Below are positions 1 to 64,000 of a stretch of 64,000 nt of DNA, one piece after another. This DNA comes from Geosiphon pyriformis uo1 (taxonomy: Eukaryota > Fungi > Glomeromycota), in the NCBI GenBank assembly GCA_016748015.1, contig JAAOMT010000675.1:806001-870000 (forward strand), read 5' to 3'. The notes beneath the pieces were generated by a model, which made no database searches, was not told the DNA's origin, and was given only the letters and a program-made list of their open reading frames with translations. Positions within the stretch are counted from its first letter, which is position 1. Each line of letters begins with the position of its first letter. Made by a program: the position numbers and the translations under genes.

Positions 1-317
1 GTTGAAAGATATTACTGTGAATAATTCCAATTTCTAAGTTATTTAATAAAACTATGGAGAAATTGTTGGGATTGTAAAAAGTAACTCGAATTTTCTTTGT
101 TTCTTCTGGAATATAAATGTTTGGGATTGAGATATTATGTTCCAAGCAGATTTGTTCATTGGACTCAAAAATTTGTTGTGTGGTTGTTGGCTTTTCACAA
201 GTGTAAATTTCAGGGTGTTCTCCAAAGGGTAAAATGGTAATTGGTTGTGGAAATCATAAAATCTGATAAGATTCTTTCTGTTTATTGAGGGCTATGTTTA
301 CTGGAACTGTGAATTGT

Positions 318-715
318 CCAGTTGAACCAAAACCTTGGGTTCCTCTTTCACTTTTTCCCAATAGTTCTCTTTGATTGACTAATTGTAAATCCAAAATGTT
401 GATTAAGGGTAAATAAATGGCTTGGGCAATTTTCTCGGCATGTTCAATCTTAAATGGCTTGTCAGTTTCGTTTTGGAGTATTACTGTTATGTTACCAGTA
501 TATCCAGCATCAATTATTCCTCTTCTGACATTGATTCCTTTGCTTGTCAGAGAGAACTAGGAGGCGATTTGAACCATTGCTCTTGGCGAGATTTCGAGAG
601 CAATTTTGAGGTTGATTTTTGTGAAAGATTTGGGTTTGAGAATGAGAGTATCCTTGTCTGGATATCTTAGGTCATATCCAGCATCAATTTCATGTGCTTT
701 TTCAGATTTTATTCC
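318..715 (-). pseudogene. dUTPase domain of element F
   Basis: Motifs AGYDL, IAS(R)SSL, INVRRGIIDAGYTG, IAQAI, RGTQGFGSTG are readable across a stop codon. Confidence 0.9.
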
Positions 716-1525
716 TTGTCTGTGGTTGTTGAAGTATTTGAGTTGTAAGACAGACTGATTTTTGATAAGATAAATGAGTGTTGTTTTAATTTCTTCTGTT
801 GCTTCAGGTTCTCCAAATTCAATTTTATATTCATCACTTTTGCTGGACAAGGGAATGCTAAGAGCATAGCATTCAAAACACCATTGTTTATTACAAGACA
901 TTATGCATTCCTTACATAATTTAATGTTCATTTGTTCTAGCCGTTGAGCTTGAGCTTCTTTAGTTAGGTAAGTGTAACTTGCAATTTGATGGTACACTTC
1001 TACTTCATCTTCATAATTGAATCCAGCTAATTCTATGGTGTATTCAATGTATTCTGCTTCTTTCATTTAATGAACATCTTCTTTGGTAGCTCTATTAACT
1101 AATGCCATTGCTAAGTTGAAAATCATCTCAGCATTATAGGAGTAGTGATAAAGTTTGTTGAGAGTATTGTTGTATGTTGTATCAAAAAGTGTTCCTCTTT
1201 TGACTTTTTCTGAAATTGATAAAGCATATTGGCAGGTTTGATTGCAGACTCCTTCTCTCATTGCTACATTAATTCAATTGTATTCTTCTGGTAACATATC
1301 TCCACAAGTCAAACAAAGGGTGTTGTCCTATTTTCTACTTCTTTTTATTAGATAGCTCTATCATTTTCTGTGGCAAGCTTTGCAGTAATAACAAGTATGA
1401 TTTTCATATTCTTCTTCAGGTGAAATGCAGGCTCCCATTGAAGAAAGTTTCTTGTGGCAGTCTTTGCATTTGAGTGAAATGTAAGAGTGTCATTTCTTTG
1501 GTTCTGGTTTAGAATATGAAATGTT

Positions 1526-4079
1526 CTATTCAGGGGTTTTTGATTCCTCTGGATATGATTTTGTTGCAAAATATGTTTGCTCAGTTTCTTCAGCCCAGTT
1601 AAATGTTGATTCAAAGGCCATAAATGTTTCGACTACAGGCTTTTCTTCCTCCTTTTCAAATTTGAAAACAGGGGCTTTCTCCAATCGTTTGTTGAATGTA
1701 CCACAAGTAGTGAGTACTCGGGCATGTTGTCCTTGATATGAGAGTTGTAATTCTTGAGTTTTCCAGTCTAATTTTGCATTGGCTTTTTGAAGCCAATCAT
1801 TTCCGACAAGGGCTTGATACTGGGGCACATCCATTATAAGAACTTTGACTGGAATGGTGATTCCATCAAGAGTAAACAGAAAATTGTCAATTTCTTCTAT
1901 GAGAGTCTTTTTCATGCTATTAGCAGTGACGATTACTGTCTGAGCTGGTCGGTCAACATTTTTCTTTAACTGTTGTATCAACTGGTAGGTAATAATGCTT
2001 CCAGCAGATCTACTGTCTAGAATCAAGCGAATTGCTTTTTCTTCGACTTCTGCTTCAGTGTATATAACAGTAATTGCTTTTTGTTTGTTGGCAGCTGCAT
2101 TGCTGAGCAGGAATAGTGACTCATTTGCTTCGAACTCAAAAGAGAATATATCTAAAAGGTTGGCGTTTTCAGCAATTCTGGCTGGTAAGATTATGGTAGG
2201 AGTATAGAAAGGGTTTTGTTGTCATGCTGCAGCTCTAGCTTCCGAGAGTGCAGTATGATAAAAATTCTGTTCTTCTGGCATTGGGTTGAATGTAATAGTT
2301 GTTGGGTCTTGGTTAAACAGAATTTTAGGAAACCAATTGGTTGTTTGAACTAATTCTATTGTTGTTTATTTGGGATTGGTTTTGTGGTGTGAATTGATTT
2401 TGTGTAATCAATCTTCAAGCAGATACTTGATAATGTTGTGTGAGTGGTTGTTGGTATTGCTGTTGGATTGGCTATAGGGTGGGCTGATAATAGTTATTTT
2501 GGTATTGGGGTCTTGGTAGATAGTAAGCTGGTGGTAGTGGTTGATAATAAGATTGCTGTGGTGGAGGGTAACATTGATTACTCCTATTTTGTTGGTCTCA
2601 TTGTAGCTTTCTGCAATCTCTTTTCCAGTGGCCAGGAATTCCACAGTAATGGCAATTCTGAGGCTGGTTATTAGAGAGTGATTTGAAGTTATTTTGATTT
2701 CATCTTTGGAGTGGTTGATATCTTTGGGGTTGCTGTTGTTGTTGGTTGGTGAAATAGTTTTCAGCTGCTAAGCTGGTTTTTCCAATGGCCAAGTTTACAA
2801 GTTTTATGTGATTGGCCTCTTCTATGGCCATTTCATATCTCTTTGCACGCTATATAGCAGAGTTTAAATCTTCTGAGGCATGTAGGCAAACCTTTTTAAT
2901 CAGTTTATCCTTTAAACCAGCAATAAATTGATCCAAAATTTGAGCATTAGAATAATAATCATTAGTTTTAAGTTGGCGAATTTGTCTGAGAAGTTTGTTG
3001 AATTTCTCAATATAAGTCATAACAGATTCAAAGGGTTCTTGTTTGATATTGTGAAAACAATTTCAAAGAGTAATGGAGGTGTTGTTATCAGTGAATTGTT
3101 CTAAGAAGGCAGTTTTGAAAGCTGTTCAGTCATTAAAAAGAGTGGTCAAGTTTTCAAACCATTTGCCTGCTGTTTTTTTGAGAAAGTAGGAAATTGTTCT
3201 TAACATTCTGGCAGTATTTCATCTATTTGCATCTCTAGCTTTAGTAATTTGGTTGAGCCATTCTTGGGGACTGGTCTCAATATTTTCTCCATTAAATTTG
3301 GGAATTTTTGCAATATAAGCTGTCATTTTGTCTTCTTTCTTATTATCTATTAATTCACTTTCTTCTTCGGATTCTACTTTTTCTTCAATAGTTTCAGAAA
3401 CGTTTTCTTTGTTGGCTAATGTTTCAAAGTGTTCACTTGTGTTTTCTGCTAAATAGTCAAGAAGATTGGTACTAGTCTGAAGAGTTTCTTGTTGTCTGGT
3501 GGGACTTTTGGGTAATGTATAATCTTCTAGTCTTGAAAATTGATTTAAAGGTAAATTAGGAGTTTCTGCTTATGCAAGTGAAGCTGAAAAAGATGTAATA
3601 GTAAGTGGGAGTTTTGAACTGGTTCCTTGTTCAGGTGTTTGTAAGTTTTTGGCAGTTGTTTTTGGTAGTATTGGAGTATTTGGGGTGGTTTTTGAGTATT
3701 GCTTCAATTTTTGTTTGCCTTTGTTGCTTGTTTCTGTCTTTGATTCAAAGTCAAAAAAGTATTTAAACTGTACTGGGTATTTTTTTTCACAATACTCAAT
3801 AATGTTAAAATTAAATTCTTGGAAGTAGGTAGCAAGTGTTTTACTGTTCAGATCTTCTGTTCCCAATTGTGAATAGTGCACTAAATTATTGTAGAGATTG
3901 CTTCTAACTTCTGAAATGTTGTAGTTTCCAAAAAGATAATTGTTGATGCAGTTTTCAATGTATTGGTATACTGATTTCTTGACAACTTTAAATCCGTTTG
4001 GAATGTTGAATCTTTGCTTGCAGTGTGTGTAAATTGACTGGTAATACCCTAGAGTTGTTGTGTTTAGTGTAGTCGCCAC
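1526..4079 (-). pseudogene. Gag-protease region of element F
   Basis: ORF fragments 3570-4079 and 1526-2026; capsid-like 'AYIAKIPKFNGE...EWL', CCHC knuckle, 'ILDS.SAGS' and 'LVGNDWL' aspartic protease motifs. Confidence 0.85.
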
Positions 4080-4429
4080 TTTGAATTTGTTGTTGCTGTG
4101 TTATTTCCATGGGAGAGCACCAAATATTACCAGAGGTTTTTGGTCTTTTTTCTTGAATGTTGTAACTGTTTGTTGGTTGCAAATTCACGTTTTCTAAAAG
4201 TAGTTGAACTTCCAGTAACTGAATTTATCTTCAAATTATTTCCTATAATTTGAACTGCTAGGCTTATAAGTGGAATGGCCAATTCTGTGCCAGTTGCTTT
4301 GTGTAGTTACATTGTAGTAAATATCAACTCTTTCCCAGGAATTGCTTGTTTAAAAGCTCACTAAAATATGTAGTTACTTTGCTGTGAAAGTCAACTCTTC
4401 TACAAAAATCTCGTCTGTAGGCTACCCTA

Positions 4430-5026
4430 ATAATTATAATAAGAAAATAAAAGAAAGAAAATAAAAAAAATGTAAAAGAAATAGAGTTCTGTTAAGGGAA
4501 ACGTTTTCTATCCAGGCCTGAAGTCACTAACAGTTTTACTGAAATTGGTAGCTAATCAATTTCAAAACATTAGTTGGGTTTTGAGAATTTTCCAAGTGCA
4601 ATAATTAAAGAATTTGGTTTTTTGAATTATTTGATATTTATTTCTTTTTGTGTGTGTAGAAATGGTTCTAAGTAATAAATCTAAAGTAAGATACATTTTC
4701 TTGAAGAGAGAAACTCTTCTTTTATACAACTTGTTGTAACACTATTCTATGAACTTGAACTTTGCTCTTTTCTACAATTTTGCTGAACTAAAGATACATT
4801 TCGGTGAACTTTTGAATGTTACATATTTCGAGATATTGCATGATTGATCATTGCACTTAGGTTACATTTGTGTTATGTACAAATTGGGTTATTAATTAAA
4901 TGATAATTTTGGACATTTTGCTAATGTAATAAGTAATAATTTAAAACAATAATATATGCTAATTAATGATAAGATTTATAAGGGTAATTTCATGCTAAAC
5001 AATATCTCTAATTTCATCTGATAACA
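4430..5026 (-). repeat. 5' LTR of element F (inner boundary approximate)
   Basis: Begins TGTTAT on the minus strand exactly where element E sequence is interrupted. Followed by a PBS-like GGTAGCCTACAGACG (4412-4426). The partner LTR is outside the window. Confidence 0.6.
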
Positions 5027-8000
5027 TTACTAATAACTGTATTTTGCTTTTTTGTCAGGTTTTCTATTGAAAATTTTTTTGAAAATATCATAGTAAGACC
5101 AGCAGATTAGCTTGCCATTTACAATGATTCCTTTTTTGTTAGCTTTAATATTGTCTAATGACATGTTATTGCTGGTAAAGCTGGTATAAGCAAGTTTAGC
5201 AGTTTTTTCTTGTTCTTTTTGTTCTTCTTGTTTTTTTTCTTCATTGTTTTTTTCATTATTTGATTCATCTGATTGCTCATCTTTTTAACTCTGCTTAGGT
5301 ACTGGAAGGATTGTTCAATGATAATACTTAACCACAATGGGCTTCTCATTACATCTGATGATTAGCTTACAAAGTTTATAATCAAATAGTGCTTTGGCTT
5401 TTTTAAGCCACTTATTGTTAACAATTATGGTGTACTTTTTTGCTTTAGATGCTTTTATGTTAGTTTCAATGCTGATGCTATTAATACAAATAGGAATAGC
5501 TTTGGCAATATCAAGCTCTTTTTTTTGTCATCATGCACATTAGTTATAAGTCTGGTTAAGAGTTCATCAATTTTTTTACCAATGACTTTCAAAAAATATT
5601 TAGCAATAATACTAACAAATAATCTACTGTTTAGAATCAAGTCAATGAAATAGCCAGCTACTTGTGCTTTGCAGATTAGAGGGGTAACATTACTATTGTT
5701 AGTGAATTCAGTTTGTTAAGAGTGCTTATTGGTTTTTGGTGTCTTTTTCTTTGAAATTAAAGATTTGTGGAGATTTTTTCTGAACTGTAGATGAATTATT
5801 AATTGGCCAAAAATAATATAAGCTGGGGTTTTTATAAAATTTTAAACAATAAAATAGAGACCAGATTTTTGTACTATTTTTAAAGGTTTTAACTTTGGAG
5901 AATTTTTAAAAATTTTAGTCTTTGGTGGTTTATTGTTATTAACAGTTGATGTAGATGCTTTGTTTGGGTCTAAAACGAAATCAATCTTGGCTTTTTTTTT
6001 TTCTTGTTGATTTAAAGATGTTGATTGCTAGTTCATCTATGTCATAATTATTATTAGTTAAGTTAAAAGCAAAAAAAAAGTTTTTTTCTGGTTGGCTTGT
6101 ACTTTTACCTTTTGGAAATACACCTATTAGTTTAAAGACTAATAAACAGTAGCTTTAACTAAGGAATTCTCTTCAAAAAAATTGATGTTGGCATAATTAG
6201 ATCTTTGATTGAAGGCATTGTTGTTGTTAGTTTTGTTGTTCTGGTTATTATTATTTCTAGAAGCTGAAGGAAACAAAAAAAAATTGTTGCAATCTTTAGA
6301 AAAATGTCTAGTTAATCCACAGTAATAATACACAGGTGGATCATAATTTTGTTGTCTTTAATAAAGAGGTTGCTGAGATTGATTAAAACAAGATTCAAAT
6401 CTGGGTTTTTGTAATTATTAATTATCTCTAACTGCTTGGATTAAAGATTCCAGTAATCAAACAAGATTGGCTGTAAGTCTATCTATCAACTGTTCATTTG
6501 GGTCTTAAATTTGGGCAGCAAAAGAGGTAGTGATTATTTGAAGAGCAAAAGCCATAACAAGAGCAAAAGCAAAAACTGGAAGTGTAGATCTTAGGTGTAT
6601 TTTTTGATTGTTTTCTATTCTCTGGGCAAGTTTAATAGCCATATTTATTGTGAGATTATTTTTTAGAGCCAGGAGGAGCCAAAGAGCATAAAAAAAATTA
6701 GTTCTCAATTTTTTTGTAAAGGAATGAATCTTTTGCTTTTTTGTTCAATTTTTTTTAAAGTCTATTTATTTGATTAGTTTTTTGATTGCTTTAACATATT
6801 CAGTCACAATTTCATCAGGATTTTGGGTTCTTTTTTCTAATTTCATACACCATTTTGAGATTAAAATAGAAGTTCTAAATTTAGTTTTAAACTGGATTGT
6901 AAAAAAGGTGTTTTCTTTTTTAACATTTGTTAGTGTCTATTTAATGATTCTTTGGTAAACACCAGCATTAATTTTTTGTAAGAACCAAGTAGCAAAAGAG
7001 CCTTGAAGATAGCCACCAATGATTTGGAACTTATATTCAGTATTGTATTAATTAGTAGTGGCTGTTTTTTCAAAATCATTTAACCATTCAATTAGATCTT
7101 GTATATTACCTCTGAATAAAAATAATAAAGTATTATTTCTTTGCTTTAAAGCAGTTTGTATGTCTTGAAGGATGGTCAGAATGTTTTTTTGCATAAGATT
7201 ATTAGCCATTAGTTTAGAAGTAGCTGTTTGTGTCAAATGTTTTGATTCATTTGAGAAAAAATCAAAAACAGAAGCAGTTTAATAACTTTCTTTTTTTGTT
7301 TTAAAAAAAGTTTTAGTTAGCTAATGGGCAGCAATCCAAATGTGAACTTGATAATTCAAGTATTCGAAATTAAGGGGTTGTTGTTCAAAGATTATGAAGT
7401 ATAAAAGCTGATTAATGCTGTTGTTTTTTTCTTTAAAGTTGTCTTTAAAATAAGCTTAGTTAAAATAATAAATTGTATAAGCTGTATAGGTTTTAGCTGA
7501 ATGCTCATTTAGAAACCAGTTTTAAAAATCTTGGAATTGTTTACTGAATTGTTTTTTAATGAGGAAGCAAATTAAGCAGAAAAGCAAAAGATTGAGTTTA
7601 ATAAAGTCTAAATTGTTTTTGTTGTGTGTTTTAAAGTATTCTTTTAATTATTATAACAGACATAAATAATCACTTATACAATAGGAAACAAAGTGGATTT
7701 TGACAATCTTATAGAGAACACTACTTTTATGTTATAGATTAGAATAACAAGCTAATAGATAGCAAGAAAAAACAGGATTGTAAGATAATAAAAATAATTA
7801 AAAAGAAAATTACAATATGAGAGTAAATTAAATAAGTAAGAATTCAATATACATGATTAGTCTCATAAAAATCACACTCGCAAATTTTTTCTGGAAATCT
7901 GAAAATAAAAAAATAGTTCATGATTGTCAACAAAATAACACTAATGCTATTATTTTATGTCTTAACTCAGTAATTCTTAGAATTAATAACAGGTATTATT

Positions 8001-8418
8001 GTGCTTTTCAATCATTTTTTTATTCAATAAATTACAAGAGCAAACAATTGCTTTTTAGGCTAATTCTAACAATACAAATCAAAAAGAAAAAAAGATAAAA
8101 TATGTAAATACCAACAAGTAATCTTTTATTTCAAAATATTCAGATACTTAAAGATAAAAAAAAGGGAATAAGTGATATAAAAAAAAGTAATTAATAATGG
8201 GTTTTATTTTATTACTTTGATTATGTCTTTCTATAACTAAGAGATTCATTACTTATATAACTATTGAAAGTGGTCAATAATCAGATCAACGACTAGGTTA
8301 ATAATCAAGCTATTAATCAAATCAATAATTACTATCTAAAAATAAGATGGCTAATTATATAATATTAGTAACTAATATATATAATAACTTATAAAAAATA
8401 TGAGTTTCAACTGTAATA
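5027..8418 (-). mobile_element. Ty3/Gypsy element 'E' (same family as B), 5' LTR plus gag-PR, interrupted by F; more mutated than B
   Basis: Colinear with B 27410-30784 (e.g. 'MILNSRLFVSIIAKYFL' vs 'LILDSRSFVSVIAKHFL'); LTR 7730-8418; degenerate PBS 7707-7723. Confidence 0.9.
7730..8418 (-). repeat. 5' LTR of element E
   Basis: TGTTATAG...TGTAATA, homologous to LTRs 23118-23773 and 30093-30784. Confidence 0.85.
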
Positions 8419-8949
8419 ATATTTTAAATTTATAATTATTATTTAGAAATAATTATTAAAAATACAATTAATTAATCTATTTTTAATTATATTAATCATA
8501 ATTATAATTAAGTTTTAAATCTAATTATTTAAATTTGATTATCTAGATTAATAGCTTATAAAAAAATAACATATTAAGTAAGTTTATAATTAATTTAATT
8601 AATTTAATTAATTTAATATATATAAATAATTGATATATTTAAATAGTTTTAATAGAATATATAAATCTAATATAATTTAATTATATATATAAACTCTTTA
8701 TTAGTTTAAAAAGATATTAATTTTATATTAAACCAACTTTTTTCTATAGTTTTATAATAATTAATTAATTTTTATATATATATATATATTTTTCTCTTTT
8801 TTTAAGCTTTAAATATTTTTTATTAATATTTTAAATATGTAACAAACTTTTATTAACACATTTAATTTCTATTATTTTGTATTTTTTAATCACATATTAT
8901 TTATATTTTATATTATATTTTTTATATATTTTTTAATAATTTTTTTATT

Positions 8950-11500
8950 TTTGCTTTCTATAAATTGAAGTTTTAAATATCACATATTTTTAATAATTAA
9001 TTAAAAAAAATTGGTTATATTTTGGTTAAGTTAAATATTGATTTTAATAAATTAGATTTATTTTTTCTGGTTTTAAAAAGTTTATTATATATTTAAGCTT
9101 GCTAAGTCTTATAGAAAAAAAAATTCAAAAATTAAAATTATTATTATAAAACAAATAAAAAATTTTGCTGTTAATAAAAGTTATATTTATTTTACAAAAT
9201 ATTTTTAGACTATTTAATTATAAAAAATAAACAAGAAAAAAAAAATTCTAGACAATATTTCTAATTTGTAAAATTATTAGTATTTGTTTTTGGTCTATGT
9301 TAATAACAAAGTATTTTTAATAGTAATATATATAATTAATTATGATAAAATATTTAGTATAATTAAAAATCTGTTTGTAAAAAAGCTGTTAATTTATTTA
9401 TTATTACCAATAAATTTTGAAAATATTATAATAAGTTTATTCTGAAAATGTTTTTGAATTTGTTCTTTAACTTTAAAAAAAGATTTAGATGTTTATAATT
9501 TTTAAATTTTATAAATAAAAAAGAATTTTAAGCAATACCAAATTAATTATCTTAATTAAAACTGCTTAAAATATTTTTTTATTTTAAAGAACACTTTAAT
9601 TTAATTTTAATTTTTATAATAAATTTAATAATAAAAAATATATTAAAAAAAATTGTAAATTTTAATTAATTTTGCAAAATATGCAAAAAACTTATAATTT
9701 TGTTAATTAACATCAATTAAAAAACAGTTTAGTTAGAATTAAAATATGTAATAAATTTATAAGATTTTTTAATAGTATTTATATTAATAGAATTAATTAG
9801 ATTACATTAAATTATAAATTAACAAATAAATACAAAATACATGATAGTTTAGACTAAAAAAAAGTCTTTTTTTTATTACTTTAAAGAATTTTTTATAATC
9901 TTTTTTTGGGTAAAATAAAAGACATAAAAATTTGTATAATTATTAAATTAATATTAAATTTGTTATTAAAACTAACAGAATAAAAAACCAAACTGAATTG
10001 ATTTTTTATTTAACTATTAAAGTTTTTTTTAATAATATATTTTAAATAAAAAATAGCCAAGCTATTAATTAATATATTTTAAATTTAAAAAGTAATTTTT
10101 TTATAATTAATAATATTTTTATAAACAATAAAAAAACTGTACTTATTTTTATTAATCCAAAAATAAGAAATGGTTTTTTGTTTATTAATAAATTATCAAT
10201 CTTTATAACAAAAAAAAAGTCTTTAAAATATTTGAGTATTTTTTTGTTTATAAATAATTTGTTTAGATTTAATCTAATTAAAATATATTTAAATATTAGA
10301 TTTTTTATTAACATGATTATAAAAAAAGCTATTTTTAAAAAGCAGTTTTATTATTTAGTATTAATTATACTAAAATTAATTGTAAATTATAAAATTCAGT
10401 TTAGTTTTATATTTAAAAATATGTATAATAAGTAAAATGATTTAAATAAAAAAAGTTTAAAAATAAAGAATTATTTATTAAATAACTTTTTAAATAAAAC
10501 AATTTATTATTTTTCTTTATATAATTTAAAGATTTTAAACAAATATAGACAAAAAAAAAGTGGGTTTAATAATAAATATTTTAAATACTAAAAATGTTCT
10601 TAATTATTTTTTTATATTATAGATTATTAAATTTGCAAATATTGAGTTAATTATTTTATTATTCTTTACAATTTTCTGTAAAATTATATATTAATTTTGT
10701 AAACAATTTTTTGACAAATATTATAAGAATTTTTTTCAATTGTAATGTTTTTCTTAAAAACAATTTACTTACAATATTTTGTTTTATTAATAATATTTTA
10801 ATATTTATTGTTTTGGAAAATATAATTTTTTGTAATATGTTTTACTTATTAAAAAAATTTAAAAAAATTTTTGTTAAATAACTGTTAACTAAAACGAATT
10901 TGGTTTTTAATTAAAAAAAGATTAAATTTTAAAAGTTTTATTCTTATGTAATTTAATGTAGTAGTTAAATTTTTAAAAAGTAAAATTTTTTATAGTATAG
11001 TTTTAATATTGCTTAATAATTTTTGATTATTTAATATTAAGATTTTTTATGATTTTGTTATAATAAAAAAAGTTTACAAAAAGTGAATTTAAATATTGTT
11101 AATATATACATAAATAGTTTTTTAAAAAGATTGGATACATTAAAGATAGTTTGTAATATAATTATATTTTTTATAGATTTAAGTTTAAAAATTAATGTTA
11201 AAATAAAAAAATTGATTTTTTTAATAATAATTAAACTATAAACAATTATTTTGGCTTTAGAATATATTTTTATATCTAATATTATTATAATAAATTTAAA
11301 TAACTAAGCTGTTTTAAATGTTTGTTTATTTAAATATTATTAAACATAAAAATTTTAATGTTTAATAATTTAAAGTCAAGAGTTATTTAAATGTTTTGAA
11401 TTTGTTAATTTTATTTTTTGCTTAGCTCAATTTTTTTCTTTTAATATTTAGAAAAAATATATTAAAATTAATAAAATAATAGTTTTTAAAAATGTTTAAT
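8950..11500 (+). pseudogene. Fossil LINE ORF2 (RT to RNase H), near-saturated with C>T/G>A changes
   Basis: 9300-9580 aligns by eye with LINE 34980-35290 (GKAAG...NELWKH...IPKPYEW...IALIETA). 11100-11330 aligns with the RNase H 36910-37055/46538-46610. Boundaries approximate. Confidence 0.7.
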
Positions 11501-12579
11501 ATTTTATTTATAATATTTTTAAAGTAATATACTATATTTACTAAAAAATTGAATCTGGTTATAATACTGTTAATAAAATTATGATCAAAAATATTGATTA
11601 AATTTAAACATTTTTAGTATAATATTCTAATTAACATATAATTTTTGAGTTTATAAATAAATTTATAATTGATTTGTGTTTTTATTTTATAAAGATTCTA
11701 TATTATTATTATTTTATAGTAATTTAAAAATATTTATATGATAAAAAATATCTTAATATTTGGTATTTCTATTACTATAAGTTTTTGTATTATGTTTTTA
11801 TATGTATAATAAAATTAAAATTTATATAAGTTTGTTAAATTTACTTGTTATTTAATAGAAATTTTTATTAAAAATACATAGTTTGTTATTATATATATTA
11901 TAACTGCTATTTTTTTGTGTTTAATAATATAATATATATTATTTTATATAAAAATATTGTTTTTAAAGATTAATATAATAAGCTTTTATTTATTTTTAAT
12001 AATATTAAAATTGTTAACAGCAAAATTGTTATTTTTATTTATAATATAAATATTGTTTATTATAATAAATTATAATTAATTAAATTTAAATATAAAGTAA
12101 TTATAGAAAAAAATAATTTAGTATTATGTAATAGTTTTGTATTTTTAGTTATTAATAATTTATTATCTTTATTTTTAAATAATATGATAAAAATACTTAA
12201 TATTACTAAAATATTTAATATTACTTAGAATTAATATAAATTTTATATATTTTTTTCTAATATAGATTATAATATTTCGATTAATATAATTATTTTAATT
12301 AGTTTAAGTAGCTAAAAATACGTAATTTGTGAACTATTTAATTTAATATATAATATTAAATAATATATAGACTTTATTTATTAAAAGGTTTAAATTAGAT
12401 ATAAATTATGTATTTTTTTTATATAATTAATTATTTAAATTAGTTAAAACACAAACTAAACTAAATTAAAAGGAATCAGAAATAAATTTAATTTAAATTT
12501 TAAGTATTAAAAACAAATTGTCTTAAAAACAATCTAGTTTTTTTAATACTATATTTAATATTAAAATTATTTATTTATT

Positions 12580-13612
12580 ATTATACTACTAAATGTTTAA
12601 TAATTAATTTACTTAGAAAAAATGCTTTAAAAATACTTAATTTATTTTTATCTATATTATTAAATTTTATTTTAGCTTTAAAATTAACAAAGTCTATAAA
12701 TTAATCAATTAAATAATCAATAAAACTTTTAATAATACACTTTATAATAACCAAATTTTTTTCTATTTTAAAATTTTTGTGTATATTTTTAGTCAAAAAA
12801 AAGTAATTAAAGTAATTAAAAAATTGATTAGTTTAATAATAAACTTAATCAATACAACCAAATCAAAAATTTGAAATTCCAAAAAATTCAATTTAAAATT
12901 AAACACAGAATTAACAATAAAAATACAATAATAATAAAAGTTAAAAAAATAAAAACTTTAATATAAAACTTTATATTAATAAAAAATAAGTTAAAAGTCT
13001 TGAAATTATTAGTAAACTTAAATAAAAATATCTTATAATTCATAATTAAGTAATTTAAATTTTAAAACTTGTAATAATAATAATATTTAAAAGTTTTTTA
13101 TTAAATACAACATTTATATAAAATATTAATTTTTAAAATAATAAGATTTAAAATTTCTAAAAACTCAAAAATAATAATAACAAAATATTAATAATAATAA
13201 AAATTAAGAAAATAAAAAATAAAACAAATATGATTATTAACTTAAAAAATCAAATTACTAATTTTAAAAACAATATAATTAAAAAAAAATCGATTAATTC
13301 AGTCTTAAAAGTGTTTTTAAAATAATATTTTTTTTTTAGTTAAACAAAAAAAATTTAATACTGTTTTTTTATTAGTAAAAACTAGCAAATAAGAACAATA
13401 ACAGTAAAAAAATTCTTAAAATAAATAATAATATATTATTACAATTAGCAAACTTTAATTTAATTAAAATAATAACAACAAAAATACCAAAAGTATTTTT
13501 AATATTATTAAAAAATATACCAAATATAAAGTACAACAAAAATAGAAAAAAAACTATTACAAAAGATTTTGTAAATTTAAGAATAATTAAAAACAAAAAA
13601 TTATCAAGTTAA
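12580..13612 (-). pseudogene. Fossil LINE ORF1 (second family), left half of the copy interrupted by the 13622-47807 LINE
   Basis: Minus translation 'LIILKFTKS...IKNTFGIFVVIILIKLK' parallels 'LTILKIAKF...IKTAFSVFNKINCIILK' at 48880-49040. It joins across the TSD to 47817+ ('LFYINFASEVFL'). Left limit approximate. Confidence 0.6.
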
Positions 13613-13757
13613 AAAAACTTCTCTTTTACTTCCAAAAATTCTCAAAAAGCGTATTTCCTAAAAAAGAAGTTTTCTATTTTTTCTTGTTAGTTTTTTTAAC
13701 ATTTCTTTAAATAATAACCCTTTCATCGTGAATTTAAAGGCTGCTTCAGGTGGTAAT

Positions 13758-15576
13758 ATGTCAAAAAAGAAAGCACTCAAAGATGCTTTTTATGGTCCTG
13801 TTGATGGTTCTTGGGAATATTAAACACTTTAGTGATAAGAAAGATATCTCTTTGAGTAAATTTGGGCCTGGTAATAGTGTGTATTCTAATGTAAATAGTC
13901 TGTCTGGTGATGATGAAGATATTAGCATGGCTGATGTAAATAGTGGATTTCTTTTGGGTTTGGCTGCAACCACTTTCAAGGCAAAACATATTAATACTGG
14001 TACAGTATTTGGCTCTCCACTTGGCTCTCCTGATTTTATTATAGATAATGATAAAATTGCACTTCTTCCTTACTTGTCTATTTCTTTGGAAAAAAAGTGA
14101 ATTGATCCAAAAATCATCAAAACCCCAGTGGAAGTGTTGGTTAAAAAGTCTTTTGTTTTGGATATTAATCTTTCAGCAGTAGATGGTAAATCTGCCACAG
14201 CAAAAACCCAACTCATCAGAAAAATCTTTTCAACTATTAATGGTTTTGGGGGGGCCACTACCCCCTTAAAATTTGAAGGAATTATCTGATCAACATTTAC
14301 TTCAGAAAAAAGCATGGAAATGGCCACATCATTGGCCAAAGAAAAAGGGATCAATGTAAACAGCAATTTTAAGAAACAAAAAATAAGGTCAGATCAGGCT
14401 GTAGTGATTAAAGAAATTTCCATGAACACACCTAAAGATATGATCATTGCTGCAGTATCCAAATTTGGAGAAATTAAGTTGATCAAAATTCAATTGATTG
14501 GAATGTAACAAAAAGCTGTAGTAAAATTTGCTGAATTAGACCAAGCTAATTTGTTAGCCTCTAAATGGTCATTCTTGATTGGTAAGAACTCTGTACATAT
14601 AGCCAAAGCAATAAAAAATTGTGAATCTTGGGTGTCAAGAGATTGGTTTAGAGCATTTTTGTTTACTTTGCTGGTGGGAATGACAGCACATAATCTTGGA
14701 ACTCTTCTAGAAAGAGCTGGTGGGAAAACTTGTGTCATAAACAGATCTATGAAAATTGGTAATAGGATTTACTGTGCTGTAGTTGGTTTTGAATTTGATG
14801 ATAATCTGGAATCTGTCTTTTACACAAAGCCAATTCTTGGTAGTATTAAACTTTCTTGGATAAAGATGGATCTGGTTTGGTGTAAGAAATACAGGAAGTC
14901 TGGTCATTCTGCTTTGGAATGTGATGCATCTGTTGTGTCTCCCTTTAAGCCTTCAAGAACATTTAAAAGGGTTGTGTTTAATGAATGTTGTCTTCAATTG
15001 GCTAAGTTGTATGAGAAAAAAAGTGTTCCAATATCTTGCTCTGCTGTTTTTGGTGGTAAATTTTGGGCCCAGGTGGTCTCATTTGCTGGTTCTTCTGATA
15101 GTCTTCACTTTGCTTCTGGTTCTGGTTTCCCTTTTTCTAACACCTCAGGTTTGAATGATGATTTCTCTCCTGTCTTGGTTAACAATTCATCTTTGGATAC
15201 TTGTTTGATCTCTTTGGAGTGATTTTTAGAGCTGCTAACTGACCAAGTTTCTGGCATTGTGCACAAACTTAGCAACATGAATTTGGTGCCGCAAGCTTCA
15301 ACTCTCCCTCCTAAAGTCTCAGCTATTTTAATTACCACCAAAGAAGATTTGGTTTTGGATACAGTTATGGATGATTCTGAATTGGTACTTTCACCCTTTT
15401 CTTCTGCTTCTCCTAGTGTCTCAACATTGGGTCTGAGTAGTTCAAAAGTTTTGACAATCAAAGTTGGCAGTTTGGAATCTAAGTTGGTGGCTTTTAAGGC
15501 TTCTGTTAGTTTGGTTTTGGCAAAGTTAAATTATTTGGGTGCTGATTCGGGTTTCTTGTTATTCTCTTCATCTTAA
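13758..15576 (+). pseudogene. LINE ORF1 (nucleic-acid-binding protein, RRM-like segments and CCHC-like knuckle)
   Basis: ATG 13758 (MSKKKAL); 'AVVIKEISMNTPKDMIIAAVSKFGEIKLIKI...KAVVKFAE'; degenerate knuckle CKKYRKSGHSALEC; several stops and one frameshift. Confidence 0.8.
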
Positions 15577-15942
15577 TGAGTGGTTTGATCTGGAAGATAG
15601 CTACATGTAATGTTCAGGGCATTAATGTTCCTGCCAAGCAGGCCAATGTTATTTGTTGGCATAAGAATATGAGCAACTTGATTTCGATCTTTACTAAGAC
15701 TAAATTAAAGAATAAAGTCCATCTGTGGATTGCTAGAAAATTTGAAGGTGTCCGTGTATTCACTTCTGGTTTGAATTCTGGGTATTTGGGTGCTAGTATT
15801 GTGGTCATCATAAACTCTTCTTTGGTGAAACATGTGTGCAAGATTTTTAAAATGCCTGGTCAGCTTTTTTTCATTAAATTGCTTTTCAAAAATAAACTTT
15901 CTGTGTCTGTTTTGGAACTGTATGCTGGTGCTTTATCTGCAG
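15576..15942 (+). pseudogene. LINE ORF2 segment 1 (APE endonuclease N-terminus)
   Basis: MSGLIWKIATCNVQGIN...IFTKTKL; cut at 'LYAGALSA' by element A. Confidence 0.88.
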
Positions 15943-16853
15943 TGTTACTCATAGAATATAGGAAGTATATTATTATTAGCAAGTAGATATTAGCCAATCA
16001 GAAGTAGATGTAGAAAATGTGAAATTTCAGAATTTCTCTCAGAAAAATTGCAGGATTCCAGGAATTTCAGAATTCTCTGGTGAGAAATTGCAGGATTCCA
16101 GAATTCCAGGATTTCTTTTATCAGGAATTGCAGGATTCCAGGAATTTCAGGATTCCTGTTGCAAGGAATTGAAGAATAGAGGAATCTCAAATATGTATAT
16201 ATAGCAGTAGTATTAGAAGCAGAAAGGAGAAGCAACACCAAGAATCCTTAGCTTAGTTACCACAATCCTCAATAAATAATTATTCATTATATCAAATTCA
16301 TTCTTTACTATCAACACTTCATGTTGATATTAACTGACACTTAACCATACTGGAACAATTGTTCTTAATCACAGCTATTAATGAGATACTAACTTGCAAA
16401 TTGCCTTGGCTTATTTCTTATTTTCTCTTTTATTTTTTCTTTATTTTCTTTGTTGTCTACTAACTTGATTAAAGAATTTACTTCTGAAAGACTTATAAAA
16501 GAATAAAACTTACTTAAACAATACTTATTCTTGGAAAACTTACAGAAAAATAAACTTGCTTAAACAATACTTACTCTTGGAGGACTTATGAAGGAACTGA
16601 TGTCAGGAAACAGCACTGATATATACTTACAAAGGATATCATACCAGGAGAATCATCAACCATTAAGCTGAGCAAAGCAATTGACGAGACTACGGTTTCA
16701 GGAAACTACTGATAAACTGTTACCATTGAATCTCTGTTTATTATACAAAGAACTCAATTGGAAAACCTTCAGATTATCATTGTCACCCATCACTTTGAGC
16801 ACCAAGTTATGGATTTGTTATTCACTCAACACCCCAAAGAATCATCTGTAACA
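15943..16853 (+). repeat. 5' LTR of A (911 bp)
   Basis: Direct repeat of 32988-33866; contains CCAAT (~15994), a GGAATTCC-like array, TATATA (~16196) and AATAAA (16271). Confidence 0.95.
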
Positions 16854-16855
16854 TT

Positions 16856-16872
16856 TGGTGTTTCCTGTGAGG
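16856..16872 (+). promoter_or_regulatory. Primer-binding site of A (TGGTGTTTCCTGTGAGG)
   Basis: TGG 2 nt after the LTR end; differs only by transitions from B's PBS TGGTGCTCCCTATAAGG. tRNA identity not established. Confidence 0.8.
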
Positions 16873-16914
16873 TATAATCCTACAGAGAACCAGCATTAAC
16901 AACACCATTCAAAT

Positions 16915-19900
16915 GTGGCAGAATCAGAAATTATAGGAGCCAATCACTTAGGATTCACAAAATTCTTGTTTCAACAATACAGCCAACAATTAGGATTAAA
17001 CAGTAATCACTACCCAGCCGAATCAGTCTTCAACTATTATGTCAATGATAAAATCACAGACTGTTTAGGAGGAACCATTAATATTGAGTTAGCAAGAGAA
17101 AATTTTTATACAGAATTATTTCAACACACCAGCTTACCAAGAAATCACAGTTTTGTCCCAATTATCAGGGAAATTAATCAAACCATTAAAAAATACACAC
17201 AACAACAATTTCTCATTACCTACACAGACAAAAGTAAAAGAAGAATACAAACATCAGCAGCAACACCAAAAGGAATACAGTTACCTAGTTGGAAGAAACA
17301 CAGAGTAGAATCACCAACTGCTCCATTATATCACTACACATCTGGAAGTGCCATCAACATTTCATCAGCAGAGGCATCCACATTAAACATGACATTAACA
17401 TTTAGAAGATTTCAGTTCCAAAGCAAACAACAGAAAGAAGACTTACTAGGACCATACGACACATATTTTGAAGGATTTAAATCACGATTCCCAATGCTAT
17501 TAGAAATTTGATTACCAATACCCCAACCAAATTTCGGAGCCACTACTCCATGGGAATTATTAGAGAAAAAAAAAGAAAGAAGTAAAGATCAAGGATTCAC
17601 TTACCAAAACCCGATCTCAGAAAACTCGAAATTCGGAACCTCAAACATTCAAACTCCACAAAATCCAAACATAGAAGATCTGGAAATTGAAACTCTAAAT
17701 ATTAGAACTCAGCAAAATCAAAACAATCAGAACTCCGATTTAATTAATCAGCCAAACATACCTCCAAATATTGTCATCAATCACCCACCAATTGATCTGA
17801 TAGTCGAACCCATTCAGCAGCCATCTCAACAACCAAATCTGCAAATCTAACAGCCACAAGAACCACCTTAGCAACCACCACTACAACAACAACTACTACA
17901 GCAGCCACAACAACAATTAAACATAAACCAAATGGCCTATGCACCCATTGCCAAGTTAGAAAACTTTACCAGCGAAGAAGATGATGCTCAAGCATGGATT
18001 AATAACATCTCCAAGACCATCATAGCAAACAATTGGAATAATGCCAGAGCCTTACAGGCAATCCCATATTTTCTCAAAGAAACCGCCAATTCTTGGTACC
18101 AGAGTTTAGCCACCAGACCATAAACATTCTTACAATTCAAAACTGTCTTTCTGGGATATTTTAGCAACAATAACAGTATTAATTGTTTAACCAATACTTT
18201 CACTACAATCAAACAGAATAATATTGAAGCAGTCACAACATATCTAAGACGCTTTCATAAAATCCTATGCCAAATTCAAGTCATCAATGCCATGTATTTT
18301 ACAGAACCCCAGATCTTCAACCAGTTTATTTGTGGCCTGCGCAGTAGCATTTTGCAACACATATGCCCATTACATCCAGCCAACCTTCAAGCCACAGTCA
18401 CACACACTAGAGATTTCGAATTAGCTGAGCTAGAAGCCAACCATGCTCAAGCTGTAAATTTAGTAATAAATAGATCATCTAATTTGGATTCCAAATTAAA
18501 GCAAATCAGTGATACCATCAATCAGAAAATAGAGGGATACTTAGCTAATAATAGCATGATTTATCAATCTTCTCAACGGTGTAATAATCAGGGAAACGCG
18601 AATTATTTCCAAAATCAGTCATGTCCAACATTGTCATCCAATTGGCAGTGGCAGCCAGAGATGCGTGTCTGCCATAACTGTGATAAACAAAGCCACATAA
18701 GAGCCAACTGCAATGTTTATAACTGACAATCGAAAAATCAACATTGAAACCCCAATCACCAATTCCAAACTCCAAATTAATATCAAAATCAAGAGCAAAA
18801 TCAAAACACTTATCTGCCAATGATGCAGCAGCCAATTTATCAAGCATCAGTATATCAAATCCCAGTTTATTAACCGCAGCCACCAGCAATATATTAACCA
18901 CAGCCATTCGTAATATATCAACCACAGCCACAAGTAATTTATCAACCTCAAACCATTCAAACACTGCTCCAAAACTTACTTCAACACGGAACCCAAAGAC
19001 TGAAAATGACACAACAAAACTGGAAATTGGCAATGGTTGTCCACCAACTGATTCCCAGTTTCTTCAACTCACTATTAGAATTGCATTTTTGGAATTCGGA
19101 TACTGGTGCCATCCAAAACTCGAATTCTCAGAACTATTTAAGTCTCCTGGTTACCTCAGAAGATGCCACACCCAGCAACCCAGAAACCAACCCAATCTAA
19201 AAACTTACCAGCAACATACCACCAGCAATGGTCACTGAAAACAAAACATTAGCAGCCATCTTCTTGTTTGAGTTTGAGAAAACCACCCCAGTCTCATTAT
19301 TCAGTGGAGCCGCTCTTGAAGAAAAACCCATTACAACAATGTATACTGATGCCAAAATAGATGGCCACTCCATCAAATTAATCCTAAACAGTGGTTTAGT
19401 AGGCAGCATTATTACGCAATAACTCATGGATCAATTAGGTTGCCGAGTTGATCATGCTGCTAGTGCTTGTATAATTATTGCTAATGAAGTGATCAAAACT
19501 CCAATCAGCAAAATTGATGATTTTCCATTCGAAATCAATGGCATTATAATACCCATTAAAGTCTTGGTAATAAAAGCCACACAATACCAGGCTTTCATGA
19601 GCAATGATTGGTTGTTGAAAACTCATGCTACCTTTGATTGGACCACCCAAGAACTACAATTAATCTTTGGTGGTTAGCATACTCGAACACTGGCCACTTG
19701 TGGCCACTTTAAGCTAAGTAATGCCCAACCACTCATAGAGTTTGAAGAAGAAACAAGGAAACCTATCTGAGAAGCCTACCAAGTCTTGTGGGCCAACCAA
19801 GACCATAACGAGTTGCCACTAGTACCTTCTTGGAATGACAACGTCAAAGGAAAGCAAAAAGAAACAAAACTTATTTGGATCTCTGACCAAGCTTGGGAAA

Positions 19901-22900
19901 CAAAAAATGACTACAATAAACTAGCCGATTGGAAATGGAAAGAGGAAGATAATGGAAAGGAAAAAGGGAAAGAAACCATACTGGAAGAGACCACCAGCAC
20001 CAGTAAAAGAACCAGTGGCTGGACCAGTTCATACTCAGTCCATGAGCCACTACCACAACTGCCATATATTCCACTCAAATGCAAAGACTGTGAAAAGAAA
20101 CTTTCTTCCATAGGAGCATGGATCGCGCCAGACGAAGACCACTGGACATGAATCTATTACTATTGTAAGCCATGTTATAAAAAATGCTATGGCTACCCAA
20201 TAAAACAGGGCAAATGGAACAATGAACCATGTCTTGCTTGTGGTGAACAACTGTTCAACGAAGGAATGTGGAATGACATTCCTGGTTAAGGAGGAACATG
20301 TGATGCTTCGTGCCAATACATAATCCTTATTAGTAACTGAGTGAGTCGTGGTACCCCAATTATAGCAGCATGGCACCAAGCACTCGATTATTTAGATGGT
20401 TACCTCCATGACAAAAAAGAAATCTGGCAAATGACCAATGCCAAAGTAGAAGATGCTACACCCAATAAAATACTGGAAATTAAGAACAATCCCCCAGAAC
20501 TGGTCGATATCATTTATATTCCTAATCCAGATGCTTTTATAGACAAAAAAACAGGTCCAAAAGACTTCCACAAATACTACCAAAATTTGGTACCTACAAG
20601 AGAAGAGCAGAAGCAGTGTTTAGAACAACTAAACACCCAATTATGTGACCACTGTTTGATTCCTTATAACTTCCAATATTGTAATAAATGTGACCTCATT
20701 TACAATCCACTACCACACATGATCTACATGATTCCAGAGGAAATTGAACCAATTAGTAGCTGCACATCCGAATTGGAATCACCATTCAATTTCAATTCAA
20801 ACTCTGACAATGATGACAATAAAAACACTGGTTCCAGCTCCGTTCAAATTGGCGATAACAACAACAACAATTCCAACTCAAATTCAAACTCTGATCCAAA
20901 ATATGAACACTATATTGCACTGCCAGACTTTTCCAAAAAACAAGAGTTAAAATAATATAGTGACAATAATGAAGGTATTATGCCAGAACATGCATATAAT
21001 ACTGATGCCAGATTTGATTTGAGATATTCAGGAAAAGATGCCATCAAATTGGAACCACATTTGTGCACTTGTATTGATCTGAAAGTAGCATTAGAAATCC
21101 CAGAAACAACAATGATTCAACTAGCATCTAAGAGTAGTTTAGCAAAAAGAGGAATTAATATAAGAGAAGAAATAATTGACGCAGAATATATAAGAAATAT
21201 CATTGCTATGCTACAAAATGACTCTGAAAAGGCCTATATCATAGAGCCAAACGAAAAAATAGCACAGGCAATATTCCTGCCTCTGGTGAAAATAGCACAG
21301 TTAGTATTAGTGGAAAATAAGGAGGAATTAGGGATAACAGCAAGAGGAATACAGGGATTTGGATCAATGGGTAGAATAAATGTATCAGTCAATATGGCAA
21401 AAGAAAAAATTGTTGACCAAAGAGAAATTATCTCAATGGGTCAAGCAATTTTTATTTCACCATATGGCCAGTACATAGTAGGAATAAAATGGGAAGTAAA
21501 AGAACAGAATTAGATTTTTGAAGCAGAACCAATTCTTTGTGAATCAGGAGAGATTGAATTTATCAATTTTCATATACCAGCCAAAGATTACAACCACATC
21601 AAAATTCCCATCTATAATAACATAAAAAATATTATAGTAATACCAGCCAGAACCACCATTGGATACTTAAGTACTGAAATAGAAGATCAACCACCAAGCA
21701 CTATTCTGGACTTTCTACAGCTTTGTGAATATGTCAATATCACATCACAAACAATATATGGACAAAGCAAATGTTATTTGCTTCAACCAGAGCAATTAGA
21801 ACAAATGAACATGAGAAACTTAGACCCACTCTAATGTATGCAGCTTAAGATGTTGCTCAACAATTTCAATAACATTTTTGCCAGTAAAAATGAGTTTGGC
21901 CGAACTAACATCATCCAGCATCAAATCAAAACTGGAAATGCAATGCCAATTAAACAAAGAGCATACAGAGTATCACCAGCTAGCCATGAGATCATTTGTC
22001 AAGAGATAAACCAAATGCTTAACAACAGGCTAATTCAACCATCAATGAGTCCATAGTCATTACCAGTAATACTCGTCTGGAAAAAGAATAGAAAAATCCA
22101 ATTTTGTGTGAACTACAAGAAACTCAATGGTGTAACTTGTGGAGACAGCTATCCAACCCCAAAAATACAAGAATTGTTCGATGCTTTCGGCGGAAACAAA
22201 TGGTTCTCAACATTAGACTTAGACAGTGGTTATTGGCAAGTAGCCATGAATTCAGCCAACAAGGAGAAAACAGCATTTACCACTAAAGAAGAGAATTTCA
22301 AATTTGAAGTAATGCCCTTTGGCTTAACCAACACTCCAACCATTTTCCAATGACTAATAGAAATCGTTTATACTGGCTTATTGTGGAAATCAGTAGTTGT
22401 ATACTTGGATAACACCAATGTATTCTCAAAAACATTTGATGATCATCTTCATCATCTTCAACAAGTGTTCGAAAGACTAAGAAGAACAGGACTAAAATTA
22501 AATGCAACAAAGTGTTTCTTTGGCAAGACAGAACTAAAATTCTTAGAACACATAGTCAGCAAAAATGACATCAAAATGGATTCAGAGAAAATAGAGATAG
22601 TAAAGAACTTTCCAGTACCAACTAATGTGACTGAATTAAAATCATTTTTGGGATTTACAAGCTATTATCAATGCTTTATAAAGAACTTTTCAAAGATAGC
22701 TCAACCACTCAATAATCTGCAAACCAAGAATACAAAATATGAATGGACAGAAAGTTAACAAGAAGCTTTTGATATTCTGAAAAAAAAGCTTATTCAAGCT
22801 CTAGTACTGATCTATTCAGATTACAACAAACCATTCATTATTACCACCGATGCATCAGGCCAAGCATTGGGAGCAGAGAACATCCAGTAGCATATGCCAG

Positions 22901-23117
22901 CCAAGGTCTAACACCAGCCGAAAAAAACTATGGAACACCAGAACTAGAACATTTAACAATCTATTGGGCAGTCATAAAGTGGAACAAATACTTGAGCCAA
23001 AAGTTTGATATATACACGGATCATAAAGGGTTAACATTACTTTAAAAGCAAGAATTTGATAACGGCTGCCAATTCAGATAGAAAATAATACTCTTACGAT
23101 ATACTTATACTATATAC
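16915..23117 (+). pseudogene. Single-frame Gag-PR-Cys-rich-dUTPase-RT-RNase H polyprotein of A (last ~20 codons at 30789-30848)
   Basis: ORF fragments at 16915, 17932, 18292, 19006, 19228, 19426, 19786, 20341, 20980, 21838, 22108 and 22381 all share one frame. CHNCDKQSHIRANC, LILNSG, DARFDL...GFGS, MPFGL, YLDN, TDAS. A ~28-bp deletion after 22876 relative to D. Confidence 0.92.
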
Positions 23118-23773
23118 TGTTATGGGTTGAAGTAACAAGCTAATAGATAGCAAAGGAGAACAGAATTTTAGGGTGATAGAAATAATCAAAGGGGATTCAA
23201 CTTTAATGAGCAAATTAAATAAGTATAGATTCAATGTGCAAGATTAGTCTCATAAAATATTTCAGTCACTATTCTTTTCAAAAGGTAACAAGGGAATTTG
23301 AAAGTAGAGGGATAGTCTGTACTGTCAACAATTGATCATTACTGGTATTAATTCTATGTCTTCACGTTGGCGCTCTTAGAATTCAATATCAGATATCAAC
23401 TTGTGCTTTTCAGTTATGTTTATACAAATAGTCTTCAAATATTACAATTATTCAAACAAGAAAAGGCCAACAAGTAATCTTTTATCCTAAGATGTTTGGA
23501 TACTTGAAGGTAGGAAAAGAGAAATTAACAATAAGAGAGTGATTAAGATGAAAGTTGTTATTTTTATTTATTTGATTCTTGTCTGAGAAATGATTTTCTA
23601 CAGCTAAAAGACTCATCACTTATATAGCTATTGAAAGTGGTTAACGACCAGATTAACGATTAGGTTAATGATTAAGTCAATAATTACTATCTAAAAATAG
23701 AGTGGTTAATTATATGACATCAGTGACTAATACATGTGATAACTAATAAAAATTATGGGTTTTAACCATAACA
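23118..23773 (-). repeat. 3' LTR of B (656 bp)
   Basis: TGTTAT...ATAACA; purine tract GGAGAAGATGA precedes it on the minus strand. Confidence 0.95.
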
Positions 23774-24390
23774 TCATCTTCTCCAAAGAGATTGAGCTCC
23801 AGCGAAATCAAGCTATTTATAAGATATTCTAATTGAAAGATTTTGTCTAACTCAAAACTAACTAGTTTGTTAAAGTCTTTTGTGGATAGAGTGTATAGTA
23901 CTTGAGGCAAAATAAGCTTTGTATCCAAGAGACCAAATCTTTGTATAAGAGTTTTGGCTCTTTTTGCAATGATCAAAACTTTTGGGACATCTAAACGTAT
24001 AATGCCCACTTGTATTTCTGAAGTTGTTTTCTTCATGAGCTTCATTTCTTCTATGATTTTACCAAGATGACCATAGAGTTCTAGTTGTCTTCTATATGAC
24101 AAGTTTTTGTCTATGGGCAAGATTTCCTTAATCGTTTTTCCAATTATCATGGAAGGTATAAGTATTGCTGCTGTTATGCTTTCCAGCAAATACTTATCTA
24201 TTTTGCTACCAATTTTTTCTCTTCTGGTAGTGGTTTTCTTTGGTCTAATAACAGTATGTGTTTCACTGTTATCTGTTATGGTGGTTTGTTTTCCAATGGT
24301 CAGAGTAGCATTTGGGTAATTTTTAATCCAGTATTCATGGAGAGTATAGAAAGCGTTTTGAATGTTTTGATCTAGGAAATAATTGTTCAT
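23743..24390 (-). CDS. ORF3 of element B, unknown function (~215 aa, uninterrupted)
   Basis: Open frame 23743-24486 with first ATG at 24390 (MNNYFLDQ). Lies between the integrase stop and the 3' LTR, reading through the PPT. Confidence 0.7.
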   Translation of the reverse strand: MNNYFLDQNIQNAFYTLHEYWIKNYPNATLTIGKQTTITDNSETHTVIRPKKTTTRREKIGSKIDKYLLESITAAILIPSMIIGKTIKEILPIDKNLSYRRQLELYGHLGKIIEEMKLMKKTTSEIQVGIIRLDVPKVLIIAKRAKTLIQRFGLLDTKLILPQVLYTLSTKDFNKLVSFELDKIFQLEYLINSLISLELNLFGEDDVMVKTHNFY

Positions 24391-24431
24391 GTTGATTGAA
24401 GATACTTTTGTTTTGGGAATGGTGCATTTAT

Positions 24432-25743
24432 TTATATCTGATTTTTGTTGATCATTTGGGTTGGTATTACCACAACAGGTAACCAATCAGGCCGTTTGTA
24501 ATATTTCTTGAGTCATGTGCCATTAATAAGGTGATCATTAAAGATTATTCCATATTGATTTTGTAAGATATAAGAACCATTGTTCAAAACTTTGTTGACT
24601 ATAAAGAGTCTTTTTCACTAGCTAGAGAATTTATCACCATAGACATTGTCTCTGTCTGAATGGTATTCTAAAACTAAATTACCAACACTTAAGGAAAGTA
24701 TTTTATATATTTTCTTTTTTTTAAGCTTCTCTTGAAATTGTTTTATCTTTTCAAAGGCAATTATCTGTGCTTCTACTAATGAGTCAAGAATGGTACCAAG
24801 TCTTCTTTGCAAAATGTCTTTGTAATTCTCTATTGTTATTTCTTCAAAGAGTATTGTTTTAATGTCAGTTTCTATTAGGGTTGCCATTCGTCTATAAAGT
24901 AGATAAAAAGGTTCATAACTTGTTATGTCATGATTTACAGTTCTATAAGCAAACAAGGCTGAAGACAGTACTTTGTCCTATAAGTTTGTTTCTTCGCTGG
25001 TTTTGGCTAGGGTTTTACATAGTGTTCTATTGAAATGTTCCACTAGGCCATTTGTTTAGAAGTGATAAAAAGAGGAAAGTTTGTGATGTATTCCACATTT
25101 TTCTGCAAAGTTCTTTGACAAGTGTACTGAGAAAAGCTCTTCTTCTGTCAAATAAAAGTTCTTTGGGACAGTTATGGTAACAAATAATATCTTCATAAAT
25201 GAAATTGGCTATTAAAACTGTTGTTTGGTCTGGAGTGGCTCTTGCTTCTACCCACTTTGTAAGATAGTTGGTAGCTGTGATAATGTATCTGTTGCCATCA
25301 AGAGTTATTGTTAAAAATCCAACAACATCTATACCAATTCTGTCAAAGAGTTGACCAACAGAGATTGGATGAATATCTTTTTTGCAATTGGGTTTTTCTC
25401 TTCTTTGGCAGATATCACAGGTTTTGATCTATTCAACAATGTCTTTTCTCAAGATAGACCAATAATAGCAAGCTAGAGTTTTCTGAATTGTTTTTGTTTT
25501 TCCAAAGTGTCCAGCTAATGGATCAGTGTACATATTGTAGATCATAATTTCTCTTTCTTCAAATCTGATGACTCTTTGGGGGTGGTCAGAATCTTTTCTA
25601 TTTCTTTTATAAAGTTAGTTCTGGCGAATCAAATAGAAATTTGATTGTTTGTGCAAATGTTCTTTTTGTTGTTGTGTGTATTTCAGTGGGTATTGTTCTT
25701 TACCCAAAAATTCTATTAAGACAGAGTAGTTGTCCAAGTCTAT
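24432..25743 (-). pseudogene. Integrase of B
   Basis: GHFG...CDIC, FDRIGIDVVG, NYLTKWVEA, TNGLVE, LFAYRT, GPY/F-like C-terminus; stops and frameshifts. Confidence 0.88.
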
Positions 25744-25812
25744 TATCGTGTTTGTCAAAAAAGAGAATTACTAATAATTAAGTTGGTTTGGTTTGAGAGG
25801 GTTGTTCTGTTA

Positions 25813-28497
25813 CTAGATGGTAAGTCTGGAGAGAGTGTTAGCATTTTGATGATTAGCTCCTTTGCAATGTTAAATATCATAGTCAAATTTATTCAAGTGG
25901 AGTATCCAGCGAGTTATCCATTTGTGTTCTAGCCTCTTTTTGTTGTGCAGCCAAACCAAAGCTTGGTAATCTGTTACCACCAAAAATCTCACACCAAGAA
26001 GATACTTACTCCAGTAACTGGTGGACCATACTACTGCTAAGTATTCTTGTTCAGTGACTGAATAGTTCTGTTCTGCTGGAGAAAGGGTTCTACTGGCATA
26101 GACTATGGCATGTTCTTTGCCATCTTCATCTTTCTGGGAGAGAACAGCACCAAGTCTAAAGCCAGATGCATCAGTGTGGAGAATAAAGGGTTGATCTAGA
26201 TCAGATTGCTTAAGGATGAGTTTTGTAACCAGTTTTTCTTTTAAAGTTTCAAAGGCTTTTTGCTGATGTGTTCCCCAATGGTAATTGACATTTTTCCTGA
26301 ATAGCTGATTAAGAGGAGAGGCGATTTTGGAGAAATCCTTGACAAATTTGCAATAATAAGAGACCAAACCAAGAAAAGAGCATAGTTCATAAATGTTTAT
26401 TGGTTGTTTGATGTTTTGGACTTTTTCAACTTTGGCTGGATCAAAAAAAATTCCATTTTTTGTGATAAGATGACCAAGGAACTGGATGGATTGTCTTCTA
26501 AAGAAAGATTTGATTGGGTTGATCTTGAGACCAGCATTTTTGAGGAGGTCAAAAACCTTTTACAAATGTTCCAGGTGTTCATTCCAGGTTTTTGAGTATA
26601 CTATTATGTCGTCTAAATAAACTAGAACAAAGTTTTTCTTAACTGATTCAAATACTTTATCCATTAAGCATTGAAAGGTAGAAGGAGCATTGGTGAGACC
26701 AAAAGGCATGACTGTGAATTCATAGATGTCATATTTGGTGATGAAAGCAGTTTTCTTTTTGCTTTCTGAATCTATCTCTATTTGCCAGAATTCAGCAGTT
26801 AAGTCAATAGTTGAGAAGAAAGCAGCATCTTTGAATTGATCTAACATTGCATCAATCTTGGGAAGTGGGTACATGTCTCTTTCAGTGATGGCATTTAATT
26901 GGCAGTAGTTGACACAAAAGCATAGTGTTCCACCTTTTTTGGATACCACTACAACTGGAAAAGCCCATTCACTCTTGGTTTCTTGTATGAATCCAAGTTC
27001 TTTCATCTGGTTTATCTCTTTCTTGATAAACTTATCATTGCACCAATTGGATTGATAAGACTTCAAATAGATGAGTCGAGTTTTTCTGGTAGTAATGATA
27101 TGTTGTATTACATGAATATGTTTAGGGATATCACCTTCTTTGGAGATAACTGGGCTATTTCTAGCCAGCAAATTTTCAATGTCTATTTTTCTTTCTTCTG
27201 GGAAGAGTTCTTTTTGTTCTACAGCCAGTGATTGGATCTCAGGTGGTTCATTCTCAAAAAACTTCTGTACTTTTTTCAATTTTTCTCTGGGTATCAAACT
27301 GATTGGTTCCCAATCTCTATAATAGATTAGGCATAATTTGCATTTATTGCTTGGAGAATATAAGGGTTTGTTGCAACAACACCAGGCACAAAGACCATGC
27401 CACCAAAAACTGTATTTGGCTTTCTTGCCAGATTTTCTTTCAAAGATTTTTCTAAGAATATCATAATAAGGCCAGCAGATCAGCTTGCCATTTATAATGA
27501 TTTCTTTTTTGTCTGCTTTAACATTGTCCAGTGGTTTGCCATTGCTGGTAAAAGTGGTATAGGCGAGTTCAGCAGTTTCTTCTTGCTCTTTTTGTTCTTC
27601 TTCTTTATCACTTTCTTCATTATCTGATTTATCTGATTGTTCTTCTTCTTGGTTTTGTTTGGGTACTAAGAGAGTTGTCCAATGGTGACACTTAACCACA
27701 ATGGGTTTCTCACTACATCTGATGGTTAATTCACAAAGTTCATAATCAAGCAAAGCTTTTGCTTTCTTGAACCATTCATTGTCAACAATGATGATGTATT
27801 TCTTGGCTTCAGAAACTTCTATGTCAGTTTTAATGCTGATTCCATTGATGCAGACAGGAACAGCTTTGGCAATACCCAGTCTTTTTTTTTTGTCACCATG
27901 TACATTGGTCATTGGTCTGATAGAAAGTTCATCAATCTTTCTACCAATTGCTTCCAAGAAGTGTTTGGCAATGACACTAACAAATGATCTACTGTCCAGA
28001 ATTAAGTCAATGAAGTATCTAGCCACTTGGGCTTTACAAATCAGAGGGATGACATTGCTGTTGTCAGCAAGTCCAACTTGGCGAAAGCACTTGTTGGTTT
28101 TTGGTATCTTCTTCTTTAGAATCAAGGATTTGTGAAGATCTTTTCTGAACTGTAGGTGGGTCATTAATTGGCCAAAGGTAATATGTGCTGGGGTTTCCAT
28201 GAGATCTTTGAAAATGGAATAGGGTCCAGATTTTTGTACAATTTCTGGGAGTTCCAACTTTGAAAAATTCTTAAAAACTTTAGCCTTTGGTGGCTCATTG
28301 TTATCAGCAGCAAAAGTTGAGGCTTTGTTGGGGTCTAGAACGAAATCAATCTTGGCTTTTTTCTTCTTTCTGGTTGGTTCTGAGATGTTGATTGCTAGTT
28401 CATCTATGTCATGGTCATCATCAGTTAAGTTAAAAGTGTAAAAAGAGTTTTCTTCTGATTGGCTTGCATTCTCACCCTTTGGAAGTACATCTACCAG
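25813..28497 (-). pseudogene. Pol (PR-RT-RNase H) of B
   Basis: 565-aa ORF with LILDS, MPFGLTNAP, YLDD; 165-aa ORF with LHTDASG and TDYQAL. Confidence 0.92.
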
Positions 28498-30040
28498 TTT
28501 AAAGGCTGATAAACAGTGGCTTCAACTAGGGGATCCTCTCCAAAGAAATTGATGTTGGCATGATTGGGTCTTTAATTGGAGACATTGTTGTTGTTGTTGG
28601 GTCTGTTGTTTTGGTTGTCATTGTTTCTGGAGGAGACAGTGAAAGATTGTTGCAATCTCTGGAGAAATGTCCAGTTAATCCACATCTATAACACATAAAA
28701 GGGCTATGATTTTGCTGTCTTTGGTAAGGGGGTTGCTGGGGCTGATTAAAATGGTTTTCAAATCTGGGTCTTTGTGGTTGCTGGTTATCTCTAACTGCTT
28801 GGGCTAATGGTTCTAATAGCTAAGCAAGATTTGCTGTAAGTTTATCTATTAATTGTTCATTTGGATCTTGTGTCTGGGCAGCAAAAGAAGTAGCGGCCAT
28901 TTAAGGAATAGGAGCAATAACAGGAACAGGAGCAAAAACTGGAAGTGTGAATCCCAAATGCATTTTTTAATTGTCTTCAATTCTTTGGGCGAGTTCAATG
29001 GCCATATCTATGGTGGGATTATTTTTTAAAGCCAAGAAAGACCAAAGAGCATATGATAAATCAGTTCTCAATCCTTTTGTGAAGGAGTAGATCTTTTGCT
29101 TTTCAGTCCAGTTTCTACCAGAGTCTACACACTTGATGAGTTTTCTGATTGCTTTGGCATATTTGGTCACAATTTCACCAGAACCTTGGGTTTTTTTTTC
29201 TAATTCCATATGCTATTTGGATATTAAAATGGGGGCTCTGAATTTGTTTTCAAACTGGGTAATGAAAAAGGTATTGTTTTCTCCAATATTTGCTGGGGTC
29301 CATCTAACAATTCTTTGTTGAACACCAGCATTGGTTTCTTGTAAAAACCAGGTAGCAGGGAAGCCTTGGGGATAGCCACCAATGATTTGGAATTTGTATT
29401 CATCATCATACTGGTTTGCAGTGACTGCTCTTTCAAAATTGTCCAACCATTCAATTGGATCTTGGGCATCACCTCTGAATAGGGGTAGTGGGGTGTTGTT
29501 TCTTTGTCCCAAAGCAGTTTGTATGCCTTGAAGGGCGGCCAGAATGTTTACTTGCATTGGATTTTGGGCTATTGATTCAGAAGTTACTGTTTGTGTGAAG
29601 TGCTCTGATTTACTTAAGAAGAAATCAAAAATAGGGGCTGTTTAGTAGCTTTCTTCTTCTGTTTCAAGAGGAGCTACTGTTGATTGATGGGCAACAATCC
29701 AAATGTGGATTTAATGATTCAGATATTCGAAATCAGAAGGCTGTTGTTCAAAGGTTGTAGAATATAAGAGCTGATTGATACTGTTGTTTTTTTCTTCAAA
29801 GTTGTCTTCAAAATAAGCTTGATCAAAGTAATAAGTTGTATAAGTTGTGTAGGTTTTAGCTGAATGTTCATTCAGGAACCAGTTCCAAAAGTTTTGGAAT
29901 TGTCTACTGGATTGTTCTTCAAGGGGGAAGCAAATCAAGCAGAATGACAAAGGATTGAGTTCAATAAAGTCTAAATTGTTTCTGTTGTGTGCTTCAAAGT
30001 GTTTTGCTGATTGTTATGATAGATATGAATAATTACCCAT
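28491..30040 (-). pseudogene. Gag of B
   Basis: ATG ~30040 (MGNYS); PLFRGDAQDPIEWL, FTKGLR, CYRCGLTGHFSRDC; ends 'VYQPLNW*' after a UUUAAAC site. Confidence 0.85.
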
Positions 30041-30092
30041 ACAATAAGGAAACAAGTGGATTTTAACAACCTTATAGGGAGCACCACTTTTA

Positions 30093-30784
30093 TGTTATAG
30101 GTTGGAGTAACAAGCTAATGGATAGCAAAGGAGAACAGAATTGTAAGGTAATGGAAATAATCAAAGGGGATTCAACTTTAATGAGCAAATTGAATGAGTA
30201 TGGATTCAATGTGCAAGATCAGTCTCATAAAATATTTCAGTCGCTATTCTTTTCAAAAGATAACAAGGAAATCTGAAGGTAGAGAGATAGTTCATACTGT
30301 CAACAATTGATCACTGCTAGTATTAATTCTATGCTTTCACATCAGTACTCTTAGAATTCAATATCAGATATCAACTTGTGCTCTTCAGTCACGTTTATAC
30401 AAATAGTTTTCAAATACTACAATTATTCAAATAAAAAAAGGCCAACAAGTAATCTTTTATCCTAAAATGTTCAGATACTTGAAGATAGAGAAAGGGAAAT
30501 TAGCGATAAGAGAGTGATTGAGATGAAAGTTGTTATTTTTATTTATTTGATTCTTGTCTGAGAGATGATTTTCTACAGCTAAGAGACTCATTGCTTATAT
30601 AGCTATTGAAAGTGGTCAATGACCAGGTCAACGACTAAGTTAATGATCAGATTAATGATTAGATCAATGATTAGATCATTAATCAGGTCAATGATTACTA
30701 TCTAAAAATAGAATGGCTAATTATATGACATTAGTGACTAATACATGTGATAACTAATAAAAATTATGGGTTTCAATTATAACA
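30093..30784 (-). repeat. 5' LTR of B (692 bp)
   Basis: Direct repeat of 23118-23773 plus three extra 12-bp units; PBS TGGTGCTCCCTATAAGG 6 nt inside. Confidence 0.95.
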
Positions 30785-30910
30785 ATACTATAAGAAAGGA
30801 AAAGACAACAGAAATGCCAACAGTTTGTCACAAATAAGACAAGTCTAAAAACATTTCAACCCAAAAATATAACAAAACCAGAACAATATCAATGAAAAAT
30901 ATAACTAAAA

Positions 30911-32292
30911 ATGAACATACAAAAATATCAACAACTTCAACATTATATAAACACTCAACAGTTCAAGGAGAATTTATCTCAAATGGAACAAAAAAGTATC
31001 AAACAACAATCAAAATATTTTATCACTCACCAAAATATACTTTATTGGAAAAATAGAAGAGATCTAGATCAACCAACCAGAGTAATTACAGAGCAAGAAA
31101 AAGAGACAATATTATTCAACATGCATTCAAATCCAACAGCAGGACACTTTCACAAAGAAGCAACCATGAAAAGAACCAGAAAAAGATACTATTGGCCATC
31201 AATGTATCCAGACATCATCCAATATGTTTAAAATTGTGATGCTTGTTAGCAAAGAGAAGGAACAAGACCCAGTGAACCATTAAGACCAATCAAAGTGGGA
31301 CAACTATTCAACCGTATTGGAATTGATTTAGTCAGACCATTAACAATCACCAACAGAAGAAACAGATACATAGTAGTAGCCATGAACTATCTCACTAAAT
31401 AGCCAGAGGTGAAAGCAATTTAAAGAGCAGATGCAGAATCCATTGCCAAATTTGTTCATTAGGATTTGATTTGTCAACATGGATGTCCAAAAGAATTATT
31501 ATCAGACCAAGGAATGCATTTTGTAAACAGAACATTAACAGAATTGAGCCAAAAATCGGAATTAAGAGACCATTATCATTACCATACCATCCACAAACCA
31601 ATGGATTAGTCAAAAGATTCAACAAAACATTGTGTGAAGCAATAACTAAGCTTAGCCAAGAAAACCAGAATGATTGGGATTTGTTGATACCATCAATATT
31701 ATTTGCTTATTGGACAATGAAGCAAGATACTATACAAACAACACCATTTGAATTAGTATATGATAGAACAGCAACACTACCAGTAAAAATAGAAGTCAGC
31801 ACATACCCAATCAAACCAATAACAGAAGAGAATTTCAAAAACACATTGTTAAGAAAAACATATGACTTAATGAAAACATTAGAAAACAAATGACAAAGAA
31901 CAGCTGATAACATACAAAGGTCACAAAAAAAACAAAAAGAAAGACATAATAACCAACTACCAGATAAACCAGTTAAATTCAAGATTGGAGACAAAGTACT
32001 ACTACATCGTACCAAAATAGAAAAACAATGGAATGGAAAATTTGATCCCAGATAGAACAAACCATTTCACATAGAAGAAATTCTAGAAAATAAAGCTTAC
32101 AAATTAAGATTGAATAACAAAATCTTGACCAAAGCAGCACATGGAGATCAACTAAAACCATACCACCATATAGCATCATCATCCACCAATAATATTCCAC
32201 AACTGAGAGTACAGAGAATATTAGTCCAACCAGATGAGATTCCACGAAATCTGCAACCAATCATCATCATTGATAACAACACATCCAATTGA
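30911..32292 (+). pseudogene. Integrase ORF of A (separate from pol)
   Basis: Own ATG (MNIQKYQQL); H-x5-H...C-x2-C; GIDLV, NYLTK*PE, PYHPQTNGLV; no chromodomain. Confidence 0.9.
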
Positions 32293-32316
32293 TCAACAGA
32301 AAGAATATATAAAGAC

Positions 32317-32974
32317 ATGGTCAACATGACAAAAAAACACAGAAAAATGGAAATTATTGACAACATCTATTCATTAGCACAACAAATCTTTCAATTAATC
32401 CAACACCAGAAGGTGGAAATTACAATTAATCAACAAACCATTTGATACAAAAATACTGCAAGGATACCACAACACAAAGTACAGAGAAAACTCAAAAATG
32501 TTGTTGACAAGATCATAACCAAGGTAAAATTGGTCATGAAAGAACAATGAATAGTCGGATTACACCAAGAACTTATTGGAGAAACTTGGACTTGGTAGAT
32601 GCAACAATTTCTGAAAAACTATTGTCATTTTCACTTGGGACAACACATAAATATCCAGAATTTGTACACCAACAAAACAAAATGGTTATTTGACACAACA
32701 ATACTGAGACAACTAAAACAATTTGTGGGAAAGAACAATCTAACCACACAAGCTCGAGCCATTTACCAGCTATATATGATTTCAAAACCAACCAAAAATC
32801 TTACTCAACACAGTAATAAATACAGTTATGAATAATCAATTGGGAAAAATGACCAATGCCCAATTTGAAGAACTACAAACTCAAATAACACAAGTAATAC
32901 TCGAAAAAGAAGTTCAAGAAATAATTTAAGAGAGAGAATTAAAAGAGTTAGATTTCAACAGAGCTCAATATTAA
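32317..32974 (+). pseudogene. ORF3 of A (unknown function)
   Basis: ATG 32317; homologous to ORF3 of C and D (CHFHLGQHINIQ...ARAIYQL...SIGKMTNAQFEEL...DFNRAQY*). Confidence 0.75.
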
Positions 32975-32987
32975 AAGGAGGGAATAA

Positions 32988-33866
32988 TGTTACTCATAAA
33001 ATATAGAAAGTATATTATTATTAGCAAGTAGATATTAGCCAATCAGAAGTAGACGTAGTAAATGTAAAATTCCAGGATTCCTCTCAGAGGAATTGCAGAA
33101 TTCCAGAAATTTCAGGATTCTCTAGTAAGGAATTGCAAGATTCCAGAATTCCAGGATTTCTCTCATCAGGAATCGCAAAATTCCAGAAATTCCAGGATTC
33201 CTGTCACAAAGAATTGAAAAATGGAGAAATCTCAAATATATATATATAACAGTAGTATTAGAAACAAAAAGGAGAAACAACACCAAGAATCCTTAGCTTA
33301 GTTACCACAATCCTCAATAAATAATTATTTATTATATCAAATTCATTCTTCACTATCAACATTTCATGTTGATATTAACTGACACTTAACCATACTGGAA
33401 CAATAATTCTTGATCACAGCTATTGATGGGATACTAACTTGCAAATTGCCTTGGCTTATTTCTTATTTTCTCTTTTATCTTTTCTTTATTTTCTTTGTTG
33501 TCTACTAACTTGATTAAAGAATTTATTTCTGGAAGACTTATGGAGGAATAAAACTTACTTAAACAATACTTACTCTTAAAAGACTTACAGAGAAACTGAC
33601 ATCAGGAAACAGCACTGATATACACTTATGAAGGATATCATACCAGAAGAATCATCAACCATCAAGCTGAGCAAGCAATTGACAAGACTATGGTTTTAGG
33701 AAACTACTGATAAACTGTTACTATTGAATCTCTGTCTATTATACAAAGAACTCAATTGGAAAACCTTCAGATAAAATACCTTCAGATTATCATCATTACT
33801 CATCACTTTGAGCACCAAGTTACGGGTTTGTTATTCACTTGACACCCCAAAGAATCACCTGTAACA
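32988..33866 (+). repeat. 3' LTR of A (879 bp)
   Basis: Preceded by PPT AAAAGGAGGGAATAA; followed by TSD GCAG. Confidence 0.95.
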
Positions 33867-33870
33867 GCAG

Positions 33871-36800
33871 CTTGGTTTTTACAGACTGGGGAAATCAACT
33901 CTCTCATTGCAAAAGCTGCTAACGGATTGTCTTTCATTATTCTTGGTGGTAACTTTAATGAAAATGGTTTGAAAAGAAGTGCTAGTTTTAAAAATTGTGT
34001 CAGTTTGGGACTGGTCAATACTTTGATGGATAGTTTGGTCATGAAGAGTCCCACATGGAGGAATTCAAGGAATGTAGAAAAACCAATTGATTTTGTATTT
34101 GTTTCGTCAAATTTGGTCAGTACAATAGTTGATCATGATGTTATAGACATTAATGATTACTTTGACACTGATCATCAAGCTGTTTCTGTATTTGTGGGTC
34201 TGGGCAGTTTGCTGAACACTCAGTTGAACTCTCTTCACAGGCAAACAAATAAGGATTGCTGGAAGTTTGATTTTAAAGGTGCTGATGATACAAAGTGAAG
34301 CGAGTTTAAAGAAGCTATGGCAGCCAATGCTGCCATGTTCTTTAATGGTTTTATCACTTCCGTATGATTCTTTGACTTGAACATGATGTGGAACACAATT
34401 TGCAAAATTATGATACTGTTAGCTAATAAAGTATTCAGAAAGAAATGGTCTAAGGGTTATGATAGTGTTTTTACCAAGGAAGCTTCTAAATTTTATAAGC
34501 TAGAGCTTTTAGTATTAAAAATTGCTAAGGCCTCTTATGAGGAAAATATTAATAAGTTTGTTCTTTTTATGGAATGCTGGGATTCTTTGGACAATGTTAA
34601 GGCTTTAATTGTACAGGAAATTGTGAACTTTGGTGTGGGTTTTAATTGTGTGCACTCAGTTTTTTTAGTATGTGAAAAACATATCATGCCTCCAAGCTTG
34701 CTGAGTCTTTGTGAACTGAAGAGTTGAAAATAAGATCAGCTGTTAATAGTCAAATGGAGAATTTTGTAATCAACAAAGGTAGCACAATCAGGAGTGTACT
34801 GGAATGCCCTTTTTGGAAAATGGTTTTAGACCATCTGGTAGTTGAGAATGAACTGATTCTGGAACCAAACCTAGTTAAGACCAAGGTTAACACAATTATA
34901 GAAGGCTGAACCAGAAAGCATAATATGGTGGAGAATTTTTCTGATGATTGGTTGTATCAATATTAGTCTTTAGAGTATGTTGTTAATGACACTTTTTCAA
35001 ACATAATATGTTTGGTTAATTTTGATGAGCTACTTGGAGTGGTTTCTAATCTGCCTAATGGCAAAGCTGCTGGTTTTTCTGAAGTGTCAAATGAGCTTTG
35101 GAAGCATTGTGACAAATCAGTCTTGGACATGTTTTTGGTGCTTTTAAACTTCTGTTTGTCTTTTAAGTCAGTGCTTGGTACTTGGAAAGAAGCTTGGGTC
35201 TTAATGATTCCTAAACCATATGAATGGGAAAAAGTTCTTACAAACACCCAACCTATTGCTTTGATTGAGACTGCCCACAAAATTCTTTTCTAGATTCTTT
35301 CAGACAAGATTTCTTTGGTATGCAGCTCTTTTAATATCTTACATGGGAACAATTTCTTAGTTTTTAAGGGTATAACAATGCAATCTCCTATTTTTGCCAT
35401 TGGTTCTGTTATTGAGGATGCTTTGGAAAAGAACCATGAACTCTAATTAGTCTTGTAGAATATGTGAAAAGCCTACGACTTTGTTGGATGGGAGCATCTT
35501 AAGAACAGTTTGGTCAGAATAAAGATGTGTGACAAGTTCATTAGATTTTTTGGTGGCATTCACAATGGTCATGTTAATAAAGTAATAACAGATTTTGGTT
35601 TGACAGATAGATATCAAGTACATGATGATTTGGATCAGGGGGAAGTGTTCTTACCACTTCTTTGGCATATATTTTATGATCCTCTTTTGTGTGAAGTCAA
35701 AAGACAGGAAAGCATATATGGATATAAGATAAACTCTCATTTTGTTGCCAGGACTGGTCATTTGGAATCTTAGACTGGATTAACGTCTTTTCTTGTTGCT
35801 AGTGCTTTTGTTGATAACACAATCTGAATTGGTAGTAGCCAAACTGCAACCCAACATATTCTTGATGTTGCTAGTGAATTTTTTCAAATCAATGACATTT
35901 CTATTAACAATGACAAGACAGTGACAATTCTTATTAATTGCAAAGTGGCATGTCCTAATTTTTCTATTAGTGGTTCACCTATTTCTATTGCCAAAAAAAG
36001 AGAGTCTCATCACTACCTGGGAATTTTTTTGTTGACTGAGAGTTTTTCAAGGCCTAGTCTGGCTAAGACAGATGCTGATGTCAAATTTTTTGCCAATCTG
36101 GTTCTAAGGAAGACTATTTTTAATAAGCAGTTTTCGTATCTTGTGTCAACAGTTCTCCACCCCATTGTTAGCTACAGAACACAATTCAGTTTTGTTCCTA
36201 TCAGTATGTGTAATAAGTGGGATTTTTTGATTTGCAGGGGCTTAAAGCTGAAGTCTGGTCTATCTTTTAATTTTTCCAATAACACGCTTTGTCATCCCTC
36301 ATTGTATGGCTTAAAAACTTTTGAGCAAGTCCAAGCTGAAAGCAAAGTTGCTTCTATTATGTATTTTGCAAACTCTGTTGGAATTTTGGATTGTTTGTTT
36401 TTACACAGGTCCCATGACTTGCAGGTTCTGTTTTGGAGCCCACTTCACTCTTTGGCATTCCCAGTTTGTATTAAAGTCAGTGCTTCTAATAATTTTTTGG
36501 CAGATGTGATTTGTATTTTTCTTGGGTGTGGTCTGTTTTTGAGTGGTTAAGTGAATAATTCTTTCCATTTTCATGGTGGTACTCTCATGTCATCTGTTCT
36601 TGGCAGGTCTGATTACTTTGGATTTCTTCCATTCTTTCAAAGATATGGTATTGCTTTTGTTAAACAGCTTTGCTGTAAGAATAGAGCTGTTTTTAATTGG
36701 AAAACATTCAAGCATTAAAAAAGGCTGGACTTACATGGCCCTGTTTTTGAATGGTTTAGGCTTTCTATTGACTTTCTTGATAGTATAGCTTCTTTCCCTG

Positions 36801-37055
36801 CCCAATTTTTGCTTGTAATTGGTACTGAGCATTTGGATATTTTGAAATCTAGTGAGTTTGGACTGATTTATAATTGGTTGCTAGATCTTAAGACTGACAG
36901 CCTTTCTGTTTATACAGATGGATCTCTGAAGGGATTAGGGAGTGTTAACATGAGAGCTGGTGCTGTAGTTTTTTTTGAAGATATAAGCTTGGGTCTGAGG
37001 GTCAGAATTTTTGGTTTGATGTCTTCTACTTTGGCTAAATTGCAGGTCATCATGT
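33871..37055 (+). pseudogene. LINE ORF2 segment 2 (endonuclease C-half, RT, start of RNase H)
   Basis: ILGGNFN, TDHQAV, GKAAG, IPKP, QGEVFLPLLW, AFVDNT (FVDD-type), HYLG, VYTDGS. Confidence 0.9.
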
Positions 37056-37845
37056 TGTTACAGTTCAAAAATTTAATAGGAATTATAAATAATATAAATT
37101 AGCCAATCATGAAATAGCACAGCAACAATTTATAAAAAGAAATGATTTACAAATAACAGCAAGCACTATTTTACAATAGCATCAAGCACTATTATGCAAT
37201 AGCAGCAAGCACTATTTAAAAATAACGGAAATAGAGTATTACAAGATATTATTTTGTAAAACAATAATTATATATATATACAATAGTTTTTAATAATGAA
37301 AAAAGACAAGCTTCAACAAGAAGCAACAAATATCTAAATAAAATCTTATTTAAAAAGAATTAATAAAAAAAATTAAATGAACATCACAATTGCAAGATTA
37401 ACAATAGAATTCACATACCTTCTCTAGCAAATAAAACTATCATTCTATTTTTAAACCCTTTGGAAGAATAATTCCTGATCAAAATTATTCATGTGGTTAC
37501 TAATTAAATTGAAAGAAACTTTATTATATACTTAGGGAAATTGCAAAAAGGCTATTAATATTCTGTGTTTTTAGATTAGAGAAACACATCAGACAATTGC
37601 AAGAATAGCTTCAGAGAAGACTCCAAAACAGTGGGTAGATTTCAAATTAGTCTCTGAAAAGGAGTACAAAACATACAAAGACAACTAGAATTAAAAAGAA
37701 AACTTACATCACAACATTAAGAGAAAACCTTTAGTATATTATCATTAATATCCAACACATAAAATAGAGGAACTCACAAAAGACTGATTGCAATTAAAAT
37801 GGGAGATCAACAATTAAAATATACCAAAAAAACCATCCTGTAACA
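37056..37845 (+). repeat. 5' LTR of C
   Basis: TGTTACA...TGTAACA; CCAAT box; three CAAGCACTAT units; (TA)n TATA region. Confidence 0.95.
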
Positions 37846-37926
37846 TTTGGTAAACCCTACGAGAAAAGAAAATCAAAAAAAAATAATAATTAACAATAAT
37901 TTATTGCTAAAAAGGAAGAAACAAAA

Positions 37927-40900
37927 GTGGCAACAAAAACTCCTACCCTTACTGTTCTTGAATTCTGTCATGCTATTTACACACAAAATCAAAGTGATCT
38001 TAGATTACCAGAAGGGTGTTGTCTAACAAAATCTGCTCTTACTTATTATATCAATGCCAAAATAAATTACCACATAGGAAAAGAAGAAAAACCACATGAC
38101 ATGAAACTTAGATTGTATAGAGAATTATCACAATACACTACAAAAGAAGTAGCAGTAATAGCTGCAACTATTGTTAAAATCTATTACAAAATTGAGCAAT
38201 ATGCCAATGAAAATTTTTTAATATCCACAAAGAACACTAGAGAATGCATCCACAATCCAGAAATTAATTACGAAAAAAATCATCAAAAATTAGGAACACC
38301 CACCCAAATGCCCAAGAAAAATGTTGTGCAATCAGTAAAAAAACAATGCCTTTATTTGTCAGAAGAAAAATCTTACTATTTTTCCTCAGATAATAAAATT
38401 TAACTCTCATTAAAAGCTGCATCATCATCTACATTAACTCCACAAACACTAAAAATTCCTAATTATACTGATAAACTTAAACAATGTGATTGGGGAAATA
38501 TACCAATAACAGAAGAATATTCATTGCTATTCCAAAAACTCCTTTTTCAACCAAAATTTAAAGTGGGGTTTGAAAACTGTGAAGAGAAATCTGAATCAAA
38601 ATCCAGAGAAACCAGTGAAAAAACAAGCACAAAACCAGTTACAAAAACAAACAGCCAGTTCAGAAACCAAGAAACTTGTGATCAAAAGGAAGAACTGAAT
38701 ATAAGAGAAGTCACTTTTAGGGGCGCTCAAGAAAATATTATTCCACCTCCTCTTAGACCAATAAACCCACCAGCAGAAAACAATGACAAAATGACCACAC
38801 CTTATATTATGCGATTAATGGATTTTTCAGGAGAGAAAGAAGAAATGGATGTGCACATATGGCTTAAAGAAGCATAAAAAGCCATTCAGACAAATAACTA
38901 GAACGATCAAAGAGCAATCCAAATGTTATCTTTCTTCCTGAAAGGCATTGCTAACTCATGGTATCAAAGCTTAAAAACAAAACCCACAAGCTTTGCCAAA
39001 TTCAAAAATACACTCTTAGAATATTTTAGCAATCTAAACGCCGTAATCCAACTGTAGAATGAATTCAATACTATCAAGCAAGATATAAGTGAAACTGTCA
39101 TCCAATACCTTGCTTGATTCAATCAAATTTGCCATTAGATTGAAGTGATTAAGCAAGGATACTATATCAAGCCTCAGGTTCTAAATCAATTTATTAGAGG
39201 ATTAAAAAGCAGCATTTTAAGAAAAGTACATCCTGCCCACCCTAATTCCTTACCAGAAGCCATTATGCTCGCCAGAACTCTTAAATTGGCTGAGAAAAAA
39301 ACTAACCATAGTCAAATAGTTAACATAGTGATTGAAGAAAACAAGACAGAAACTTTAGAAAAAAAAGTAGCACAATTAGGAGAAGAACTCTCTAAAAAAA
39401 TAGAAAGTTACCTCATCTCAGACCCAGGAAGAAATAACACATACCAAACACCTCAAAGATGCAACCAGAAATTCAGCAGCAGCCAAAATAATTACTCATT
39501 GCATTAGAACTTCAGAACAGAAACATGCATCTGCCATTTTTGCAAATGCATAGAACATTTGATTGGCCAATATTGAACACAAATGATGTAAGAGGTATGC
39601 GAAAATAATTATTATGCATCCCCCCAAATGCTCAGAAATCAATACACGCCAATATCACATCAATATCTCACTATGTACCAAAATCAAAGAACTTACCAGC
39701 AACAACCAGCAATTCCAAATCCAAACTGGCATCTAGAGTTTTGAAGCCAACCAGTATTAGGCCAAAACGCAATTATTACTAGAAATCTTAATCATGTAGG
39801 ACCTAATCAGCAAGCAAACACAAACTATCCAAATTTCCAGCCAACTTACCTTAATATATCAGAAAACTTAAATCTTGGAAATATTAATGATAACATACCT
39901 GAAACTGAAAACATCACTAATAGCCAGAACTTGATCCAAACAATACCACTAGCCATTATCATGGAAGATAGCAGTCTCACAGCTATTTTTTCTTTTGAAT
40001 TAGAGGAAAAAGAGACTATGTTTAGTGGAGCAGCATTGGATGAGAAACACCCAATCACTGTTATGTACACGGAAGCAAAAGTAAACAACACCAATTAAAC
40101 TCATCTTAGACAGTGGATCTGCCGGAAGCATTGTGTTACTTCAATTAGTAAACCAACTGGGTTTTAAAGTTAATCACACTATGACATTCCAAATTATAAC
40201 AGCCAATAGAAGTATCAAGCTGTCTCATGGCAAAATCGACTCATTTCTTTTTGAAATTAATGGCATAATAATACCTACAAAAGTATTAGTAATAGACACT
40301 ACACAATATCAAGTATTAGTAGAAAATGACTGGTTAACAAAAGCCAATGCCACATTAGACTGGACCATCCAAGAGTTTCTTATCAGCTATAATGGCCACT
40401 ATGCCAGAATTCCAGTCACATGTGGTTACTTCCAAAAACCCAGCACCAACCAAAGACCCATCTTCGAATTTGAAGAAAATTCAGCCCTACTAGCCATCGA
40501 AACTTATCAGCTCTTGTGAGCTGATGACCAAAGAACAAAACTACCAGCCGTACCAACTTGGAGGAGTGAAGGAAGATCTAAATAGAACCAGGTAAGTCCA
40601 TGAAGAAACTGCCAGCAATGCAGACCAAAACTAAAATGTTTAGTTTACAATAAGAAACTTTTGTCCATGACTGTGTACAGTGCACCAGATAAAGACCCAA
40701 GAAACTCCACCCACTACTATTGTAACCATTATAACAAAAAAAAATACAGTTACCCAAAAAGACATGAAAAATGGGATGAAAAACCATGTCTTGCTTGCAA
40801 AAAACTGTTGCCAAAAGAATGTGACTGGATTGACATGCCAGGCAGAGGAGGAATGTGTGATACAACTTGCCAATATACGATCCTCATCTGTAACTGGATA

Positions 40901-43627
40901 AGAGGAGGAACACTGTTTGAAGCTGTATTCAACAGAGCATTAAGAAGACTGCAGTACTACTCACATGATGAGGATGAGTTATACAATACTGCACAGACCA
41001 AAGTAAGAGGAGGAACTGCTGAAAAAATATGACATTGGAAAATGTCAGCCAAAATAGCTAATAAAGTTGCCAACTACAACATGTTCGACCCAATAGACAA
41101 ATTCCAGGAAAACTACCAACAGCTATGTCTCACTCACCAAAAGCAAAAATAGTATCTCACCCAGATTAACACTTATCTTTGTGAAGACTGTCTTATCCTG
41201 TACCAAAGTCAGTGCTGTAAAGAGTGTTAATACAAAAGAGACTTAAAAAGAAAATTGAAAATTGAAAATCAACAGTACCAAAATCAATCAATAAATTAAC
41301 AAAACTTATCTGACAGTCTCGAGTCAGAAAATATTTTAGCCTATACCAATCTAGATCAAGAGATTAGCATCCAGTACTATGACAATAGGCACTTAGGAAT
41401 AGTACCCAAAAGAGTCCATCCAACCGATACTGGATTTGATCTATAGTATCCAGAAGACCAATCCACAATATTGCCACCCAGGAGTATTACTAAAATCGAT
41501 CTGAAAATAGCAGTTGAAATTCTGCCAAAAATAATGGTTTAAATAGTGTCACAATCAAGCCTCACAAAAAAAAAAATAAGCATTCAAGGAGGAATAATTA
41601 TCTCTGAATACACTGGAAATTTGATGGTTTTGTTACAGAACAATTCAGAAAAACCTTATACCATTAAATCTAAAGAAAAAATTGCACAAGCAATTTTTTT
41701 ACCATTGGTAAAAATTGGGAAATTTGTGCCAGTGGAAAATCATAAGGAATTGATACAAACAACAAGGGGAACTTTTGGTTTTGGATTGACAGAAAAAAGA
41801 ATTGAAGCAAATTTCACTGAAACAATAGAAGAAAAAGGCAAATTAATTAAAACCAAGTGGTCAATTACACTCATGCCTTATGGAAAATCAGAAATTAAAA
41901 TAAAAAGAACAATAAAAAATATAAATCTAATATTTGAGCCCCACCCAAAAACTTGTCAACAGTTTCTCATAGGACTTACTAACTTTTTTATTCCAGCTGA
42001 TAAAACACAATGGATAAAAATTCTTATCATGAATACTACAGAAAAGCTCATATACATTCCAGAAAACACCATCATGAAATATCTTGGAACAGAGCTAGAA
42101 AATGTGTCAACATTACAAGAAATTCTAAATTTCTCAGAAATCATCTTTTACTGTGAACTTACTTCAATAAATTGGCAACAACCATTAGAATGCTATCAAT
42201 TTATGCCAGAAAAATTGGCCAAATTAAACATTAGAACAATGAATCCAGACCAACAGTGACAATTAAAAGCATTAATTTTAAAATACTCTAATATATTTTC
42301 ACAAAATGGTAAATTTGGAAGAATCAACTTGGTTCAACACCAAATTTCCACTGGAAATGCCAGACCTGAAAAACAACGCACTTACTGTGTCCCACCAATG
42401 GAGCATAATTTTATCAGAGAAGAAATCCAAAGCATGTTGGAAAAAGAAATAATTCAACCATCAATGAGCCCATGGTCCTCACCAGTTGTTTTAGTAAAGA
42501 AAAAAAACAGAAAAATTAGATTTTGCGTCGACTATTGCAAACTAAACAGCAAAACAACCAAAGACTCATATCCAATACTATTAATTGACAAAATCTTCAA
42601 CATTTTTGGAGGAGCAAAATAGTTTTCTACACTTGACTTGACCAGTAAATATTGGCAAGTGGAAATGGACCCAAAAAACAGACATAAAACAGCATTCACA
42701 ACACAAAATGGCAATTATGAGTTCAATGTAATGCCATTTGGATTGACAAACACTCCCATAACATTCCAAAGACTAATGAATGTAATTTACTCTGGAATTC
42801 TGTGGCAATCCATTGTTGTTTACTTGGACAATACAAATGTTTTCTCACCAAAATTCACAGATCATCTCCAATATTTACAACAAGTTTTTAAGAGATTGAG
42901 ACACACTGGACTTAAATTAAATTTAGAAAAATGTTTCTTTGGGAAAAATGAGCTAGCATTTTTAGGACATGTAGTTGAAAAAGATGTAATAAAACCAGAT
43001 CCATCAAAAATAGACAAAGTGAAAAATTTTCCAGTATCTCAAAACATTTCAGAAGTTAGAAGCTTTTTAGAACTCGCATCTTACTACTGCCACTTTATAG
43101 AAAACTTTTTAAACATCACCAAACCTCTTAATTATTTACTATCCAAAAATGTGAAATTTGAATGGACTGAAACACATCAAAAAGCTTTTGAGTACCTTAG
43201 ACAAAAGCTCATTGAATCACCAATAATGATCTATTCAAATTTCAACAAGAAATTCATTTTGGCCACAGATGCCTCTGGAACTAAACTTGGAGCCATTTTG
43301 TCACAAAAAAATAATAATGGAAGAAAATGTGTAATTGCTTATGTCAGCAGAATTCTTAGTACAGCAGAGCAAAACTATGCAGCATACAAACTTGAATGCT
43401 TAACAGTAATCTGAAGTTGTGTTTACTTTGACACATACTTATGGTACAAGCTCTTTGATATTATCACAGATTATAGAAATTTGGTCTGGTTAAATAACAA
43501 GAAAGCGCTGAAAAAAAAATATGTCAAATAGTCACAAATATTAGCACCATATGATTATATTATCAAATACAAAAAAGGTACCAAAAATGCCAATGCTGAC
43601 TGCTTGTCACGAATGAGACACACATAA
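37927..43627 (+). pseudogene. Gag-PR-Cys-rich-dUTPase-RT-RNase H polyprotein of C
   Basis: LILDSGSAGS, YYCNH..PCLAC..CDTTCQY, DTGFDL...RGTFGFG, MPFGL, YLDN, ATDASG, KNANADCLSR then stop at 43625-43627. Confidence 0.92.
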
Positions 43628-43658
43628 AAAACCATCAACAACAACTAATTCATAAACA

Positions 43659-45010
43659 ATGAACAATTACCTTTACAAAAATCTTAGCCAATACTTGAGA
43701 ACACTAATTAAGTTCCAGAAATTATCAAAACATTATTTTACTCAAAACCACATACTTTATTACCAGAATTAACAAAATCCAGATAATCTATTGAGAGTTA
43801 TAACCGAAAATAAAATAAAAAACTATCTTATTTAACATGCACTCAGATATTCATTTAGGCCACTTTAAAAAAGAAGCAACTATTCAACGTACAACTAGTC
43901 ATTATTATTGGCCAAAAATGCACTTAGATATTATCCAATACATAAAAAATTGTGACTCATGCCAATAAAGAGAAGGAACAAAAACAACAGAACCACTAAG
44001 ACCCATAAAAGTTGGACAATCATTTGATAGAATTGGAATTGATTTAGTTAGACCATTACCAATAATAGCAAGAAACAATCATTATATTGCAGTAGTAGTA
44101 AATTACCTCACTAAATGGCCAGAAGCCAGAGCCATTCAAACAGCTGATACTATATCCATAGCCTACTTTGTACATAAAGATTTAATTTGATGCCATGGAT
44201 GTCCATAAGAATTAATGTCAAACCAAGAGACACATTTCGTAAACAGTACACTAAATGAGCTCAGCCAAAGATTTGGAATTAAACGACTACTATCATCACC
44301 ATACCACCCCTAAACAAATGGATTAGTTGAATGGTTTAACCATACACTATGTAAAACATTAGCCAAAATCAGCAATGAACATGAAAAAGAATGGGATTTG
44401 TTCATACTAGCAGTTTTATTAGCATATAGGACATTAAAACAAAATACTATACAATTCACACTATTTGAATTGGTTTATGAAAGAAAGGCCATATTACTAA
44501 TTAAACTTACTATTCCAACTTATCCAAATGAAATTATTGCAAAAACAACATTCTACGAAACAATACTTAGAAGAACATATGAGTTAATAAAAATTTTGGA
44601 GAACAAAAGAAAAAAAGCAGCTCAAAATATTGAACAGTCACAAGCACAACAAAAAGTGAGACATGATAACCAATTATCAGATAATATAATTAGCTATAAA
44701 ATAGGAGACAAAGTATTGTTGTATCATACTAAAACAGAAAAGCAATGGAGTGGAAAGTTTGATCACAAGTGAGATGAACTATTCTATATTCATGAAATAC
44801 TTGGCAATGGAGCATACAAGTTAAGACTAAATGAGAAAATTTTAAAAAAAGCAGCACATGGCAACCAGCTGAAATTATATTACAACAAACCAGTAATAGC
44901 AACACAAACACTTAGAATTGGAACACAAATACCACTAGTATTACCAGATCAGATTCCATAAAATATAGAACCAGTAGTTTTAAGTAAACATTATATAAAA
45001 AGATAATTAA
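43659..45010 (+). pseudogene. Integrase ORF of C (separate from pol)
   Basis: ATG 43659; HLGH...CDSC, FDRIGIDLV, NYLTKWPEA, PYHP*TNGLVE. End approximate. Confidence 0.88.
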
Positions 45011-45049
45011 TTTTAAATTACACCAAGAAACAGTTAACAAAGCATAAAA

Positions 45050-45730
45050 ATGCATGCAAAAGAGCCCAAAAAGCAGTCAGAAATTAAAACAATAACATAT
45101 ATTCTAGAAAACATTAGTAAGTTAACCCAACAACTATGTCGAAGCTTATAACAATCAAATTCAGATTTGGAAATTATAATCAATAGTTTTGAGATATCAT
45201 ATAAAAGAAAAATGATACCAAATTCTATGATAAATAATAAACCTAGTTTTGCACTATATACTACTATTGCCAAAAACAGTAACAGCTTTATCAACAAAAC
45301 CATTAAAAATTTAGGAATAGCATTGGATAATACATTGATAACAAAAAAAATGAACATAGTAGAATTAACACCAAGTATATTTGAATGGCTAAAGGAAAAA
45401 TTCTCCATTAATTATTGTTATTACCAATTGGGAAAACAATTAAACATACAAATATTATACTTAAAAGATTTAGTCAAAGTATTTAGCAAAACAATAATAC
45501 AACAATTGAAAAGTTTTATTGGAAAAACCAATAATATACTTTATATAAAAGCTGTTTACAGAATTTTGGATCCAACTATGAATCTTATAACAATTAATAG
45601 CATTGGACAATTAACCAATTTACAATTTCAAAATTTACAACAACAAATTAATAATACAGTATTAGATTATTATAGTAATATAGAAATCAATAAAGAAATT
45701 AACTTTAATTTCAACGGAGCTCAATCTTGA
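45050..45730 (+). pseudogene. ORF3 of C (unknown function)
   Basis: 187-aa open part 45167-45730 homologous to ORF3 of A and D; stop abuts the PPT. Confidence 0.75.
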
Positions 45731-45743
45731 AAGGAGAGGATAA

Positions 45744-46533
45744 TGTTACAGTTCAAAAATTTAATAGGAATTATAAATAATATAAATTAGCCAATCATGA
45801 AATAGCACAGCAACAATTTATAAAAAGAAATGATTTACAAATAACAGCAAGCACTATTTTACAATAGCATCAAGCACTATCATGCAATAGCAGCAAGCAC
45901 TATTTAAAAATAACAGAAATAGAGTATTACAAGACATTATTTTGTAAAACAATAATTATATATATATACAATAGTTTTTAATAATGAAGAAAGACAAGCT
46001 TCAACAAGAAGCAACAAATATCTAAATAAAATCTTATTTAAAAAGAATTAATAAAAAAAATTAAATGAACATCACAATTGCAAGATTAACAATAGAATTC
46101 ACATACCCTTTCTAGCAAATAAAACTATCATTCCATTTTTAAACCCTTTGGAAGAATAATTCTTGATCAAGATTATTCACATGGTTACTAATTAAATTGA
46201 AAGAAGCTTTATTATATACTTAAAGAAATCGCAAAAAGACCATTAATATTCCATGTTTTTAGATTAAAGAAACACATTAGGCAATTGCAAAAATAGCTTC
46301 AGAGAAGACTCCAAAACAGTGGGTAGATTTCAAATTAGTCTCTAAGAAGGAATACAAAACATACAAAGACAACTAGAATTAAAGAGAAGACTTACATCAC
46401 AACATCAAGAGAAAATCTTTAGTATATTATCATTAATATCTAACACATAAAATAGAGGAACTTACGAGAGACTGATTGCAATTAAAATGAGAAATCAACA
46501 ATTAAAATATACCAAAAAAACCATCTTGTAACA
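45744..46533 (+). repeat. 3' LTR of C
   Basis: Colinear 790-bp repeat of 37056-37845. Confidence 0.95.
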
Positions 46534-46537
46534 ATAT

Positions 46538-47672
46538 TGGCTTTTGAGTGTGTCCCTCTTAATAGTTTGGTTGATGTCTATTCAGATAGTCAGGCTGCCT
46601 TAGATGTTTGCAAATTAGAATTAGGTATAGTTTATCCAGATTTTAAGAATTGCTGTTGGATTAAGCATCAGCACATTGTGAACATTATTAGAAAAAAGAA
46701 TTTGAGAGTTAGCTGGCACAAGGTGCAAGGTTATTTAGATGTCATGGGCAATAAACATGCTGATGCACTTGCTGACACAGCATTTCTTTCTCTCTGGTGT
46801 CTTGTTCTGTGTGTGAAGGAATGTTATATTTTAGCTGATGGGAATGTTGTTTCTGATAATTCTAGACATTTTGTTTATGAGGTCTTTCAGTCTATTTATC
46901 ATGCATACTGGAAGGTCAGTTTGGGTTCTAGGGTTTTGGATGGCAGTCTACATTCAGATGTTGATTGGTTTAGCTTGTCATTGGTGTGGCATCCAGACTT
47001 GCATATGGCTGCTGGCTTCACTAGTAAATTCACAGCTGGTATTCGCACATATTTCATAAAAGTCCTGTACCATTGGCTGTCAGTTGCTGTTCAGAAGTGA
47101 TTGTATAACAGATGCTATCCAGTGTGCTGTGTTTGTATTATGACAAAGTTGAGGTTTCTGACCATGTTTTTTCTTGTACAGTAAATGATTCTGCTCATTG
47201 TCACTTGTTAGATGCTCATGCCATTGCTTGGGATCTTTTTTCTGGTCTTTCTGCCTTTTTTTCAGGTGTTTCTCAATTTTTATCTTCTTGTGCTTCAAAT
47301 GTTGCAGTTTGCACAGCTCTTTACAAGGGCTTTGTTTTTAAAAATTGGCTTCAGAAAGCTGTGTCTGTCTTTGAAGATGCCAAAATAGCTGGTCAAAAGG
47401 TTGTGGAATTTGTGCATAACTTGTGTCTTGTTTTTAAAGATGAGGTTTGGTTGGTTTGTGCTAAGCATCATGTCTGCATGGAGAAGAGTGGAATGATACC
47501 TAGTGACAGTTTGGCTTTAGTTTCAGTTTCAAGACTGTCTGCATTGTTTTCTGTGGGTGTTGTTAAATTGCTAGGTATTACTAAGACAATTGATGTTGGT
47601 TTTAGTTTTCATAAGTCTTGTTTGTTTTTTTCAGGTGTTAGAAACTCAGTCTTGGTGCATATAAGTGTTTAA
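46538..47672 (+). pseudogene. LINE ORF2 segment 3 (RNase H, zinc finger, C-terminal extension)
   Basis: YSDSQAAL, WHKVQGY..GNKHADALA, CLYYDKVEVSDHVFSC; in frame with segment 2. Confidence 0.88.
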
Positions 47673-47816
47673 TATAGTCCTGATTAGTCTGAATGGCTGG
47701 TCATGTGTAGAAAATGCATGATTTATGCCTAGTTTAGATCAGTCAATTGATGTATTGTACTAAGTAGTGTTTGAACTTCACTTATAAAATGTAATAATAA
47801 TAATAATAAAAACTTC

Positions 47817-48100
47817 AGAAGCAAAATTTATATAAAACAGATTTAAGTTTAATAAAATCAAACAAAAATTGAAACAAAAAATTAATATAAGTTAATTTGA
47901 TTTTAAATATAATATTAAACATTAAAAATAAAATTATTTATCAATAAAAAAAACTTTTTGTCTTCTTAATTTTATAGCCATAACTAAAACAAAGGGTATA
48001 AAAGCTGCAATTGGTATTTTTTTAATATTTCACAAAATTTCAACCAGAAAAGTTCTTTCTGTTATAAAAACAACTAAATAAAACATCTTAAAAGCTTTTT
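47817..48100 (-). pseudogene. Fossil LINE ORF1, continuation of 12580-13612
   Basis: Minus translation 'LFYINFASEVF' matches 'LFYIEFVFQKF' at 48805-48840. Right limit approximate. Confidence 0.55.
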
Positions 48101-48149
48101 TTTTAGCTAATAATAGTAAAAAACTGCTTTTAATGATTATTAAAGCATT

Positions 48150-50000
48150 TTTTTCATTTATAGTTAGTTTTTTATTAATCAAAGTTTTTTTAAAAATACA
48201 TATTTGAATAGTTCTAATATTGTTTCTACTTTTACTAAAAGTTTAAAAGTTTTTAATAGTAAGTTAGTTAACAAGCTGGTTTTTTTAACTATTGGTACTA
48301 TATTTGATACTATTAATAATATTTTTTTGAATATAACCAAAAAAGCAAAAAATTCCAAAAAGTAGAAGCAATTACTCACTTCTATTATTGTTACATTGAA
48401 CTTTTTTGTGGTTTTAGATAAAATCTTGAATAAAATTTTTATTGTATCATTTAACACATTATCTAAAATAGACCAAAATCAATTACTGATTGTACTGCAA
48501 AATATGATATCTTTTAGCAAATTATCACTGATTTTAGAAGCAAAACAATAGTTTCTTGTTAGATTATTTGTTTTTAAGAACTAGATTAATTAAATAAAAA
48601 CTGAATTTTCTTTTCTGCTGATTTTTGGTACTGTTGTTAATAATATTTGAAAAATTATTTCTAATTATTAAAGATTTACTAAATAAGTAATCTTTACTTT
48701 AGTGCATAATACTATCTTTAAAATTAAATTGGTTTATATTAAGCTTGTCTTTTAATTTGTGCATGGTTTTTTAAGTACAAAATTAGTATTAAAAGACAAT
48801 ATAAAGCTTTTTTACATAGAGTTTGTTTTTCAAAAATTTTTGAAAGCTGTATTTCTGGTTAAGTTTACAAGTTTTGTTCATTTAACTATTCTTAAAATTG
48901 CCAAATTTTTAGTGATTTCTAAATTTGGTTCTTCTTTTGTTATTATTATACTATGTAATATGTCTTTAAATGTATCTGTTGCTAATATTAAAACAGCATT
49001 TAGTGTGTTTAATAAGATTAACTGTATCATATTAAAGCTTGTTAGTATTTGACAATATATGGTTATTTATTTTAAAACTTTAAATACTATTATATTTGTT
49101 TTAAATTATTGATCAGTTTTGTTAGACAAAAATAACATTAAAATTTTTTTTCTTATAAATCAAAATAAAACTATTCTGTTTTATAATATATTTAAAGCCA
49201 AATTGATTAATTTTTTTCTGGATATACTGTTTATAAAATTAGTAATATGATTTTTCAAATTAGTAGTTGGTCTTGTTTTATTTTTTATTTATCTAATTCT
49301 GGTTATTGTTTTTGGTTTGTTCTGATTATATTTGGCTTATAATATAATTTAAATACTACTATTATTAGAATTAATATTTTGAAAAAATATTGTATCTAAT
49401 AGAAAATTTTTAAATACCAATATTGCTTTAAGTGCTAAGACTTAAATTATTTAACTGTTGATTATAAAGTGTTTTTACTTTTTTTTTAAAATTCATAAGA
49501 CTTTTGTGTTTTATTTTATTAGTATTAAGTTTTATGTTAAAACTACTACTTTTGTGTCTTTTTTAGTTTCTAATTTTCCAGTTGGTTTTGTTTTTTTTGC
49601 TAATATAATGATTGATGTTTTTGTGGTTTTTTTTTAATTGATAGTAATTTGATTTTAAGTAGTGTATTTAGTCTTAAAGTTAATAAAGTTTTAATATATA
49701 TAAATACTTTTAATAAAACAGTTGGTAAGTTGGAACAAAAAATAATTGCTTTAAAAACTGAATATAACTATAAAAACATTAATATATTTGGTCTTTATAT
49801 AAGTTTTTTTGCAGTTGATAATAACATATTTTTTAATTTAATATTATTATAGAAACATAAATCTATTAGTATTAAGACTGATCCTTTAAAAACAGCTAAG
49901 TAGCTTGTTTAATTAGTTAATAAAAATACTATATTGTTTAAAATTATTCAAAAGATCTTATTTTTAGGTAATTTTTTTTTAAACTATTAATGTAATATAG
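48150..50000 (+). pseudogene. Fossil LINE ORF1 (second family), plus strand
   Basis: 97-aa ORF 48759-49052 with RRM-like pattern parallel to ORF1 14400-14530; heavy AT erosion. Confidence 0.6.
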
Positions 50001-50379
50001 TTTAAACTAATTCAAATAACTGGTTATATGTAAAAAGCACATGAATTTTATTTAATATTGGAATGCTTAGTTTGTTTCTAACTTCTAAATAGTGATTGGA
50101 TCATATTTATTAAATATCTAATAAAATAAAAAAATTATCTATTTAAAAAACTTTAATAATTAAAAATAATTTCTTAAATCTTATTAAAGTAGTATTAAAA
50201 AACAAAAAAAAGCAGTTGATTTAATTTTTAAGATCAAATAATATAATAAATTAATTAATTAGTTAGTTAAAGATATGTTTAAAAATATATCTTGTTTTGT
50301 TTTTAAAATTAGTAAAAATTGACTAAAAAACATTATATTTAATAAAACAATTAATGATTAATTTTGGTTTATCTTAAAA

Positions 50380-50920
50380 TATATATTATTGTTGTTATTA
50401 CTTATATTAGAGAAAAAAATTAATTGCTGTTATAAAAATTTTATCAAAAAGTTTATTTAAAATTACAAAAAAGTTTAATGTAATAATAGTATATACAAAT
50501 AACTACTGCTGTTTTATGAAGTTTTTGGTCTTTTTGACCATTTGCAAAGGAGTGTTAATAATGATAATAATAAGAACAAAAAAAATTAATTTGTTAATTA
50601 ATCTATTATTAAGAACTTTAAAGCTTTTAAAAAAGATAGAAACAATATTGAAACTAATTTTAGTGTATTTTTTGAGGAGAACTTTGACTAAAAAAGAATT
50701 ACCAGCCAACAGTAAAAAAAATGCTTCAAAAGCAACCAAAAACAGCTTTACACTATTAATATTAAGAAAATATCTCCAAGATATTTTGCTTAACTGTTTT
50801 TATAACAAAGAACACCTTTTTGTTAAAACTTTATTAATTATTATTAAAAAAAATAATGTTTAAACCTTTTTTACTTTTTGCTTTGGTCGTGGTCATAAAA
50901 ATAGGAAAGAGAGTTTTTTT
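50380..50920 (-). pseudogene. 5' end of a fossil LINE ORF1 (ATG 50896, MTTTKAKSK)
   Basis: 50430-50700 is an inverted homolog of 48170-48450. Confidence 0.5.
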
Positions 50921-51242
50921 TTAATTCAAAATATAAAAAGTGTATTAAATAATATGTAAAAAGTTGCAACAAAAATTTAGATTATAAATTATTAAATAAA
51001 AATTATTTTATTAAAATAAATGGTTTGAAAATTTTATTATATTTTTTAATTTAATATCCAATAAAATAAAAAATTTCAATAAAACAATTTATATTATAAA
51101 TTACAAAGAAAATAAACAACTTAAATAAATATTCAACTATTACCAATTACAAAAATAATAAATTGATTATTACCTTAAGTAAGAATCACTTGGCGATCAG
51201 CCAGTTTTCTCACCTTTCATCTAATTGATAATTTCGTACAAA

Positions 51243-52499
51243 ATGTCCAACCCACCAACCCCACCAACCAACCTCGATAATGTCATTAAAGAGAAGTTGA
51301 AGTCTGTAAAGCTCACACCAGGGGAGGTAGCTGCTCTTCGGAATTCCAAGGGCAAAATATATAGGCATTGTAGGTATTTATGCTTCTTTGCGTTCCTATG
51401 AACGAAGTTTTGAAAAACAATTTCTATTTCACTTTAGCAAACTATGGTGCTATGGCTTGTGGTGCTATTGGGTTTGTAATAGGTGAGTTGAGGTTTTAAA
51501 GCTTTTGATTTTTAATCAGTTTTTTTGTTAATACTATTCGAAAGTTCTAACCTTCAAACATAAAATACTCAACAAAAAGGAAGACGCAAGAATTTTCGAC
51601 CCTTGGGACTTTTGGCCGCGACCTCAGGTAAAATGCTCAATTTACATACATACACAGGATTAACTTGTAATTTCCTTCCTATCAAGGTGGTTTGATTCTT
51701 GGAGCACAATTGGGCATGATTACTGGTTCATACGCAGCAATGCAATCCTTGCAGAAATTACCTGACGGCCAAAGGGTTCTTAAGATCATCAAGGAAATGC
51801 AGTTAATGACATTCTTAGCCTCCATTCCTTTATGTTATTTGAAAAAACAACAGGTTTTGCTGTTGACTGAAGAAGAAATAAATGACTCAGATTGGAGGCA
51901 TTAAGAAGACGAGGTGTCTTGCCACAACCTTCCGATTCTAACTCATCTGACAACGTATTGCAACACGAAAACTCAACAGTGATATTCTCGGAGGATAGTA
52001 AGGATTTTAGTGATGTTTATGCATTCAAAAGTGAGAATGATTACGATACAAACAAGGATGAAATGTTCCGTGATGAGAGAGTCGATGAAAGGCTACATGG
52101 AATGAAAAATGGTAATAACAATGTTTCAAACGGTAAACTTGTAATCCAATTAAACCAAAGTACAGATTATATATTTATTTGGTAACACTTTAAATCTCTG
52201 CAGGAAATCCCATATGGACCACTCCAGAACGACAATCATATCCCCTTCAAGGATCAATTGATCCCCAAACACAATCTTCACACGCAACATCTCAGGAAAA
52301 ATCAAAACCTTCATCTGCTTGGGATAAGATTAGAGAAGAGGCTAAAATTGATCTTGAAAAGCGTCGAGCACATCAAAGAGAAACCCATCCCCAATCGGAA
52401 CCAAAAAATAATGATATTTATAATAATCCCATTCATGAAGATTTCGAAAACAAACTTGAGGGCAAGATTAAGACGAATAAATATGGCGATCTTACCTAG
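51243..52499 (+). CDS. Host gene, 6 exons (51243-51369, 51438-51482, 51580-51627, 51687-51801, 51891-52132, 52204-52499): putative OCIA-like mitochondrial membrane protein
   Basis: GT-AG introns join in frame. Two Gly-rich hydrophobic segments, 'SAWDKIRE' and C-terminal 'KTNKYGD', reminiscent of OCIAD-family C-termini. The product call is inference. Confidence 0.75.
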
Positions 52500-52579
52500 G
52501 ATTAGCCAAATGATCCTTTAATTTCTATGAAATAAATACTAAATTATACCGATTCTTTGAAAAATACAAATCGAATTAA

Positions 52580-53525
52580 CTACACAATTACTACAAACAC
52601 TTCTACTATGGACAGAGACTTTGTAAATATTAGTCCAAACTCATTTTCTGTGCGTACGCTAACTTCAACCTGGTGTGCAATCACGCTTTTCACACCTGAT
52701 CGTTTAATAATCAAGTCTTCGAGTTTGTGCAAATTATCATCTTGCAAAAGGAAACGCAGATCGGGCAAATCATCATCTTTTGCTTCATCTTGTTTCGATG
52801 ATGATGAAGAGCTTAATGAGTTCGAGAAAGAATTAGTGGTAGGGTATGAAGAAGGCAAATATATCCACTCGTGAGGCCCTGAAAGATAATTTAGGTCGCT
52901 TGCAGTCGTTTGAGGATTAACACCATGTGGGGTTAGATAGAATGCCACTTTTCGATGACCACGTTTAGCATGGCGTTTCAAATATGGTAGAATAACGTCT
53001 TGAATCATTGAATCCAGCCTTTGAAGAAGATTTTAGAACAATTAGGGAATCATTCGAGTAAGACGAAACTAATAGAGTAAAATACCTTTTTTGCGAAACT
53101 GAAAAGACCATGTCCTTAAGTGAACCCCTTTCCCTATATGCTGCAGGGAAACCACCCAACGCGGCTTGATATGAGGGTAATTCTTCTTCATACGAAGACT
53201 CAAAAGTCTCCTCCGTTATATTCCCATAAGGTATTCCAAACTCTCGTAATTGTAATTCTACGACTTCCCGGGCAACATTGTTTGGTACCAATAGGCGTTT
53301 ATACCGAAGATAATCGAGAATTACACTAAAAGCAAGCGGATTGTGATCAAGAAATATTTCTTTTTTTTGCGATAGCAACGAACTCTCATTATTGAACGAA
53401 AGAGGATATGAGAGTGATTCTTTTAATAGTTGAGAAAGACGACTAAACGGATATTGTTTGATTAGTTCAGTGTTAATTTCAAAGCGTGTTCCACCAACAT
53501 TAAAGACTGCTGTTGGCTGTACCAT
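52580..53525 (-). CDS. Host gene, 2 exons (53525-53086, 53018-52580): BTB/POZ (T1/KCTD-type) domain protein
   Basis: FNVGGTRFE...YPFSRL...IFLDHNPLAFSVILDYLR...EFGI; a 67-nt GT-AG intron joins ORFs 52965-53588 and 52580-53008 in frame. Confidence 0.88.
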
Positions 53526-53848
53526 TGCGCGAAGAGAGCTACTGAGTGAATAAGATTCAGAATTGATAGTCAAAGTTAAATTCAACAAGCAAAGTTATGA
53601 ATGGAGGAAACGGACCTAGGAAACTTTAGTCCTTTGGTACAACAGAATACTATAGATTTGTTAAACGCCACATTGTACACATTTTGCAATTCCCAATTAA
53701 GGTTTTGCAGATTTCAGTCTACAATTAATAAAGATGTTACACCAAACTTTTTGAGACGCGTACAGATACATATATTTCACGATGCCATCAAGGATCAATT
53801 GTCGCCCTTATTTCATTAGTACTTTGAAAAATCATTTATTCGAAGCAA

Positions 53849-55780
53849 ATGGCTCACCTATTCGATAAACTTGAGACAAAACTAGATAAACAACTCGAAA
53901 AAAGCAAAACCTCCTTCAAGCGTTCTAGAAAGCAAGCCAAAGAGCATTTTGGACAAGCAAAAGATTTGCTTTCGGCGGGCACTGTAAAAACTATTAAAGC
54001 TTCCGACGAAAAGACTTGGTCCAACTGGGCTAGAACAATAAATTTCGAGCCTAAATTGATTTATCATCCAAATACTTTAAAGGACTTGAAAGATATTGTC
54101 AGAAAAGCGAAAAAACATGGTAGAAAAATACGCTGTGCTGCTGAAGGACGTAGCTGGAGTACCTTGTCGGTGACAAACGATTGTTTAGTGTTGGTATCAA
54201 GAATGGATAAAGTTGTGGTTAGCGAGCATGAAATTTATGGATGGGTAGTGACTGCTGAAGCAGGTAAAGTTGCAGTCATAATTCAATTCAGTTTTGATAT
54301 TTATAAGCGATTGACTCACCCTTTCATCTTCCATAATAATTTATAGGTGCCACTGTTAGACAAATCAATGAAACATTACGCAATCATTCTCCCGCATTGG
54401 CAGTTCATTCAATGCCTGTGCAAGATACTTTTAGAGCCGCTGGTATTGTAGCAACTGGAGCTCATGGCTCCAGAACGGAGTCAAGAAGTGTTTCTGATGG
54501 AGTTGTCAGTTTACAAATTGTTGCTGCCAATGGAGAACTCTATGAATTCTCGGACGAAAAAGATCACTTTGAGATGCAAGCAGCTAGAGTAAATCTAGGT
54601 AAAATTTGGATTAAATAATTTTCCAGTTTTTAATTTATGGATTTCTAATATAATATCCTTATTTAGGTCTTCTTGGTATAATATATAAGGTTACTTTCCG
54701 CGCACAATTAATGTATAATCTACGTACGATTGACTTTTTCCCTCCAATTAAAACATGGCTTCGACCGGCAAACATTAAGGAGTTAATGTACGAGTCGGAT
54801 AGTATCCAAATTTTCTACTCGCCCTTTAACGAGGGCGAACTTCACCCAGAGAACGATAAACTATGGGTCAAGCAGTGGCTAAGGACTCATGATGCTGAAA
54901 CACCTTCAGATTTTGAGACTCGCGATGGACCTTTGCTTCAAGACCTTAGCATGAATTTTGGCCATAAATTATACGAAACTTTTGTCAAATACCCTCAAGT
55001 TACTCCTCATCTGAACAATTTGCTTTGGAGGGCTGCTTTGAAACCTGGAGACGTTGTACATAAAGCTCCCAATGCAATACATTATCAAACAGAGATTGAT
55101 GCTATACCATACGAGGAGCTTGAGTTTACTTTCAAAGCTGATCGAGATCTTAGGAATGTTGCCGATGAATTCAATCATGTTATCAATAGGGTATTGTTAC
55201 TTTTTCAAAAGAGAATTCTCATATCTTATAAAAATTTTTGATATCGATTTATATGGGTTTTCCAGATTTATGACTATGCCCGAGTTGGCAAATTCCCGAT
55301 AAACCTTCCGCTAGAATTACGATTACTCAAATGCTCAAATGCCTTTTTAGCTTCATCTTATGATGAAGATCCAGACACAATCTATTGTTTTATTTCAATT
55401 GCTGCCATCAAAGGTACCCAAGATTATCTTGAATTCTCAATAGAACTTGCCCGGAAATGGATGGAACAGTATCATGCAAAGTAAATAAGTTAAACACTTT
55501 ATATTTCTCTCAACTAAATCAATAGTACATACTTTTATAACTAATATAGCCTTCTAATTATAAAATCTTCATTAATTTCAGGCCACATTGGGCCAAACAT
55601 TGGGAATATGTGCCCGAAATTAAACCTTACTTACACAGTCATTTGGCAGAAAGGGTAAAGCAATTTGAAAAAGTCCGTTTGAAATATGATCCTCAGGGAA
55701 TGTTTTTTGACAACGAATCATTGAAAGAAGTATTTTATGGCCCACCAATTAATATTCTGGTGAAAAGCCAAACTTTTTAA
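53849..55780 (+). CDS. Host gene, 5 exons (53849-54263, 54347-54598, 54667-55190, 55266-55480, 55582-55780): FAD-linked oxidase, gulonolactone/arabinonolactone oxidase family
   Basis: WSNWA, ATGAHG, AARVNLGLLG, PLELR, KPHWAK and YDP.GMF motifs of VAO/PCMH-type aldonolactone oxidases; introns join in frame. Confidence 0.92.
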
Positions 55781-57919
55781 AGGATATTTTTAGACTTTTA
55801 TTATAAAATCTTCCATGTCTGAGTTCTATAACTTCTTACGATATTTAGAATATTTTGAAGGCAATTAATTTATTTTTGCTGATTCCCAATACTCGACTTA
55901 TTAAATTCTTTAATTCTTGTAAAATAACACTTTTAATTAGCTATTCCAAAAACTAAAATAGCAATTGAAAAATATTTATTTAATTTATGAATTTACTTTA
56001 AAAAATTAGTTTTATTTACAAATATGTTTATCTATTGTAAATAGAATTATTTTACTTAAACATAAAACATTTTGTTGTATTATTTTAAGTTAAAAAATGC
56101 AAATATTATAAAATATTATAAAAACAAAATAATAAAAATTTAATATTGATTTTTATTATAATTAAAAAAAATTGATATAATTTAAAACTAAATAAATTAT
56201 TAATTTATTTTATAGATTTATATTATAATTTGTAAGATATTATTGTTTAATTTGTTTACAATTCAAAATTTTTATTTATTATTTTATAAAAATTATTGTA
56301 TATTAATTATAATTTCAAATTTTAAATAAATAAAATTTTAATTTTTTTTTTAAAATTTAACATATAATCCAACTATTATTTAATACAATAAGTAAAATTA
56401 AATAACTTAATTAAATATAGTTTATATGTTTTTTACATGTAATTAAATAAAAATTAATTTAAACTAAATTATATTAAATTTATAAAAAAAATTTATTTTA
56501 AAAAAATATTTTATGTATTATTATATCTAATATATTACTGTTAATAATAATATTACTTATTTATTTAATAGTTTTATTTGTATTTAATTTAATACTAGCT
56601 GGTTAATACTATTAGAAAACTATAACTAAATATAAATATTTTTATTTAAAGTAATATTTAAATTTTTTATAATATTATATTTAGTTTTAATTAATTATTT
56701 TTATAATAATTTTATTTAATGCTTTGTTAAAAACAAACACTTTACTTTAAACAATAACAATTATATCTTTAAACTTTTTATCCAAAGCTAAAAAAATATT
56801 TAACAAAGTAATAACTAAAATAATCAAAATACTAATTAATTTAACAATAAACTTAACTATTAAAGCCAAAATATCCAATTTAAATTTTAAAAAAGCCAAA
56901 TAAAACCAAATAAAAGATTAATAATAACAAAAAACTTTAAAAGAACAAAAATAAAACTTATAATATTAGATTTAATTTTAATAAAATATGATTTAAAAAT
57001 TTAAAAGAAAACAATAAATTAAAATAAAAACTTAAAACAAAAAAATTGTAATATCTTATAGCTTAAAACCAAAGAATTAAATTTTAACATTTAAAGTATT
57101 ATTAATATTTAAGTGTTTTTTATTAAATTTAATATTTTTTAAAGTATTAGTTTTATTAATAGTAATATTTAGATTATTTTTAAGAATTAATAAATTTGTC
57201 ACAATCTGTTACAAAAAAAATTGTAATAACTTTAAAAAAGCACGTGATTTAATATTGTGATATATGAATTTATTTGTTTTGTCAATTTGTTTCAAATTAT
57301 GTAATATTAATTATTTTCATTAGTTAAAAATAAATTACATATATTATATAACATGATTTTTGAATTTAATATGTATTATTTGTATATTTTAGTATAAAAA
57401 CACATCAAAATTTTTGGTGTAACTGCTTTTATTCTTGTATAACAAAAAGTTTTTTTTGTTTTAAACAGTGCTTAAGTTACAAAAAAAACTTGTATATTAT
57501 GAATATAAGCATAAAAATTTGTATACCAGATATAAGCTATAGATTTTAAAATGTTAAAGACAACAGATTACACAAAATCTGACTTTTCAAACTATTCTAA
57601 ATAATATTTACTTAAATGTATCAATTAATACTGTAGTTAATAATATATTAGTAATTTTAAATATAATATTCTATATATTATATATTATATTAAGATTAAT
57701 ATTTTAGTGTAAATACAGAGCAAAAAAAAATAACCAGTTTGTCTTTAAAAAAAGATATGTATATATATTTAATAAAAAACTATGTATTAAAAGACTAAAA
57801 TTATTTTTATTCTAATTTAGAACCTATTTTTAATGTAGAATTAACCAATCAATTTTAGAATCATATTAATAAAAACTTATTTCAATTAAGTAACCAAGAG
57901 TCTATAAATGAAGATAAAA

Positions 57920-60217
57920 TTTTAATGTTTGGTCCAGTTTAGTTTAAGTTCAATTAAATTATTGAACCAAACCAAATTTGAACAGAAGATTTAACAAAAT
58001 TCCAAACTTAAACTTAAATTAAACTTAAAATTATTAAACTTGAATTGAATCTAAACACATACAACAAGTTTGGTTTGAAGTTTATAAACATGTTCAGATT
58101 TGACTATTAAAAATATTATATTATATTATTATTTAATTTTTTTTTAATGATTTCTGTATCTATAATTAAAAATACTGTACTGCTTTTATAATTTTAGGCA
58201 CTAAGTAAGACTTCATATTTGTAATCATATTTTTATCTGCAGAAAAAATACATTTAGAAACAACAGATAATTTTTGGATTGTCAAATAATTATAAACCAT
58301 ATATACAAGATGAAAAAATTATGTTTAATATATCTAAATATAAAATTATTAATAAAATATTAATTTAAATAAATATTTTTTGTAATATTTTTCATCATAT
58401 TATTACATTCATTTTTTTATTGGCCATTTTTTCAGAAATATAATAATCAATTTTGTCAAATTTTTTTTTTCATTATTATCAAAGTCTGTTTTTAATATAA
58501 ATCATATAATTGATGCTATAATATTATTAAATTGTCATTTAACAAAAAACTGTTATTTGATATTAGTATAATATCCAGTGTATATTCTATTTCAAAAAAA
58601 GTATGTATTCTAAAGGTTTATTTATTGTGTAAGAGTTGGAAAATAAAATCATTTGAATAAATTAATAATTTATAATTCTTTTATTTTATTAATATTGTCA
58701 TTTGAAAATTTCCTCTTTGTAAAATAATGGAATTTTTTTCTTGAATCCAATGCAATGCAGAACATTATAGTTATATTTGTTTTAGAATAATATTTAATTA
58801 ACTTTTTTTTTACTGCCTTAACTATTATAACAAATAATGAATTTAATATTAAATATGTTAAATAAATAACTAAATAAATACAATCAAAATTATAATGTTT
58901 TACCAGATTTATTATCATCAACTGTGTTTTTGACATAATTAAAAATGATATTAAAAAGAATAATAATCAAAGAGGCAGTATTATTTAAACTGGCTAATAT
59001 TTTGACTATAATATCTTTATATATTTCAAAAAATTTAACAATTTTATTGAAAACAACTTATTGATCATATAAAATAGCATATTAATAAAAGTCAATATAA
59101 GTGCTAATAAGAGTGTTTAATGCTTATAAATTTACAATTAAAATTTTTGTATTCAAAATATACAAAATTAAAAATAAACAACTTGCTGATTTAAGAAATA
59201 ACTTATTTTTGACTATATTATAAGTAAAATTTTACTGGGTAAAACAATTCAGAATAAGTTTATAATATTTAATTTGATATATATTATAGACATATTCAAA
59301 AAGCTTAAAATGTTAGAATAAAATATAAATTCCAAAGTTAAGTTTTCTAATCTTTAATTTATACAAAGTTTACATTAGAAAAATTTTAAGTAAATATATT
59401 TAGTTTGGGTTTTTAACAAATACCTTGAAAATATTATCTTTTATTTTATCTAAAATTATCTGTATTGTCAAGTTTAAAATATAATTAAAGCATTAAAATT
59501 AAAGATCTTTTGAGTTTTATTAAATGTTTTCTTTTTTTAATTTTTTTGTTAACTTTTTTATGAAAGTACTATTATTTGCAGCATTATCAAGAATAATAAC
59601 CAAAAAAATTAAGTTACAACTAATAAAATTAATAATAAACTCATATAAAAAAAGAGTGGGTATAACTCTTTCTTAATCTTTTTTCTTAATCTTTTTGGCT
59701 GAAAATTCAGCTTAAAACAATAATAAAAATCATTTAAGTTAATATTAAGAAAATACAGTTTTTGATAATATAGATACTGTAATAATTTTAGCCTTAGATG
59801 ATATTAATGCTAAAAATTCAGCTTTGGAGCAATAATAAAAACCAATTTAAGTTAACATTAAGAAAACACAATTTTTGATAATATAAACACTATAATAACT
59901 CTGAGTTTCAGATAATACTAATATGCTATATGATATGCTAATTTCATTATTAGCTATTAATTAACTAAAATTTATGCAAGAATATACATATATATCTTTG
60001 ATGTAATTTTATAATTTTTTAATACTTTAAAAAATTTGTTTATAATATTTATTCTATTATATTATTTATTTATTAATCCAAAATTAATTATTGTTTTTTG
60101 AAGATCTTAATTGTTATTAATATAATAAGTAATAACAAAAACAAAAACTTTGTTATTAGAAGATGTTCAAAGATCTAGTATAAAAAAATTTTTGGACTTA
60201 ATAGTATTTAAGTATGC
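57920..60217 (-). mobile_element. Degenerate hAT-superfamily DNA transposon (interrupted by D)
   Basis: Minus strand: 'KKKLIKYYSKT...ALDSRKKFHYF' (LDPR motif) at 58720-58810 and 'MVYNYLTIQKLSVVSKCIFS' (eroded ARDYLAI..SSV.SER.FS dimerisation domain) at 58240-58300; AACC-like subterminal repeats 57925-58080. Extent approximate. Confidence 0.7.
59698..59925. repeat. Two-copy ~110-bp tandem duplication
   Basis: GCTGAAAATTCAGCTT...GATATTAAT followed by GCTAAAAATTCAGCTT...AATACTAAT. Confidence 0.8.
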
Positions 60218-61085
60218 TGTTACAAGTGTTTATTTGGAGTCTTAAATCAAATAACAAAACTTGTAACTTGGTATTCAGAAGCTATTTGTGATAATAGTAA
60301 TCTGAAGGTGTTGTTTGTCTGAAGATTTTGGTTGAGTCTTTTGTATAATGAACAGAGATTCAAGTGTTGTTTTCTCAGTAGCCTCCTGGAATTGCAATTT
60401 TATCAAATTTTTTTCTCAACATTGTGACTGGTAATCTGGCAGAGATGCTCTTCTGGTAAACTATTCTTAAATTTTCAATGTTATACTCTTCTTTTGGGGT
60501 CTTTTATCAGACTATTCTTGACATCAATAATTCAGTGCTTTTCTCTTTAATTAATTAGTAAAACAAAAAAAAATAACAAAAGAAAATGAAAAGAAATAAA
60601 ATAAAAAAATAAAGAAATAAGCCAAGACAATAAATGTTAGTATCTTATTAATAGCCATAATCAAGAGCTATTGTTCCAAAGTGGTTAAGTATTAATTATT
60701 ATCAACATGAAATGTTGATAGTGAAAAGTGGATTAAGATAGTGAATAATTATTTATTGATATTTGTGAATGAGAGATTGCTTAGATCAAATCTAAACTGA
60801 GAGGTCTGTCTTTTTTACTTCTAATCCTACCAATATATATACATAATTGAGATTTCTCAATTCCTCAATTTTTTGGACCAGAAATCCTGAAATTTCTGGA
60901 ATCTTGTAATTTTTTTAAGAGGAATTCTGGAATTCTGGAATCCTGTAATTCCTTGTATAAGAATCCTGAAATTCCTAGAATTCTGCAATTTCTTTAAGAA
61001 GAATTCTGGAATTCCATATTTACTACGGCTATTTCTGATTGGTTAATTTATATGCTAGTATACTTTCTATATTTTATGAGTAATA
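60218..61085 (-). repeat. 3' LTR of D (~868 bp)
   Basis: Reverse complement starts TATTACTCATAAAATATAG (A: TGTTACTCATAAAATATAG) and ends TGTAACA; flank ATGC. Confidence 0.88.
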
Positions 61086-64000
61086 TTATTCTCTTCTTTT
61101 TAATATTAAGCTCTATTAAAATCTCCTAATTTTAATTCTTTGTCTTTGAGTATTTCTTAAACTTTTTTTTTAAGAATTACTTGTGCTATTCTGTTCTGTA
61201 ATTTTTCAAATTGAGCATTGGTTATTTTTCTCTTTTAATTAATAATAATGGAGTTCATTTCTGGATTAAGTAAGATTTTTGGTCGATCTTAAAATCCAGT
61301 GTGTAGCCAATAAATGGTTCTTGTTTGTGTGGTCAAATTGTTCTTCCTCACAAATTGTTCTAGTTGTTGCAATATTGTTGTGTTAAATAATTATATTGTT
61401 TTATCTATATACAAGCTCTGAATGTTTAAGTATTGTCCCAAATAAAAGTAACAAAAGTTTCTTGGAAATTGTTGTATCCACCAATTCCAAGTTTCTATAG
61501 TCAACTTTTGATATTGGATAACTTTTGGTTGTGTTTTTATTGCTAATTTCACTTTTGTGATTATTTTGTCCACAGTGTTTTCTGTTTTTCTCTGTATTTA
61601 TCTCATAGTTTTTTTCTGGTGTTTGTGTATCTGATAGTTTGTTGGTTGATTGTAACTTCTATCTCTTGTTGTTAAATCAGTTGAAAAAATTGTTGTGCTA
61701 ATGAGTAAATGTCATCAGTAATCTCCATTTTTCTGCTGTCTTTTGTCACATATATTATGTCTTTATATATTTTTTTAGTTGTTTGATTTTACATGTTTGG
61801 TTCAATAATTATAATTGGTTCTAGATCTTGTGAAATCTCATTTGGTTGAACTAGTAGTCTCTGTACTCCTAATTGTAGAATATTATTGATAGATAGTAAC
61901 ACTATATGGTGATATGATTTTAGTTAATTATTATGTGCTGCTTTGGCTAAAATTTTGTTATTCAACCTTAATTTATAAACTCTATTTCCAAGAATTTTTT
62001 CTGTGTGAAATGGTCTGTCCCATTTGGGATCAAATTTTCTATTCTATTGTTTTTCCATTTTGGTATGATGTAGAAGTACTTTGTCTCCAATCTTGAATTC
62101 AACTGGTTTTTCTGGTAGTTGGTTATCATGTCTTTCTTTTTATTTTTCTTGTGACTTTTGAATATTATTAGCTGCTTTTTGCCATTTGTTTTCTAGTGTC
62201 TCCATTAAGTTATATGTTCTTCTCAACAATGTTTTTTGAAAATTCTCTTCTGTTATTGGTTTTGTTGAATATGTTTTGACTTCTATCTTAACTGATAAGA
62301 TTGCTGTTCTACTATATACTAGTTTAAATAGTGTTACTTGTATAGTGTCTTGCTTCATTGTTCAAAAAGCAAATAACACTGATGGTATAAACAAATCTTA
62401 TTTGTCTTGGTTTTTTTGGCTGATTTTGGCAATGGCTTCACACAATGTTCTGTTAAACTTTTTAACTAACCTATTTGTTTGTGGATAGTATAGTAATGAT
62501 AATGGTCTTTTTATCCCAAATCTTTGACTTAATTCTGCCAATGTTTTATTCACAAAGTGAGTTTTTTAATCTGATAATAGTTTTTTTGGACATTTATGTC
62601 AACAAATTAAATTTTAATAAATGAATTCAGCAACAGATTCTGCATTTGTGCTTTGAATGGCTTTTGCTTCTGGCCATTTTGTGAGATAATTCATGGCTAC
62701 TGTGATATATCTGTTGCCTTTGCTGGTTATTGTTAATGGTCTAACCAAGTTAATTCCAATGTGATCAAATGGTTGTCCCACTCTGATTGGTCTCAATGGT
62801 TCACTGGGTTTTGTTTCACCTTTTCTTTGACAAACATCACAATTTTGAACATATTAGATGATATTTAAATACATTAATAACCAATAGTATCTTTTTCTGG
62901 TTCTTTCCATGGTTGTTTCTTTATGAAAATATTCTGCTGTTGGATCTGAGTATATGTTAAATAATATTGCCTCTTTTTTTGGTTCTGTAATTACTCTGGT
63001 TGGTTGGTCTGGATTTCTTTTGTTTTTCTGGTAAAGTATATTTTGATGATTGATAAAATATTTTAATTGTTGTTTTATGTTCTTTTGTTTTTTTTAAAAT
63101 AATTTCTCCTTGAACAATTTGGTATTTATATAATGTTAAAGTTGTTGATATTTTTGTATATTCATTTTTTTGTTATATTTTTGAGTTAAAATGTTTTTAG
63201 ATTTGTCTTATTCATAACAATCTGTTAATATTTCCATTTTCTTTTCTTTTTTTGTAATGCACTGTATAATTAAATGGTAAAAGTTCTATTTTCTATTTGG
63301 CATGACAATTATCTCCAAATTTTTGCTTTTAAATTAAAGTCAATCCTTTGTGATTAGTGTACACATTAAACTTTTGACTCAAGTATTCTTTTTATTTGAT
63401 AATAGCTCAATAGATAGCTAAGTGTTCCAGTGCTGAAGTTCTATAGTTCTTTTCAGCTGGACTTAAGCTTCTACTGGCATAAACTACTGGATGTTCTCTT
63501 CTATCTGGTTTTTTTTGTAATAGTACTGTTCTCAATGCTTGGCCTGATACATTAGTGATGATAATAAATAGTTTGCTGTAATCTGGATAGATTAATATTG
63601 GGGCTTGAATAAGTTTTCTTCTTAGTGTGTCAAAGGCTTTTTGTTGGATTTCAGTTTACTCATATTTGGTGTTTTTTGTTTAGAATTGGTGTAGTGATTG
63701 AGCTATTTTGGAAAAGTCTTTGATAAAGCAGCAGTAGTATTTAGCAAATCCCAAGAATACTCTTAATTCTGTGAGACTATTTGGTACTGGAAAGTTCTTA
63801 AAAATTTTAATCTTGTCTAGATCTGTTTTGATATCATTTTTGCTTACAACATATCTCAAAAACTTGAGTTTTGTTTTGCCAAAGAAACATTTGTTTGCGT
63901 TTAATTTCAATCCTGCTCATCTGAGTTTTTCAAATACTTGTCGAAGATGATGCAGATAATCATTAAATGTTTTTGAGAACACATTGGTGTCATCTAAGTA
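60218..64000 (-). mobile_element. Ty3/Gypsy element 'D' (relative of A): RT/RH, integrase (63165-61789), ORF3 (~61759-61100), 3' LTR; runs off the right edge
   Basis: KLNANKCFFGK, NYLTKWPEA; LTR with the same GGAATTCC-like array as A; PPT 61086-61101. Confidence 0.92.

Follow-up and report, generated by a model that had tools for sequence, protein, structure and literature searches.

The window analysed here, a stretch of DNA of 64,000 nucleotides, harbors four decayed LTR elements (A, B, C and D) with a common layout of Pol, integrase (IN) and a third ORF (ORF3), along with two further partial elements, E and F; the letters are labels assigned in the present analysis. The features are located as follows:

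1..4741, minus strand: 5' portion of element E, with an LTR-like start followed by Gag, PR, the Cys-rich stretch and dUTPase (763-314)
5029..8427, minus strand: element F, a B-family copy (76% to B at the nucleotide level) of which the truncated 5' half is present
15943..16853, plus strand: 5' LTR of A, TGT...ACA ends, TSD GCAG at 15939-15942
16900..23117, plus strand: Gag-PR-Cys-rich-dUTPase-RT-RNase H of A, single frame containing premature stops, shifted near 22875
19333-19704, 20947-21366 and from 21799, plus strand: PR, dUTPase and RT domains of A, respectively
23118..30784, minus strand: element B, a second family without dUTPase, TSD ATAC/ATAC
30093-30784 and 23118-23773, minus strand: LTRs of B
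24430..25743, minus strand: integrase region of B, 69 nt past the Pol stop (25815), with ATA at the start position
23743..24390, minus strand: ORF3 of B, about 215 open codons, extending into the 3' LTR
30785..30848, plus strand: end of RNase H of A and Pol stop (TAA 30846-30848)
30911..32292, plus strand: integrase ORF of A, own ATG, with H2C2, rve and SH3; one frameshift near 31580
32347..32930, plus strand: ORF3 of A, decayed and frameshifted, extending to the PPT
32988..33866, plus strand: 3' LTR of A, with a PPT before it, TSD GCAG at 33867-33870
33867..37055, plus strand: decayed non-LTR (LINE-like) element, host of A and C, extending before 15943 and after 46533
37056..37845, plus strand: 5' LTR of C, TSD ATGT at 37052-37055
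37900..43627, plus strand: Gag-PR-Cys-rich-dUTPase-RT-RNase H of C, frameshift near 40090, stop TAA 43625-43627
41363-41797 and 42200-43624, plus strand: dUTPase and RT-RNase H domains of C
43659..45006, plus strand: integrase ORF of C, own ATG, in a frame unlike that of Pol; frameshift near 43820
45092..45730, plus strand: ORF3 of C, start position ATA, terminating at the PPT
45744..46533, plus strand: 3' LTR of C, TSD ATAT at 46534-46537
60215..64000, minus strand: element D, 3' part only, A family (77% at the nucleotide level)
63199, 63165, 61791 and 61728, minus strand: Pol stop, IN ATG, IN stop and ORF3 ATG of D

Element B is nested inside the RNase H of A, splitting the Gag-Pol region of the latter, while the role of the LINE-like element as the host of C is supported by contigs with the empty site, which omit C. 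The 5' half of D and the 3' half of E lie outside the window. TSDs are of 4 bp in all three complete elements (A, B and C), the pair of C (ATGT/ATAT) containing one mismatch. In A, the region from Gag through RT makes up one frame, with 22 stops in 1992 codons versus 140-141 in the other frames. The LTR differences in the window comprise 173 transitions versus 3 transversions, and CpG is depleted; since nearly all of these differences are transitions, LTR divergence was left out of dating. The stop codons of the window would appear to result from decay driven by transitions.

In the elements A-D, Pol ends after RNase H, and the IN region begins 31-69 nt past its stop. The spacer amounts to 62 nt in A (RNase H stop 30846, IN start 30911), 31 nt in C (43625 and 43659), 31 nt in D (63199 and 63165) and 69 nt in B (25815 and 25743), where the start position is ATA, not ATG. 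The IN frame differs from that of Pol in A, C and D and coincides with it in B, behind stop codons. C and D, 45-55% at the amino acid level, have equal spacers; they also have two of eight internal stops in common, so stops can coincide through decay.

The separate IN might be taken for a decay or assembly artefact of ordinary fused-Pol elements, considering that the window copies are rich in transition-made stops and that the IN of B resides in the Pol frame. This explanation is extremely improbable, being refuted by the relatives. Their loci were retrieved by a profile of stand-alone INs and the best 80 of 570 were taken, so fused-IN kin are under-sampled; among these 80, the RNase H end and IN are separated by a stop in all 53 metagenome loci possessing both, with no fused case, both flanking ORFs are intact and open in most of the 53, and IN is out of frame in 40. 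Likewise, 78 contigs aligned to the C junction have no change listed at the stop or the ATG (5% threshold). The separation in 53/53 loci, together with the grouping of the split-IN RTs on one branch (see below), argues that the split is not due to decay. Of the 120 best IN homologues, 118 start with Met (one near-invariant Met column in 16 aligned), and 11 Gag-Pol or Pol proteins among the 120 have their C-terminus 0-6 residues past the last RNase H motif. The first-pass annotation had described Pol as ending after RNase H, IN as a separate ORF and TSDs as 4 bp long, all of which is borne out; in place of a continuous pol including IN and devoid of a conserved ORF3, which it had named as the contrary outcome, the intact relatives display the split and a conserved ORF3 family.

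In most other respects, these elements resemble non-chromoviral Ty3/Gypsy (Metaviridae) retrotransposons, with TG...CA LTRs, PBS-like and PPT sites and a Ty3-type capsid. Gag capsid is followed by PR, RT and RNase H, and IN comes last; the latter features H2C2, DDE and an SH3/GPY-F module. Pfam detected RT/RNase H, H2C2, rve and SH3 in the window proteins, and IN is not located upstream of RT as in the Gmr1-like arrangement. In Ty3/Gypsy elements IN belongs to the pol ORF, whereas here it has an ORF of its own; hence, the window elements represent a variant and not a standard member of Metaviridae. The five IN states of Llorens et al. concern position or loss, and no free-standing ORF is named in the available part of that work (PMC2774666); the accessible portions of fungal surveys describe Ty3/Gypsy elements with one or two ORFs (PMC2864245; PMC3248453). 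Chromoviruses possess a chromodomain at the IN C-terminus and, as documented in one host, a usual TSD of 5 bp (PMC6875170), in contrast to the window elements, which have neither: as the first-pass annotation had noted, no chromodomain (PF00385) was found by Pfam in the 12 window proteins scanned, nor in the 120 IN homologues.

In A, C and E, the dUTPase comes after PR and before RT, and it is absent from B; a Cys-rich stretch without a Pfam match is conserved in the same three elements. Among the best 80 of 570 loci, dUTPase was present in none of 19 related ones. The dUTPase and the Cys-rich insert (the 'ZnF' of the first-pass annotation, which had included both in the layout) are marks of the A/C/E families of the window and not of the lineage. 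According to the available parts of the sources, other gypsy-like elements had previously been shown to have 4-bp TSDs and a PR-dUTPase-RT order (PMC6875170, PMC2864245). Postia PosPlaTy3-5, Tuber Tmt1, bdelloid Juno/Vesta/TelKA and Burro carry dUTPase between PR and RT, some with an ORF3 (PMC2864245, PMC6431247, PMC5408684); as described there, they differ in having IN within pol and ORF3s that are env-like, GDSL or DEDDy, with no such match for the present ORF3.

In the RT tree inferred with IQ-TREE, 47 split-IN rows form one branch (SH-aLRT 98) with the fused-IN P0032 as its sister, in line with the distinct lineage proposed by the first-pass annotation; in FastTree, the same group received only 0.545, with fused P0032 nested inside. 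The RTs are 42-49% identical to fused gypsy-type Pols, and the tree had no named reference clades. A single origin of the split lineage from a fused-IN ancestor is suggested. The named relatives come from Rhizophagus clarus, R. irregularis, Gigaspora margarita, Glomus cerebriforme and Cetraspora pellucida, and viral contigs yielded no relative; the host is likely to belong to arbuscular mycorrhizal (root-symbiotic) fungi. Overall, the existence of a Ty3/Gypsy-type lineage in which Pol ends after RNase H, IN begins at a start codon of its own and is usually followed by a conserved ORF3 can be accepted with high confidence.

It is highly improbable that the IN-ORF3 block is instead a Ginger-like DNA transposon inserted behind IN-less LTR elements. 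The N-terminal motif of IN resembles, by eye, the YPYY motif common with Ginger1, which also has 4-bp TSDs (PMC2836005, as far as its available text goes); the resemblance extends to the other YPYY-motif integrases (Gypsy-1-I_RO, DGLT-A, Athila/Tat), similarly of about 400 aa with such an N-terminal extension, none of them included in the RT tree. Still, IN and ORF3 occupy a fixed place between RNase H and the PPT/LTR in all four window elements, homologues of the Pol tail are present upstream of IN in nine further loci, and the domains listed for the 120 INs include neither OTU nor Ulp1. Ginger1, as described in the same text, differs in its TIRs, CCGG-type targets and OTU/Ulp1 tails, and the window elements display neither TIRs, nor the lack of RT, nor such a tail; DGLT-A differs in its single ORF (PMC5633606, available part).

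ORF3 represents a helical protein family of 638 clusters; those members that bear a species name come from arbuscular mycorrhizal fungi. The third ORF extending to the PPT, as claimed earlier, is present in the window elements and belongs to a conserved family, but it is not universal, missing in 11 of 43 loci among the best 80 of 570. The window copies match the family profile weakly (C, E 0.0016; B, E 0.002; a third match, E 0.16), and the ORF3 of A has no match under default scoring. The predicted model is a compact helical domain of 148 aa (pLDDT 96). Pfam gave no match below E 0.006 for 28 members, Foldseek gave none for the model at E<=0.001 in PDB or BFVD, and an Atlas search with ORF3 returned no usable match; the best VIA Z among 48,161 chains was 4.4 (rmsd 3.3, 69 aligned), by which a new fold is not proven. 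Nothing shows ORF3 to be virus-derived or env-like, which qualifies the virus-like accessory genes of the first-pass annotation. The in-frame start suggested a C-terminal extension of IN in A and D; this was rejected, since in both A and D a stop lies close to where IN usually ends, and the ORF3 ATG corresponds to the N-terminus of intact P0251.

LTR elements are held to bring integrase into the particle within Gag-Pol and to free it by proteolysis; a widespread clade with a separately started integrase needs another route to make and package IN. Ribosomes might end at the Pol stop and re-initiate on the same genomic RNA to yield IN, with no polyprotein cleavage, aided, depending on the sub-lineage, by overlap of the stop with the start, by a short A/C-rich spacer (as in this window) or by a stem-loop. 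Free IN would then putatively be delivered into the particle through RNA or Gag contacts, with ORF3 as a putative basic nucleic-acid-binding accessory factor. Among the best 80 of 570 loci, the IN ATG has a purine at -3 in 47/52 and G at +4 in 42/52 cases, the stop and start overlap at 11/52 junctions (exact ATGA or TAATG in 5), and a stem-loop directly precedes the ATG in 25/80. Its compensatory changes affect six of nine pairs (26 cells vs 5.7 shuffled); it was not found in this window, and 10 loci compared with Rfam, seven of them with the stem-loop, had no match at E<=1. Stop-start overlaps are a signature of termination-reinitiation, as treated in the available text of PMC10275272 for SART1, CHV1, HvV190S and caliciviruses, which resemble the present elements in the UAAUG/AUGA overlaps (5/52 relatives in the best 80 of 570) and in RNA structure near the junction; these systems are non-LTR elements or RNA viruses, whereas most of the present junctions have spacers and are known from sequence signatures. 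The same text reports that TURBS-type re-initiation becomes less efficient at distances above about 30 nt, so the window spacers (31-69 nt) and those exceeding 50 nt at 32/52 junctions (best 80 of 570) speak against it. On balance, the chances that IN is made by re-initiation after the Pol stop appear about even.

It is rather unlikely that in the same lineage IN and ORF3 are expressed from subgenomic mRNAs, be they spliced from an LTR donor, transcribed from an internal promoter or released from genomic RNA by cleavage at the stem-loop. In LTR elements, splicing typically produces the message that carries ORF3 (PMC5408684, available part), and the long spacers, the strong ATG context and a YAG no more than 40 nt ahead of the IN ATG in 32/52 of the junctions (best 80 of 570) fit this option. 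On the other hand, the remaining 20/52 in that set lack a YAG there, the stem-loop-adjacent AG changes to GG jointly with its pairing partner in 3/20 rows, and a separate message has no need of exact ATGA/TAATG overlaps. Much less likely is a short intron excising the stop and fusing Pol to IN, as in three Rhizophagus clarus gene models joining RNase H to IN (P0028 and P0029 read through; P0041 has the same domain order): the join would remove the last conserved RNase H motif, the glycine codon needed as the source of the GT donor reads GGT in just 1/41 loci (best 80 of 570), and overlapping junctions leave no space for an intron. The explanation as a whole, a split-IN lineage, likely of arbuscular mycorrhizal fungi, with IN likely produced by re-initiation, is regarded as reasonably probable.

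Among openly accessible papers outside Repbase Reports and GyDB, searched by title, opening of the abstract and available passages, no description of this layout was found. A bolder reading, tentative and on the doubtful side, is that of a tricistronic, very diverse Metaviridae-like clade without prior description, in which IN was uncoupled from Pol once, internal initiation relies on a new RNA element of 46 nt or on stop-start overlaps, and a new-fold ORF3 aids expression or packaging of free IN. If so, an IN gene standing by itself would form a natural intermediate on the way from Gypsy elements to DNA transposons of the Ginger1 type. The many natural junction variants (overlap, short spacer, stem-loop) lend themselves to testing eukaryotic re-initiation, and ORF3 adds a large protein family without annotation. 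The split arrangement also suggests an explanation for the stand-alone 'integrase' genes in annotations of arbuscular mycorrhizal fungi, and the gene models joining RNase H to IN probably contain a false intron.

Integrase (IN) encoded by an ORF of its own, split from Pol, marks a genuine variant of Ty3/Gypsy organisation that is widespread and apparently undescribed, and for which we infer a mechanism of expression. In the window, the complete copies (delimited by self-comparison and sequence reading) and the element into which A and C inserted are as follows.

15943-33866: element A
23118-30784, minus strand: element B, nested in A
37056-46533: element C
14509-15942, 33867-37055 and 46534-47672: LINE-like element hosting A as well as C, in which endonuclease and RT match weakly

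Three partial relatives (D, E and F) are found beyond 15943-46533. Target site duplications are 4 bp in all three complete elements, as the first-pass annotation had claimed, and C is precisely absent from three contigs, in which further copies of the host element show the unoccupied insertion site. Every window copy is decayed, with 173 transitions versus 3 transversions across three LTR pairs and CpG at 0.10-0.28 of expectation. PBS-like sites beginning with TGGT stand behind each 5' LTR (16856-16872; 37848-37864; 30071-30087, minus strand); the one in A (16856-16872) is presumably similar to the complement of elongator tRNA-Met.

Beyond the final RNase H motif, elements A, C and D have a few more codons and then TAA, an A/C-rich spacer (62 nt in A, 31 nt in C and in D) and an ATG in another frame. 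In B, the spacer is in frame (69 nt), and ATA occupies the place of the expected start. Since C and D also have two of eight internal stops in common, common stops are weak evidence on their own. Comparison of the C junction with 78 contigs, at a 5% threshold and with differences close to contig ends omitted, listed no difference at the stop or the ATG.

The separate IN ORF, likewise claimed earlier, is borne out by intact relatives. Among the 120 rows listed in the long-Pol homologue search, most of those with the highest identity (47-49%) have no IN, and 11 rows stop 0-6 residues past RNase H. The 120 proteins listed in the IN search, restricted to 216-688 aa, are mostly 400-435 aa long, and 118 of them start with Met. 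In a metagenome scan with the alignment of IN homologues as query, of which the best 80 of 570 loci were used, a stop divides the RNase H end from IN in all 53 loci showing both; the RNase H end is not visible in the remaining 27, of which the seven checked have Pol-tail homologues upstream. RNase H is joined to IN in three gene models of Rhizophagus clarus, and the two that were read omit the last RNase H motif; the donor codon needed for such a join is present in 1 of 41 loci (among the best 80 of 570). In L003, L043, L045, L049 and L070, IN/ORF3 is followed by another gag or protease, probably because the assembly passed through an LTR or because copies lie in tandem.

The trees differed in composition. 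In FastTree (127 RT-RH rows, 14 Cordylochernes rows dropped), the split elements were grouped at only 0.545, and P0032, a Pol with fused IN, fell inside the group. In a quick IQ-TREE run of 95 rows, from which roughly half the fused rows were excluded along with two R. clarus models, 47 split rows formed one branch (SH-aLRT 98), four long-tailed IN-less proteins having been assigned to them only after the first tree was seen; P0032 was sister to this branch (98), making it a candidate for the ancestral state. This tree is unrooted, carries SH-aLRT rather than bootstrap support and was composed without named reference clades. Hence, a single origin of the split elements from a fused ancestor is likely, not proven.

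The signals at the junctions bear on how IN could be expressed. Among the best 80 of 570 loci, the IN ATG context is strong in relatives (52 junctions), and the stop-to-start gaps, three of them with uncertain IN starts, fall into 11 overlaps, 9 spacers of 0-50 nt, 20 spacers of 51-110 nt and 12 longer ones, with exact ATGA or TAATG at 5 of the 52. Immediately upstream of the IN ATG, a 46-nt stem-loop occurs in 25 of these 80 loci, 20 of which served to build its model, always on the sense strand (e.g., L026:4462-4507, L016:293-338 and 23 more loci). It occurred nowhere else in 81 sources, and Rfam yielded no match for it among the scanned loci. Covariation was seen in 6 of 9 pairs, the structure being drawn from the tested rows and thus biased in its favour against slid controls. 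The window spacers contain neither a stop-start overlap nor the stem-loop. Between protease (PR) and RT, six loci of the best 80 of 570 display an in-frame TGA followed by CTA, a readthrough context, which looks like programmed readthrough:

L017:2882, L020:2498, L028:870, L029:3290, L063:780, L068:902

Taken jointly, the ATG context, overlaps, stem-loop and TGA-CTA point towards a polycistronic RNA controlled at translation, which makes a subgenomic mRNA the less likely source of IN. Re-initiation is the favoured reading, to which we would give about an even chance: one polycistronic RNA would be controlled translationally at its junctions, with IN made by re-initiation.

A conserved ORF3, also proposed earlier, stands as a family but not as a constant component. 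The 28-member alignment matches 638 clusters at E<=0.001; among the best 80 of 570 loci, an ORF of at least 90 aa lies near the IN stop in 32 of the 43 that extend 600 nt or more past IN and is missing in 11. In three of these 32, a different protein takes the place of ORF3:

L014:1945-2886: NUDIX hydrolase
L007:6546-6941: HTH protein
L064:2258-2701: Cys-rich protein

The best matches of the ORF3 profile in the six-frame window were C ORF3 (E 0.0016), B (0.002) and D (0.16); A ORF3 is tied to the family via D and via P0251, an intact relative. Four of eight proteins looked up among those matched by the ORF3 alignment were named, all from Glomeromycotina. The predicted structure is all-helical (pLDDT 96), and family and fold searches with ORF3 gave no convincing match. 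In Gigaspora and Cetraspora, P0300 and P0394 combine one or two ORF3 domains with long acidic tails and are possibly domesticated.

The zinc finger-dUTPase part of the proposed layout applies to some members: dUTPase and a Cys-rich insert are present in A, C and E and absent from B; dUTPase was found in none of the 19 loci that reach from PR to RT (among the best 80 of 570) and in 1 of 120 Pol homologues listed. Both are family traits. Article passages in PMC2864245 and PMC6431247 already place dUTPase at this Pol location. One sub-lineage (L026:3500-4438, L030, L050, L058, L062, L070, L079) has a 215-345 aa Pol tail past RNase H with a conserved Cys/His domain lacking a Pfam match; most members also have the 46-nt stem-loop.

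The portions of article text covered in PMC2836005, PMC2864245, PMC3248453, PMC2774666, PMC6875170, PMC6431247, PMC5633606, PMC5408684, PMC10275272 and bioRxiv 10.1101/2021.03.30.436303 describe no gypsy clade in which IN has a free-standing ORF; Repbase and GyDB, where families of this kind could have names, lie outside this scope.

Other features of the window include:

52968-53594, minus strand: BTB/POZ domain ORF (E 6e-11)
53828-54343, plus strand: FAD_binding_4 ORF (E 2e-8) that also matches MACPF weakly (E 0.002)
47946-48695 / 50130-50921: degenerate long inverted repeat (65%, about 800 nt) flanking AT-rich sequence, perhaps what is left of a decayed DNA transposon
8400-13700 and 56000-60200: stretches of 10-18% GC
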